From: Utricularia gibba
Taxonomy: Eukaryota; Plantae; Magnoliophyta
DNA length: 64,000 bases
Assembly (NCBI GenBank): GCA_002189035.1
Contig: NEEC01000015.1
Location: 744,001 to 808,000, forward strand
Direction: 5' to 3'
Shown: one piece after another, positions 1-64,000 of the stretch
How positions within the stretch are numbered: position 1 is the stretch's first letter
How the letters are laid out: every line of letters starts with the position of its first letter
Translations under genes and position numbers: made by a program
The notes under the pieces: generated by a model
The model's database searches: none
What the model was told of the DNA's origin: nothing
What the model saw: the letters and a program-made list of their open reading frames with translations, nothing else

Positions 1-203
1 CAAAACATATCTTACAAATAGATTGCGCTTTGTTTTCTAGGTATATTTTCCATAAAAAATCATTTATTGGCTGCGCTGGCATCACGGAATTTTTTTATTA
101 AGAATATTTTAAAGGACTTCATTTTATGACATTTTTCTTGTTTTCTAAGGAAATTATTTTGCCAAAAACAAAGGAGAAGTGAAGCTTCAAGTCAACCGAA
201 CAG

Positions 204-1871
204 ATGAGCTCGGCCGCTTCAATGTCCCAGCGACTTCAACGGCTCTCCCCTGTATGGAATTACCAAAAAGCCCTTGTCACTCCCCGTAGGTTTCCCCGTA
301 TCTTACCCATCGACGGCGTCCTCGGCCTAGGGTTTCTCGCCGCCTCGTCGCCCCCGCCTCAGCGGTCTACGTGTTCGAGAAAGGTTTGTGGCGGAAAGCC
401 GTTTCAGTTTTCGATGATGTCGAGCAGCAGGAGCAATGAAAGGCCGGTGGTGGAGTTTCGAATTTCAGATTCGAGTGTTTTAAAGATTCAGAAGGGGGAC
501 ATAACCCGGTGGTCCGTCGATGGTTCCTCCGACGCCATTGTAATACTCTTTGCGCTATTTCATCCTTGTTGCTGTTTTAAAATATGTAGAGAAGAAATAT
601 GGGAATTCTCGGATGCGTCGGTGTTGTTTCGGTTATTCGTGCTCCTTTTGATCGCATAATCTAGATTGAGGTCTTAAGCGAATCAAAATTAGATTTTTCA
701 GGTGTTGGCAAAGTTGATTGTTTCCTTATCATTCTTATCAATTGAATTTAAGGTAGGATATCATGTGTGACTGGTATCACTCCACCGTATTTTTCTGAAG
801 GAATTAATGCCTGGAAAATGATTTTTATCGTGTTTTCCCCATGAACATACACCCTTTACAATGGCGTCTAAATATGTTTCATTTGAGACATGCATAGGTG
901 AATCCAGCTAATAACCGGATGCTTGGTGGTGGTGGTGCTGATGGAGGTAGACCTAACTGCTGTGATAGTTTTTACTTCGGATTTTGCATCATCTTTTGTA
1001 AGATTTTAGAATGTTATGTATGCATCCTGCTGATTTCATTCTTTTTTCCGATTTATCGTGTGAAGCTATACATGATGCTGCTGGACCAGAACTAAAGGCT
1101 GCTTGCTTTGAGATCCCAGAAGTTAAGATTGGAGTTCGCTGCCCCACCGGAGAAGCAAGAATTACACCGTATGCACATTCTATGTTGATCATGGGATTCA
1201 ATTCTGTTCCTTTTTTTTAATCTAATGATCAAATCTGTAAGTTTATAGAGGCTTTGGATTGCCGGCTTCTCATGTTATTCATACTGTTGGGCCCATCTAC
1301 GACAGTGATAAGAACCCTGAAGCCTCTTTGAGGAATGCATACAGGTAACCATCTGCATCCACTGTATGTTTTTAAGGACTGTTGTTGGTGAAGATGCTGA
1401 TGTTATCTTCTTTTTCTTTCGTGGTATATATTACAGGAACAGCTTACTCGTTGCTAAAGACAATGGTATCCAGTACATTGCATTTACTGCCATATCATGC
1501 GGAGCATTTGGGTATGCTGATTGCCTACAGCTTATGGAATGATCATTTTCCATTTTCGAGGGTGCTTTGTTAGCGTAACACCCTGAATGCAGATATCCGT
1601 GCGACGAAGCTGCATCTGTGGCAATCTCAACAGTGCTGGAATTTTCGGCTGAAATATCTGAGGTACATTCTACAATCATATTCATACCTGGAACTACCTT
1701 TTGTGTATCATAAAGGTTGTGTTTCTTCGCCTTACTGGGACTTGTGCTATTTTAAACTCAGATTAGGCCCTGAAAGCTTCTTGTGATGTGCTGCAGGTTC
1801 ACTTTGTTTTGTTTAGTGATGCCATTTACGATGCGTGGGTGGAGAAAGCCAGTGAGCTCCTGCAAAATTGA
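204..1871 (+). CDS. Macro-domain (Appr-1''-p processing / ADP-ribose hydrolase family) protein, 7 exons
   Basis: Spliced exons give LKIQKGDITRWSVDGSSDAIV|VNPANNRMLGGGGADG, AAGPELKAAC..CPTGEARIT, VIHTVGPIY and IAFTAISCGAFGYP. Exon 1 is 204-539 (GT at 540), exon 2 starts at 898, and the TGA is at 1869-1871. Confidence 0.9.
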
Positions 1872-2123
1872 TGCATCTTCCTATGCTGAACCTGCCACTG
1901 TCCTAACTTCAAGGGAAGCAGTACGTAGCTTGACAAGCATACTATCAATAATGTGTGGGATCTTCTACTGTTGTGTTTGAAACAGGTGCAAGTGGCTTCA
2001 CATATCGATAATGAGGAACAACGCCGTTTATTCGGCCAACAGCAACACGGCAAACGTCTTAAAAAGCACCTGACACAGCAACCTAAACACAATCATGTCG
2101 CATGGTCTTCCGCAGGTTCATTC

Positions 2124-4988
2124 TCATGTGGAAGCTAGATTCTGTCGAGAGCCATGATACTTCAAGGTCGGAGTCAAAACGTACATTTCACAGCCATGAC
2201 CCTCGACATGGGCAGTGAAGGAATCCACAGCATTGAGTGAAACGTATTGATGCTGCAATCGAGAAGATGCAGTCATAAAAAATGTAGAGGATGAAATGGT
2301 GAAGTTTTACTCTGAGAACGAGAAATCAACCTTCCACAGGTCTTTGACGGAGACACTGGTCTGAGATTGAAGTCCTAGAACACTCCACCGAGCGGTTATG
2401 TTCGCAGTTTCGGTGCACCTGTTCCACAGAACAACAGCAACCCGGTTCCCCGTGATGGGACCAGCCCAGACCTGAAAGTCAGCACCTTTTTGGCTAAATG
2501 GATAGCACAGGGGGGAAGAAGAGGAAGAGGGATGCCAGGAAAGATCAAGCAAACGAACTTGATAACAGCCACCCGGCCCGGATGTCGACACTTTCCTTCC
2601 TTGGACCCCAAGAGCATCTGCAATCAAAGAGTTGGCGTTTAGCAGTAAAATTGAGCAACTCCCAAGCAGAGAAGAAGTCAATTAGCCTTCCTTCCACCTT
2701 GGTTTACTGCAATAACCTCCTCATTGCTTATGATCTCGAACGTCTCTGCAGTCATGTTCCGGATGTCGCATCCAATGAGGAGGGGTGCCTGCAAGTTCTT
2801 GCACAAAGTGTCTCGTGCCTGTGGTGATTTAAGAACAAAAGAATAGCTGATGAAGGAAGCCAACTTCCACCTTCATCAATGCCCAGATGCTGAAATGTGA
2901 TCTATACTCCTGGTATGTCATGCCTCCGTTGCCGACTTCCAGCATATCAGGATCTGCAGTAATCAAACAAAGATTGCAGCAGATCCCAAACCAGGCCAAA
3001 GATGAGCGTTTCACTACAATGAAACTGCTACTCTTCTTACCATTCCACCCACCAGGGCCTGCGTAGGCCGCCCATTCATTGTTCATGTCTGCTATAGCAG
3101 TCATGCTACACACACAGATGTTCAGTCAGTTGTTCCTTAATACAGCACAGCTTGGATGAAAACGCACCTTTCCCAGTTATCCTTAATGTCATCCGTCGTC
3201 CGCCAACTGTTTCCGACGCTACCTGCCCATAATGCTGGATCATCCCTTCCCCTGCAAAGGCATATATCATGTCACAATGTGTTCCAAATGTGTTTCGAGA
3301 CGAAAAACAGAAGAGGCTGACCATTCGCAGAGAGAGAAAAATATTGTACGGCCAGTGGCATTCAGGGCATCACGCATTGGTGGATATCTGTAAAACTGGT
3401 TTCATGATCAGACAAGAGATCTTAACAGTTCAGAATCAAACTAACACGAGCAGCACAGAACATGCCTTTCTCGTGGGTCGATGCCCAGATTGAAGCAATT
3501 GTCGTACTTCAAGTAATCAATGCCCTGTAAGAGAGAAAAACAGGCAATGTAAGATTGCAAAAGGGGTCAACTCAAAACCATCAATGAAGCAGAAACCGAA
3601 GTTATGTTACCCAAGATGCAAAGATTTTGGCATCATTGGCCTCGTAGAAGAGTGATCCGGGCCGCACTTGGCACGTAAACGCCCTGCAATGTCGCTCGTG
3701 CAAATGGAAACTTTATTCATTCTACTCCAAGTAGTGTCTAGATCACAGTAACTCATCTCACCCTGCGTCTCCATAGATTCCCAGCTTCAGGCCTTTGGAG
3801 TGTACATAATCAGCAAGGGCCTTGATCCCAGATGGAAATGTTTTCGAATCAGGAACCAGGTGATCCTGAAAAAAAAATAGAAATGACCCGCCTGCCACGC
3901 TTTGATAAGCAGAAATGCCACATCTCAGATAAGATCACAGAAAGAAGAACCTTTGGATTCCGGTACAGCTCCGACCAGCAGTCATCTGCAACTCCACCAT
4001 ACATGAAAAATGAGATCATGGAAGCTCACAGTATGATATCGGAGTAGGTTGCTTGCTTACCAATGTTCACATAGTTATACCCTAGCTTTGCCAAGCCGGT
4101 GGAAACCAGAGCATCAGCTGATCACAAAATGAAATGGACTTCATTTTTTTATAGTATACTCAAGTATTCTTTCTTCAGCCAGGAAAACTTACACGAGACC
4201 AGGAACTCTCTTCCGTAATGCAGTTATATAATACGTCTCAGATAATTTAAGCAAGAGAGGGTTACAATAAACCAAACAAAGAGAAAGAACAAGCATGGCC
4301 TCCTATTGCATTGAGACTGTCTCAATGACATTAACAAAGATGATGAAGCCATACCAGTTTCGCGGATAACCGTTTCATTGATGCCGCACGCAAAAAAGTT
4401 CCAGCTATTCCATCTGCACCACCACACATCAAAAAGCTCAACCATGCAAAATGTAATGAACGATGCGTTTGTTTGCTTTTTCGTGCAACTTTTCATGGCA
4501 AATTTAGCGTTCAAAACCAAGTAAATCTCTTTCAGAGCGAGCTCAAACGCTTTCCATAATATTATATTCAACCATGAATCTTACGCTTGAATTGGTAGAT
4601 ATTAAAACCAACATTACAAATCTAAAACAAGGGTAACATAATACAAAGATATCCGTCTGATCGATAGTAGTTACGAACACAATGCCGAGGTTATTAGCTG
4701 GAAAAGAAGCAATAGCAACGAAAGGGGACAAAATGTGAAATTCAAATTGAGCTATGAAACGACATATTCACAGTACCCCATCTGAGGAGTCGCAGCCAAC
4801 CCATTGCTTAGCTGAAAAATCCCATACTTGGAAGTATCAAAGATATCGTTGAGAGGCTGCTCTGCGCCGCTCAAATAGGGGTGCAGAGGCAGCTCTCCAG
4901 CGCGCACTCCGGCTGAAAGGAGTTGTGCACAAACAAATGCTGCTACAAACAAGCATCCAATAGCATATCCTTCACTAATTTCCGCCAT
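2124..4988 (-). CDS. AGAL3: Alpha-galactosidase (GH27), AGAL3-like, multi-exon
   Basis: Signal-peptide exon ending [12 protein letters not shown], plus [59 protein letters not shown] and [12 protein letters not shown] at 4988, stop at 2126-2124. Confidence 0.9.
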
Positions 4989-7133
4989 TGATGAACTCAA
5001 CACTCAAATTTGGTTCCTTTCTTCCCCGCCGTGAAGTGTATCATTAGGGCACTTGATTTATCGATACCCTTTTGGACGAACAATCGACAAAAGTTTGCAA
5101 CCCAGTTCGGACCCACTTGTTTGCTGGTCAGTGAGCAATTTTTGACCGGTGATCTTGGACGTCGTGGCGAACCAGCCGTCCGTCCGTTCGTTCGCGTCCC
5201 ACTAAGAAGTCCCACTGTTAACACAAAATCCGTGATCCCAGAACTGTCCCGCGGTCCGAAAGTTGATTCAAAACCCTAACAATCCCCCAAGTCTTCACTT
5301 TTAGGAGCTTTACGCAGCACAAATATTGAAATTCAAACAACGCAAGATTCAGTGAAAGCGAATAACCGCTGCGTCATGGCGGTTTGCCCTAAGGGGTTCA
5401 ATAATACTCAATAATACACTGAAATTACCCTCACAAAAGAGGTATATTAAATTAGTTTTGAAAATTGATAAATTGGGTTAAAATATTAAAATTAATATTA
5501 ATTAAAAAGTGGGCTGGCCCACTTAAGATAAGGATCTTGAATGCTGCCGAAAGCTCACTGGGGGCTTCGCTAGCTGGCATTTTGGAACGTGTAATAAGCA
5601 TCTTACCCTTTCTTTTCAATTTTGCTTCAAAAAAATAAAATAAATATAATTGACACAATAATTTCATGTAAAAAAAATATATTATTTCTATTTTTGAGAG
5701 GGGTTGGTTCCCCGTCATCATTCTTCTCGTGCACCATTTATGAAGAACCGCCTTTTCATGATTCTATTACATGTTCTAGAAAACTTGCCATTTTTTCACA
5801 TGCATGTGATAATATTGATTGATTTTGGATTTTATTACATGTTCATATTGGATTTTATTTTCAAATTTTTATCATTTAGAATTAGAAATATGATCATCCG
5901 TACATTTTATGCCACAAATTAAGATAAAAAAATACACGATGAATGACCATATTTTTCACATATATGAATTATATTTCTAAATGGCCCGCATCCACCATCG
6001 CCTAAACACATGTATTAGAAATGTGGTCATCCTCTTTAATTATGTGATAAAATTAGTCACATTTAATTAAAAAAATTATCTAAGTACGTGAAATATAATG
6101 AGATGATAATCACATTTGTAAATGACACATAACAACACAGTCAGTTTGTTGACCATGGTCAAAACCCAGTGGTGCTGATTGGACAATTCCCAGAAACCAT
6201 CGGACCACGGTCACCCGGTTGTCCTAAAATTGAAATTGATGGACGGCATGAGATAAAAGGGTCTAATTTTAAAAAAGCGCTTGAAAATCACAATAATGAC
6301 ATGAAATAAAAGCACCTAAAACGGAAAATGCCACCCAATATCGGGATTTAATATTTATTATAAAATCAGGCATTGAAAATCTAGTATGAAAAAGCTTTAG
6401 GGTCTAAAGGGAATTTTATATTAATATGGGAAAACTAGGATATTGATAATATATAGTACCCAAGCTATTAATTTTTTTTATTGTGGGAAAAAAAAATAAT
6501 GCGTGTCTTGTAGCTGTGCCGGAAAAGCATAGGCTATACTACAGGAAATGGATGTAGGGTTTTAATTTCGTGGGCTCAAAAGTTGGTGGAAATTGATCAT
6601 GCTCACAATTGTGCCCAAATCTAAGGATCCAAACCCTAGCGCGGGGCCGAAATATAATTATAAATAAATTTTGTGGGGGTATTTTGAAAAAAGAGGATTG
6701 TTTTTAAAATATGTCTCTACCATAGCAAAATGTGTAATTAATGTGAAACATGGAAAGAAGATGTCCATGTACCAAGTTCCTGTCTTGTTCCCTGAAATAT
6801 AATAAAAAAATAATTGTGGTGTATTAGGGATTTAAATGCCATGAATAAGAGAATTCAAAACAAAAAAATAATGTAAAATTAAATTCCTAAAATCCAATGC
6901 ATGTGGCTTTGAGAAATTTAGTGAATGAGGTAAGTGAAAGATGTGTGTGTTTTTTTTGTTATTGTTTCTTTATTTATAGGCTCAATATTTTATTGCACCA
7001 TGAGATATAATTGTCAGTCTAGTAAATGCTAAAAAAATCATGATGTCTCCACAAGGAAGAGGCTGGAGCTGCTTCACTCGTGCTGCTAGTCTTAGCTGCT
7101 TGCTTGCTTGATTTCTTGCTCCTCTTTTAAGGT

Positions 7134-10100
7134 ATGGATCTTGGGCAAGGCAAATGCTGGAAGAATAACACGAAGGTTGGGCGGTTTCAATTGTTGGGAT
7201 TTTGTGGGTTTCTTGAATTCTTGAATCATGTGTTTCTGGGTTTCTGTGTCTGTAATTTCAGAAGGACTCTTGGAGAGTTACGTTGGCTTTGGCTTACCAG
7301 AGCCTTGGAGTGGTGTATGGAGACCTCGGCATTTCGCCTCTTTATGTTTACAGATCTACATTTGCAGAAGATATTCATCATTCCGAAACCAATGAAGAGA
7401 TATTTGGAGTCCTTTCCTTTGTGTTTTGGACACTCACACTTGTGCCTCTGTTCAAGTACGTCTTCATTGTTCTTCGAGCAGATGATAATGGGGAAGGTGA
7501 TGAATCAAATGACCAGTTGTTGTTCTTTGAGGTTTCGTGGAGAATTCCCAATAAGAATTGATGTTTTGTTAAGACTCTTGCATAATAGGCTCATTTCTTT
7601 AGTCTGAGCACTCGTTTCTTGCAGGTGGGACATTTGCTCTCTATTCCCTCATTTGCAGACATGCCAAAGTTAGTCTTCTTCCCAGTACTCAAGTTGCCGA
7701 TGAGGCGCTTTCGACGTATAAACTAGAGCCCTTGCCTGGGATGAAGAGCAACTCCAAGGTGAAGATGGTGCTGGAGAATCACAAGTTTTTGCATACTGCG
7801 TTGTTGCTGTTGGTTCTCTTAGGAACTTGTATGGTCATTGGAGACGGACTGCTAACTCCTGCAATATCTGGTAACTAATCTCTTTACCTCTTACTATATA
7901 TTGCCTTACAGTTTTTACTCTACAAAAATGGAGTTGCACATGATGCATTCTTGCAGTCTTCTCTGCTGTCTCTGGGCTTGAGTTATCAATGTCAAAGGAT
8001 CACCACCAATGTAAGATCATATACACCCAAAGCTTCACGGTATAACCTTGATTTGAGCCATTCTTACAACCAATATTTGGATTTTAGATGCTGTGGTTCC
8101 AATCACTTGCTTCATACTAGTCTGCCTATTCGCCTTACAACACTATGGTACACACCGGATCGGCTCTTGCTTCGCACCTATAGTGTTCACATGGTTGTTG
8201 ACAATCAGTGGTCTGGGACTGTACAACGTTTTCAAATGGAACCCCCACATTTACAGAGCTCTCTCCCCTGCTTACATGTTCACCTTCCTGAAGAAAACCA
8301 GGAAGGGTGGCTGGATGTCTCTGGGTGGCATCCTTCTGTGCATAACTGGTAAAGAAGCTCCTGAGTTAGATTCAAGGAAATTTTCCAAAAGCACGATTGC
8401 AAATTGACTCTGTTCTTGTATCTCAGGCTCTGAGGCGATGTTTGCTGATCTTGGTCATTTTTCCTATGCTGCAATTCAGGTTACAATGCAATTTTCGTTG
8501 TGTTGTTTATGAAGAAGGCGAAGTTGAACTTTTCTTCATTCTGCTGCAGATTGCTTTCACTTTTATGGTCTATCCTGCACTGATATTAGCATACATGGGA
8601 CAAGCTGCTTACTTATCACAGCATCATGACATGATCCAGAGCATTGGGTTCTATGTTTCAGTCCCAGGCAAGTTTTCATTCATGAAACAACTTAGTTGTT
8701 CATGCATTTTTAATGCCGATTCTTCGACAGAATCCGTAAGATGGCCGGTCCTCGTGGTTGCCATACTTGCTTCAGTTGTTGGGAGCCAAGCAATCATAAG
8801 TGGTACTTTCTCAATTATCAACCAGAGCCAGTCCCTAGGCTGCTTCCCAAGAGTGAAGGTGATTCACACTAATGAAAAGATCCATGGCCAGATATACATT
8901 CCAGAGATCAACTGGCTGCTGATGATCCTCTGCATCGCCGTAACGATCGGATTCCGAGATGTTAAGCACCTGGGAAATGCATCTGGTAAGATTTCTATCA
9001 AAAGCTACAAACAGCAGCTGTCTAGTGATAAGAAAATGTTGAATTTCTGTGATTGTTCCTGAGAAAACTATGAATTTAGGTGATTCCATTGATATGCACT
9101 GCAGGGTTGGCTGTAATGGCAGTGATGATGGTGACAACATGTCTAACTTCACTGGTGATCATCCTCTGTTGGCACAAACCGCCATTGCTGGCATTGTGCT
9201 TCTTCCTCTTCTTTGGTTCGATTGAGCTGCTCTACTTCTCGGCTTCTGTGACCAAGTTCAGGGATGGAGCATGGCTTCCGATCCTCCTCGCCCTCTTCCT
9301 GGTCACCGTGATGTTCACATGGCACTATGCCACCATCAAGAAGTACGAATACGACCTCCACAACAAGCTCTCTCTGGAATGGCTCCTGGCCTTGGGCCCA
9401 AGTCTGGGAATTGCTCGAGTCCCGGGATAGGCCTTGTCTTCACTGAACTTACCTCTGGTATTCCGGCGAACTTTTCCCGGTTTGTTACCAATCTTCCGGC
9501 CTTCCACCGCGTCCTCGTCTTCGTCTGCATCAAATACGTCCCCGTTCCGTTCGTTCCTCCGGCAGAGAGGTACCTCGTCGGCCGCGTCGGACCGGCGTCT
9601 CATCGATCGTACAGATGCATCGTGAGATACGGTTACAGAGATGTTCACCAGGATGTGGATTCGTTTGAAAACGAGCTGGTCACCAAGTTGGTGGATTTTA
9701 TTCACTACGACTGGAGTAGTAAAACTCCGAACGAGGATACCGACGGTGACCACAACGGATCCCGATCACGTTCCGGCGAATGCAGGCTTGCCGTGATCGG
9801 AACGGTGACCTTCTCCGGTAGCAACTTGGAGCCATCGAGCGTGTCTGACGGCGTTTCTTCCGTGGTAAGCCTAAACGACGTCGTGGAAAGTGATCGGAGG
9901 AACCGATTCTCCGTGGATGAGGAGCAAGAAGAGCTCCGGGATCTGCTCGAGGCTCGGCAGGCGGGAACGGCGTTCGTCGTCGGGCACTCGCAAATGCGCG
10001 CCAAGTGCGGGTCCTCCTTTCTGAAGAGAACCGCAATTGATTTCGGGTACAATTTTCTCAGGCGGAACTGCCGCGGTGCCGATGTGGCACTTAAAGTGCC

Positions 10101-10143
10101 GCCGGCGTCGCTGCTTGAAGTCGGAATGGTTTATGTTGTCTGA
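7134..10143 (+). CDS. KUP2: KT/HAK/KUP potassium transporter, KUP2-like; apparent 1-bp frameshift at ~9421-9426
   Basis: [55 protein letters not shown] and C-terminal [23 protein letters not shown] runs into TAG while [11 protein letters not shown] continues in the adjacent frame. Confidence 0.92.
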
Positions 10144-10459
10144 ACAAAAAGTAAAATCCAAACGCCATTGTTTATTATTAATTCCCACGCCGTCTGCATC
10201 TTAATTATCATTATTACATTGCAATGCAAAAAACACGTGGCAATTAAACTAATTGAACCCCTTGAAAAACCATTTAATTACATTTTGTCGGCTTTCGCCA
10301 GGTGGCAGTAGCGGGACCCACGAGGAGCGTTTATAGACTTGTGAATGGGATTTCACAGTCCGTCTCCTTATCCTATCTCTGTACTTCTTTCGATTCCTTC
10401 GTTGTGTAATTTTGATCGGAGTATTGCTCTTTCGGCGGTGAACGTCCTCCTACGTGGAG

Positions 10460-12387
10460 ATGGCTTGCATTAACTTCAGTTCGGCTTCTAGCATTTCTAC
10501 GAGCATCAACCTCCCCATCTTCGCCCAAATCAAAGACCTAAATTCCTCTGCTCTCTTGCAGGTACTGCTCTTTCTTTACTAATGGACCCAAAAAAAATTA
10601 GTCTTGGGTGGATGGGAGAAGAAATGTTGAGACCCAAGAAGTTGTTAATCTGGGTGAACAGCATTTTTTAGGATCGGTCTTCAGTGAGCGCATAATGTGG
10701 GTTTCCGAGATTCAGCTCTGTTGCTTTTTTCGGATCACGGATTCTTTTTTTTTAATGATTTGTGTCTTTTGCCAAATGGGGTGGGATGTCTAAAAAATCT
10801 AGTTTAATTGGACCAAAGAATCAGGGCCTTTGTCGATTAGAGAACTCACCTCCTGTATAATTTTCCTACCTTGTTTTAGGGGCTGTTGCAGAGCCAACAA
10901 AGAGTTTAAATGTTACAGAGCCTCTGCTACTGAATGCTGCAAGAGGAAAAGAAGTAGATAGGCCTCCTGTTTGGCTTATGAGACAAGCCGGGAGGTACAT
11001 GAAGGCAGGTTTATATTTGCTTCATTTAAACAGCCTCATTCCAACTTACTTCTATTGGGATTGTTGTATGGGATCCTGAACCTGCACTAGTTTAACTTTT
11101 CTCAATAGAGTTACCAAAATCTATGCGAGAAGTATCCGTCATTCCGAGAAAGATCTGAAAATGTGGATCTTGTGGTAGAAATCTCTCTTCAACCATGGAA
11201 AGTGTTCAAACCTGATGGCGTAAGATATTTGCTTCCTCTGTGACACTACCTTTGAATGATCATCAGACACAAATCTTGGTTCTGTTTCTGGCATTTCAGG
11301 TTATTTTGTTTTCAGATATTCTTACCCCACTCCCTGGTATGAACATACCTTTTGACATTGTAAAAGGAAAGGGTCCTATTATTTTTGATCCGATCAGCTC
11401 ATTTGCTGATGTTGAGGATGTGAGAGAGTTCAGCCCCGACACTTCGGTTCCATATGTCGGGGAAGCGTTAACAATACTGCGGAAGGAGGTGTGCATTAGT
11501 CTCTCACGTTTCTCATTTTTCTTTCTATCTGATTTCTTAGATGACCAACGACCTTGCAGGTTAACAATGAAGCCGCAGTGCTAGGCTTCGTTGGAGCTCC
11601 ATTTACATTGGCCTCCTATGTAGTAGAAGGAGGCTCCTCAAAGCACTTCACGAAAATCAAAAGAATGGCTTTCTCTGAACCAAAGGTAAGTTGTTTGTCT
11701 CGTAGCAATGCAAGAATCAGACTTTTTTTTTAAGGTTCTTGCTTTTCCAATAAGGCTTCACAGCAGTGACTGTTTCTCTTTTGATCGTGCCTTTTTCCGT
11801 TGCGAATGTCGTCTTGTGAACCAAACTAGAGTCGACAATGAATCCTTCCCCTTGCCCCTTCTCTCTTCCAGGTCCTCCATGCACTCCTTGGCAAGTTCGC
11901 AACATCCATGGCGAGATACATTCAGTACCAAGCAGATAAGGGAGCTCAAGCCGTTCAGATTTTCGACTCATGGGCGACCGAGCTCAGCCCCATTGACTTC
12001 GAAGAGTTCAGTCTCCCCTACCTGAAACAAATAGTCGACACAGTGAAACAGACGCACCCATTTCTCCCACTGATCCTCTACGCCAGCGGCTCCGGCGGCC
12101 TGATCGAGAGGCTACCATTAACCGGAGTCGACGTCATCAGTCTGGATTGGACCGTAGACATGGCCGAGGGAAGACGTCGCCTCGGGCCGGAGGTAGCGGT
12201 CCAAGGCAACATCGACCCCGGCGTGCTCTTCGGCTCAAAAGAGTTCATCACCGAGAGAATACATGACACTGTCAAAAAAGCAGGGAAAGGGAAGCACATT
12301 CTGAATCTCGGCCATGGGATAGTCGTAGGCACCCCAGAAGAGAACGTTGCTCATTTCTTCGAGGTTGCTAAAGGAATCAGGTACTGA
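10460..12387 (+). CDS. HEME2: Plastid uroporphyrinogen decarboxylase; apparent 1-bp frameshift at 10513-10516; one GC-AG intron
   Basis: [48 protein letters not shown] and [18 protein letters not shown]. The transit-peptide exon needs one extra base to join exon 2 in frame. Confidence 0.93.
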
Positions 12388-13812
12388 TCACTGAGATCCT
12401 CTTCATTTTTCTGCATATTACTGCTTCATACGCAAACCTGATGCATTGCGACTCACTGATTCATTACAGTTTGTGTCCAGTTCTTTTTCTTTTTCTTGTT
12501 TTTTTTTTTCTAATTATTGCAACTATTTATTGTCGTTAATAAAATTATTTATTTTTTCCATCTTAATTAAATTCAGTTTTGAATTATAATAAGGGATTTT
12601 TATTACAATAATTACCAAATAAGATTTATTAAAATCATCCTTGCACTTTTAGACTATGTTTTGACTTTTGCATACACTTGCAAAATAAAATTTCCAAAAT
12701 GAGAATAAAAACGAAAATTGAGTTTGATGTCAAATGAAAAAACATGTTTTGCTAAAAAATAAAAAAATAAGTTATAATAATATTAGATTTTTACATATTT
12801 TGTATATTTAAATAAAAAAACAGAATTTAAACGAATAAAAATTTTAAATTAATATAAAATATCAACTTTAATTTTAGTAACATATTAAAATATATACATC
12901 TAATAAAAGATAGCTATACATTTTGTATTTAAATTTTCAACTTGTTTCATATCATAACATCATCATGTCTCTACAAATCTTATTTTGAAACATCTTTATA
13001 AAAATGTCAGTTATCATTTTCAAACCTGCAATAAAAATAAAATGTTTCATTTATTCTCATTTTATGCAATATATAATATGGATAATTATAATTCTAATTA
13101 TTCATAATTAATTTTGAAATGTTGATACACAAAAATGAGGATGTTAGACTCATTCTCCATTCTATTTTATTTGCAGATTTATTAACCTCCAGAGAAAAAA
13201 TGTAAATGAAATAAAATAAATAAAAAATGAGCGAACATTGATGAGGCGGGGACCAGCCTTGTGAAAAGATTAATGGAGGGCTGAAGGCGACACTTGCTTC
13301 TTCCCTGCGATGTCCATTTCATTTTTTCAAGGAGCCAGCGGTCACCACCCACCCGTGGTAAAAACTGTCGGTTAAATCTTCTTCAGTGGGCTGTTAATTC
13401 TCTGGAGAGGCACATCGGACGCCTCTCTCAGGGAACATATTGCCGAAAGCTACGGTTTATGACATACGAGGATGGTACCACGGCTGTTTGGGGTAAGAAT
13501 CCGACCGACCAACTTCCACTCGCCTTCTGAAACACACTGTTTTTTTAATAATGTCTCTCGTGGTTATCCTCGTTTCATGCTTATCTCAGGAGACCATGAA
13601 GGTAATAAAAAGCTTCTGCGAAATGGGGTTCACTGATAATACTACTACTACTGCCAGAAGGGTTTTTTATTGACCTTTTAATGTTCTGTGCATTAGTTGC
13701 CAGCATCGCCAACCACACTAATAAATATTCACTGCAGTTCCCACAGGGAGACTCATCCAGACAGCAGCAGAGGTACGCATGGATGACGCCCCCCTGCCCC
13801 GCACATATCCTT

Positions 13813-15142
13813 TCATGGCCTACCCTTGGAAGAGGATGACGCCCTTTTGATGCTTCCCTCTGAGTAAAGAGGATTTGAGAATAATCCAGAGTGGCTCCTA
13901 GGAACCACCACTTGCTTCTCGACGCTTGCCCTTGAGAGGTTGAGGATGAGTTTACATGGCTCCTTCAGTCTCTGGCTGAGAGAAAGGTGCTGATGTTCCT
14001 CTTTGGGGTATTTCAGCAAACGCTTCTTCATCACCTGATCATCATCCTGCGACGTGTGGCTGAGCTTTCTGGTGAGTATGGCTCCGATGGAAACCGCCCG
14101 GCTCTCCTTTTTCAACTCCGAACCGGTGTTCTGTCGACGCCCAGACCGGGAATTCCTGTATTGCTTGTGTTTATTGGGTTGGTGGTTTTCAGCTCGTGGA
14201 CCATTCTCCCCATGTGTCCTTCTGCGATAGTAAATGCCCCTGTCTGGCTCTTGCAACCCTGGTTTTGCCTCGTGGCCTTTCACATATCCATTCCCATGAA
14301 CTTCTTGAGTTCGCCCAATGATGGTTTTGTCAATGAACTTGATTACCCCATCCGGGTTCTGAAGTGGGTCACTTGTGTTGTCAGGGGCGAACGCACATTT
14401 TCTCTCCGCTACAGCTATGGCTTCAACAGCTTTTGCGGCTTCTTCCATCTTCTTAGCTGCATTCAGTCTCATCTCTGCTATAATGATGCTGTTTTTGGTC
14501 CTTTCGATCTCTCTAATCGCCTTGCTCACTTCATATCTGGAAGCATCTTTCATCTTCTTCAACTGCTCTGAATCCACATTCGTAACCACCAGTTCTCTGT
14601 CTTCCACTTGCTGCTGCTGCTGCTGAAGCTCATCTATTCTCATTTTCTTGTTCAGCGATTCTAATGACGATTGAATTATCGAAAGAGCAAGTGAAGCCCT
14701 ATTGAAACTGGACTGCGTACGCATCAGTTCTGCAAGCATGGCTCCAGTGCAAAATGCAGGATGATGATCCACCAGAGAAGATGATGAGGCCGCCATGAAA
14801 TCAGCTTTCAATCCTTGAACAAATTTCTTTGTTGCCTCAAGTTGGTTCAAGACATTCATTGTCTCCTGTTCTTTTCTTACGAGATCTCTCTCCAACTGCT
14901 CCACTTGCTCCAGCATTTTCCCCACATCAAAGCTCTCCCTTTCGCGCTGCAAAAATGTTTCTCTCAATGCAGAAAAACCAGAGAAATGCAGTAGCATGAA
15001 AGAAAAAACTCACATGCCGTAAATGCATCATGTTGCTGCCTAATTGATCCATGGGCTTCTCTGATACAATTTCCAGTCCATAATCCAGCAGTGTCTTGGT
15101 TTCTGTAACTGTTGAGAAAGAATCCGTAGGTTCATCAGCCAT
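13813..15142 (-). CDS. WEB-family (DUF827) coiled-coil protein, 2 exons (15142-15014, 14946-13813)
   Basis: LERDLVRKEQETMNVLNQLEATK, IQSSLESLNKKM, AEMRLNAAKKMEEAAKAVEAIA and VSIGAILTRKL resemble At2g40480-type proteins. GT-AG intron at 15013-14947. Confidence 0.75.
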
Positions 15143-17869
15143 GAAAGGCTATGCTGATCTCAAAGCTTGCACAGGTGAAAGATGGGATTCCGAAAACAGA
15201 ATGTGGGATGATGATATAGTAACAAAGATAAGAAATCAGACTCATAGGGACCCTAGGGACTGGACCAAAGTGAAAGGCACACTATAGAGTATCCTCCTAG
15301 CATCAGAATCAAAACAATAAATAATAACAGTAAACAAATGTCAAGCAAATGAGATGGAATCTGCTCAACGGTTAGTTGAAGTAGCAATCAGTCTGCTGGA
15401 GAAGGAAAAGGAGACTCGCGGAACCCAGAGACATTGAGATCTTGCAATCAAACCAACCCCTTATACCGTAACATGCAAAGGGTCCCCCCTCATTTATTTT
15501 AGTCCCCATCGCAGGTTGGCATACAGACCATGGTAAATTTTAAACCCAAAGATACGGAGAAGAAGTTATTCAAGAAAAAGCAAATTGAGACAGTGAATCT
15601 TTTGCATTTTTACCACGTTGGGGAATATCATATCACCTCAAAAAAGCCATGCTGCAATGCTCTAGGTGTTGAAACACACCAGAGTCCATTATTCGTCTCA
15701 AGAGAGCTGCAATGTACATGCGTAGATGGTAATGTACCGGCCATGGAGCTAGACAGAGTATCAGTTGAAAACCGTATAGTTGAATCACAGTTGAATCCCC
15801 ATGGACTTGGAATAGAAGGCCAATCTGGTCCCTATTTCATAAAGAGTGAGATATTTGAATGAAAAGTACCAACGAACTCAGCCACATTCTGATCTTTAAT
15901 CTTCGTTCAAATATGCACTGTTTCTGCTGTTGAACAAAATCTCAAGGCAATCAATGGTGCTTTCCATTTTGGCGTAACTCTTCTGCAAAAGTTACCACTA
16001 TGTTCATAGTATCACACAAGAAAATCAAAAGGTTGGATGTTTAAGACTCCGTTGCTTGTAGTGTTTTTTGCTTGAACTTCCATCATTCACTAAAAAAACT
16101 GGTAAATAAATCAGAAAGCACTTGCAGTTTGCAGACACCATGTGCATCACCAGCTACCAGTATATAATGAAAACAAATCCAAGTTGGAATACCACATTCA
16201 TGTGAGATGCACACAATAAAAACCAACACTTTCGAATGTATTATCTTATTCGTACCTCTCCTTGATTATCGAGAAAAAACTAGAAAAACACCAAATAAAC
16301 GACAGAAAGCACTCCTACACCCACAGTTCTTGAAGTACATAGAGCATGCTGGCTTTTGAACTTGTAGAATTTTATGGAAGATTTAATTGCAGATCAACTT
16401 CATCATTCATGAAGGACAAGAAGCATTAAATGAATATAAACACAAATCAAGACTAGTTGCAAACGAACAGGGGACATTACGGTGGCTTATGCTATAAGAA
16501 TGTTGGTGCTATTTCTGAAAGATAAACTAGAAGCCAATGGAATATTAGTAAATGTGAGAGCTACTTGCGGAGGAAAAAAAAGGAATATGGCACCACACAT
16601 TGGCTCATGAGAATATTTTGAAACTGGACCAACATTTATGAACACTAACTCTGAGACATCTGTAAAAGAATTATTCAACTACACTTGAATTCTTGGTCCT
16701 CATCACAGTGCGACCATTTCAAGATCCAATGGCGCCGTTCCTCTTCTTCCTATAATAATTGCTTTTCTTGCAGATCTGGGCCATGCATAAACTCCTAGGA
16801 ATTCGAAAAGAATTTAAAGGGAAGCACAAGTAACGAGAGAAAAAACGGTTCTTTTCAAGAGCAATCAAGAACAGCCCAAGTAATAGCCAAAGCATTGAAT
16901 GAAGATCAGAAATAACTCCAGACCATCCGGTGCCCCGCATGCTGATCGATCAAAGCGGCTCATCCGATATGGTAACGCGTGGAGCCGCAGAAGGGAGTAA
17001 ACAATGGAAGTATGGGAGCACAAACAATTAAGTTATCAGATGAATGATACAGAAGCGGTTGCCTGAAATTATTAGTCACATCTGGCGAGACTTTCCGCAT
17101 ATCCATGTCATCAAAATCATGTCTAATCAACCTCGATTCCAGCACCCGACCTTGGACTCGATCTGAGACATAGGCAACGAAAAATATACACAATCCTGAC
17201 CGGCCACCAAATATCCCAAGATTATTGCCCACTGTACACCCTCCATAAGAACATGCACTGAAACGCCTAAATACTGAACGAAGAGAAATGAAGAAACAAT
17301 GTAGATGACACTCATTTCATAAATCAGAACACAACTTCCATTATCGGGAACGACGACGGCCGTCTCGTAGATTCAAATTATTCATCATCACATCTGGCAA
17401 GGGGTTTCCACATTGCATTGCATCCTCTCAACAAATCCAGGTCTAATCAACCTAGATTCCAGGATCGGATCCTCAACTCGATCCCAGACTCACGCTTAGT
17501 TCCAAGTTACCTCCATATTCGCAACAAATGTAGGTCTAGTTTGGTAGCCAGCCGTACTTAAGTAGTGTTTAAATGTATTTGTTATTAAATAAAAGCATAT
17601 AATAATAATATGTGATATAGGAACATGTGTTTGGTGGAAAGGTATTTTTGTTTAACAAAAAACATGTGTTAAAATTTTATAAATAAATAACATAAAATAT
17701 CAATTTGATTTACAAATCTTGAATTTTTTTTATTTTTAATTTGAAGCACCACAAAGATAGATTTGTAGTAAGTAATCTTTTTATTTTTAATTTCAAGCAC
17801 TGGAAAAATGTAGATATATGGTATCTTGAATTTTGAAATTTTTTCTCCCTAGCATTTCTTCTAAAAACT

Positions 17870-18990
17870 ATGGATTTTATTCTATAAATCAGTTAGCAAA
17901 CACGAAACACCTATGTTGAATATAAATCTAATTCAAGTTAGATCAACTCGGCCCACTTTAAGGCCCACTGTGCCAAACGAAAATCGAAATGCAAAGGCCC
18001 AACTCACACTACGTCTTAACAAATGGGCCACATCAGGTGAGAGCCCATATTTCAACGCCAGGCGGCAGCCCATGCGCAACTTGGTCGTGAGGAATTATGT
18101 AAGAATTAAGACGAAATATTATTTTAACAATTATATTTGCGTTTGACTCTTGTACATATAAAATATTATAAGTGTTTTTCATATATTAATTATTACATGT
18201 ATAATTTATGAAGTATATTTAAAAATGAAAACAAAGCGAAGTAAAAATTCAAACGGGTATTTATGAGTATATGCTATTTTTCGATGATTTAGAAAATCTG
18301 ATTATTTGTATTTTCGCTCTCACACATTAATACAAAAAAATTGTACTAAAATCATCATTTTCTCACATATATTTAACAGATGGTCAGATTTATAAATTAC
18401 TCATTCTTTTATTATTATATTCTTTCTCATATATTATATCAATAATTATTATTTTTGTCTTTTGCTTTTAGTATTTATATTTAGCAATCTTGTATTCTCT
18501 CAATTATTTGTCATTAATTAAAATTAAAAGAAAATCAATTTACCAAATTCTGATAATAATATTATCGAAAGCAACATTCATCCACTTATTTAAGCGACTT
18601 GACTCAAAGAATGATTAAAATTACCAATGCTCCAAAGCATATTGGAACTAATCGAATTACTCTGTTCCTCTTGTAGTAGCAATACAAGTGTAGATTATTC
18701 TCAAGTCCTTTGGACTCGGATGGAAGCATCAAAAAGGCATCATCATCCTCTTCTTAGGATGGATGATGGTCGACCTTCACATCATCTACAATTAGTTTAT
18801 CAAATTCGATATTATTATGACGAAATAATTTCAATTATCTCAATTTTTTTCAGGTATCCAGGAAACATTATTTGAGAATTGTTGTATATATTGTGCTTGT
18901 TGGGCTCTTGTTGGTCTTTATGAGGTGCTGGTGGTAGCTGTTTCAACATAATATTTTGTCTGAGCAATCCTCACAAATATTTTCAAAAAA
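17870..18990. repeat. Cassette copy A (3'-flank module) with a minus-strand SINA-RING exon-2 remnant at ~18900-18985
   Basis: Direct repeat of ~21420-22400, roughly 80% by eye (e.g. ggcccaactcacacta...gagcccatatttcaacgc; ataataatattatcgaaag..cattcatcc.cttatttaag). The minus strand reads ICEDCSDKILC* followed by cagcacctcata, as in other copies. Confidence 0.75.
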
Positions 18991-19883
18991 GAATTTTCTT
19001 AAATGCAAAACAAAACAAAATTATAGTACCGAAATTATTGGAGCCCTATGGGGCAATTGAACACCTCCATATTCACCCATTTGTATTCAGTCATTTTTAT
19101 GATGTAAGTTTTTTATTTCATCATCCATCTTCTTATATAGCGTTGGAGGAGCAGAATCTATGTGTTTTTAATGTTATGGATAAATATTATATTTTAGATT
19201 TATATTTTATGATAATATTTGTGTAGAATTTTGGTATTCTAAAAAAAATCATTAAAGTTCATGGTCCAAGTCCCAAAATGAGTGAAACCCATTTTCCAAA
19301 TATAGATCTTACGTAATTTGTATCTCTTTTGTGTGTGTGTGTTTTTTTTTTTTGTTAAATTCCCTTCTTTGGGGTGAGGAAGATTAAAATTCAAATATGG
19401 GATATCTAGGGATGAAAACTAAGCCCAAGTTCATGGGCCGGTCCGAGCCGGTTCTAGGAAGTATTGGGCTTAGACCTGATCCAAATTTCATTGGGCTTTT
19501 GGCCGAGACCGGCCCAAATTCCATCCATAGTGATATCATTCCGTACCCATCCCTTCACTGCCTTCCTTGCCCTTGAATATTCAAAATTGATATTGCAATA
19601 TTTTTCTAAATTTTTGTGCTATGTGGCAGTAAATTTTGTAATGTACACAATATTGATATTCATTTTTCAAAAATTGTTAGCACATCATAGTGAATTTTGT
19701 AATATGCCTGTTTAAAGTGTAATTACATGAATTTTTATAGAATTATTATCATATGACGGTGCATTTTGTATGTGCTGGAATTAAAGTGTAGCGTTGTTTG
19801 CAAATCACACCTTTTGGTAGTATAGATTTTGCTCCTCCACCACTATATAAGTTGGTGATGAAATCAAAACTTACATATTAAAA

Positions 19884-20168
19884 ATGCCCGAATACAAGTG
19901 GGTGAATATGGATGTCTTCAGCTGCCCTATCTGCCGAAGTGGCCCAATGAGGGCTCCTATCTTTACGGTAGTATTCTTTTTTTTTTTTTTTTTTGAAAAA
20001 TTCTTATTAAAAAACATGGATACTCATGCCCAGTGCAGCGAAGGCCACGTCGTCTGCAACGTGTGCGCATCAAAACTACATCGAAGACCACATCAAATCC
20101 AATTTCGGGTCAGGCTGGCCCATGCCACCTCCCGGATGCCACGTCAGATGAAACGAATGTTCAGTTAA
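19884..20168 (+). CDS. SINA-type RING micro-gene with truncated RING (72 aa; exons 19884-19967, 20034-20168)
   Basis: MPEYKWVNMDVFSCPICRSGPMRAPIFT|CSEGHVVCNVCASKL; the last CxxC pair is absent. Family TATA module at 19844-19850. Confidence 0.65.
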   Translation: MPEYKWVNMDVFSCPICRSGPMRAPIFTVVFFFFFFFEKFLLKNMDTHAQCSEGHVVCNVCASKLHRRPHQIQFRVRLAHATSRMPRQMKRMFS

Positions 20169-21289
20169 ATGCAAAGGCCCAGCCCGGTTCATAGAGATCG
20201 TAACAAATGGGCCAGGCCGTACGCACACCCAAATTCCAAAGCCAGATCCAATTCCATATTGCAGTCAACCAATAGGGATGAAAGTTGGGTCCTTACTCGC
20301 CACTTTGACCCTAATTCAAAAGACTTTCGCCAAGTTTCGGGTTTGGATCCGGCTGAAACCGAATTATATATAATAATGATTAATATGTTCTTAATTTGAT
20401 TATACAATGAGTTGGACTGGCCCAACGACATAAATTAATAAAACATTTTATAAAATTATTAAAACTAATATACAAATTAATATTATTTAAATAATTTATA
20501 GAAACTAATTTAACATTATTATATGATTCATTAATACGGTGCAAAACACTAACCAAATTTGGCCACACAAATCATTAGTGTTTCACGTATCTTAATTATT
20601 ACATGATATTACATGTATTATTTCACCTATATATTTAAATTCTTAAATAAAGAAGAGTAAAATTGCAAACAAGGGAATGCATCATTACTACGACACAATA
20701 TCTCTTATGTTACTTTCATCACAAATTAAATAGTTGGAGTTTGACGATGACATCTCAAGTTATAATCAACATAAAAAATTTAATTTTCAAGTTTCAAAAT
20801 TGCATTACACTTACTTTAACTCTTTTTTTTTTCAAACAGTTTGTCCATGAACATATAAAATTACGTATTTGACCTTCCATATTTCCAAAAGTTTGACCTC
20901 TAATATTATTATAACGGTATATCATTATAAATAATATCTACAAATATCATGATTATTACCCTTATGCTTTTACTCTTGTCAAACTTAAAAAATGACAATA
21001 CGCGAATGTGATATAATCCTAACAATGGATTTTTATTTGTCGAATTTCATATGTGAAAAACCTTATTATGAATTTTTTTAGATGTAAATCAAAAGGGGCT
21101 CATGCTTGGGTATTCTCTGAATTATTTTGAAAAATTAAAGTGTGTTTTTCGAAATTGTGAAACTTGGGGATTCCAATATTTATATTGATTGAAATTTAAA
21201 GTGTTGCTTTTGCACTTTTCACTAAATTTAAAATAAAGAAGATTATATGCTTTTGCTTATGTTATATGCATGACTCTATAACAGTGAAA

Positions 21290-22400
21290 TCCCAAATTGC
21301 AATGCTAGATCCAGTTCCAACTCGGCCCAGCTCATGCCCAACTCAATCGTGAGATGAAAATCATAGTACCAAATACTATTGTAACCATTCTAGAATTTAT
21401 GCAACACAATAACGCCATCCTTTAAATCAGTTAATAAACACGGAACACCTTAGTCGAATACAAATCCAATTCAAGTTTGATCAACCCAGCCCAATTTAAA
21501 CTCTATAACACGTTGCCCCTGCTTTGTATCAAATGAGACCCAAATACAATGGCCCAACTCACACTATACATCTTAAAAATGGGCTAACTCAGTTGCGAGC
21601 CCATATTTCAACGCAAGATCCAGTTCCAACTCGGCCCAGCTCATGCCCAACTCAGTCGTGAGGAATTACATAAGACCAAATATTATTTTAACGATTTTAT
21701 TTTCGTTTGACTGCTTTACATATAAAATATTATAAGTATTTCTCATATGTTAATTATTACATGTATAATTTATGAAATATATTTAAAAATTTAAAACAAA
21801 GCAGAGTAAAAATTCCAACGAGTATTTTATGATTACACATTATTTTTTCGGTGTTTTAGAAATATGATTATTTGGATTTTATTTCTCACACATGAATAAA
21901 AAAAAATTACATTAAATGTCCAATTTTCGCACACATATTATAGTTGGTCAGATTTATAAACATCTCATTCTTTTAATATTATATTTGTAATTCTTTTTTT
22001 TTTTTGTACTTTTGCTTCTGGTAGTTATATTTCGCAATCATATATTCTCTCAAGTATATTTCATTAATTAAAATTAAAAAAAAATCAATTTACAAACTTC
22101 TAATAATAATATTATCGAAAGAAACATTCATCCGCTTATTTAAGGGACTTGAGTGATAGGATGATTAAAATCACTCATGTTCCAAAGCACATTGGAACTA
22201 ATTGAATTACTTTGTTACTCTTGTAGTAGCAATGCAACGTCCTTTGGACCCAGAGGGAAGCAGAAAAATGCATCATCTATAATCAATTTATATTGATATT
22301 ATTATGATGAATTAATTTCAATTATCTCAATTTATGTGAGAAATGAATTTTCAGGTATATTATTATTATGCAATCCTGGAACAATCAATGTTATGGATAA
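21290..22400. repeat. Cassette copy B (3'-flank module)
   Basis: Homologous to 17870-18900 and to 23330-24000; gatccagttccaactcggcccagctcatgcccaactca occurs twice within it. Confidence 0.75.
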
Positions 22401-22469
22401 ATATTCATAGTTTACGGTTTCAGTCACATGCTCCAGGTTCCGGGTCGCACCAGAGTCGTGTCGACAAAG

Positions 22470-22855
22470 TGGGCACCTCAGAAATTTGTGTGAGCATACA
22501 ACGTGTCCTTCGTACACTGGGCACGAGTATCCATATTTTTAAATAAGAATTGGTGTTTAATACAAAACAAAACAAAAATATAGTAGCGAAATTAATTCTT
22601 GTACTTCTTGTGAGGCCCTGGCAGCAGCATAGGGGACAGTTGAATACCTTTGTATCGCAACAGAGATTGATGAATACAGAGGTGTTCAACTGCCCTATTT
22701 GCTGCTGCCAGGGCCTTACAAGAAGTACAAGAATTGATTTCGCAACTGTATAGTTTATTTTGGGTTTAACAAAATTCTTATTTAAAAATACGGATACTTG
22801 TGTCCACTGTACGGAGGATCACGTTGTCTGTACACAAAAATTATTGAGATGCCAA
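22470..22855. pseudogene. Head-to-head pair of SINA-RING pseudogenes forming a tight inverted repeat
   Basis: The minus copy reads KVFNCPLCCCQG..; its exon 2 has a frameshift (CT-EGHVVCSHKFLRCPLC). The plus copy reads MNTEVFNCPICCCQG..; its acceptor is mutated to CAC. Loop ~26 nt. Confidence 0.8.
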
Positions 22856-22894
22856 CACAAATTAAATTAGATTAATATCTGTTGTTTATTCAAA

Positions 22895-23310
22895 AAAATG
22901 AATGCTACATATTATATATATCTTTATCACCTCCCCCACTCTCTCTCTTACTTTTATCAAATATTGATAAAAATATATTAATTAAATAATATGTAAAAAA
23001 GTAATACCTTCATATCAAGTTCAAATAAATTAAATTTATTTTATCATAATCTCATTAGCTAAAAACTCTTGGAACTTAAATATGTATTGTAAGTGTGGGA
23101 TTGGCCAGGCCAGCCTGACCTGAAATTGGATTTGAATCCAAGAGTTTTTAGTTAATGACATTGAACTTAAATAAAATTAATGTGAAGGTATTAATTGTTT
23201 ACGTATTCTTTAATTAATAGAATTTTTATCAATATTTGATGAAGTAAGAGAGAGAGATAGAGAGAGTAGGGGAGATGATAAAAATATATATAATATTTAG
23301 TATTCAATTT
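22895..23310. mobile_element. Fold-back MITE-like element with long TIRs
   Basis: ttatcacctccccactctctctcttacttttatcaaatattgataaaa pairs with ttttatcaatatttgatgaagtaagagagagag..gtaggggagatgataa, and gctaaaaactcttgga pairs with tccaagagtttttagt. No coding capacity. Confidence 0.65.
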
Positions 23311-24035
23311 TGTAATAAAAGACCAGTTGGGCTTTAAACTCTACAACGCCATCCCCCTGGACTGTGCCCAATGAAAATAATCCCCGTTATATATGAAGAC
23401 CGGACTCAACACATAAGCATCTTGACAAACGGGGCGGGTCAGTGCAAACCCAAATTGCAGCGCCAGATCCAGTTAACTCGGCCCAGCCCATGCCCGAGTT
23501 CGACTGTTGCACAAATAAAATACCTTTAGAATTTATGCAAAATAATTACATCCATAATGCTGATATATTATAAATATTTTTCATATATTAATTAATTATG
23601 AAATATATTTACGGATTTATAAAAAATAAAAATAAAAAGTCAACTGGATATTTACGATTAGCTATGCTTTTGCATTTAGTGATTACAATTCGTAACTCTA
23701 TATTCTTTCTATTACATATGTTTTTTGTCATTAATTGAAATTAAAAGAAAATCAATTACCAAATTTGATAATAATATTATTGAAAGAGATATTCATCCAT
23801 TTATTTAAATGAATTTGTTCCTCTTGTAAATTCACAATCCTTTTGTACTCGGTGGGCAGCACCAAGGGCATCATCATCGTTTCTACCATGGCATCATCTG
23901 CAGTCACTTTACAGAGTTTGATATTATTATGGTGAAGTAATTTCAATTATCTCAATTTATAATAGAAATGAATTTCCAGGTATATTATTATCATCATTTG
24001 AACATTATGAGTGTTAATCAGGTGAATACTTTTTG

Positions 24036-24276
24036 TGAGCACTGCATACAGACTACCCGTCCTTCGATACACGTCCACGAGTATAGATATTTCTCAATGA
24101 GAATCTTAATTAATACGAAACAAAATAAATGATACTTTTTACGGAAATGATGGTGGCCAACCATTTGTGTAATATATTTTTGTTTTGTATATAATAAATT
24201 CTCATATAAAAATATCAATACTTGTTGGGGTGTATCGTGGGACGCGTAGTATGTATGCAATGCTTGCTCACAAAAG
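24036..24276. pseudogene. Degenerate inverted pair of SINA-RING exon-2 remnants
   Basis: The minus strand reads CIEGRVVCMQCSQKVFT*; the plus strand at ~24228-24276, gtgtatcgtgggacgcgtagtatgtatgcaatgcttgctcacaaaagg, is its homolog. Confidence 0.65.
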
Positions 24277-25644
24277 GTAATTTAATTTTGTTTTGTATAT
24301 AATAAATTCTTATATAAAAATATTAATACATACTGTTTTTTGTTTAATATACAAACAAATTAAAATATTTAGTGTTATAAATGATCAAATGACAATGTAG
24401 TATTTGGGGTGTGAAAAATTGATTTAATGTGCAAGATAGAAAAATACGATTATCTGATATGTAAATGATTTGATTTATCTTAATTTTATTTTTTCATTTA
24501 AATAAATTGAATAGATTCTTTACATCAAATTAAATTGTTAATATTTTTACATATTATCTAAAAACTATTTTCATTAATTAATAAAATTCAGAATATGATA
24601 TTTGATTTTAATTAAATCTTTATCCTATCTACATATATATTATTTAGACTATCATATCTAAAATATGCCCCCAATATGGTTTTAGTTCAATAAATGTGAT
24701 ATATATTACTTATTCTAGAGTTTGTATTATCACAAAGAAAGTCCACTCTTGGCCTCCTGAATAACAATTCAATTCTATCCGATAACATTGAAAGAGATGA
24801 AGCCATGTTTGTATATGGGGTACAAAAAGGGGGTCATGGTCTGTGAGATCTGTTCGCTCAAATTATCAAGATCCCCAACCTAATTGTCTATCATTATTGA
24901 TACTAAGATCGGACGTGTATTGCCCATTATACCCTTTATTGCATCAAAACCCTAAGGCAATTTTATTTATTTAATCGAAGTAGAAGGATTTTTTTGTCTT
25001 ATTATTATAAACAGAGATTAATGTTACATTATCTTAGTGGGGTTCTTCTTCCAGTGTAGATTGAGGGCATAGTGGGCATCTTCTGTGTAAATTAATATCT
25101 TTATTCTAAATATATAAGTTTAGATAATTATTTTACTTTTTATAAATAGGTTCAACCCAAAACAAAATTGAATCAAACAACCAACTGAGCCGGTTTTAAA
25201 GACACCGCCGTAGGTCTACTTTAAAATTGCATAGAGTCGTTCCCCATAGCACACGCAAAGCCCACATTAATACCCATCTTAAAATTCAAATGCAGAATGG
25301 TATCTCCTAATATGTTAGATTTTTATAATCAACGAACAACTCTTTTTATTTACTGTCATAAAGTTGCACATATAAAATAAAGTATAAATTACATCAATAA
25401 TGTATATATATTATCATTGTTTGTAATGCATAATAATTATTATGCTGAATTAAAGTAAAATTACAAAGTACGTATTACAATTTTTTCTAGAATTATTAGC
25501 ACAACATTATGAGTTCTGTAATATGAATGATTAAATTGTAATGTTGTTCAAAAAGCATTAACTTTTCATAATATAGATTTTGCAACTCCAACACTATATA
25601 AGAAGCTAGGGTGATGCGAATTGCAATTAAACCTTGTATCATAA

Positions 25645-25875
25645 ATGGCGGAAAATGAAAGCTATATTATGACGGGAGAATTATTCAACTGCCCGATTTG
25701 ATGCGAGGGCCCCATGAGGGAGGCCATCTTCTCGTTAAGAGATTTATATTTTTTATTTAGCACAATTATGAACTAATAATTTTTATTTTGAAAGTGTGGC
25801 GAGAGCTACATACTATGTGATGCCTCCTCACTCTCGCAGTTAGACCTCAAAGTAATAATGTATGGATATTATTGA
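25645..25875 (+). pseudogene. SINA-RING micro-gene pseudogene with intact TATA promoter module
   Basis: MAENESYIMTGELFNCPI*CEGPMREAIFS, with TGA at 25699-25701 and the donor mutated to TT; exon 2 reads CGESYILCDASS.. TATATAA at 25595-25601. Confidence 0.8.
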
Positions 25876-25891
25876 AATCTTAGAGAACAAA

Positions 25892-26229
25892 ATCACGGAA
25901 TTCAAGACAACGGCAGTGATGAGGTGGCCCTAGGACAACAACATGGTACAATGGAAACCTATTTTAAAGTGATGCAGGGTAGAACTAACTTAGCTGGAGA
26001 GTATTCTGTAGGCTACGGAACACAACCACTTGGAAGGTCCAAGCATCCGAATCAATACCAGGTAAGGCGGCGTTTTGAGGACCTTCCAGGTGCTCGTATT
26101 CCGTACCCTACAGAATACTCTCCAGCTCAGTTTGTTCGACCTCACATAACTTCAAAATAGGTTTCCATTGTACTAGGTTGTTGTTGCTATGGCCACCTCA
26201 CCAGTGCCGTCGTCTTGAATTCCATGATT
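25892..26229 (+). ncRNA. Candidate hairpin RNA / MIRNA-like precursor (arms ~150 bp, loop 26041-26078)
   Basis: Imperfect inverted repeat with perfect 20- and 21-bp blocks (gtacaatggaaacctatttt/aaaataggtttccattgtac; agctggagagtattctgtagg/cctacagaatactctccagct). The repeat is directly visible; its expression is inferred only. Confidence 0.5.
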
Positions 26230-26231
26230 CT

Positions 26232-26802
26232 TGATGAGATCATGGATGCTACTGATTATTCCAATGAAGACAAAGGACACAAGATCAATAATTTTCCATT
26301 GATTTCAGTTGGGCCAATCAATAGATCAAGAGCAAGAAGGAATCAAGAAGTGCTTAAGACCTTATGGGCCAATCACCCAAGCTATGAGATTTTTGGGATG
26401 GAATTCAACATTATCAAAGTGGATCAACTTGATTAGAGAAGGCCTATTACGACCAAATACATTATTATGACTACTTTGCCTCCAATAAGGCCCAATCCTT
26501 CAACTATATAAGAAGGGCCTTACTCTTGTTTTGGACAACTTTAATTGTAATCACTTTTGAGAGCAAATTCTCCTTCCTTGAGTTCTTGTACAACTTAGAC
26601 TTATCAAGCCTTGCTTGTGGTGTCTAGTGTGTGGTTTATCACTCCCAATTTCTTCCTTAATTCTGTGAGTGTGGTACAATTTCATAGTTTGGGTTGCAAG
26701 GATCTTTCAATCCTTGAGGGCCAACTTCTTTTTCTTGACGGATTGTTTCTTTTCAACCAAGATCTGGTTTGCCAATCACTTGTTGATTGGAGGGTCGTAT
26801 CA
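26232..26802 (+). repeat. 5' LTR (571 bp)
   Basis: Starts TGATGAG, ends TATCA and is followed by GG plus the PBS. The first 409 bp match 32166-32574 with 8 substitutions counted by eye. Confidence 0.92.
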
Positions 26803-27513
26803 GGTGGTATCAGAGCCAATCTTTCTCTTCTTCATCTCTTATTTATCTTGTTTTTGTTTCGTTCTTAGAAAGAAAAAAAAAACCAGAAACTAGTCCAGAT
26901 CTATATTGATTTGGTTATCTTGTCTTTTGCTCATCTCTTCTTCTGAAAAGAAGAACCAAGGGGGGTTTCTTATCTTTGTTTCTTCCATCCTTTTCTTCTG
27001 GATTGCTGCAAAAAAAAAAAAAAACGTGTTGAAGGGAGAAAGAAAGTTAGTAGCTGAATTTTCAACTTTTCACACATAAGAAAAGTCAAAAAAAGAAGTT
27101 AGTCATTTGAATCCATTGAATCTTCTCTTTACCAAAAAAAAAGAAAAGTCAATATTGTACAACTTTGTCTATTGTCCTACTTCTATTTCATTTTAACTCT
27201 TTTCAATTGTCTACCTACCTCTTTTGGTGTTAATCACAAAAAGTTACACTCTATCTTTCCATTCCTACTCTTACTTAACCATTATTACTATTACCATCAC
27301 CAAGTCTTATATTGTTCGCTTTCTTTATCCCATTCATTACTCTAGCCACCCTTATCTCTTTAAACCACACTTAGATGGATTTTTTAAGGTTTATTGAGTC
27401 TTAAAGTTCAAGAGGACTTGAGGTTTGGAAATTCTTTCTTTCTTCATTTACTTCTATCTTTCTGTCGTTGTACTCTTTCCTTCTTTTTGTCTACACTTTT
27501 CTCTTGTAGTAGG

Positions 27514-30500
27514 ATGTCGAGCTCTAATAACCCTGCAGAAGAATCAAATGTTATGGATGTTCGTTTCGTACTTAATGCAATGCAAAGTGAGTTCAGGAGA
27601 TTACAAAGATGCATGGAACAAATCCACGTCAAACTAGAGTACCATGATGAATCTCTCAAGAACATCAAAAAGCAAGAAGAGGACAGTGTCTTCCATGGAA
27701 GAACAAGAGTTCCAACACACCATAGCAGAAGGAATTCTCAACAAGAAAAAGATTTGGAATCTGAGGCTGAAGAGGCAAAGCATGGTGAACAAAGGAGAAA
27801 CAATGACAACATCCCTGATGAGTATGATTCATCTAGTGGTGATGATACAGAACGAAGATCTCAAAGAAATTGGAGGCCAAATCGTGGTGTGAGATATGAT
27901 GAAAGACCCAGGGGTAGACACACACGTGAATACAAGGAATTTGATAACATCAAGATGAAAATCCCTTCTTTTCAAGGGAAAAACGATCCAAATGCCTACT
28001 TGGAATGGGAGACTCGTGTGGAGCATGTGTTTGATTGTCACAACTATTCTGCAGTCAAGAAGATCAAGCTTGCTGTTGTTGAGTTTACAGATTATGCCAT
28101 AACTTGGTGGGATAAAGTAGTACTCAACAGAAGACGAAATGATGAAGAACCAATTCGCACTTGGGCTGAAATGAAGAGGATCATGAGAAAAAGGTTCATT
28201 CCCAGCCATTACCAAAGAGATCAACACCAAAACTTGCAGAAGCTCACCCAAGGGAGCAAAACCGTGGAAGAATATTGGAAAAAAATGGAGGTGTTAATGA
28301 TTCGAGCCAATATAATAGAGGATAGGGAAGCTACAATAGCAAGATTCCTCTATGGTTTAAACAAGAAAATCTCTCAAGTGGTCCAGTTGCAACACTATGT
28401 GGAGATTGAAGACATGTTGCATGTTGCAATAAAGATTGAGAAGCAACTAAAGTCTAAGGGACAACATAGAGACCATCCAAAACCTTCTACCTCGTGGAAT
28501 GTTGCTGGAAGTAAGGAGAAGAAACCAAATTATCTTTCATTTGGGAAATCAACCAAGTTTGGACCGATGAAAGAGGGCACTTCAGATACTCGAAACCAGG
28601 AAAGAGTATTTAAGTCTTCTGGACCAACACGAAATATCAAGTGTTTCAAATGTCTTGGCCATGGTCATATTGCTTCGGAATGCCCAAACAAGAGGACCAT
28701 GATTCTAAGGGACTCTGGAGACGTTGAATCTGATGTTGAGTGTGAAAGTAGAAGTGAAGTACAGGAGATAGATGATGGGGAACAACAACCTGTCATTGGT
28801 GAAAGTTTGGTAACAAGAAGGACTTTAGCCATGGATGCTAAGCCAATGGAGGAGGAACGAGAAAACTTATTCCATACACGTTGCTTTGTGAATGGGAAAG
28901 TTTGTAGCCTAATAATCGATGGAGGCAGTTGCGCAAGCGTTGCTAGTGTTCTCATGGTGGATAAACTTCATCTTCCTACTCTTAAACATCCAAATCCCTA
29001 CAGGCTTCAATGGTTGAACGAAGGGAGCGAAATAAAGATCACTAAACAAGTTCTTGTTGCTTTTCAAATTGGAAAGTATCAGGATGAGGTTCTTTGTGAT
29101 GTAGTGCCCATGCATGCTGGACACATACTCTTGGGAAGGCCGTGGCAATACGATAGGAAGGTGATCCATGATGGCTATACTAACAAGTATTCCTTTTCTA
29201 TGAAAGGAAAACAAATCACATTGGTGCCTTTATCTCCAAAAGAGGCACACGAGGATCAAGTTAAGATTGCTACTGCTATCAAATCCTTTGGTGATTCGAG
29301 GAATGAGAGCTTGGGAGAGAAAAAAGAGATATCACGAGAAAGAAAAAGAACACCTAAAAAAGAGAGTGAAAAGAAAGACGTGAATGAAGGAGTTGTGAGG
29401 AAAAAAGAAGTGGAATGCCTTGTTGCAAGAATGAGTGATGTGAAAAGAGTGTTACATGCCAGAAATCCCTTTCTTTTGCTCTTGTTTAAAGAGACTTTGT
29501 CACACAACTCTAACTCACAAGAGGATCTTCCTACTTGCATTAAACTTGTTTTGCAGGAATTCAATGATGTTTTTCCTGAAGAATTGTCTGGATTACCACC
29601 ATACCGAGGAATAGAACATCAAATTGATTTCGTTCCTGGTGCTCAAATCCCAAACTGAGCTGCATATAGAGCTAACCCTGAAGAAACCAAAGAAATCCAA
29701 CGCCAAGTAGAGGAACTCATGGCTAAGGGGTTGGTGAGGGAAAGTGTGAGTCCATGCTCAGTTCCATTATTATTGGTGCCAAAACATGATGTAACATGGA
29801 GAATGTGCACTGATTGTCGAGCCATCAACCAAATAACGGTTAAGTACAGTCATCCTATACCTAGACTTGATGATATGTTAGATGAATTACATGGATCATG
29901 CATTTTCTCTAAGATCGATTTGCGTAGTGGATATCATCAAATTAGGATGAGAAAGGGGGATGAATGGAAATCTGCTTTCAAAACTAAGTTTGGTTTATAT
30001 GAATGGTTGGTTATGTCTTTTGGATTGACTAACGCACCTAGTACTTTTATGAGGTTAATGAATCATGTATTGCGTCCCTTTCTTGGTAGATTTGTTGTTG
30101 TTTACTTTGATGATATTCTTGTGTATAGTAAGACACTGGATGAACATACATGTCATTTACGTGAGGTGTTGTTCGTCTTGAGAAAAGAGTGTTTATATGC
30201 TAATATCAAAAAATGCGACTTTTGCACAAACAAAATCTCTTTTCTTGGCTATATTGTAAGTGATTTAGGAATTTTAGTAGATGAAGACAAGGTGAAAGCA
30301 ATTAGAGAATGGCCAACCCCTACCACAGTTGGAGAAGTGCGCAGTTTCCATGGATTGGCTAGCTTCTACCGTCGTTTTGTCAAGGATTTCAGCACAATTG
30401 CTGCACCATTGAACGAGGTTGTGAAGAAAAATGTTCAATTTTGGTGGGGAGAATCACAAGAACATGCTTTCAAGACACGTAAGGATAAGCTTAGCTCAGC

Positions 30501-32370
30501 TACTTTACTTACATTATCTGATTTCTCTAACACGTTTGAAATTGAATGTGATGCTTTTGGAGTTGGAATAGGTGCTGTTCTCATGCAAGGAGGTCGACCT
30601 ATTGCCTATTTCAGTGAAAAGTTGGGTGGAGCTACACTCAATTACCCAACTTATGATAAAGAGTTGTATTCATTGATAAGAGCACTTGAAACTTGGAAAC
30701 ACTATCTTTGGCACAAAGAGTTTGTTATCCATACAGACCATGAAAGTTTGAAGCATGTCAAGAGTCAAAAAAATCTCAATAGAAGACATGCAAGATGGGT
30801 GGAGTTCATTGATACCTTTCCTTATGTTATCAAATACAAGAAAGGTAAGGAGAACATTGTTGCAGATGCATTGTCACGAAGGTACATACTTTTAGCTACT
30901 CTTGATGCTCAAATTCTTGGATTGTCAACGATAAAAGAATTTTACAGTCTTGATCATGATTTTAAAGATATTTATCTTTCATGTGAACATAAACCTCTTG
31001 AAAACTTTCATAGGCAAGATGATTTTCTTTTCAAAAAGAACAGATTATGTATTCCTGAATGTTCAATTCGTGAGTTTTTAGTGAAAAAAGCTCATGGTGG
31101 TGGTCTAATGGGGCATTTTGGGGTCACCAAGACGTTGGACATGCTTCAACAACACTTCTATTGGCCACACATGAGAAAAGATGTAGAAAAAATATGTGGA
31201 AGATGTTTGGTGTGCAAGAAAGCCAAATCAAAATCAACTTCTCAAGGATTGTACACTCCTCTTCCTACTCCTCTTTATCCTTGGATTGACCTTTCTATGG
31301 ATTTTGTTTTAGGATTACTGAGGACTCAAAAGGGAAAGGATTCAATATTTGTAGTCGTGGACCGGTTCTCCAAGATGGCACATTTCATTGCTTGTCACAA
31401 GACTGATGATGCTTCGCATGTTGCTGATTTATTCTTCAGGGAGATTGTTAGGCTTCATGGTATGCCACTTACCATTGTAAGTGATCGTGACACGAAGTTT
31501 CTTAGCCACTTTTGGCGTACACTTTGTAGTAAGTTGGGAACAAAGCTTCTTTTCTCTACCACTTGTCATCCTCAAACTGATGTACAAACCGAGGTAACAA
31601 ACCGAACCCTAGCTACCCTACTTCGTGCCGTCATCAAAAATAACATTAGAACATGGGAAGATTGCTTACCTCATGTTGAGTTTGCATACAATAGAGCAGT
31701 ACACTCTTCTACTCATTGTTCTCCTTTTGAAATTGTGTATGGTTTTAATCCTCGTGCTCCTATAGATTTGTTGCCCTTGCCATCTGATGAATTTTGTAGG
31801 TTTGATGGTGCTAAGAGAGCAGAAGCCATCAGAACACTACATGAGAAGGTTCGAAATCAATTGGAAGCCAAAAACAAGGAGTATGCAGCTAAAGCAAATA
31901 AACATAGGAAGAAAGTTACTCTACAACCAGGAGATTGGGTTTGGGTACATTTTCGAAAGGAAAGATTTCCAAGCAAGAGACATTCAAAGCTTTTGCCCAG
32001 AGGAGATGGACCCTTTCAAGTCATTGAGAAAATCAATGATAATACATATAAGATTGATCTTCCAGGTGAGTTTTCGGTGCATTCCACGTTCAATATTGCT
32101 GACTTGGTTTCTTGTGATGTAGATAGTGACGATTCAAGGATGAATCTGCTAAAAGAAGGGGGGGATGATGAGATCATGGATGCTACTGATTATTCCAATG
32201 AAGACAAAGGACACAAGATCAATAATTTTCCATTGATTTCAGTTGGGCCAATCACTAGATCAAGAGCAAGAATAAATCAAGAAGTGCTTAAGACCTTATG
32301 GGCCAATCACCCAAGCTATGAGGTGTTTGGGATGGAATTCAACATTATCAAAGTGGATCAACTTGATTAG
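27514..32370 (+). CDS. gag-pol polyprotein interrupted by one in-frame stop (29656-29658)
   Basis: Gag [18 protein letters not shown], zinc knuckle [14 protein letters not shown], protease [21 protein letters not shown], RNase H and integrase with HHCC and core motifs. The two ORFs are in the same frame across PN*AAYR. Confidence 0.92.
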
Positions 32371-32574
32371 AGAAGGCCTATTACGACCAAATACATTATT
32401 ATGACTACTTTGCCTCCAATAAGGCCCAATCCTTCAACTATATAAGAAGGGTCTTACTCTTGTTTTGGACAACTTTAATTGTAATCACTTTTGAGAACAA
32501 ATTCTCCTTCCTTGAGTTCTTGTACAACTTAGACTTATCAAGCCTTGCTTGTGGTGTCTAGTGTATGGTTTATC
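32166..32574 (+). repeat. 3' LTR, lacking the distal 162 bp
   Basis: The match to the 5' LTR stops abruptly after ggtttatc (5' LTR position 26640). Confidence 0.9.
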
Positions 32575-32760
32575 TTACACCATTTTGTGATACAAGGTTT
32601 AATTTCATCACCCTAGCTTCTTATATGGTGTTAGAAGAGCAAAATCTATATTATGAAAAGTTTTAACTAGGGACATTACAAAACTCATAACGTTGTGCTA
32701 ATAATTCTAGAAAAAATTGTAATACGTACTTTACAATTTCACTTAAATAATTCTAGACAA
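32575..32760 (-). promoter_or_regulatory. Orphan SINA-cassette promoter plus ATG (32583) pointing into the 3' LTR
   Basis: The reverse complement matches 25460-25647 (atagattttgctc..aaca.c.atataagaagctagggtgatg..aattaaaccttgtatca..atgg). The reading is ATG GTG TAA at the junction. Confidence 0.75.
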
Positions 32761-34079
32761 AGTACACAATTAGTTGCGTGCTAAAGTAGAATTAGATTAG
32801 TAATTTGCATGTGAATTATATATTTTTTTATTAGTAAAATTTATTACTAAATATTATATCCGTTTACAAAATCTAAGTATATGAAATATATATATATATA
32901 TATATATTGTATAACAATAAATATGAATATGACTCTCTGATATATTCCTAATCATCCATCATTATTCTTTTAGCTAGGAAATATATATTTTATAAATATA
33001 AACATTATTACGAGTGATAAAAAGATATTATACGAGGAACAAAATAAGAAATATAAATAAAATTAATTCACTGTTGAGAGTTGTAACCTCATACGACTGA
33101 GTATTTGATTATATGTCCATGCACATTTATGTAAGCTAACAATATCTTTTTTAGAGCCATTTTTGGGTTTAAAATAAAATTAGTTTTATATAAAACTCTT
33201 TACTAAACAAAAACTTATTAAAGTCATTTAAAACTTCTATGAAACATACCCTAATGTCAATTCTTTTAAATCAAATTGATTTTTAGTTTTTTTCCAAGCA
33301 CCCGAAAAAAGGACAGAAACATCGCAAATTATTGGCACACATAAACCCACCGTTCCTCTGACACCACGCGTAAATAATCTTGATGAATGTTTACAAATTC
33401 ACGTATTTAAGAAAACGTGTGGATCAAATATCTATTCTTTTTAAAGTTGGGGATTTAACCTTTTAAGTGCAGCTACTAAGCCCAGACCAGGTAACGCAAG
33501 CCCAACCCACCTAAACACCCACTTTGAATTAGTGTTCTGATCGGTTTGAAATAAATACTTCATAAACCACAGTTCGATTTTAAATTCAATTTTGATTTTA
33601 ATTTGAAACTGAAATTATAAATCTTGAATCGAACCCAAAGCAAAATCGCAACCGAAACGCATGTTTTCGTTTCGAACCCCAATTTTAAATATTAATAATT
33701 AATTTAAAAATAAAAGTTATATTTTTCATAAATTTTTTTATGGATGTCTAGAAACATTTCCAAAAATATCAAATTTTTTTTCAATGATTATTATGAATGC
33801 TTGAAAACACTATATTTTTTTAAAAAAATTTCAATCACCCATAATGACTTGTTTTGATGTCTGTAAATATCTCAAAAATATCTACTATGTTTCATGTATC
33901 CATAATATGTGGGTGTCTAAAAAACAATATTTTTTTATCCTTTTTTTCAGGCATCCATAGCTGTTCATAGGGTGACTTAAACCTTTATTGCTTCCAAAAA
34001 TGATGAGCCGACATGAAACGGACAATTCTGATTTGTACAAAAAAAGTCAAAAAAGTCAGAATGCTTGAAAGATGCCCTA

Positions 34080-34330
34080 ATTGCCATCTTTGGCCATTGC
34101 ACTGATACAAGGTTTAATTTCATCACCCCAGCTTCTTATATAGTGTTGGAGGAGCAAAATATATATTATGAAAAGTTAATATCTTTTGAACAACATTACA
34201 AAATTCACTATGATATGTTAATAATCTTGTAATATATACTTTGCAATTACAATTTAACTAGGTACGTTACAAAACTCATATTGTTGTGCTAATAATTCTA
34301 GAAAAAGTTGTAATCTGTGTTTTGCAATTA
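34080..34330 (-). promoter_or_regulatory. Orphan SINA-cassette promoter with a stub ORF (MAKDGN*)
   Basis: The reverse complement reads attttgctcctccaacactatataagaagctggggtgatgaaattaaaccttgtatcagtgcaATGG. TATA at ~34136-34142, ATG at 34097. Confidence 0.75.
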
Positions 34331-35084
34331 TAATTTAATTCAACGTATCACACAATTTCCATGATTGTTTAAAAATTACTATTTAATTCGTTTTACATGA
34401 GGAATTGTTCATGGTAAAAGTTATATTAAATTTTATTACTACAACATAAAATCATTAGATACAATTTATTTGTTCTTCATTTTCTCATACAGTAAGTACT
34501 AAATAATATGGTTGGTTAACGTAAAATGAACCAAAATCATCTGAAACATAGCTAGCATTGAGATGTAAATATAAAGTATTAACTATAATTTATAATAATA
34601 TACAGCATACATTATGTCTGAAATGTACAAAAGTTCGTCATATATTAACTATTACATGAAATGATTTATTGTATATAATTACAAATTTTAAATCAATGAT
34701 GATTGAAAATTCAAACACGTATGTACGCAATATTATGCACTGCTTTTTTCTTATATTATGTCCTTTAGTGTTATCAAAATAATTTTTGGATATTTTTACT
34801 GATATCAGTTATTATTTATAGTCAAATATTCTCTATATTTTCCCCCATGAATTGATTGCAAAAAATGATTCATTGAAAGAATTTTGAGAATATTATTTTA
34901 GAAAGAATAATTCATCTACTTATTTAAGAGACTCGTTACATAACACAAGCCAATATATTAAATCTCTTTGCTTCTCCAGGGTATATCATTATTATACATG
35001 ATGTTGCCATATACTTTACATTTTATTATGATAAATTCTTGGTTTAACTAAATGATTCTTATAACATAATAAAATACATAGAGT

Positions 35085-35546
35085 AATTAATCTAATGATA
35101 TGTTATTCAACACGCCTGGAGGAGGAGGACGACGAAGAGGGTCTTCCTCGAAAGTGGGCGACTGGATGAGCTGCCGAGACCTACAGCAAATCGGGCCTCC
35201 GCAGAAGGGACATAGTGACAATCGTTTTTTTTTTCAAATACAATTCATGCAAGTAAAAAAAACAAAAAACTACTGAATAAATTAGACCCGTCATGGACCC
35301 ATTGTAGATGATAATAGTGCCCTTGTATGCTACTATGGGTCTCGAATTTATTCAGAAAGTATTTTTTTTTTTACGTAATATGAATTTTATTTGGAAAGTC
35401 CTGTGTACTGTCACTATGCCCGGTTCTGGCGAGGCCGCCCGATTTACTTGGACACGGAGCGGGTCATCCAACGTCAACCGCTTTGGAGGAAGACCTCCTC
35501 GTCGTTCCCCTCCTCCAGACGTGTTGAATAAACAATTAGATTAATT
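35085..35546. repeat. SINA-RING-derived inverted repeat (hairpin E1)
   Basis: Arms share tgtcactatg.cc..ttctg..gaggcc, gaggaagacc, cctccag.cgtgttgaataa and attagattaatt. The left arm on the minus strand encodes CPFCGGPICCRSRQL. Confidence 0.8.
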
Positions 35547-35701
35547 CTTGTATGATTACTATATGTATTTTATCTGACCGCGTAAGTTAAACACAATAAT
35601 TTTCAATTTCTTTTTCTTTCATCAATTAGTATTATAAAATTATAATAATTTCCATGTAATAATTATTAATCTTGTTTTTGTTTATTAGGACGGCCCCGAG
35701 G

Positions 35702-35950
35702 CGCCTTTGTCTGTCCTCTATGATGTGCTCCATGTCACGGCACCTACAAGACAGTGGCCCACAACATTGTGGGCATCTTTCAAGTTTGTGGCCTTCCGCA
35801 CACTTCCACAAACATACATATTCTTTCTGGAAGTGTCCGGAAGCCCACATTGTGTGTGACGCCACAAACTGGAAAGATACCCACACTGTTGTGGGCTACT
35901 GTACTGCACGTGCCGCCACGTAGAGCACCTCATACAGGACAGGCAGACGG
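35702..35950. repeat. SINA-RING exon-2-derived inverted repeat (hairpin E2), loop 19 nt
   Basis: The minus arm reads CAEGHKLERCPQCCGPLSCRCRDMEH; the plus arm reads CPEAHIVCDA..KLERYPHCCGLLYCTCRHVEH (frameshifted). Confidence 0.8.
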
Positions 35951-36879
35951 GTCATTTAGAAAAATGGACATCTTTCCCACCTATATTATAACATTTTTGA
36001 AATCTATTTTTATTTTTCAAAATTACTTTTAAAAAGTAGAAATAAAAAGTAAAATTAACTAACTCCTTACTTTTCCAAAAATAATTTTTGTAGTTATAAT
36101 TTTAAAAGTGTTTTTGATAAAATTACTTTTCGAATTAAAAGTTATTCTAGAACAAAAATATTTTTATTTTTGAAAAATATAAATAAATTTTAAAAATTTT
36201 ACAGAACACTGTTTAATTCAAAATTTTTACACATAAGTTTACCACTTTTCTACAGTGACTACTTTTCTAAATCACTCCACGACAGACACGCTGCGGCAAA
36301 ATGCGCCTCGCGACCCTCCTAATAAACAAAAACAAGACTGATAGTTTTATATTTATTATATTAAATTAATATATTTTGCAAGGCACCCCCGGCCCATCGA
36401 CCTAGTGTTTGTTTAAAAGAATATTTTATAAAATAAATTATTTAATTTTTAAATATTGATTTTAATCAACTAATTAATATAAATAAATAAATTAGTATAA
36501 TTCTCATTGTCTATAAAACATGTAATGTGATTAATCAAAAATTAATTAAAATCATCCAAAGACAAAAAGTATAAAAAATATTTATAGATAAATATTTAAT
36601 TTTTTATTTAAAAAATATGAAAACAAGACTGGTCAATTTTCTACATTGCATTTTATGGTCCTAAGCCCAATCAATACTGAGCATATGGGTGTCGGGCCGA
36701 AAAGCCCTATAGATTCTAGAATCGGGCCAGATCAGCCCATAGATTCGACCTAAACTTTCATTTATACTAGCCATCCATCGTATTTGAAATCAGATGTATT
36801 GACCGTTGTACTCTTTATCAAAACCCTAGTGCAATCCTTATCTCAGTTGAAGGATTTTTTTGTCCATCCTCAACAGGTA

Positions 36880-37700
36880 TTTAAACCGACCTAATCAGTA
36901 AAATTAATGTTTATGATTATTTATATACTACCTTTTCTGATATTGTTCCTTTTGTATTATAAAAATATTTTTTTGATATTTTTACAGTCAAATATTCTCT
37001 GGATTTTCAATTGAATGCAAAAGATGATTCATTTACCTAACTTTGAGAATAGTATTTTAGAAAGAAGAATTCATCTACTTATTTAAGATATTCGTTTCAT
37101 AATATAATGCATGTCAATCTATCAAATGTCCTTGCGGATCATCCTCTTTCAAGGGTTGGCATCATCTTCTTTCAATTAGCTGAATTTCTGGTGGAGATTA
37201 ACGGTTATTATGCAAGAATGTGCCATTATTGTGCATTTTATTATGATAATTTCTTGATTCAACTAAATGACTCTAATAACATGATAAAATGCAAACAGTA
37301 ATTAATCTAATAAATAGGTTATTCAAATCGGGCGGGCCCGGGAGAAGGGGCATGGAGCGGGGTTTTTTTTAAAAAAAATATCCACTATGTTTTGATTATA
37401 TTAGAAATTTAACTATTCTACGTGTATTTTTTTGTGCTTAATGTATGAAAGAAATGAACAGTGAGTATTTTTTAAAAACACCCATGGAGCGGGTCATCCC
37501 AGTCAACCCCTTCCCAGGAAGACTTTTCTCATATTCCTCCTCCTCCATCAGATTAATTTTTGCATAATTAATTACTCAATTAGTATAAAAAATGATCACA
37601 CAAATATTAACCTTACCGCCTAAGTTAAAACATAATTTTCAATTTCTTTTTCTTTCTTCAATTAGTATTTTAAAATTATAAGAATTTCCATAATCCCTCA
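36880..37700. repeat. Cassette copy F, a paralog of 34770-35680 with the hairpin core lost
   Basis: Shares gtcaaatattctct, attttagaaagaa.aattcatctacttatttaaga, ggagcgggtcatcc..gtcaacc and taagttaaa..ataattttcaatttctttttctttc with the E unit. Confidence 0.7.
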
Positions 37701-37894
37701 CACAATCCAATCAAAAATGATACTTTATACCATCCTATTTGTTGCCCATTCTACCCTCCATGAAAACCCTATTGCATCATATCTGAATGGGTATCATTCT
37801 CATCCGGTTTATACGGATTTATGTTATGATAATTAACTAATTTTATTTACCACTGAAAATTAAATTCTCAGGTATATTATTTTACAAATACGAC

Positions 37895-38278
37895 TTAATC
37901 ATTCTTTTGTTTGTCGGTGTCGGGGACTGGGGGAGGAGCCGGATCTCCATCTCCATCTCCCTCGAGAATAGACCGAAATATCTTTTCCAGGTCTGAACAC
38001 CTGCAACAGATTGGTCCCTTACAGATTGGGCATTCCGCCAATTTGTGGAAGCATGGCTCACACACAATAATCTCTCCTTCTCCGCACTGCATTCAATTTA
38101 TTTTTTTTCTTAAAAATAAATATTGGTAATTAAAACAACAAATAAAATAAAACCAAAAAAAGGTTACCGAGAAGATGGGCCCTCTGATGGGGCCGACACC
38201 GCACGCCGAGCAATTAAAGAGGTGGGCAGGGACATAACATAGCTTCTTTTTCTCCATCTTGTTCATACGAGTTTTCAT
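37895..38278 (-). CDS. SINA-type RING micro-gene, intact ORF (up to 100 aa; exons 38278-38168, 38086-37895), His ligand replaced
   Basis: ..LFNCSACGVGPIRGPIFS|CGEGEIIVCEPCFHKLAECPICKGPICCRCSDLEKIF..; GT-AG intron of 81 bp; family TATA module at ~38294-38300. Confidence 0.7.
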
Positions 38279-39702
38279 TTCACCAACAACTTATTATATA
38301 TCGATGGAGGACCAAAATCTATGTTACGAAAATATGTGATTTACGGACAGGATTACGCTTTAATTAAGAACGCGCTATCATATTATAATAATTCTCGAAA
38401 ATGACATTGCGATATTAACGGTGCGTATTGTAAAGTCAGGGGTCTGATTATGATATACTACATTAATTACAGATGAAGGAATTGATGTGGTTAAATAGAG
38501 AGATATTTTGAATCTTTTACTAAGGACTTTTTCTTAAAAAATAATAACGTACAACTATAAAGATTTGATTTTTGAATTAAATAATATCATATAAAATAAG
38601 TATGAATCATTATGTTGATATCAGACTAAAATCTGGGTGTGTATCAATAGTGGGACAACAGAGAGAATTAAGTCTATGAGTATATTTCAATTATCACACA
38701 TTGATTATAGATCGGTACGTGATTAATGAGTAAAAATTTTACTAATCTTATATGAGACATTTTCTAAAAAAGATAAAAAAAAACGTAAAATCATGAGGGT
38801 TGAATGGTCAATACACATAATATTGTGAAAAGTAATTGTAGTTGGTGACATGCATGGTGCAATATGTATCAATTTTGATTATTGGAGGGCAAAGACCCCC
38901 ACCCCCTATTCCTTACCTCGGGCGAAGGCCCATAAAGAGGAGCCGGTCCAGGAAACGTATGGGCTTGTTCCATGGTGAACCCATTCCCCGGCCCAAAGCT
39001 TGAGATGAGACACCTCTTTGTAGAATAGAATGCATGATAATTTTTTTTATAATTTTTTAGAAATGTATTTAAAATTATAACATGGAAAGAGAATTAATGC
39101 AGCTCATGTCCCGATTATGCAATTTAAACAACAACCATTTTTATGTATTAAAAAATAATCATTATTGATTTTTCAGAATTGTACAAAAGGTAGTCCTAAC
39201 TGCCACGAACAAATCCGTACGGGTAAAAACCTAAAACAGCGGCCTGTCGCCCCCCGGATTCGCATTCTGGGGATGGACGAAGATGCCACCCCACCCACCC
39301 AAGAAACGACACCGTTTCTGGAAGCATCGATGGCGGAGGACGACGACACTGTTGGTTACAGTTCATTTACCCATGATATGATGATTCTTCGGCAAATGGT
39401 TTGGCGTATTTGTGTAATTAAGAAGATGTTGGGAGGGTAATTCCTTGAGGAAGTTCCGAATTCCCCTGCAACTTGCGCACCCCACTTGCTCGAAACCGCC
39501 TGACAATGGAAAAGCGAGGGCGAGAAACGCAGAAAAATCTTCATGATGTTTGCTCTGCAACTATTCGGAGATATTTTCTCTTCTGCCGGTTCGTATACTT
39601 TGTCTGTTCTTCGTGAATCGCTCATAGGATTCATCGACTGTTTTCTTGTAGACGCTTTTCCCCAGGTTCCTCGGCCACAAATAAAGAAGAAGAAGCATAA
39701 GA

Positions 39703-40376
39703 ATGCCGTCTTCTCTGCAGATTCAGAGGATTAGCTCCAGGAGCCCTCGCTTCACGGACCGCCTGGATCTCATGTGGGTTTCTCCGATTTCCCCTGAAAT
39801 TCCCCTGCCGGATGATGTTCGCCGCCGTCACACTCACCTGGTACTGTCTGATTTCGTTTTGATTGATTTCCGCCTCATACGGGTAACCCTTTCTTAATCA
39901 TGTGCCGTTTCTAGGTAATGGAAAACCAGTGCTGCTCCGCGGTGGTGCAGGCGATCGATGCCCCTATCGAGATCGTGTGGTCCTTGGTGCGACGATTCGA
40001 CAACCCACAAGCGTACAAGCATTTTCTCAAAAGTTGCCGAGTGGTTCACGGCGGCGGGGAGGTGGGTACTGTAAGGGAGGTGACGGTCGTCTCCGGGTTG
40101 CCGGCGGGGAGGAGCACGGAGAAGCTGGAGATTCTGGATGATGAGAAGCATGTGATGAGTTTCAGAGTCGTCGGCGGCGATCACCGTCTCCGGAACTACC
40201 GGTCCATCACGACACTCCATGCGGCGGGAGCGGCCGCGACGGTGGTGGTGGAGTCGTATGAGGTGGATGTGCCGGAAGGGAATACGGTAGAGGAGACTCG
40301 TGCCTTTGCGGATACGATCGTGAGATGCAATTTGCAGTCGCTTGCTCAGATCTCTAGAAGTTTGCTCACAAATTGA
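39703..40376 (+). CDS. PYL6: ABA receptor of the PYL4/5/6 clade, 199 aa (exons 39703-39840, 39915-40376)
   Basis: [10 protein letters not shown]...[11 protein letters not shown]|[12 protein letters not shown], gate SGLPA, latch HRL and CNLQSLA. The PYL6 label comes from remembered synteny; the clade assignment is firmer than the ortholog call. Confidence 0.9.
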
Positions 40377-41289
40377 ATTTTCAATATATATATATTTTTT
40401 TGCCAGGCTGTTTAATCCTCATTATCGCATTAAATAGCCGCTTAATACTTCAAAAACAAAAAAAACTAAAAGCATTTTCCTTTCTAATTAAAGGCATTAT
40501 GTTAATAAAAAAAATTTTATTATCTAAATTCTTTCTTCAAAATGAGAAGTATTTTTGTTGAGGAGGCAAATGCCCAACAGTCATCATAAAGCCTTCCATC
40601 AAAATGGACCAGGTCGCAAATTAGGGTAAAGCCCAGTTCGAACAAGTACGAATATTTATACGTTTTTTATATTATATATAAAATAACCATTATCAGATCA
40701 AAATGGGCTGGGCCACCGATGAAAAAGAGTGATCAGCGTGGCCCAATACGCAAATTTTCAATTTCTGTTTTTTCGGTAAATTATTATTATAATTTGATAT
40801 CAATTTGGATCGATTCCGGCAACAATACAATGAAAAAAGCATTAGTGCAACTTGTTTTAGTATGATTTTCTTGGTTAAATTCATGAATTTTTTTATAATG
40901 AATTAAAAAAATATAAATCTTATATTTAATTAATTTTTTTATAATGAAATACAATTTGCTTCTCAACAATAAAAATGAAATAATGTTTGAGAAGAAACTT
41001 GTAGTAATGAGTTTCTGGTTTTCTTTAAAAAAAAAACTAAAATATTAATTATAATAATTCAAAAATAAAGAATAAATTGTGGTTTTTATTTATTTTGTAG
41101 GCAACCCTTGTGCTGGGCACAGAAAACACAACCTACCATCAATGTTTTTTAAAGCAACTATGTAAATGGGGCCGTGAGAATCAAAAAATGCACCAAGTAT
41201 TAACTATTGCCAATACCTAGCTGCCACTAACACGTACGTACGGGTAAAACACAGGTTCGGGTCGGGTCGGCCGACATCTCAGGTTCCGC

Positions 41290-41664
41290 CGCCGTGCGTT
41301 CTCGCAGGAGTGAGCAACCAGTCATGAGAATAAGCTCTAGAACAAGGCGTCACCTTAAAAAAAAACATCGCTACCATAAATCTCATCAGGCAAAGATATA
41401 TCAGGAGGATATTCTTTCTTCTTGCGTATTGCCATCTCTTTTCCTAGTTCCTCCTCCAATTCGAAATCTCCGGCGACCCCGTTCAACAGCATCTCCAACT
41501 TTCTCCTGCTCAACGATTGAGAAGACCAAGGAGCCATCAAATCTCCAGCTCTTTTCCCCTTCGAATACAAAACATCATCATTACCGACGATGACCATGAA
41601 CCGCCGCCGTCGACGCAGTGAAGGGGGGTGGCGCCGCCGGAGCCGGAAGCTCTGTTGACATCAA
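41290..41664 (-). pseudogene. Deleted and frameshifted fragment of the neighbouring TZF gene
   Basis: Collinear with 46370-46822 (cagtcatgagaataagctctagaacaaggc; gagccatcaaatctccagctcttttcccctt; gccggaagctct.ttgacatcaa), with several internal deletions. Confidence 0.88.
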
Positions 41665-42461
41665 TAATATATATTAATTATTATTTATTTGTCATGTGTG
41701 GTTACAAATTCTGACTCAAAGTAGGTTGAAAATTCAAATGTGTATTCATGACTACATATTATTATTATTTTTTACTTGTAGTCTATGAATTTGGAGACAG
41801 CAAAGTGGAAGCGATGTAACGTTCATTATAATTGATTCGATATTCGAAAACGTAAAAAAAAATTAATATAATGATATGTATATTATTAGAATTAAATAAA
41901 AAAATTCATATTAGATTCAGGAAAAGAAATATATTATTTAATAGATAATATCACGCTTAGAAGCATTTTAAAGGAGACCAAAAGTGGAGACCATTATGGA
42001 TTAAGAAGATTTGTAACATCATAATTATTTATTGCATGTATTTTCCATGCAAAAGAATCGATTTTATTGAAATTTGGATAATAATATTGTGGTGAGAAGG
42101 ATTCATCCCCTTATTTAAGTGACTTAGCGCAAGGCATTATGGGAATTAAGAATGCACTAGAATACCATCCAGTTTGTGTCTTCTTGGGATTATTCTCAAT
42201 TCTTCTTAACACCATCCTCCTTCCAAAGGCAGGCAAGTAGATGGAGGTTCATGACGGATGATCAATTTTCTAAATGACGCTATATCATTCTCACTCAATT
42301 TTACAAAGTAGTACTATTCATTCATTCATTTTTTCTTTATTGATAAAAATATTAATTTTTTGTTGGTTTGGTGTTATTTGAAAAGCATAGGTTGGGTGTA
42401 GAAGCAATATTTGGTTCTTGTATATATTATCAAGTACACACAAATATTTGTACAATTTTTA

Positions 42462-42813
42462 CTAATCTTGTTTCTCTTTGTGGGCAGCTGGAGGACGAGA
42501 CCGCGACGTCGCCTTGGGTTCGAAGCGCGTCGTTTGGAAAAGCGCTTCGAAATGCCTGCATCTACAGCAGACGTCCTCTCCGCAGAAGGGGCATCTCCCT
42601 AACTTCTGCGAACACGGCCCACACAGAATGTGGCCGTTCATGCACTGCCAAAAAAAAAAAAAAATTAAGAACACATACACTTGATTTAATAGAAACACAG
42701 CAAAACAAACCCAAAAAACTTACGGAAAAGATGGCCCCTCTGATGGGGCCGTCACAGCAGATCGGGCAGTTGTACATCTTCATGTCAGCCTCGATTAATT
42801 TGTATTCAGCCAT
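42462..42813 (-). CDS. SINA-type RING micro-gene, intact 90 aa (exons 42813-42724, 42644-42462)
   Basis: MAEYKLIEADMKMYNCPICCDGPIRGAIFS|CMNGHILCGPCSQKLGRCPFCGEDVCCRCRHFE..KQD*; complete C3HC4 with the SINA CxNGH signature. Confidence 0.75.
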
Positions 42814-42930
42814 TTACTCTCTGGTACAGTGTTAAATTTCATCAATTACTTCATTTAATATTATTATACTTTAAATTGTTTCAAGTATGAAGAATTAGGC
42901 TACATGAAAATTAACGTGATTTGGAGGGAA

Positions 42931-42950
42931 TATGTATGTATGTATGTATA

Positions 42951-42986
<36 letters not shown>

Positions 42987-43004
42987 TGTATGTATGTATG
43001 TATG
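42931..43004. repeat. (TATG)n/(TA)n microsatellite in the palindrome spacer
   Basis: Direct reading of the sequence. Confidence 0.95.
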
Positions 43005-43317
43005 TACATGCACTTCTACACCCATCACATCACCTCATTCATGATCCTCGAATAATCAAATCGCAAATTGCATGTTACATATTTTTCTTGAATTATTATC
43101 AGAATTTTGAAATTTCCAGAAAATTGATTTTGCAAATATTTCTAAGTCATTATCAATTTTTCTAGAATTATTATAATCTCAGGTGAATTTTGTAATATGT
43201 GTAATTAAAGTGCAATGTTGTTAAAAAGCACGACTTTTTCATACTATAGATCTTACTTCTACAACTCTATATAATAAACAAGCTGGTGATGAAATTTAAC
43301 ACTGTACCAGAGAGTAA

Positions 43318-43669
43318 ATGGCTGAATACAAATTAATCGAGGCTGACATGAAGATGTACAACTGCCCGATCTGCTGTGACGGCCCCATCAGAGGGGCCAT
43401 CTTTTCCGTAAGTTTTTTGGGTTTGTTTTGCTGTGTTTCTATTAAATCAAGTGTATGTGTTCTTAATTTTTTTTTTTTTTTGGCAGTGCATGAACGGCCA
43501 CATTCTGTGTGGGCCGTGTTCGCAGAAGTTAGGGAGATGCCCCTTCTGCGGAGAGGACGTCTGCTGTAGATGCAGGCATTTCGAAGCGCTTTTCCAAACG
43601 ACGCGCTTCGAACCCAAGGCGACGTCGCGGTCTCGTCCTCCAGCTGCCCACAAAGAGAAGCAAGATTAA
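43318..43669 (+). CDS. SINA-type RING micro-gene, intact 90 aa (exons 43318-43407, 43487-43669)
   Basis: Protein identical to the 42813-42462 copy; GT-AG intron of 79 bp; family TATA at 43268-43274. Confidence 0.8.
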
Positions 43670-45413
43670 ATATTGTATAATTATACAAAATAATTTATTA
43701 TACTTTATTGTAAAGAAGGTGAATTAGCGATGGTGTTAAGAATTAAGGAGCCCCAGCCCATCACAATTTTCAATTTCTGTTTTATCGGGAAATTAATATT
43801 ATAAATTGATATCAATTAAATCAATCCAACGAAAACCAGAAAGATGAATAACACAATCCACTCAATCCTGGCCCTCCATTACCGCGAGATGTTTCCCTCA
43901 ATGAAAATCCTAGTGCAACTATACCTACTTCATGTGAGTCCAAGGCCTCGACGAGTGTTTTAAAATAATGGGTTTTTTTTTATGAATTCAATTTAACAAT
44001 TTTTATATAAATCGAAAAATTATTTAAAAAAATTAAAAATATTACATTTAATTAATCTTATAATTTGCTTCACCACAATTATTTCGTCTTGTTATGAAAA
44101 TATGAAATATGAATAAAAGGAAATAGTTGGCGAAAAGAAAATTGTTCTAATCAGATTCTGTGAGCAATATTTTAAAAACGTGTTCAATTCATGATTTGAA
44201 TTAGTGATCCCTACGGTTAAATTGGATTCCTTAATTTTTTATTATATACAATAAAAATAATTGTTTAGACAAACCGTTATTTTAAAATATGGACGGCTGT
44301 AGTCGTTAACTTTCTAGTCATAGAATGGTAGTGGATCATTGATACGAACCCAATTTCACGTTCGGCCCGATCCACCTAAAGAAGGCCCACCGTAAAATCC
44401 ATAGAGCCGTTGGATGACGTAATTATGGGATGAGCCCTTCCTTTGCATAAACCCCGTCTGCCACTTGAATACGGATTGATGTACGTGCATAGTCGATACT
44501 TGTGATTAGAACACGCAAAAACAAATTCAAAAATTTTGGTGAACTGAAAATCCCAAGGAAAATTGAGAATACTCAGATATGCCAAATAAATTGATCTAAT
44601 TAAAAATGAATGAACAAATGTAACAAACATCAATATAACAATATTATTCATTTTAGATATTTAATTTTCATTGTTTTATATTTGGTATTTTCAATTTTCA
44701 TCCTCAAATTACTCTAGATTAAATATATTTAATTTTGAAATTCCTATCAATAACTTTTCACCATACTCAGAAAATAGATCTCTGCATAGTCATTTTATTC
44801 AATTTTATCATTTCTCATACATGAATTCACTTAGACCATCCTTTCTCGTGCAGGGCATCGGATTCGAAGCATGAATGATTGAGGCCTAGTTCGATATTTC
44901 TATAAATAAGTTTAAACAATGTAGAACCAAAATTAGTTTTTTTATTAAATAATAAATCTCACATTCTAATAAATCATGGAGAGGAGGAAGCTTCCAACTG
45001 CCAATTCATGGGATAACCCTAATAATGTACACGTGTTTAGTATTAGGATGGCAGGCTGGACCCCACCTAAGTAAACATGTCGACACATTAGATGACATTA
45101 AAATCTAATTAAAAAGTGAGAATTAATTAGTATTTAAGTGTAATTATTATAGATGAGAAGATAATAGTGAGAAAATAAGGAATATGAATAAATGGAATAA
45201 TTTTTTAAAAGAAGATTTTAGTAATCGAATTTATATCGTGGCTGCTTTCTAAAAACAATAATTCAATGAGAAAAAATAAATCAGCTTGGAGGTGGCGCGG
45301 CCGGTTAGTTCCCGGGATGACGGCGGAGGCCATGATGATCTGCTTACGCGGCTGCTTCCGCCGCTCTATTTACATTTCTCGACGTGCCACCATGTTATCA
45401 AGGGGGGTCTCCT

Positions 45414-47126
45414 TCACCAGTAGACTTCTGGGTCATCCATGTTCGGAGTCAGCATTGTGTTTCTGGCGTGAAATCCATTCTCGCTACGGATTCCGAAAGA
45501 TGGAGATTTCTTGAGCTTAGTCGCATCGTCGCCATTGAATCGCCAGTCCAGCTTCCCATCCGGAGATCCCCACTCGGATGGAATTGAGTGCACGGGGGAA
45601 TTGGCTGAGCATGAGAGGGAATAGCGGCCGGGATCGATGAAGCTCTGACTTCGTTTGGACAGAGCTGAAGATCTTGAATTCAAGATGGCGGCCGCCATTG
45701 CTGAGGAAGAGTCGAAAGCATAGTTTCTTGGTTGTGCAGATGAGATGCTTGAGGGAAAGCTCGATCGGAGGTGGTTCATGTTCTGCCGGTATGCTGGAGA
45801 TTGCACCTGAGGGGACGAGTTGGAGCTGAATTTTGGAGATAATCCCTGCATCTGTGAGATCAGAGACTGGTCATACGAACCAAAAAGTTCATCAAGATTG
45901 CCTTGCTTCAGCTCTCCCCCAGCTCCCATTCTGCTGTATGGAGAAGAGATGTTCCCCATTTCCTCGAATCCCAGAACTTTCATATCTAAATCCGCATCCC
46001 TTGCACTCAGGGTCGCCTTCAATCGGCTCCCCGGAAGCTGCAGAGCCGGAGGAGTGGTATTGATCTTGCTCTGCCAGAGCGAACCCCCTACGATCGGAGA
46101 CGAACCTGGTGAACCAAGAGGCAGTTGACTCAAATCCAAACCAGTAGAGGCGTACGACTGCCGGAGCTCTTCGGGCTTGTGAGCGAAGAAGCAAACTTTC
46201 CTCGAGCAACCAGTTTCATCCTTACAGAGACGTGTTCTGTATTGAGCGGGATGAAGCCATGATTCGAAAACACCATGAGCATATTCACAGTTGTCTCCTT
46301 TCACGCAAGTTCCCTTCTTGAATTCAGGACAAGGAACACAACTATAATGATACTTCCTCAGATCCCGGCGCCGTGCGTTCTCGCCGGGGTGAACAAACGG
46401 ACACTCCGTCCAGTCATGAGAATAAGCTCTAGAACAAGGCTTCACCTTAAAACTGTACATTCTGAACTCATCAGTGCCATAAATCCCATCGTTTATATCA
46501 GGCAAGGATATGTCAAAAGGATATTCTTTCTTCTTCTGTATTGCTATTTCTTCTTCTGCTTCCTCCTCCTCGTCCAATTCGCAATCGCCGGCGACCCCAT
46601 TCAACAGCATCTCCAACTTTTTCCTGCTCAACAATTGAGAAGACCTTTTCACACAAGGAGCCATCAAATCTCCAGCTCTTTTCCCCTTCAAATCCAAAGC
46701 GTCAACATCACCCGCGGCGTTGATCAGAATATTAACGACCTCCAAGGATGACCACGAACCGCCTGCGGCGGCGCAATGAAGGGCGGTGGCGCCGTCGGAG
46801 CCGGAAGCTCTATTGACATCAACTTTGCCTGATTCAACTAAATATTTGAGAATCGATAAGCTCCCATATAAAGACGCAACCATGAGAGGGGTTCTTTCTT
46901 CAAACCCCATCCTGTTTGAACCTAACCTTCTACAGTACCAAAATCCCATTTCATCTAAAGAAGAACCCATCTCGATTTCATGGAGAAACCCTGACAGATC
47001 ATCAAACGCAGCTAATTCAAGCAAAACAGTGCAATATTTCCGAGCTTCTCCCCCTTGTTCAACTTGAAATTCAGCCTCCATCTCCGAATTATAACCGTTG
47101 CTTTCACTCTTCCCACCTCCACACAT
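45414..47126 (-). CDS. CZF1: Ankyrin-repeat tandem CCCH zinc-finger protein (CZF1/SZF-type TZF), intronless
   Basis: [57 protein letters not shown] and [26 protein letters not shown] likely 1-bp loss at the stop would extend it to [15 protein letters not shown]. Confidence 0.93.
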
Positions 47127-48576
47127 GAGAATCTGGAACGGAAACAAGGAATCGAAAACTAATCACCGCCATATCTACAGCAAAACAAAAAAATCGAAAA
47201 TTTCCATACAAAAGAAAATCCCAGTTGCCCAAAAAGGTCTACAGGATCAAAAATAAAAACCCAGATCACAAAAACAAGAATTGACGACAAGTCGCCGAGA
47301 AACAAACAGGGAAAACAAAACCCACCTCAACTACCAACCAAACAACTACGCACAAAAAAACGGAATCTGAGAAACCAAAAGCTTCGCCCTTCTCACCTCT
47401 CACCAACGAAGACTAAAAGCTCTGAATCTACCACGAAAAAAGCTTTGAACAGAGAATAAATGCCCCGATGTTCACACCTTCACAGTGCAGCCCAAGTTTG
47501 AGAAAAAAAAAAAGCGAAGACTTTAGAGGTACGCGTGAGAGGGGAAGGGCGACTTTTCCTCTCCATTTCTTTATTTTAATGCCGGTTTCCTCCTTTTTTT
47601 TTAAATAATATTTTTAATACCTTTCTATCCTAGAAAATTTTGAAAAGTCTTTCCTTCCTAGGAGTAAAATTTTATTTTATTTCATATGGCCCTTTGGATA
47701 TTAATAAAAATTCAAAAACACTTCCTTTTCCATTCCACAAAGTACACGAGTTCCATTAATCCTTATCATTAATTACTAAATAAGATACTTTCTATAAAAA
47801 TCTTGCACAAGATTCGGATAAACTTTTTGCATGTATTGTTGATTCTGACGTCAGCATCATGTTTCTGTCCAAACTTGGCAAAGGGATAAGAATTGAACAA
47901 TGGACCGACCATGTAGAGTTTGTAATTTTGGCTGTCGTGGCATTTTATTTCGTATTTTGAGAAGCAATAAATAAAGAAAATGATTTATTTAATTAAATTA
48001 AACACCTCCCAAAATGGGGTATAAATGATTATAGATAAGATTTTCTAAAAATGAAATATTGGTTAAATGTAGTTATTAGAAAATGAAGTGCGTCGAAAAT
48101 TACTAGACAAACACCATTTGGGTTTGACAACTTTAGTCAAAAATGGACGGCGAGGGAGACCACGAAATGGACGGCTGCAGATCGGGTCACTTTTGCTTAA
48201 CGGATTCCATCGCACGCATGCATCTTCCATCATAATAAAATTATTATCATCATGACCCCTCATCTCCCCCGACTTTTACTTTTCCTCCACACACGTTTTT
48301 AAATTTTATAATATAATTTACGTTACTTATTATTAGTAATTAAAAAATGATAAAAATGGAAGACATGGTGATTCGAAGAATGAATGATCAATAATTAGGT
48401 TGTAATAAGTTTTAAGTTTATATTAAAATTGTATAACTAATTCCATAGGATTTGAATGAGAATGATTGTAATTTTAAAATAATAATAGAAATGGCTTTTA
48501 ATTTTTTTAAATATAAACAATTTTTGTAAATTCCGGGTTCTAGAATGTACGCTCATCTCTTTGGTTAACAAGGAGG

Positions 48577-51176
48577 TTACTTTTCCTCAAAACTGGCATC
48601 GTATCGGGTCTCAAACCAGGGGTGGCGCAGCGCTTCCTCCGCCGTCGGCCTTTTCCGTGGATTGACCTCCAGCAAGCACCGCAGGAAATCAAGGAAACCG
48701 GCGTCTGAGATCTGGAGATGCTTCTCCAGAGACGATGCCTCAGGGACGACGTATTCGAGCTCGTCTGTTTCCTGAGGGCATGATTAATTCTTTCAATCAG
48801 GAAGCTCTCACGAATGAAAGAGTTAAGGTTAGGTTTCGAAGATGTCACCTCGCTTAGGAAATAGAGATCGTAGTCATCTGTGAAGTACTTGTGTGTATAT
48901 TGGCCGTTCTGCAGCATGTCTGGTTCCATAGGACCAAGAATTCCGATCATCTGTGCGAGGATAACCGCAACCGCCTCGTTTGCGAAGAGCACCTGGAAGG
49001 CATACTAGTATTAATGATGAACCATATGGATTTCCCATATGAATGTGGATGTAGTAGCTACCTCGCCGGAATACAGCTCTGCTAAAATGCAGCCGATGGA
49101 CCAAAGGTCGATCTTTTGGTCATAGGGGAGGCCTAAAATAATCTCTGGTGCTCTGTAAGAGCGGGATTGTATGTACATTGAAGGACTGTCTGTGAGAAAA
49201 CAACTGCTTCCAAGATCAATAATTTTTATCTCACATCTCCGGTAACTTTTGATGAGAATGTTTTCAGGCTTCAGATCACAATGGATGATGCCCAGACCAT
49301 GAAGGTAGGTCAGTGCTTCTAGACATTGCCTGGTAATTGCCTGTACACAAGCACACGATAAACTCAAATTTTCTGACATTTGTATGGGATGTGATAAGTG
49401 AATTACCTGAAGCCTCTGCATGGTGAAATATGGCTCTCCACCTGATTCCTTGTTGAACTTCTGAAATTCGTATAGGTTTTCTCCCAGAAGCTCGGTGACA
49501 ATAAACAGGTGTTCCTGCAAAAAGTAAAAGGAAATTGAGAGGCTTTCGTACATGTCACTGATGTCTTGACTGAAATCCAGCAGTTTTCGCTACCTGAAAG
49601 TAGAAGTAATCGTAAAGACGCAGAACATGGTATGCGTCATACGGATCATTCTTATTCACGAACTTGAGTAGTTTGATTTCATCCAAGCTCTGATCGAAGA
49701 AGTCCTTGTTATTTTTTATGATTTTCAGGCAAACATCTAGCCCCAGATGAAGATCATGAGCTTGGACCACTTTGCTGAATGCTGCGGCGCCAAGGAATTC
49801 CATGACAAAATATCTACATGCTATAATGCTATTGATCACGATGGGGAAATCCTTGTTCTCCTCGAACCCGGTCCTGTGAATGAACAGCTCAAGTAACTAA
49901 AACATCACATACAGCCAACATGAGAGCATGAGCAGTGCCTTGCTTACCTATTTTTTCTGTGTATGATTCTTAAGTCAAATTCCTCATAATCATCATCATC
50001 ATCATCATCATTTTTATTGTATATCAGAAGCTCGTCAGAAGAACAAACTCCCTCATCTTTTGGCTCTGTGTCAGGCTCATGCCGCTCTCTTCCATTCACC
50101 TCACTTGGTGGAGAGTCGGAGCCCTCATTCACACTGGACCGCATCTCATTTAAACTTGCATCGACTACAAGAGAATTGACAACATTTCTGTTCGAATTAC
50201 ATCTATACAGATTCCCAGCTTCATGTTCTTCGGAATTACTCTGATAAACCAGTATCCCATCATTACAACAAGCACAAAGAGGGGATGAACACCTGTAGTC
50301 ATCCAGATGTTCACCAAGCATCTCATCATTTTCTTGGAGCAGAAAATGTTCTTCCAAGTCAAAGTAATCAGTGAAAGCATGCTCCTTCAACTCCTTTCTC
50401 AAGTTTAATGGCAACGGATCTTGTACATCCTCTCTGGTTCTTTCGGGAAAGACAGTATTCCACAATGGGTCCTCACTCCCCTCCACTTTCATTGTCATAA
50501 CAGACTTATCCTCACTTAGATCACCACCGATTTCTCTACCTACAAAGAGAGTTGGCATAGCATAGTCTTCATCCCTCTCTTTATACCAGAGATGATCATT
50601 TTGCATATCAAAATCAGGAATATCCCTTGCTGTTCCGAACTGAGACATCCCATCGGACGAAGCTTGAGACGGTTGGCAAGTATCATGAACCCCATATGGA
50701 TTTATGAATTCTGGAAATTGCAGAGATGCAAGGGCAATTAGGATTTGGTAAAACTGGCAGAGAAACATCTCTTAAGTGGCTGTGTGAGATAAGCAGTTTC
50801 TATCATAAGGAATGGATCTCCAAAAAAACAGCTGGCGAATTAAAAACTAACAAACGAGAGTTATAGTGAAGGAAAACAAAATGAGTACCGGAAGAGCATA
50901 AACCAGTAGCCGAAGAGCCCAAACTCAGAAACTCTTCCTCTGACGAACCATCTAAGTTCGAATTAAGTTCCCCGGCGGCTGACCTCTCCGTGACAATGGA
51001 ATCCGGAGCGGTGGAGGCGGTTTCGCTACAGGAAAACTGAATCTCTCGGAAAAAGAAGCACTCGGATCAGATTTCTCCAAGACATCCACCATAAGCGCTG
51101 ATTCGCTCTCAGATAAGCGATTCCTCCGCAAGAACTCCAATACCGCCTCCAACTCAATCTCGGCCGCTTGAGCCAT
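48577..51176 (-). CDS. DYRK-related Ser/Thr protein kinase, multi-exon; apparent 1-bp frameshift at 50970-50973
   Basis: LEAVLEFLRRN, FLGAAAFSKVVQAHD, IIHCDLKPENILIKS, IQSRSYRAPE and RPTAEEALRHPWF. Confidence 0.88.
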
Positions 51177-51853
51177 GAGGAAAAGGCCTTCCTTCACCAC
51201 AAAACAGACTCAAGTGAACGCCGCGATTTCATGGGTACTTCGGGGCACCCTCTCTGGAGCTTCAAATCGGTGATCGGCAATTTGCATCCGCATATTTGAT
51301 CGCCGCTGTCTCTCTCGCTAGAAAGGTGTGTATTGCATTTCAAGCTTCTTTGCTCGTGGAGACTGGAGAGCGGAGGCGACGGAAAGAGAGAGGACTCGAT
51401 CTACACAGCGACACATCGTTTCTCTTTTTTCTTTTATTTTAATTACTTTACGTATTTAAAATGATTGAATTTTGAAAATAGATCGACAGTTGAAATTTTC
51501 CGGCGGCTAAAATATGGAGATACACGTGGCACAAAACAAGGCCGATCGCTATTGAGGCCCATAAAATTCCCAAGCTCAATTATGTGGAGCCGGCCCATAT
51601 TAAAAAACGATTTAATAAAAATCCTGGATAAATTGGATAATGGTTCAATCCAAAGCATTACAGAGGCCATTCGAGGCTCGGAGCGTGCGTCTCACGCAAG
51701 TTCCATGACCGCTGACTGGTTCTCGTTCTTTTCGTCCAATCGGGTGGACGCTGAATCATTCTTTGACTGTTTCGATTGACTCAATTCCGACACAGGAGCG
51801 ACAAACTTCTACCCCCATCGCGGCGGCATTCTTCGACGGAAGTTGGTGTTGAG

Positions 51854-53250
51854 ATGGCGGCGACGGAGGAATACGAGCCGCTGATGATACATTTGTGGAA
51901 GGTTGGATGGGATGCTTCTCCCAGCTCAGTGGCGCGCCTGTCGTTTACTTGAGTTTGAACTTTAAACCGGACTCCGCGTGACTCTTTGTTTTTTTTTTTT
52001 CCCTCTCTTCAGGGACGTGACAGTTTCAGTTTAATCCCGTGCCGGTGACTGAACTCCATGATATCAGCAATGGAGGGCTGCATTCGCCGGCGGAGTGACA
52101 GATAGGGAATCTTGATGAAACTCCTTTGGAGAGGTTAATGACTAGTTGATTTAGTTTGCTATTAAATAGACTTCGATTTTGGAGAAGGCTGTGAACATTG
52201 TTAGGGTTATTAATCAGTGCTGAGTTAAGTTTCTTGCTATATTATGCAGTGAGTGATCATGAATTTAACGAGTTTTGGAATGTGATGTCTCTTAATTCCT
52301 GCTGATAACGAGATTTTACATGGATTTGGATGATGTTTCTGTTTATGGTCATACCCTTTTTCCATACTCAGGTGGTTCTTGATTTGGATGAAACTTTAGT
52401 ATGCGCTTACGAGCCTTCAAGGTTGCTGGTTAATCTTCGTGATCAAAACACTAAAGGTGGAATCAACTAGTTTGAAATAGGGTGTTTCTCTGCCGAAAAA
52501 AGTGAGTGAAAAGCCTTTTCTGGTGGAGATGAATGACTAGGGAGATTACCCATGCTATCGTTCTTCGTTTTATGACTGGAAAATTCCATATGCACCCACC
52601 CATTCCATGGTTTATTCATCTAAAGTTTTTTGTTTCTTTTGTTGTATTCTTTGATGGATGCTAAAAGATATTGATGGCAAACCATGTGACTGTGTTTGAA
52701 CGTCCTGGTTTGAAGGAATTTTTGAAGCATCTCAACGAATTTGCTGATCTAGTGCTGTTCTTGAAGTTACTTGTTTCTCAACTAGCTCCTGCTCTTGGTT
52801 TGATGCCACTCTTTTTCAACTCATTCAACTCCTGTTCTTGGTAGATAGAATCGATATCAACAATGTGTTCATCCGTAGATCCAACTTGAGCAACTCTATC
52901 AGGTGGTGCTTAATTTTGCAGTCAGTACCGTGATCACTTGCTTGTTGCAGGATCTCCGGCGAGTGGTCATTGAAGACAACAACCCGTTTAGTTTTCCGAT
53001 GCAGCCATCGAATGAAGTCCCCGAGTGCACCATTTTCTCCTGCTCACCCTCAAGACCATCAGGTGCTCCACATTTCCTCCAACAAAGATGATCCCACCAT
53101 TGCTGAAGCACCTGTCTCTGCAGAAAGATACGCCCATTTCTCCGTACCAAGTTCCATATGCCGGAGTGGTTCAAGAAACAGGGAATCCCAGTCGATCAGA
53201 TCGGACAAGACTAACCGTATCTCCCTGGAGGAGCCCAGCCCAGCCCACTG
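51854..53250 (+). pseudogene. SCP1-like / NLI-interacting-factor HAD phosphatase pseudogene
   Basis: VVLDLDETLVCAYE..GGIN*FE (Trp codon changed to TAG), HVTVFERPGLKEFL, DNNPFSF..QPSN and KFHMPEWFKKQGIP, with stops, multi-base deletions and frameshifts. Confidence 0.8.
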
Positions 53251-53855
53251 CCAGATTTCAGAGCAGGTATTTTCATATTCAAAGATTGTTAGTTTCTGTA
53301 ACATACCAAATCTCTGACTTTACTATTTTGTATATTCAATTCTTACTTTACATTTTTCATCTCTTACTCTCAACTTCTATATTTAATAATGCCTCATTCC
53401 CACTTTCCTAATTAGCATCAGTTTTCATTGACATGAATTTGTATTCAATCTAATTTCACATCAATTCTTTGGATTTAGATAACCATGAGAAGAAAGTGTA
53501 ATATTTTGACCGAGTCAATGGTACTCGTTCTTCGCCACGACATACTAATAAAATAATATTTTACTTATTACTTAAACAGTGGTTTTAGGAAATAAAAACT
53601 CTACTTTAATCGAGAAATATAAAATTAATTTCCCAGTAAATTACAAAATAATAAAAGAAATAGAAAATAAATTACATTTAATATAATAACATATTTTCCG
53701 TTAGGTTTGTGTTCAGTATGCCAAATTGCATTTATTCGTGCACAATTTTCTCCCTCTATTTTCACACCCGTTCTTTCTCTCTCTCTCGCTCTCGCTCTCG
53801 CCGATGGGATGATTTCATTTTGCATAGCCTTGCTGTTAAGGGTAACATCCTTCCG

Positions 53856-56149
53856 ATGAAGACGCCCAGTTCCGCCTTCGTCGCGGCCGCGGTCTTAATC
53901 CTTTCTGCGTTTGCCCTTCCCCAAACGTCTCCGGATTGGGCGGCTCCGGCGCCACCCTCGCCGTCGTGTTCGGCTCCGCCACCACCGTCTGCACTATAAT
54001 TGCCGGTCACGTTGTCCATAGTATTCAATGCTGGAGCAACGGACGATTGCTGTCGCCGTTACTTCCTGGTGTGTCCTTCGAAGCTATCGCCGGCGGCAGG
54101 GATATTCTTTGCGGCGTCCGCGCCGGCGGATTCGCTATGCTTTGCTGGGACAGGAATTTTTCCCCTAAGAGAATTTACATTAACGATGCTGTAACTTTGA
54201 CTACGCTTGTGGTGGGAGGGAGTCAAATTTGTGGTCTTCGGAATGCAACTGAGAGAAATGTCGTGTGCTGGCGGGGAAATTCCTTGAACTCTTCCCGTCC
54301 ACTACGCGTGGTCTCTTCTGGTTTGCGGTTTTCTTGCGGAGTAACGTTCGATAATCGGGTCTTGTGTTGGGGAGATGAATATGATGGGCTTCCACGGTAT
54401 TTGCAGTCTCAATTTGAGAACTCATCCATGGTGGATATTCAAGTTGGTGGCAGGCATGCCTGCGGATTCAATACTTCTGGATTCGTCGTATGCAGAGGGC
54501 ATAACAACCATGAGCAGATAAATGTGCCTGAAAATTTCCCTTTTCGATACAGAAGCCTATCCCTGGGAGAGAATCATTCCTGCGCCATCACACGATTGAA
54601 TCACACAGTGGTTTGTTGGGGTGCAGATGGTGAATTTTCAAGAATTACTGATGGGGTTTCGTTTGTATCCATTGTTTCTGGTTTAGATTTCACTTGTGGG
54701 CTGACGACGAGTAATTTTTCAGTGATCTGCTGGGGTCTCGGTTGGCCTACAAGGTATGGATTTCATCTTCCCCTGAACCCAACTCTCCCTGCTCCTTGTG
54801 TTGATACACCTTGTGAGTGCAATGTTTACCCTCAATCTCAAAATCTCTGCTCTGGAAATGGTCGCGTTTGCGGTCCCTGTGAGAATGAACCAGTTCCTAT
54901 TTCTCCTGCTCCTTCTCCTCCTCCTCCATCTAGAGGATTAAGGAGAGGGTTGTTGGCATTCGCCATTGTTGGATCTGTTGGTTGTGTAGTAGGTATATGT
55001 TCATTGATCTACTGTTTGTGGAGTAGCAAGAAGAAGATACACAACACTGTGCAGCCCACAATTGCTGGTTCTACTGTTGTAGGACACCATCAATCCAGAG
55101 CCAATCCCTTGTCGCGTTCATCTACCATTAGGAGCCAGGGGTCAATTTTGACGAGGAGACAGCGAAGTGGAACTTCTTCGAAACACGCAGAAAGAGCGGA
55201 GGAGTTCTCTTTCACTCATCTTTCGATGGCGACGGACGATTTCTCCGCCGGGAACAAGATCGGAGCAGGGAGTTATGGAGTTGTCTATTTTGGGAAACTG
55301 ACTGATGGGCGCCAAGTTGCCATCAAACGAAGCGAACTGGGGAAGAGTGGAAAGTTTCAGGAAAAGGAAGCTGCATTTGAATCGGAATTGGAGTTCATGT
55401 CTCGTGTTCATCATAAGAATCTGGTTAGGCTCGTGGGTTTTTGTGATGAAGGGGATGAGAAGATGTTGGTCTATGAATACATGAAAAATGGAGCTCTTTA
55501 TGATCACCTACACGACGAGAAGAAGAGTAGCAGAATGTTGAGTTCATGGAAGACGAGGATCAAGATTTGTTTAGACGCAGCTCGGGGGATCGAGTATCTG
55601 CATAGCTACGCAGTTCCACCGATAATTCATCGAGATATAAAGTCTTCAAACATCCTGATCGATGACACTTGGACCGGAAAAGTATCCGATTTCGGGTTAT
55701 CATTGATGGGTCCGGAGAAAGACGGCGTTTTCAGGTCGATGAAAGCTGCCGGCACGGTGGGGTACATGGATCCGGAGTATTACACGCTGAATCTGTTGAC
55801 GACGAAGAGCGACGTGTACGGTTTCGGTGTCGTGCTGCTTGAAGTGTTGACGGGGAAAAGAGCGATGTTTAGAAATGGGGCGGACGGTTCGCCGATTAGT
55901 GTGGTGGACTTTGCCATCCCGCTGATAATGGCCGGAGAAGTGAAGAGGATTGTGGATCGGCGGGTGGGTATGCCGGAGGCGGAGGCAGAAGCGGTGGAGC
56001 TGCTGGCGTACACGGCAATCCACTGCGTGAATTTGGAAGGCAAAAATCGACCGACGATGGCGGACGTCGTCGGGAACCTGGAACGCGCTTTGGCTCTAAC
56101 TTCCGACATCCGCACCAGCGGCTCCGACAACGACAGTTCTTCAGAATGA
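53856..56149 (+). CDS. CCR3: CRINKLY4-related receptor-like kinase CCR3, intronless; apparent 1-bp frameshift at 53919-53922
   Basis: The signal peptide MKTPSSAFVAAAVLILSAFALP is out of frame with GLGGSGATLAVVFG. RCC1-like crinkly repeats, TM GLLAFAIVGSV and kinase HRDIKSSN/DFG/YMDPEYY follow. Confidence 0.9.
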
Positions 56150-56718
56150 ATTTAGAAAAACAAATTGAAAAGATATTACATCAAATACCAATCCTTTGAC
56201 TAGGGCTTTCCAATTTAATATTCTGAAAATCTGCGTAAATAATTTTGTAGGGTATAAAATAATAAATATATTTAAAAAATAAGGATATTCTATAAACTGC
56301 ATAAATAAAAAGTATTTTGTTCAACGTGATTCATGAATGCAGGAGTGGGGTGGCCGCCGCGCGGCGGCATGAATGCGGACGCCTCCCCGCCGCCGTGTCC
56401 AATTTCTTCTGTTTCACGTGTCCGTTCGTGTCTACATTGATTATCACATTTTTTTTATTATCTGCCGTTATTTATTACCAGAGGTATGAGTTCAAAACCC
56501 TTTGTCCCTAACACACAATAAATTATTTTAATATGAATGTAATTTTGTAAAAAAATTGGACTAATCTACCCTCGGAAAAAGTTCGTACGTAGTAGCGAGT
56601 TGTCTAAGAAAAGGGGGTGAGTACGATGAGGACATAAGGGTAATACAACACAATTAGATACATGCTACAAAAGGGGGGGGTGAGCGAGGGGGTGATATTA
56701 CAAATTTAACCTTCTTCA

Positions 56719-57039
56719 TCAGCGGCTGTTGCTGTCTCTGCGCGGACACCTACCGGAGATGTCGTCGGAGAGATTGGAGTAAAGCGACATAACTTTGGAC
56801 ATATTCCCGTTGATCTCTTGGATCAAGGCGACGTTCTTGACCATATTCCCTTTGATCTTGGACTGCTGATTCTGGTTCACTTGATGGATCAGCGTTCGAT
56901 TCCGATCTAGCACCGACTGAACCTCGCCGAAGACGTTGGTGAAGGCTGCCCAGGCGGCGGGATCTCCGTCGAGATCTTCACCGTCTTCCACGCTGACGGC
57001 GGGGTAGGAGCGTTGGTTGCCGGAATTCTTGTTCGCCAT
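56719..57039 (-). CDS. ELF4: EARLY FLOWERING 4 family protein (106 aa)
   Basis: FGEVQSVLDRNRTLIHQVNQNQQSKIKGNMVKNVALIQEINGNMSKVMSLYSNLS. Confidence 0.9.
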   Translation of the reverse strand: MANKNSGNQRSYPAVSVEDGEDLDGDPAAWAAFTNVFGEVQSVLDRNRTLIHQVNQNQQSKIKGNMVKNVALIQEINGNMSKVMSLYSNLSDDISGRCPRRDSNSR

Positions 57040-57918
57040 CGCGGACTGTGTTCGATTTGAGGAGGGGACGAGGAATGGAGGGATTTGAAGAGGAGTTGAT
57101 TTTCCCGGAGTACGTGTTTCCCACCAATTACAGATAAGGTTGCGTATGAATCTCATGCTTTCGCCACGCTCTCATGTAGAGCGTCCGCCTCACGCGGCTG
57201 CCCTGTCAGATCATTCTATTTAAAATAATAACATTATTTAATTAATTTCAAGTGTCTTATATTTGAAATATTTCTTCTCTTTTCTGTGAAAAATATCTTT
57301 GACCTAAGGGGGAGAGTGAAGAGAACGCGTTGACGGTGCAAGTGCAATTATGTTCTAGTCATAAATATCTCAGAATCTTTTTTTTATAAAAATAGAAAAG
57401 TGCAGAACTTTTGGGCCCATGCAGGACAGCCCATGACTTTTTAGATATAAAAATCCTATTCCTAACTCAGTTCAATTAAATTTGCAGTTTGACCCCAAAA
57501 CTTTTGCAAATTTCTTCTATGACGACCTTTGTCTGTTCCACCGAAGCACTCGGGATTCCTTTTTTATCTAAAGGGTTGCATGGAAATATCCTGCAATGCT
57601 ACAAGGAAAGTGGAACCTCAAAATATCATTCATCTCCTGCTTTTCTATAGATTCTGCTGCTAAACCTACACACTGGACTTCAAATCCGAATCCATTTACT
57701 TGCAAAAGAGCAGCAAACATGAGAGCCAACATTATTCAGTGGAATGGCTTTCTTTCATTGAAAAGCTCAAGGCTTTAAGATCCAGAGAAAAACACAGGTA
57801 TAGAGCGAACTTTGCATGATAAGGGAAATCGTTCGGACAAGGGGAGAACATATGTGGTCGCCTAAGCTGAGATCAGAGTGAATGTGATCACAGCTGAGGA
57901 GAAGCATAGATATTGTAC

Positions 57919-59451
57919 CTAGTCCCATTGAATTTGTCTGTGGAATGTCCACTCGGAGGCGTTTACGGTTCTCGTTCCATCGGCCACCACCAGATCATAT
58001 GGTGAGTCCTCGGAGAACTCAGTTGGCATGGATTTCCAGTGTAAACTTGGCTTCCAATCAGCTTCTTTCAGCACCTTGAGTACTTCCTCCACCACCACCT
58101 TGCTGCCTTCCTCAGACAAGTGAATTCCATCCCTGATGAGTGGGAAAAAAAAGTAAATGGAATGGAAATTCTTGAAAGTGTGGTTAGAAAACAAGTCCAT
58201 GGCTGTTTTAAGTACTGTGTGGTGCGTGCGTACTCACGTAAAGCAAGCGTTCATCCAGTCATCACGTTTCTGTATTGCTGTCCAAAGATCAACCACCTTG
58301 ATGTTCAGCTCTCTGCACAACTCAATGCATGCGTCTGAATACGCTTTGCAGAGCTCGTTTGTTCGAACGAGTTCACTCAAATATGGACTGTTGAAGAGAA
58401 GAAGTTAAGAGACGCACCCTGGGTACAACAGGAAGGGAACTAGAGTAAACAACCAGGGCACTATACCTTTGATTTTCATGAATTTTAACTTCATTAACAG
58501 GAGGGCAACTTAGAAATATCAAGCGAATTTCCTTTGAGAGATTCTGAAATCCAGAGATGGGCAAACAGCTGAGTTCAAGACATGAGGATTGATTCTAAGC
58601 CATGCACAATACCTGCAAATGAACCGCTATTTTTCTCATGTTCTCCACGTATTCTTGAAGTGGTACATGAGGACCAAGACCGGAGGGATGAGGGCCCATC
58701 GAATCATTCCCACCAAAATACACAATCACCAACGAAGGTTGATTACTGTCATCCTGCAACAGAAAGAACAAACATTTCACCAGGATCATGGAAAAGCTAA
58801 ACACAAGTGTCTGAGGAAGCTATCTCTATCACAAGCTATTGAGAATTCATGATACATTCAGCGTAAAGTCAAACCAAATCTCAATTGTAATGGTGCAAGC
58901 CAACCAAAAAAACCAAGCAGAACAGACAGATCGGAGTTAATGCCAAACATCAAAAGAAGTTCGACAATGAAAACGAAGATGGATTTTCTGGTTCGATTCC
59001 CTACAATAATCGAATGCGACTGATACTGTTGTGTTGCCAAATCAAGAAAAAAAAAAAGGAAGGCATGATTACCTTTGGGAAGACTTGATCAAGGATTTGC
59101 ACAGCACGTCTAGAGTTCCATCCGTAATACCCTCTAGTTATTATATCAGCCTACAAGAAAAAACAAAGCATAATACGCAATACCCAAATCCAGAATAGCT
59201 CAGAAGAGAAAAATCTGGGCGAAAATCCACAATCCACATTGCCGAATCCATGTCTCCCCTAAAACAACCCACAACCCTTCCTAGACCCAACAACAGTTTC
59301 ACATAAAAAGCAAAAAAAAAAAGGGTGGCAAAACCAATACCTTTCTGGCATAGATATCAGAAAGAATCGCCCCCCAACCGCCATTACTGTAGCTTAACTG
59401 AACGATTGAAGAGCCAAACAAGACGAACGAAGGCCTCGAAGGACCCACCAT
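57919..59451 (-). CDS. CPRD49: GDSL/SGNH esterase, CPRD49-like, multi-exon
   Basis: MVGPSRPSFVLFGSSIVQLSYSNGGWGAIL, VIVYFGGNDSM, DGIHLSEEGS and WKSMPTEFSEDSPYD. Confidence 0.88.
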
Positions 59452-60451
59452 CTCCCCGCTCCGAGAACTGAATGAAAAACAAAAAGATGAATGACGATGG
59501 GGAGAGAACAAGGCACCAGCATCCACAACGGCAGCCCCAAATGCCCGTAAATGCCGGAGTTGGTTTCGTTTTGTAGGAAAATGGACCAACTCAAACCTCT
59601 ACCAAGCTGCTACCTACTACAAATACGTAGTCAAAAAAAGACATAATAATAATAAACTTTTAGTTCATATTTTTTGCCTGCTCTTACAAGTCCTTGATGT
59701 TAGAAAGCAAATGGGGGCATGATTTGTTTGATGATTTGTAAACAAGATTAGAAGGCAGACACATACGACCTAATCATGGTGATTAATTCGAGTTTTAGGG
59801 TAATTAAGAAGGGGCGGAATCTGTGCGTTGTGGGGGGCAGATCAATAATGGTGGGGAATTGCAGCTGGGGTGGGTGCTGCCTGCTGCCTGCGTCACATTT
59901 CTTGTCCTGTGCCTCTTCCTACTTTTTCCGGTGCAATAATTAATTCTTTTTTAAAAAAACAAAATAATAATTATACTATTAAATGTAATATCATTATTAT
60001 TATAAAGTACAGACACACCACTTTTCATTTCTAACAACATTCTTGGATCCAAATGCGCAATTATTAATTGTCATTTTTTACATTATATTTAATAATAAAT
60101 ATAAGAAATTTGTTGTAAAAAAGCTGCTCCAAAACACAATACATTACAAATTCAAGTGGTTATTTACAAATCGAGCTCTCACACACACATTACCTTAAAA
60201 AAAATATGCTAAGGATGATCAAGTTTATCATACAGAGGGTGACCAGATTTCTAATACGCCCAAATTCAACTCCTTTGATTGCATGGTGCGGAAAACGCTG
60301 TTCCATATGATTCGAAACAATTCATTTGTGAAGGGAAACACAGCAAAAAAGAAGTGGGTGCGGGTGCGGTGCCATCAATGTGATGCTCAAGTTTAGAGAG
60401 TCAATGCTTGGGTAAAGAATGATGCTCATGGCAGAAAAGAATGGTCACAGC

Positions 60452-63400
60452 TCAAAGGATTTCTGCCCTTCGAAGATTCAGAAGCCACAGAGAGATTCGC
60501 ATCCCGAGGAGACGGGCTTCAATCAGAAGCTCCTCCACACGTACGATGATACGCGAGAGGAAAGACTTGCTTTGCAGAAGCTTGGACTCTATCACTGCTT
60601 CGGAAGAAACTCTTCCAATGATGAGGAATTCCTCGAGGGAAGATCCCTGCTTCTGCAGGAGGCAATAGTGAAACTGTATCAGGGAAAATGGAGAGCACAA
60701 ACAAGTATGCTTGAAAATTCAATTCCTAGTGATGTGGTAGAGAGGGTGTGGTGGTGGTGTCTAGGCATTCTCATATGAATGCATTTGATTGAGGGAAAAC
60801 TACTTTACCAGAGCTTTGTTAACTGCACGCAGGCAGTCGTTTGTTTTTAGCATCAGAAGAATAACACGGGGGAGTCTTCTCAGGAGCTCCGAGATTTGTG
60901 GGAAGTACTGGGAAGCGTACATCTGAGGTCCAAACAACAAAAGGAAAGTACAGGGAGTCAGACGTAGATTCATAATGAGTTCACAATATGTGTTGTAGCA
61001 ATGAGGTAGTTTAGCAAGTGAGAACCTGCAGTTCGGAACGATCATCATCAGTGCCTTGGATCACAAGATGGTCGACTGATGTATCTATGACCTTTTTCCA
61101 AGGCCTCATTGTAAGAATGCCGGCAAACAGAATATACAGATCCTCGCCAGCACCTAGCTTCACGCTATTTTCTTTGATTGCATTAACATCGGAAAATACC
61201 AAGCCCTGTAATTGGTTCAGGTACAAGAGCAAATTCAGATAAAAGAGTATCTACACCAAAGGGGCATGTTCGCTGTTGTAGAAAACCACTCACCTGCCAT
61301 AGGGAAGCATAACTTATTCGCATAGAGGGGTCCAGCTCTTTGTATAAACCATGGTCCAAAAGCACCAACTGAGGCTTTTTCTTTCCTGAAAATGCAACCG
61401 AACGAGATAAAAACAAACACAGCGCCATCTGAACCGTGAGACTTCTTGTAATTCAAAAATTTAAATGTAAATGAGTTGTAAAAAATAAGGAAAATCGTCA
61501 ATTTTCAGTGGATACTTTTTATGTAATTAGAAGAGATGCAGTTTTCAGAACTGCATAATCTAGAAAGCAACTCACCAAAAATACTTGTGCTTCCCGAAGG
61601 GAGGGCGCGTACAAGCACATTTGCAGCATGCGGGTCGCAATGAACAAAACCATGTTTAAACATCATCTCAGCAAAGGCTCCACTCAGCTGCCAAAACACT
61701 AAGTAATCAAATTTTTTATCACACATAATCAAGTAAAGGACAACAAATAATTACCAGTTTTGAAACGTCACTAAGCTTAATTCCCAGTTTTTGTATGGCT
61801 CTATAATCATTAACTTGAGCACCATCAATATATTCCATCACCAGCAATCTAGAGGTACTCAAGCTCCAGTATATTGTTGGAGCATAAACATATTCTGCAA
61901 TATGTGGAGAGAACTTCTGAAAGTTATCCATACATTTTATGCTGTTCTTGGCTTCATTCAAGAAATCTAGCTCCTGGGATGTTTATTGCAAAAGGCAAAA
62001 GCAGTAAGAAGAAGTAAAATTTCTGAACTCGAAGTTTGAAAGCTGGCTACCGAAAAAAGCATAATATTCATACACTTACAAAAAATGCTACATAATGTGG
62101 TACTTGCATTCAAATTTCACAAGCTCCAAAACCAAAGTAAAACAAAAAAATGAACATAAAAATCACTTTGCAAACGTGAATAAACCCAACGAAACATGCT
62201 CCAAAGAAATGACAGAGAAAACTAATATGAAAATGTTATAAATACAACTCAAGAGGTGTCCGTGAACAAACCTTGGGTAAACTTTCCCTTACTTCATCAA
62301 CCAACCACCTGCAGAAATCATTTGCCACTGAGCATGGGCCATATAAGTATAATTAAATCAGATTACTGAAGGCTATGGGAATTCAATGTGCACCTGTAAT
62401 CGAAAGAAGGAAAAACCGATGCAATGTGTTCAATACTAACTCTACACTAGCATAATCTGCAGCAACAGTGTCTGTCATGTGAGCATGTTGAACCTGGAAT
62501 CAATCCAACAATTGGGGAAAAAAGTGCTTTGAAAGCTATTAAACACACCATAACTAGCATGAAGAAATTGAACAAGGGTAAGCTACGTACCTTAACAGCA
62601 ACTTTCTGTCCATCAGGTGTAAGACCAACGTGAACTTGTGCTAATGATGCACTAGCAATCGGAACAGGATCAAATTCATCAAAGAACTGGTGCAAAATTT
62701 TCATTAGATTTATGACAAGATAAGGAAGCAACATCAACAAAAGTTCTTTACAAACATGTCGTGGACTTCATGGCTCAAAGAAAAGAGAAAAACTTGATTT
62801 GAACGTGACAGAGTTGTGCAAAGCCAATTACTTTATCAGGTGTCCCTCCAAGCTCCTTCTTGAAAACTTCACACACTTGTTCATAAGACGATACGGGACA
62901 TCTATTTAACATTGATTGCCTCATAACTTGTACATACTCGTCAGGAACCAAGTATTCCTGAATCGTGGCAGTTAATTCAGACTGAAAACATTCAAATCTA
63001 AAAACAAGAAGTAACAAGATAAACATCATGATAGCGCCGCACCAGTTGGCTTATATGTTGCCCTAGTTTAATGTAGATGCCACCATTCTTAAAACAGAGA
63101 TCACGAAGCCTTGCGGCACTCCTCGTGTGTACTTCACGCTTTATTTTTTCTCTCTCGGCACTATCCTCGGGCAACCCAAAGAGAGAGTACTTGTAGTCTA
63201 GAACGAAACTCGGACACCGGTCATCATTATGACATATAAATCAGCCCCAAATGGAACTCTAAGAAAAGAAACAACTTGCAGGAAGTGTTCAACCCCAATC
63301 CACATTCAAGAACGAATCACTCCCAGTACAGCTATTCAAAAAATTAAAACAAAAACCTTCATGTTTCAACCTTTATAAACGTCCCCTTGATAGGAGCAAT

Positions 63401-63665
63401 GGCTCGTCGTTGCAATAAACAATAAAAACCCAATAGGCGGAAAAATGGGAGCGATTGAGATGAGCATACCAAACGCAATAGAGGCCGCGGTTACGGCATC
63501 GCGAAAAAGGCGTACAGGAACAGCGGAACAGAGCTTGAGTGCCGTAGCCGGATCGTCGGAGTTGGCTAGAGCCACCGCCCCCGCCGTCACTCCCCCCGCC
63601 GCCCCAACTGAAGTAACAGCCAATAATAGCTTCTTGGCGCCTCCTAGAAGCGCTTTCCCCGCCAT
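60452..63665 (-). CDS. ABC1/UbiB atypical kinase, multi-exon
   Basis: EFDPVPIASASLAQVH, GFVHCDPHAANVLV, LVLLDHGLYKEL, LLLMLKTNDCLRAV and C-terminal IEARLLGMRISLWLL. Confidence 0.9.
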
Positions 63666-64000
63666 TCCTCCCTGCTGCTGTCTCCTTTCTTCTTCTTCAC
63701 GCAATTGTGTAAAACCTCATTTCTTGAGTCAACAAAAGGGTTTTTGTTTTTCATATTTACTTCCATAGAAGGACGAAATTAGGGTTTTAATATTATATTT
63801 AATTATTAATAGAAAGACTCGTCTCCAGAATATTCATTTTAAATAGAATAAAATAATTAAATAAATAATAATATTTTCGTCTATAAAATAAAACATCCCT
63901 CTAGAAGCATACTTTTACAAGCCCCTTAAAATACAGAGTCAACGGCAATAATTACCAGGTCTCACGATGTCTGAAAAATCTCCACCGTGGAAAAAAAGCT

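Follow-up and report, generated by a model that had tools for sequence, protein, structure and literature searches.

In the model that Allen et al. are said to have put forward in 2004, fold-back loci of plants arise when a protein-coding gene undergoes inverted duplication; MIR161 and MIR163 are examples of young MIRNA/hpRNA candidates. A natural inverted gene duplication, PAI1-PAI4 of Arabidopsis Ws, reportedly described by Bender and Fink in 1995 and by Melquist and Bender in 2003, is able to silence its own family via double-stranded RNA. In Drosophila, hpRNA loci suppress amplified young gene families, for instance, Nmy/Tmy against Dox. Finally, the gene-bearing palindromes of the human Y chromosome are kept alike by arm-to-arm gene conversion, as Rozen et al. 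are said to have found in 2003.

The array described here lies in a window of 64,000 nucleotides from Utricularia gibba (contig NEEC01000015.1), which is the whole stretch of DNA that was analysed and to which all coordinates refer. The original prediction held that no described system matches it. This was too strong, since gene-derived inverted duplications are a known class of candidate hpRNA/MIRNA loci (Fahlgren et al. 2007, PMC1790633; Zhang et al. 2011, PMC3237417). As in young loci of this class, the arms of the array derive from a gene family, lie beside members of that family, and form long imperfect stems. In contrast to them, its pairs are head-to-head with deleted promoters, its transcription and small RNAs are hypothetical, and none of its 21-mers comes near a perfect match to the intact copies nearby. 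Where such loci are single, six pairs are found here in one tandem array, and arms that are ~80 to 86% identical make it old when set against nascent MIRNA loci. The likeness to Nmy/Tmy and Dox, in that a fast-evolving, amplified small gene lies near hairpins of its own sequence, is an analogy only, drawn at the level of sequence.

The palindromic structure of the RING genes, as initially observed, is real. Searches by tblastn with both exons and by an iterated nhmmer profile gave 16 fragments of one gene between 17.9 and 43.7 kb; earlier, about a dozen intact, broken, or remnant copies had been counted, and the description of a single two-exon, RING-only gene stands. This gene is a Sina_RING-only ORF with a GT-AG intron (profile positions: ATG at ~69, exon 1 at 69-158, intron at 159-234, exon 2 at 235-420), for which no relatives were found outside the window beyond generic RING matches. 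Its copies are mostly dead, and a complete C3HC4 RING is kept only by the identical pair c16/c17. Twelve of the 16 fragments form six head-to-head inverted pairs; a spacer is kept in two of them (660 and 442 nt), and the other four are tight palindromes.

The repeated flank modules noticed earlier were recovered as well. With 17882-18974 as the reference, iterated nhmmer found seven copies of a module of about 1 to 1.1 kb, all on the plus strand. They include the reference itself, which precedes the gene pair of unit U1, the copies of U3 (21419-22344; 81 to 85% identical to that of U1) and U4 (23346-23970), and partial copies in U5 (34612-34949), U6 (36928-37116), and U7 (42049-42212). Each of the seven precedes a minus-strand copy and then a plus-strand copy, an order seen in all six pairs; in U2 (~20.07-21.4 kb), the gene pair seems to have been lost entirely. 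Because the module recurs seven times, on the plus strand every time, the layout is a tandem array of module, minus copy, and plus copy. We favor the view, at a probability of about 0.6, that the locus is a tandem array of one palindromic gene unit that is now decaying, and that conversion between arms and deletion of the centers have shaped it. The gene is of a truncated SINA type, with a RING plus a short proline-rich tail. We imagine an ancestral unit made of the ~1-kb flank module, a minus copy, a spacer with both promoters, and a plus copy truncated in exon 2, which would have been amplified at least seven times; point mutations, truncations, and the insertion of an LTR retrotransposon would then have killed most copies.

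The spaced pair of U1, P19, has arms at 18977-19161 and 19822-20017 that are 82% identical. Both of its genes, detected by tblastn and nhmmer, are broken. In the left arm, c01 (18975-19153, minus strand) has a TATA box, an exon 1 with an internal deletion, and the intron; in the right arm, c02 (19829-20070, plus strand) has the TATA box and exon 1 intact, with exon 2 cut at profile position 268, so that its RING lacks the last CPxC. The pair is divergent, as first read, but its spacer, then given as ~900 bp, measures 660 nt between arms and ~790 nt from ATG to ATG.

The other spaced pair, P43 in U7, has a spacer of 442 nt (42845-43286), in agreement with the ~440 bp given before; it carries a (TATG)n microsatellite at 42931-43006 and the conserved promoter of c17 in its right part. 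The arms are identical at 381/382 positions (99.7%), and identity drops to background at the inner edge itself and ≤~20 nt from the outer edge. The left arm (42463-42844, minus strand; nhmmer fragment 42442-42861) holds c16, with a complete 90-aa RING ORF; because this arm begins 31 nt upstream of the ATG, c16 lacks the conserved promoter of the family. The right arm (43287-43668, plus strand; nhmmer fragment 43254-43698) holds c17 (ORF 43318-43407 plus 43484-43669), the sole copy combining the conserved TATA promoter, a GT-AG intron (43408-43483), and a complete C3HC4 Sina-type RING (Pfam PF21362, 31.5 bits, E value of 2e-7); of its solved relatives, the SIAH1 RING ranks best (E value of 1.4e-4). 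Both genes share with the SINA/SIAH RING E3 ubiquitin ligases a Sina-type C3HC4 RING of SIAH1-like spacing (C-x2-C-x10-C-x3-H-x2-C-x2-C-x6-C-x2-C) and the start of the linker, but they lack the SINA/TRAF-like substrate-binding domain, the ORF ending 38 codons past the RING.

Like the Y palindromes, P43 has near-identical inverted arms with an intact gene each, a unique spacer, and a sharp fall of identity at the edges, and the older pairs of the array have private changes common to both arms. The array differs in being ~1000-fold smaller (arms of 0.1 to 0.4 kb) and mostly composed of pseudogenes, and conversion is inferred here from the array itself. The closest precedent for a possible action of P43 is PAI1-PAI4; in that repeat the copies lie tail-to-tail and an upstream promoter drives transcription across both arms, whereas P43 is head-to-head and gave no read-through transcript in four RNA-seq runs.

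Such near-identity with sharp edges could also mean that the inverted copies, above all c16/c17, are mis-joins, and the sharing of words with DNA runs (0.76 in the best run) is contig level and blind to junctions. Against this, the upstream flank of c17 shows homology with the corresponding flanks of c02 and c15, whereas the flanks of c16 are distinct sequence, and a DNA run labelled as another type of sample (a 2016 plant metagenome), which may be the source sample of the window, has most of the window's words, implying much of the spacer. The older palindromes cannot be assembly artefacts, because their arms differ by 14 to 20%, with indels, beyond what any assembler would produce. The older palindromes are thus real and P43 rests on the assembly itself; overall, we regard an artefact as exceedingly improbable.

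In all four tight palindromes, both copies lack the promoter and the 5′ end; the arms are short (120 to 250 nt), and apical loops in the MFE folds are 3 to 20 nt. P22.66 (22469-22856; center at ~22662, loop of 5 to 18 nt) joins c03 (22658-22447, minus strand) and c04 (22665-22853, plus strand), both with exon 1 (its 5′ part lost), the intron, and part of exon 2, and its arms share private indels. It folds with an MFE of -219.6 (z of -49), 168 pairs, and a longest uninterrupted helix of 44 bp. P24.15 (24027-24279) joins c05 (24157-24027, minus strand) and c06 (24155-24278, plus strand), both arms covering profile positions ~138-274; it is a tight palindrome, as proposed, but the ~55-bp spacer ascribed to it was not reproduced, the loop being 3 to 5 nt, though the match at the center is poor. 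P35.3 (35061-35573; 513 nt, center at ~35317) contains the 3′ part of exon 2 and the 3′ flank in c10 (35220-35069, minus strand) and c11 (35413-35573, plus strand). P35.82 (35645-35945) joins c12 (35819-35645, minus strand) and c13 (35816-35931, plus strand), with the palindrome proper at 35708-35945 and a loop of 19 nt. The fold-backs placed at 22.66, ~35.3, and 35.82 kb are therefore confirmed as tight palindromes, and folding of the arm pairs, suggested as a check, gave z-scores of -10.8 to -49.4 against shuffles, far outside chance.

How these palindromes arose may be read from their ends. The outer ends of the plus copies of U1, U3, and U4 nearly coincide (profile positions 268, 285, and 274), while their inner ends differ (1, 75-85, and 138); the following module adjoins the plus copy directly in U1, whereas in U3 the inserted P23.1 palindrome lies between the two. 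Shared outer ends with differing inner ends imply that the pair of minus and plus copies is older than the tandem duplication and that the centers were lost later. Moreover, the right parts of the U1 and U7 spacers are homologous over a promoter segment (19727-19850 to 43152-43274). Judged from these alignments, the tight palindromes are most readily explained as pairs whose center was lost; in four units, deletions on the symmetry axis would have taken out the spacer together with both promoters and the 5′ portions of the genes. The earlier idea that spacer deletion turns a gene pair into a fold-back is consistent with the shared ends and the homologous spacers; the sequence of events, and deletion and conversion as its mechanisms, are what we infer. 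Speaking against a decaying array, near-symmetrical central deletions are needed in four units, although hairpin-guided slippage or fold-back repair would predict such symmetry.

One can also envision independent fold-back (snap-back) repair, in which a break occurs in a single minus copy and the end folds back and copies its own strand, with no need of an ancestral pair or a central deletion. The very small loops and short arms fit this, as do partner arms that are mutually nearest, with shared private indels, and palindromes unrelated to the gene in the same interval. Independent copying, however, would not recreate the outer end that the U1, U3, and U4 plus arms share near the following module; spaced pairs existed, since the U1 and U7 spacers carry homologous promoter sequence, and the order of minus then plus relative to the module holds in 6/6 pairs. 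We consider snap-back repair rather unlikely.

Arm identity is bimodal, 99.7% in P43 versus 80 to 86% in all other pairs, and not the stepwise gradient from ~100% to ~75% that had been described; the lower value equals the identity of the flank modules (82 to 85%). The nearest relative of every arm is its own partner, with private indels common to both arms, and plus copies of different units are only 66 to 70% alike. This last value speaks against the array reading, being lower than shared ancestry predicts, and requires later conversion from the minus arms. In a decaying array, arm-to-arm exchange (gene conversion or re-copying) would keep partners closer to each other than to arms of other pairs, with the 382-nt near-identical tract of c16/c17 as its latest instance. 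There was no transition excess between arms and, in most palindromes, no strong CpG depletion.

The array is interrupted by an LTR retrotransposon (26232-32574, plus strand) with two long open gag-pol reading frames and 409-bp LTRs that are 98% identical; a target-site duplication was looked for and none was found. Because the arms are 80 to 86% identical and the LTRs 98%, the palindromes are several-fold older than this insertion. Severed at the LTR is c08 (32567-32642 by nhmmer, 32575-32642 as a feature; minus strand), a 5′ remnant with TATA box, 5′ UTR, and ATG. Further unpaired are c07 (25580-25831, plus strand; tblastn and nhmmer), with a TATA box, an exon 1 with an in-frame stop, the intron, and the start of exon 2, and c09 (34086-34157, minus strand; nhmmer), a 5′ flank remnant.

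Two palindromes of the interval have no detectable homology to the RING gene: P23.1 (22885-23319), AT-rich and 435 nt long, between c04 and the U4 module, and P26.06 (25891-26229), 339 nt long, which lies ~300 nt downstream of the TATA box of c07, abutting the retrotransposon. Their presence suggests that mutation, and not selection for RNAs aimed at the RING genes, lies behind the palindromes. P23.1 is fully palindromic, MITE-like in size and shape, and sits exactly at a unit boundary that is empty in U1, as if the palindromes were fold-back or MITE-like elements or the whole unit a gene-capturing transposon carrying RING exons. A transposon origin is nevertheless very unlikely: neither P23.1 nor P26.06 has a second copy within 64 kb, no target-site duplications were seen, and the gene-derived palindromes are homologous to local neighbors in tandem register, not to dispersed copies.

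That leaves the proposal that the locus is an hpRNA or proto-MIRNA nursery, encoding both proteins and their repressors: its fold-backs would be transcribed and cut by Dicer, and the resulting small RNAs would repress the RING micro-genes or other SINA-family genes. In its favor, the hairpins have long, stable stems (z of -11 to -49), P43 would give a near-perfect duplex of 382 bp that corresponds to two intact genes, cysteines are conserved amid fast-changing sequence, as in gene families under conflict, and the arms derive from a protein-coding gene, as the inverted-duplication model demands (PMC1790633, PMC3237417). RNA-seq, also suggested as a check, consisted of assembled contigs from four small runs of three studies, tissue unknown, covering 37801-43800 only, in which small RNAs are undetectable. 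Depth in these runs was zero on c15, c16/c17, and the P43 spacer, and the neighboring PYL4-like gene between c15 and P43 was covered and spliced. Silence of c16/c17 is also compatible with self-silencing, but the lack of any P43 or c15 transcript in the four runs weighs against the proposal. The tight hairpins lack promoters, and since those of a head-to-head pair point outward, only a promoter from outside could yield a hairpin transcript. Of the hairpin 21-mers, none matched c15 or c17 mRNA with ≤2 mismatches, and with ≤4 mismatches, only 14 matched c17 and 2 matched c15 (shuffled means, 2.9 and 0.75); no Rfam or curated miRNA family reached its gathering score. Nor do the arms form a maturing series, all being 14 to 20% diverged and of similar age, and palindromes unrelated to the gene adjoin the hairpins. 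The intact copies are unlikely to be targeted today, an hpRNA/MIRNA function of the hairpins is unsupported rather than refuted, and we find a nursery improbable. In a decaying array, the hairpins would be structural by-products of palindrome instability.

The remaining unpaired copy, c15 (37861-38315, minus strand; tblastn and nhmmer), has an open 93-aa two-exon ORF and the conserved promoter. Its RING is degenerate, with His replaced by Glu and one inserted residue, and keeps 7/8 zinc ligands; the Sina_RING score of 18.7 bits is below the 29.3-bit cutoff, and the exons are conserved no better than the intron (56 to 60% versus 57%). The open frame and the retained ligands hint that some of the family, at least, is under selection, and "decaying" may not fit every copy. 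As for the hairpins, they would be good Dicer substrates if transcribed from an outside promoter.

We file the locus between 17.9 and 43.7 kb as a decaying palindromic array of a RING-only derivative of SINA. The window is plant nuclear DNA, and its sequence occurs in DNA runs from 2013 and in a "plant metagenome" of 2016; this interval is AT-rich (GC of 0.29-0.33, vs about 0.37-0.49 for the flanking genic DNA). It contains 16 fragments of one small gene, located by tblastn with the two exons as query and by an iterated nhmmer profile. Twelve of the 16 form six head-to-head pairs, as the original prediction had proposed. Two of these pairs are spaced. In P19, c01 (19153-18975, minus strand; exon-1 deletion) and c02 (19829-20070, plus strand; last Cys pair of the RING lost) have 660 nt between their arms; in P43, c16 (42861-42442, minus) and c17 (43254-43698, plus) have 382-nt arms and 442 nt between. 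The others are tight palindromes made of remnants: P22.66 at 22469-22856 (c03, 22658-22447, minus; c04, 22665-22853, plus), P24.15 at 24027-24279 (c05, 24157-24027, minus; c06, 24155-24278, plus), P35.3 at 35061-35573 (c10, 35220-35069, minus; c11, 35413-35573, plus), and P35.82 at 35708-35945 (c12, 35819-35645, minus; c13, 35816-35931, plus). Outside the pairs are c07 (25580-25831, plus), with a stop in exon 1, the remnants c08 (32642-32567, minus) and c09 (34157-34086, minus), and c15 (38315-37861, minus), an open 93-aa ORF with a degenerate RING.

The best copy is c17, in which exon 1 (43318-43407), a GT-AG intron (43408-43483), and exon 2 (43484-43669) give a spliced product of 90 aa; a conserved TATA box lies about 45 nt 5′ of the ATG. 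The RING is complete in just two copies, c16 and c17, and identical in both; their protein scores 31.5 bits on Pfam Sina_RING (PF21362; cutoff, 29.3). The ligand spacing in c17, C-x2-C-x10-C-x3-H-x2-C-x2-C-x6-C-x2-C, is that of the SIAH1 RING, which is also the best solved relative (E, 1.4e-4). By these Pfam and SIAH1 matches, c16 and c17 share the Sina-type C3HC4 RING with the SINA/SIAH E3 ligases. Those ligases also carry a C-terminal SINA zinc finger and TRAF-like substrate-binding domain, whereas the micro-gene has neither, and Pfam gave no family past the RING matches. The ORF ends 38 codons beyond the last RING cysteine, in a proline-rich tail, and because the stop position is common to c15, c17, and c11, the truncated form is taken to be ancestral to the local family. 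In c15, the zinc-binding His is replaced by Glu and one residue is inserted, and its score on Sina_RING (18.7 bits) falls under the 29.3 cutoff. It has kept seven of the eight zinc ligands and the reading frame. Compared with c17, its exons (56-60% identical) are no better conserved than its intron (57%). The family would thus be either fast-evolving under partial constraint or lately freed from constraint. A word-indexed search with the micro-protein (the query had one extra Gln at the splice junction) found no homologue. With exon 2 as query, an exhaustive HMMER search returned 13 matches, all generic or repeated RING proteins and none a close relative, and a scan of metagenomes yielded two marine contigs in which the match was limited to 22 residues of the RING. 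Exact-product look-ups for four other products (the PYL ORF and CCCH gene described below, a c17 read-through ORF, and the retrotransposon pol ORF) returned no record.

The copies are embedded in a repeated flank module of about 1.1 kb (reference, 17882-18974), similarity to which recurs at 20075-20688 (partial), 21419-22344, 23346-23970, 34612-34949, 36928-37116, and 42049-42212, every time on the plus strand. Most units consist of a module, then a minus copy, then a plus copy, which makes the locus a tandem array of this triplet, with units that we number U1 to U7. Such constancy of orientation in every flank module excludes amplification by breakage-fusion-bridge cycles. An inverted piece of about 80 nt of the module (module positions 806-883) also lies outside the array, at 13819-13900 on the minus strand, where it lies at the 3′ end of a long ORF (13813-14997).

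Three observations argue that the pair was already present in the ancestral unit. Order and orientation are constant across units. The plus copies of U1, U3, and U4 nearly match at their outer ends (profile positions 268, 285, and 274), which adjoin the following module (directly so in U1), while their inner ends are unlike (1, 75-85, and 138). Finally, the U1 and U7 spacers have promoter sequence in common (19727-19850 to 43152-43274), which is conserved upstream of c15 as well. With the pair placed in the ancestral unit, the tight palindromes are best read as pairs from which the center has been deleted. Their two arms break near the same profile position (87/75, 137/138, and 214/213), so that the promoter and 5′ end are gone from both copies. 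We infer that hairpin-guided deletion or fold-back repair removed the centers, since both naturally yield symmetric end points. U2 (about 20.07-21.4 kb) has no pair and seems to have lost it entirely.

The original prediction also described a gradient of arm identity. None was found: by gapped global alignment, P19, P22.66, P24.15, P35.3, and P35.82 all fall at 80-84%, and P43 stands at 99.7%. Nor was the spacer of about 55 bp claimed at 24.1 kb reproduced. The closest relative of every arm is its own partner, and private indels are common to c03 and c04 and likewise to c05 and c06. Plus copies of different units are just 66-70% alike, which implies arm-to-arm exchange after the units separated. 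P43 shows such exchange to be, as far as its sequence can tell, ongoing or very recent. Its arms are identical at 381 of 382 positions, and similarity falls to the level of chance at the inner edge itself and no more than about 20 nt from the outer edge, with weak leftover similarity some 20-40 nt beyond the latter. Near-identical, sharp-edged inverted arms around a unique spacer are as in conversion-maintained palindromes. Elsewhere, arm divergence equals that of the modules (82-85% identical) and is roughly tenfold that of the LTRs of a retrotransposon in the array, which argues that the palindromes are old.

That LTR retrotransposon (26232-32574; LTRs of 409 bp, 98% identical) divides the array. 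Its gag-pol region is held in two long open reading frames of 754 and 883 aa. A simple insertion into c08 was considered and rejected: the element lacks a matching target-site duplication, and c08 is not continued to the left of it. The 5 nt on each side of the element do not match as a target-site duplication, and its two flanks do not join up as one RING-gene copy; together, these features suggest a rearrangement of the locus after the insertion.

Two more palindromes in the interval, P23.1 (22885-23319) and P26.06 (25891-26229), have arms 83-86% identical. We rejected the idea that these are diverged RING-gene arms, as neither the gene nor its flanks show any detectable similarity to them. 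P23.1 is 435 nt long and AT-rich (GC, 0.24) and lies precisely at the junction of c04 with the following flank module, a position at which unit U1 has no such sequence; its size and shape are MITE-like. P26.06 spans 339 nt (arms 86% identical; MFE, about -209), lies about 300 nt 3′ of the TATA box of c07, and stops 2-3 nt short of the 5′ LTR of the retrotransposon. MITEs and fold-back transposons have dispersed copies, terminal inverted repeats, and target-site duplications. No duplication was seen at P23.1 or P26.06, and within the 64-kb window no palindrome has a second copy.

Between c15 and c16 lies a PYL4-like ABA-receptor gene (39170-40376, plus strand), transcribed in all four RNA runs considered here. 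Its best matches are at most 80% identical and come from many eudicot orders, mostly asterids (Solanaceae and Lamiales). A 74-nt GT-AG intron splits the CDS of 199 aa (39703-39839 and 39914-40376) and is removed in all of the runs; the unspliced frame meets a stop. Since genes of the PYL4 clade are usually intronless, the segment appears to have been gained or intronised. The 5′ UTR has an intron of its own (39588-39650, 63 nt), which is spliced out in runs X9 and X12 but kept in X8. A fragment of about 350 nt (41318-41664), located between this gene and U7, is 80-88% identical to 46410-46822 in the same orientation and is a partial duplicate of an ankyrin/CCCH zinc-finger gene (45414-47147).

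That leaves the proposal that the array is a nursery of hpRNA or MIRNA loci. The structural part of it stands. The arms of all four tight and both spaced pairs are homologous to the protein-coding RING gene, and the arm pairs fold as predicted: as single strands, the tight palindromes form long stems with 87-188 pairs across the center and apical loops of 3-20 nt (MFE, -100 to -233 kcal/mol; z-scores, -11 to -49), with an uninterrupted helix of 44 bp in P22.66. The tests of function gave it no support. No 21-mer from the tight hairpins, on either strand, came within two mismatches of the c15 or c17 mRNA. With three mismatches there were 3 (c17) and 1 (c15), and with four or fewer there were 14 and 2, vs shuffled means of 2.9 and 0.75. 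For P43, near-perfect complementarity to c16/c17 arises trivially. No miRNA family of Rfam 15 reached its gathering threshold (best, 26-47.5 bits vs 49-100). Nearly all the sub-threshold matches were to animal families, on a microsatellite or on hairpin tips; a (TATG)n microsatellite of about 19 copies in the P43 spacer (42931-43006) explains those to animal mir-297 and mir-1277. We also rejected a footprint of long-term RNA-directed methylation in the form of C-to-T hypermutation or loss of CpG: ts/tv ratios (0.5-1.3) do not exceed those of the flank modules, transitions between arms are not in excess, and CpG is not strongly depleted in most palindromes. In the head-to-head arrangement the promoters face outward, and the tight palindromes have lost them; P26.06, close 3′ of the retained c07 TATA, is alone among the hairpins here in having a plausible promoter.

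RNA runs share 6-19% of the words of 37801-43800, and the RNA evidence comes from four of these runs, of three studies, aligned over that interval. All contigs fall on the PYL4-like gene, and c15, c16, the P43 spacer, and c17 have zero contig depth in the four runs, although missing contigs are no proof of absence. These are small runs of unstated tissue, read at contig level with 31-letter words and blind to small RNAs, for which reason the regulatory hypothesis, though without support, is not refuted. Small-RNA data for Utricularia gibba have been published (PMC8333044). Nothing relevant to SINA-derived hairpins turned up in the literature searched.

Palindromes of genes that arm-to-arm conversion has homogenised are already known. 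Fold-backs from inverted gene duplication are an accepted source of young plant MIRNA/hpRNA loci (PMC1790633 and PMC3237417), and the assertion that no described system matches this one therefore goes too far. Structurally, the RING array has the hallmarks of both kinds; functionally, it departs from inverted-duplication MIRNA/hpRNA loci in the match of tight-hairpin 21-mers to the c15 and c17 mRNAs. We give only a small chance, on the order of one in ten, to its being a real hairpin-RNA system. One can envision, as a long shot, a self-regulating conflict system, in which an amplified, fast-evolving RING-only gene would be checked by hairpin RNAs from its own collapsed copies; silencing would now come from the near-perfect P43 repeat, with the older palindromes already spent, and the RING-only protein might act, in reproductive cells only, as an E2-binding decoy of SINA ligases.

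For now, the locus can be called a well-documented candidate but not a regulatory system; its interest, which is moderate, is as a series of collapsing palindromes. Should small RNAs be found, it would be a rare case in which several stages in the birth of hairpins from one gene family stand beside surviving genes. If the structural reading is true, the locus is a compact natural series of inverted gene-pair evolution, with spaced pairs, a pair homogenised only recently, four palindromes that have collapsed, and one pair-less unit in a 26-kb array, and it would be useful for studying how unstable palindromes are, and how their arms convert each other, in a small plant genome.

Follow-up and report, generated by a model that had tools for sequence, protein, structure and literature searches.

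A putative RING-only SINA-derived mini-gene, mirrored in a near-perfect inverted repeat, within a mostly pseudogenised array of Utricularia gibba

SINA/SIAH E3 ligases, among them the plant SINAT and SINA-like proteins, are characterized by a C3HC4 RING with a C-x-[NSE]-G-H signature, a SINA-type spacing of the zinc ligands and a post-RING helix, followed by two SIAH-type zinc fingers and a TRAF-like domain; their dimer interface lies in the substrate-binding domain. Plant microProteins, such as LITTLE ZIPPER and the B-box-only miP1a/b, are small single-domain proteins that come from a larger multi-domain family. RBX1 and APC11 are RING-only proteins of ~85-120 residues, which recruit an E2 and are provided with substrates via partner proteins. 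Natural truncated members of the SINA family have also been described: in Arabidopsis, the RING-less SINAT5 (Col-0) and SINAT6 were reported to compete with full-length SINATs (PMC10734943). Surveys of plant SINA genes, such as that of wheat, centre on the SINA domain and on RING-less truncated members, and RING-only derivatives like the one described below are not found in the wheat survey (PMC10734943). Our literature search found no specific report of RING-only SINA proteins or of RING microProteins.

The locus described here lies in a stretch of 64,000 nucleotides of Utricularia gibba DNA (hereafter, the window). It is the mirror image of SINAT5 and SINAT6, which are likewise natural truncated members of the SINA family but keep the substrate-binding domain and have no RING; competition for substrate could not be used by a RING-only protein. 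The initial annotation had placed a two-exon, 90-codon ORF with GT-AG splicing at 42462-43669. The gene model, read directly from the letters, bore out this structure, but the span was found to contain two inverted copies of the gene and not a single one:

43318-43669, + strand: right mini-gene copy, comprising exon 1, intron, exon 2 and stop (90 residues)
43318-43407, + strand: exon 1 of the right copy (30 codons; ATG at 43318)
43408-43486, + strand: intron of the right copy (79 nt, phase 0, GTAAGT...T15GGCAG)
43487-43666, + strand: exon 2 of the right copy (60 codons; stop TAA at 43667-43669)
42462-42813, - strand: left mini-gene copy, a mirror of the right copy with the same 90 residues
42813-42724, - strand: exon 1 of the left copy, with its intron at 42723-42645
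42644-42465, - strand: exon 2 of the left copy (stop TAG at 42464-42462)

The ATG of the right copy is immediately preceded by an in-frame TAA. From the N- to the C-terminus, the 90 residues consist of a 15-residue leader, a SINA-type RING (C16-C51), a post-RING helix (~58-71) and a Pro/basic tail, with the intron splitting the RING between ligands 2 and 3. Antisense ORFs of 155 residues at 42368-42835 (+ strand) and 130 residues at 43296-43688 (- strand), which cross both exons and the intron of each copy, were also considered as the true gene. They were rejected, as they had no family match and no ORF of at least 110 residues was present at the paralog near 38 kb.

All eight zinc ligands of a C3HC4 RING with SINA spacing and a C-x-x-G-H signature were present in the focal gene, and the translation gave the same ligand spacing as initially described, C16-x2-C19-x11-C31-x3-H35-x2-C38-x2-C41-x6-C48-x2-C51. 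The motif CCRC had been misplaced directly before the stop: it corresponds to residues 56-59, and 31 further residues precede the stop. Within the RING, Ile18 (C-P-I-C) and Pro49 (C-P-F-C) are retained. The residue after the last Cys is Gly52, at a position that is occupied by Arg or Lys in several other copies of the local array and, in SIAH1, presumably by the Arg 'linchpin' just past the last Cys.

Protein searches were made exon by exon, each exon serving as a separate query. Exon 2 alone matched the Pfam family Sina_RING (PF21362) over model positions 15-35 of 35, with an E-value of 4.6e-5 and a score of 23.9 bits, which is to be read against a curated cut-off of 29.3 bits that was set for the whole domain. 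The second-best Pfam family for exon 2 had an E-value of 1.3, and exon 1 alone had no Pfam match. Judging by these scores, Sina_RING is the sole credible Pfam family for exon 2. A PDB sequence search gave weak RING matches only, with SIAH1 at an E-value of 3.2.

Alignments of exon 2 to SINA-type proteins reached 16-20 residues beyond the last Cys (exon 2 residues 37-45), with 43% identity across 40 residues of exon 2 in one pairwise alignment (P0009). The same type of alignment detected a linker helix after the RING of the focal protein (R-x-R/L-x-x-E-x-[VL]). When exon 2 was aligned to a protein that continues into SIAH-type zinc fingers, the alignment stopped exactly at the start of the first finger. 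The linker is followed by a tail of ~19-20 residues (E72-D90) and the stop, and the ORF thereby ends ~20 residues past the point where the first zinc finger of a SINA/SIAH protein would start. Overall, the mini-gene has the RING, signature, spacing and post-RING helix of the SINA/SIAH ligases, but differs from them in its Gly, instead of Arg, past the last Cys and in having neither zinc fingers nor a TRAF-like domain.

The focal gene is one member of a local array. With a DNA profile derived from four units, 19 matches were obtained, all within 18970-43818. The array and several of its members were as follows:

18970-43818: mini-gene array (nhmmer profile, 19 matches; ~17 copies and fragments)
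18970-19162/19601-20304 and 22451-22656/22668-22853: head-to-head pairs or hairpins
24028-24157/24152-24278 and 35666-35791/35821-35927: head-to-head pairs or hairpins
25346-26074/26079-26232: tail-to-tail pair
37895-38257, - strand: paralog P38, with two exons, a 93-codon open frame and a TATA promoter of its own
19884-20168, + strand: paralog P19, with the same intron position and a RING cut after the sixth ligand (C7 and C8 lost)

Many units were arranged in head-to-head pairs or tight hairpins, with arm identities of 74-89%, and three promoter-only stumps were observed. The array was mostly pseudogenised, and its copies were damaged in differing ways. The copy P25 has a stop codon within exon 1. 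The RING of P38 is degenerate, with CGEGEIIVC in place of CMNGHILC, the His ligand gone and one residue inserted; P38 is no longer a match to Sina_RING and has 21 of 36 RING residues in common with the focal gene. A regular-expression scan of the window found a complete second RING half in the two focal copies only. The initial annotation, which had spoken of intact paralogs, was thus overstated, since no other copy in the window has a complete RING (P38 is without the His and P19 without the last two Cys). Likewise, what had been taken for the rapid diversification of these paralogs is mostly pseudogene decay, with one distinct complete RING among ~17 copies and fragments.

A Ty3-type retroelement, whose two long open gag-pol frames have 754 and 883 residues, was found inside the array, at 27394-32370. 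It adjoins a promoter-only stump (32564-32740), in which the sequence switches directly 3' of the ATG, as if the element had inserted where one mini-gene copy begins.

The description of the focal RING as SINA-type, with neither zinc fingers nor a TRAF-like domain, held up in both Pfam scans and translation. No SIAH-type zinc finger was found in the ORF, and a tblastn search of the window with the zinc-finger segment of SINA found nothing. Between either copy and the next gene, there was no suitably sized ORF and no Pfam match for the Sina (TRAF-like) domain. From the right copy to the CCCH gene (45414-47147, opposite strand), stop-free segments on the same strand did not exceed 69 residues. 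From the left copy to the PYL4-like gene, the longest stop-free segment on the strand of the left copy (101 residues) corresponded to a fragment of the CCCH gene. In Pfam scans of ten stop-free segments 3' of the two copies, with the longest of either side among them, neither Sina nor a zinc finger nor any other credible family was matched. It had been proposed to look for downstream exons that could add the missing domains; no SINA-like exon was found 3' of either copy.

The short C-terminal end of the ORF, PP..K(E/D)KQ-stop, is common to diverged copies of the array, as is the intron position. For example, P38 ends in ...PAPPPVPDTDKQKND-stop, and a fragment near 18.9 kb reads PPAPHKDQQE. Because diverged copies have this same short ORF end, the RING-only form is ancestral to the array and the family, and not an accident of the duplication boundary.

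Relatives outside the window were sought in protein collections that did not hold this genome's own proteins (the PYL4-like ORF of the window was at most 80% identical to any entry, the best named ones being from asterids). A word search of these collections with exon 2 found no candidate of 33-105 residues. HMMER with exon 2, against 1.84 billion representatives, gave 10 matches at E <= 0.001, among which there was no short plant relative; all 10 were multi-RING or unrelated repeat proteins. Four proteins (P0002, P0006, P0007 and P0008; L001-L003) were built from Sina_RING-plus-linker units, two or three per protein, and had no Sina domain; P0007 was traced to marine metagenomes. These marine Sina_RING-only repeat proteins, together with P0009, resemble the mini-gene in combining a Sina_RING and a linker helix with the lack of a Sina domain, but have either two to three RING units or an extended N-terminal region. 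They are independent cases and not orthologs of the mini-gene, and show that RING-only SINA modules have also arisen elsewhere.

The two focal copies lie head to head in an inverted repeat with the following parts:

42463-42844: left arm (382 nt), starting 31 nt 5' of the ATG and ending with base 2 of the stop codon
43287-43668: right arm (382 nt), of the same extent, a mirror of the left arm
42845-43286: spacer (442 nt, non-palindromic), with a (TATG)n/(TA)n microsatellite at ~42930-43007

Direct comparison showed that the arms were identical at 381 of 382 positions. The single mismatch, at 43660 (G versus A), is synonymous (AAG/AAA), and just beyond the arms the stop codons differ, with TAA in the right copy and TAG in the left copy. 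Local alignments of the flanks, both inside and outside the arms, were no better than those of shuffled sequences. A TATA-like stretch upstream of the left copy, which appeared similar by eye, was not significant. A difference of 1 in 382 nt implies either a very recent event or ongoing arm-to-arm conversion. The best explanation would be that an inverted copy of the transcribed body, from leader to stop, arose very recently, or that arm-to-arm gene conversion holds the two identical; this forms part of an overall reading on which our belief and our doubt are about equal.

A near-perfect inverted repeat of 382 bp is a classic trigger of silencing in plants, which counts against a functional reading of the locus. 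The CpG observed/expected ratio was 0.96 in the arm versus 0.39 in the adjacent Ty3 element, and long-term methylation of the arms is unlikely, given that their CpG is not depleted.

The window also contains a KUP-type transporter, the Ty3 retroelement noted above, a PYL4-like ABA receptor, a CCCH-ankyrin gene and a receptor kinase. The CCCH-ankyrin gene (45414-47147, - strand) has a 74%-identical fragment to the left of the palindrome (41278-41664 versus 46357-46822), which means that the region around the mini-gene underwent an older segmental duplication. A 53-nt block at 43765-43817, ~100 nt 3' of the stop of the right copy, was 92% identical to 40753-40805, 3 kb away, with weaker copies at 35598-35650 and 37634-37717. 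It holds a 14-nt palindrome, AATTGATATCAATT, and was better kept than the adjoining duplicated CCCH fragment. The PYL4-like ORF (39918-40376) encodes 152 residues versus mostly ~200-225 in its homologs, and its N-terminal portion appears to be either absent or in a different frame.

Upstream of the right copy, we identified a conserved promoter block:

43149-43286, + strand: promoter block, with TATATAA at 43268-43274, 44-50 nt 5' of the ATG

Its identity to the blocks that precede the copies at 38 kb, 19.8 kb and 25.6 kb was 68-75%. Over the same units, identity was 60-65% in exon 1, 50-63% in the RING part of exon 2 and 57-63% in the intron, and fell to 39-47% in the 3' flank, which is the background level. 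Equivalent blocks were observed near 38.3, 19.7, 25.5, 32.6 and 34.1-34.3 kb, and the promoter block contains the sub-repeats GAATTTTGTAATATG, AATTAAAGTG and TCTAGAATTATTAT. Within the focal pair, the block was present 5' of the right copy only; at the corresponding place, the left copy has an AT-rich stretch that did not align. The left copy is possibly silent; alternatively, the 442-nt spacer that both copies share may drive it.

To describe the substitution pattern, we compared the focal gene with P38. The proportion of differing synonymous sites, pS, was 0.77 (43 of 55.7 sites), versus a pN of 0.37 (79 of 211.3 nonsynonymous sites; Fisher p 1.5e-7). At degenerate codons for identical residues, the two genes used the same codon in 13 of 30 cases, which indicates that synonymous sites are saturated. 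With dS saturated, omega is not reliable and the contrast between pN and pS is given instead, along with a simulation; the alignment of the tail is weak. When the focal gene was evolved neutrally in silico to 0.2 substitutions per site, the ATG, splice sites and open frame survived in 3% of runs; at 0.3 substitutions per site, they did so in 1%. All eight ligands survived as well in at most 0.2% of runs, a small fraction even when ~17 copies are allowed for. Neutral dN/dS, which the initial annotation had named as evidence against functional proteins, was thus not what we observed, as both the lower pN relative to pS and the simulation depart from neutrality. Since pS is saturated and pN is not, and since the simulation seldom keeps the ORF and its ligands, the RING-only form is concluded to be old and to have been selected. 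On these results, together with the conserved promoter block, the lineage that led to the focal gene is judged to have been under purifying selection on the protein and kept as a coding, regulated gene in the past.

A 58-nt stretch (43372-43429 versus 38203-38144) was 83% identical between the focal gene and P38, despite saturation of synonymous sites elsewhere. It spans the codons for GPIRG.IFS and continues into the intron, and may represent a signal for splicing or, alternatively, a short tract of conversion.

The reading that we favour, with moderate confidence, is that the locus holds a real RING-only SINA-derived mini-gene, long selected, which is the last intact member of a dying array, was recently mirrored, and probably encodes a minimal RING for E2 docking, dependent on a partner or in competition for E2. 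Based on general knowledge of RING domains, the focal protein would be a stand-alone RING that docks an E2 via the usual RING surface, for which it retains Ile18 and Pro49. It would more likely be a weak E3 that depends on a partner, or a competitor for E2, than an autonomous ligase, because Gly lies at the linchpin site and there is no substrate-binding or dimerisation domain. RBX1 and APC11, although also RING-only, are RING-H2 variants with another zinc spacing, are universally conserved as single-copy genes, and have no sequence relationship to the mini-gene.

The proposal that the protein could act as a microProtein agrees with its being a single-domain protein of 90 residues from a multi-domain family, but the pairing domain of the parent is absent and the label fits loosely. 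Classical microProteins keep the pairing domain of their parent, whereas the mini-gene keeps the catalytic, E2-docking RING, and the dimer interface of its parent is missing. As this interface is located in the missing substrate-binding domain, a RING fragment could not poison its parent in the classical manner.

Three observations would count against a working gene: the array is overwhelmingly pseudogenised, its only other open copy is without one zinc ligand, and no short relative was found elsewhere. In addition, a search for RNA runs over the 1.6-kb stretch listed none, at most a weak hint that expression is low or absent in the tissues sampled. The main rival, which is possible but in our view rather doubtful, is that of a non-functional relic: the array decays neutrally, the focal copy is either the final one to decay or recently fell to silencing, and the inverted duplicate is a neutral by-product of an error-prone, palindrome-forming locus. 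Such a history would leave one distinct complete RING among ~17 copies and fragments, a left copy without the conserved promoter block, and no relatives to be found elsewhere by word and HMMER searches, as was observed; moreover, the older hairpin pairs, with their arm identities of 74-89%, indicate that palindromes form here and then decay. Neutral drift at the observed divergence, however, almost never retains the frame, the splice sites and the eight ligands, even with ~17 tries, and would not account for nonsynonymous sites that are far better kept than synonymous ones, a conserved promoter, or CpG that is not depleted. These counter-arguments concern the past and not the present state of the locus: the evidence for selection speaks of the past, and says nothing certain about the state of the gene today.

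A stronger version of the functional reading, which we consider unlikely, is that the mini-gene encodes a lineage-specific regulator of ubiquitylation, which titrates or redirects E2s or forms the catalytic half of a two-part E3, and that conversion within the palindrome protects the last functional member of the family. Such protection would resemble that of sex-chromosome palindromes, in which ampliconic genes are held identical by arm-to-arm conversion.

We regard it as very unlikely that the product of the locus is instead an RNA, that is, a read-through hairpin of ~380 bp that is diced to siRNAs silencing the array family or SINA-like genes, as a young hairpin-RNA locus or proto-MIRNA. 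The whole unit does fold as an uninterrupted stem of ~380 bp (-877 kcal/mol), a graded series of shorter hairpins is present in the array, and plant MIRNA genes can originate by inverted duplication of their targets. However, the head-to-head promoters transcribe apart, so that the predicted hairpin would require read-through from outside. Rfam had no match anywhere in the window, the CpG content bears no sign of long-term RNA-directed methylation, and the coding frame was kept by selection. Finally, it is scarcely credible that assembly created the second arm as an artefact, for instance through long reads that folded back as chimeras on one real copy: the 381/382 identity is unusually high, but a simple fold-back would be mirror-perfect, whereas here the arms differ by one base, the stops are TAA and TAG, the flanks are unrelated, the 442-nt spacer is non-palindromic, and older natural pairs of like layout exist in the array.

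The locus illustrates, within a short span, how a small gene family can arise, be mirrored into palindromes and disappear. Should the protein be made, it would serve as a natural test of how a SINA RING behaves when the half that binds substrates is absent, whether as a weak E3, an E2 sink or a partner-dependent catalytic module. If the locus is silent, it would represent a gene family that is dying in the ordinary way, with a young palindrome as its conspicuous feature.
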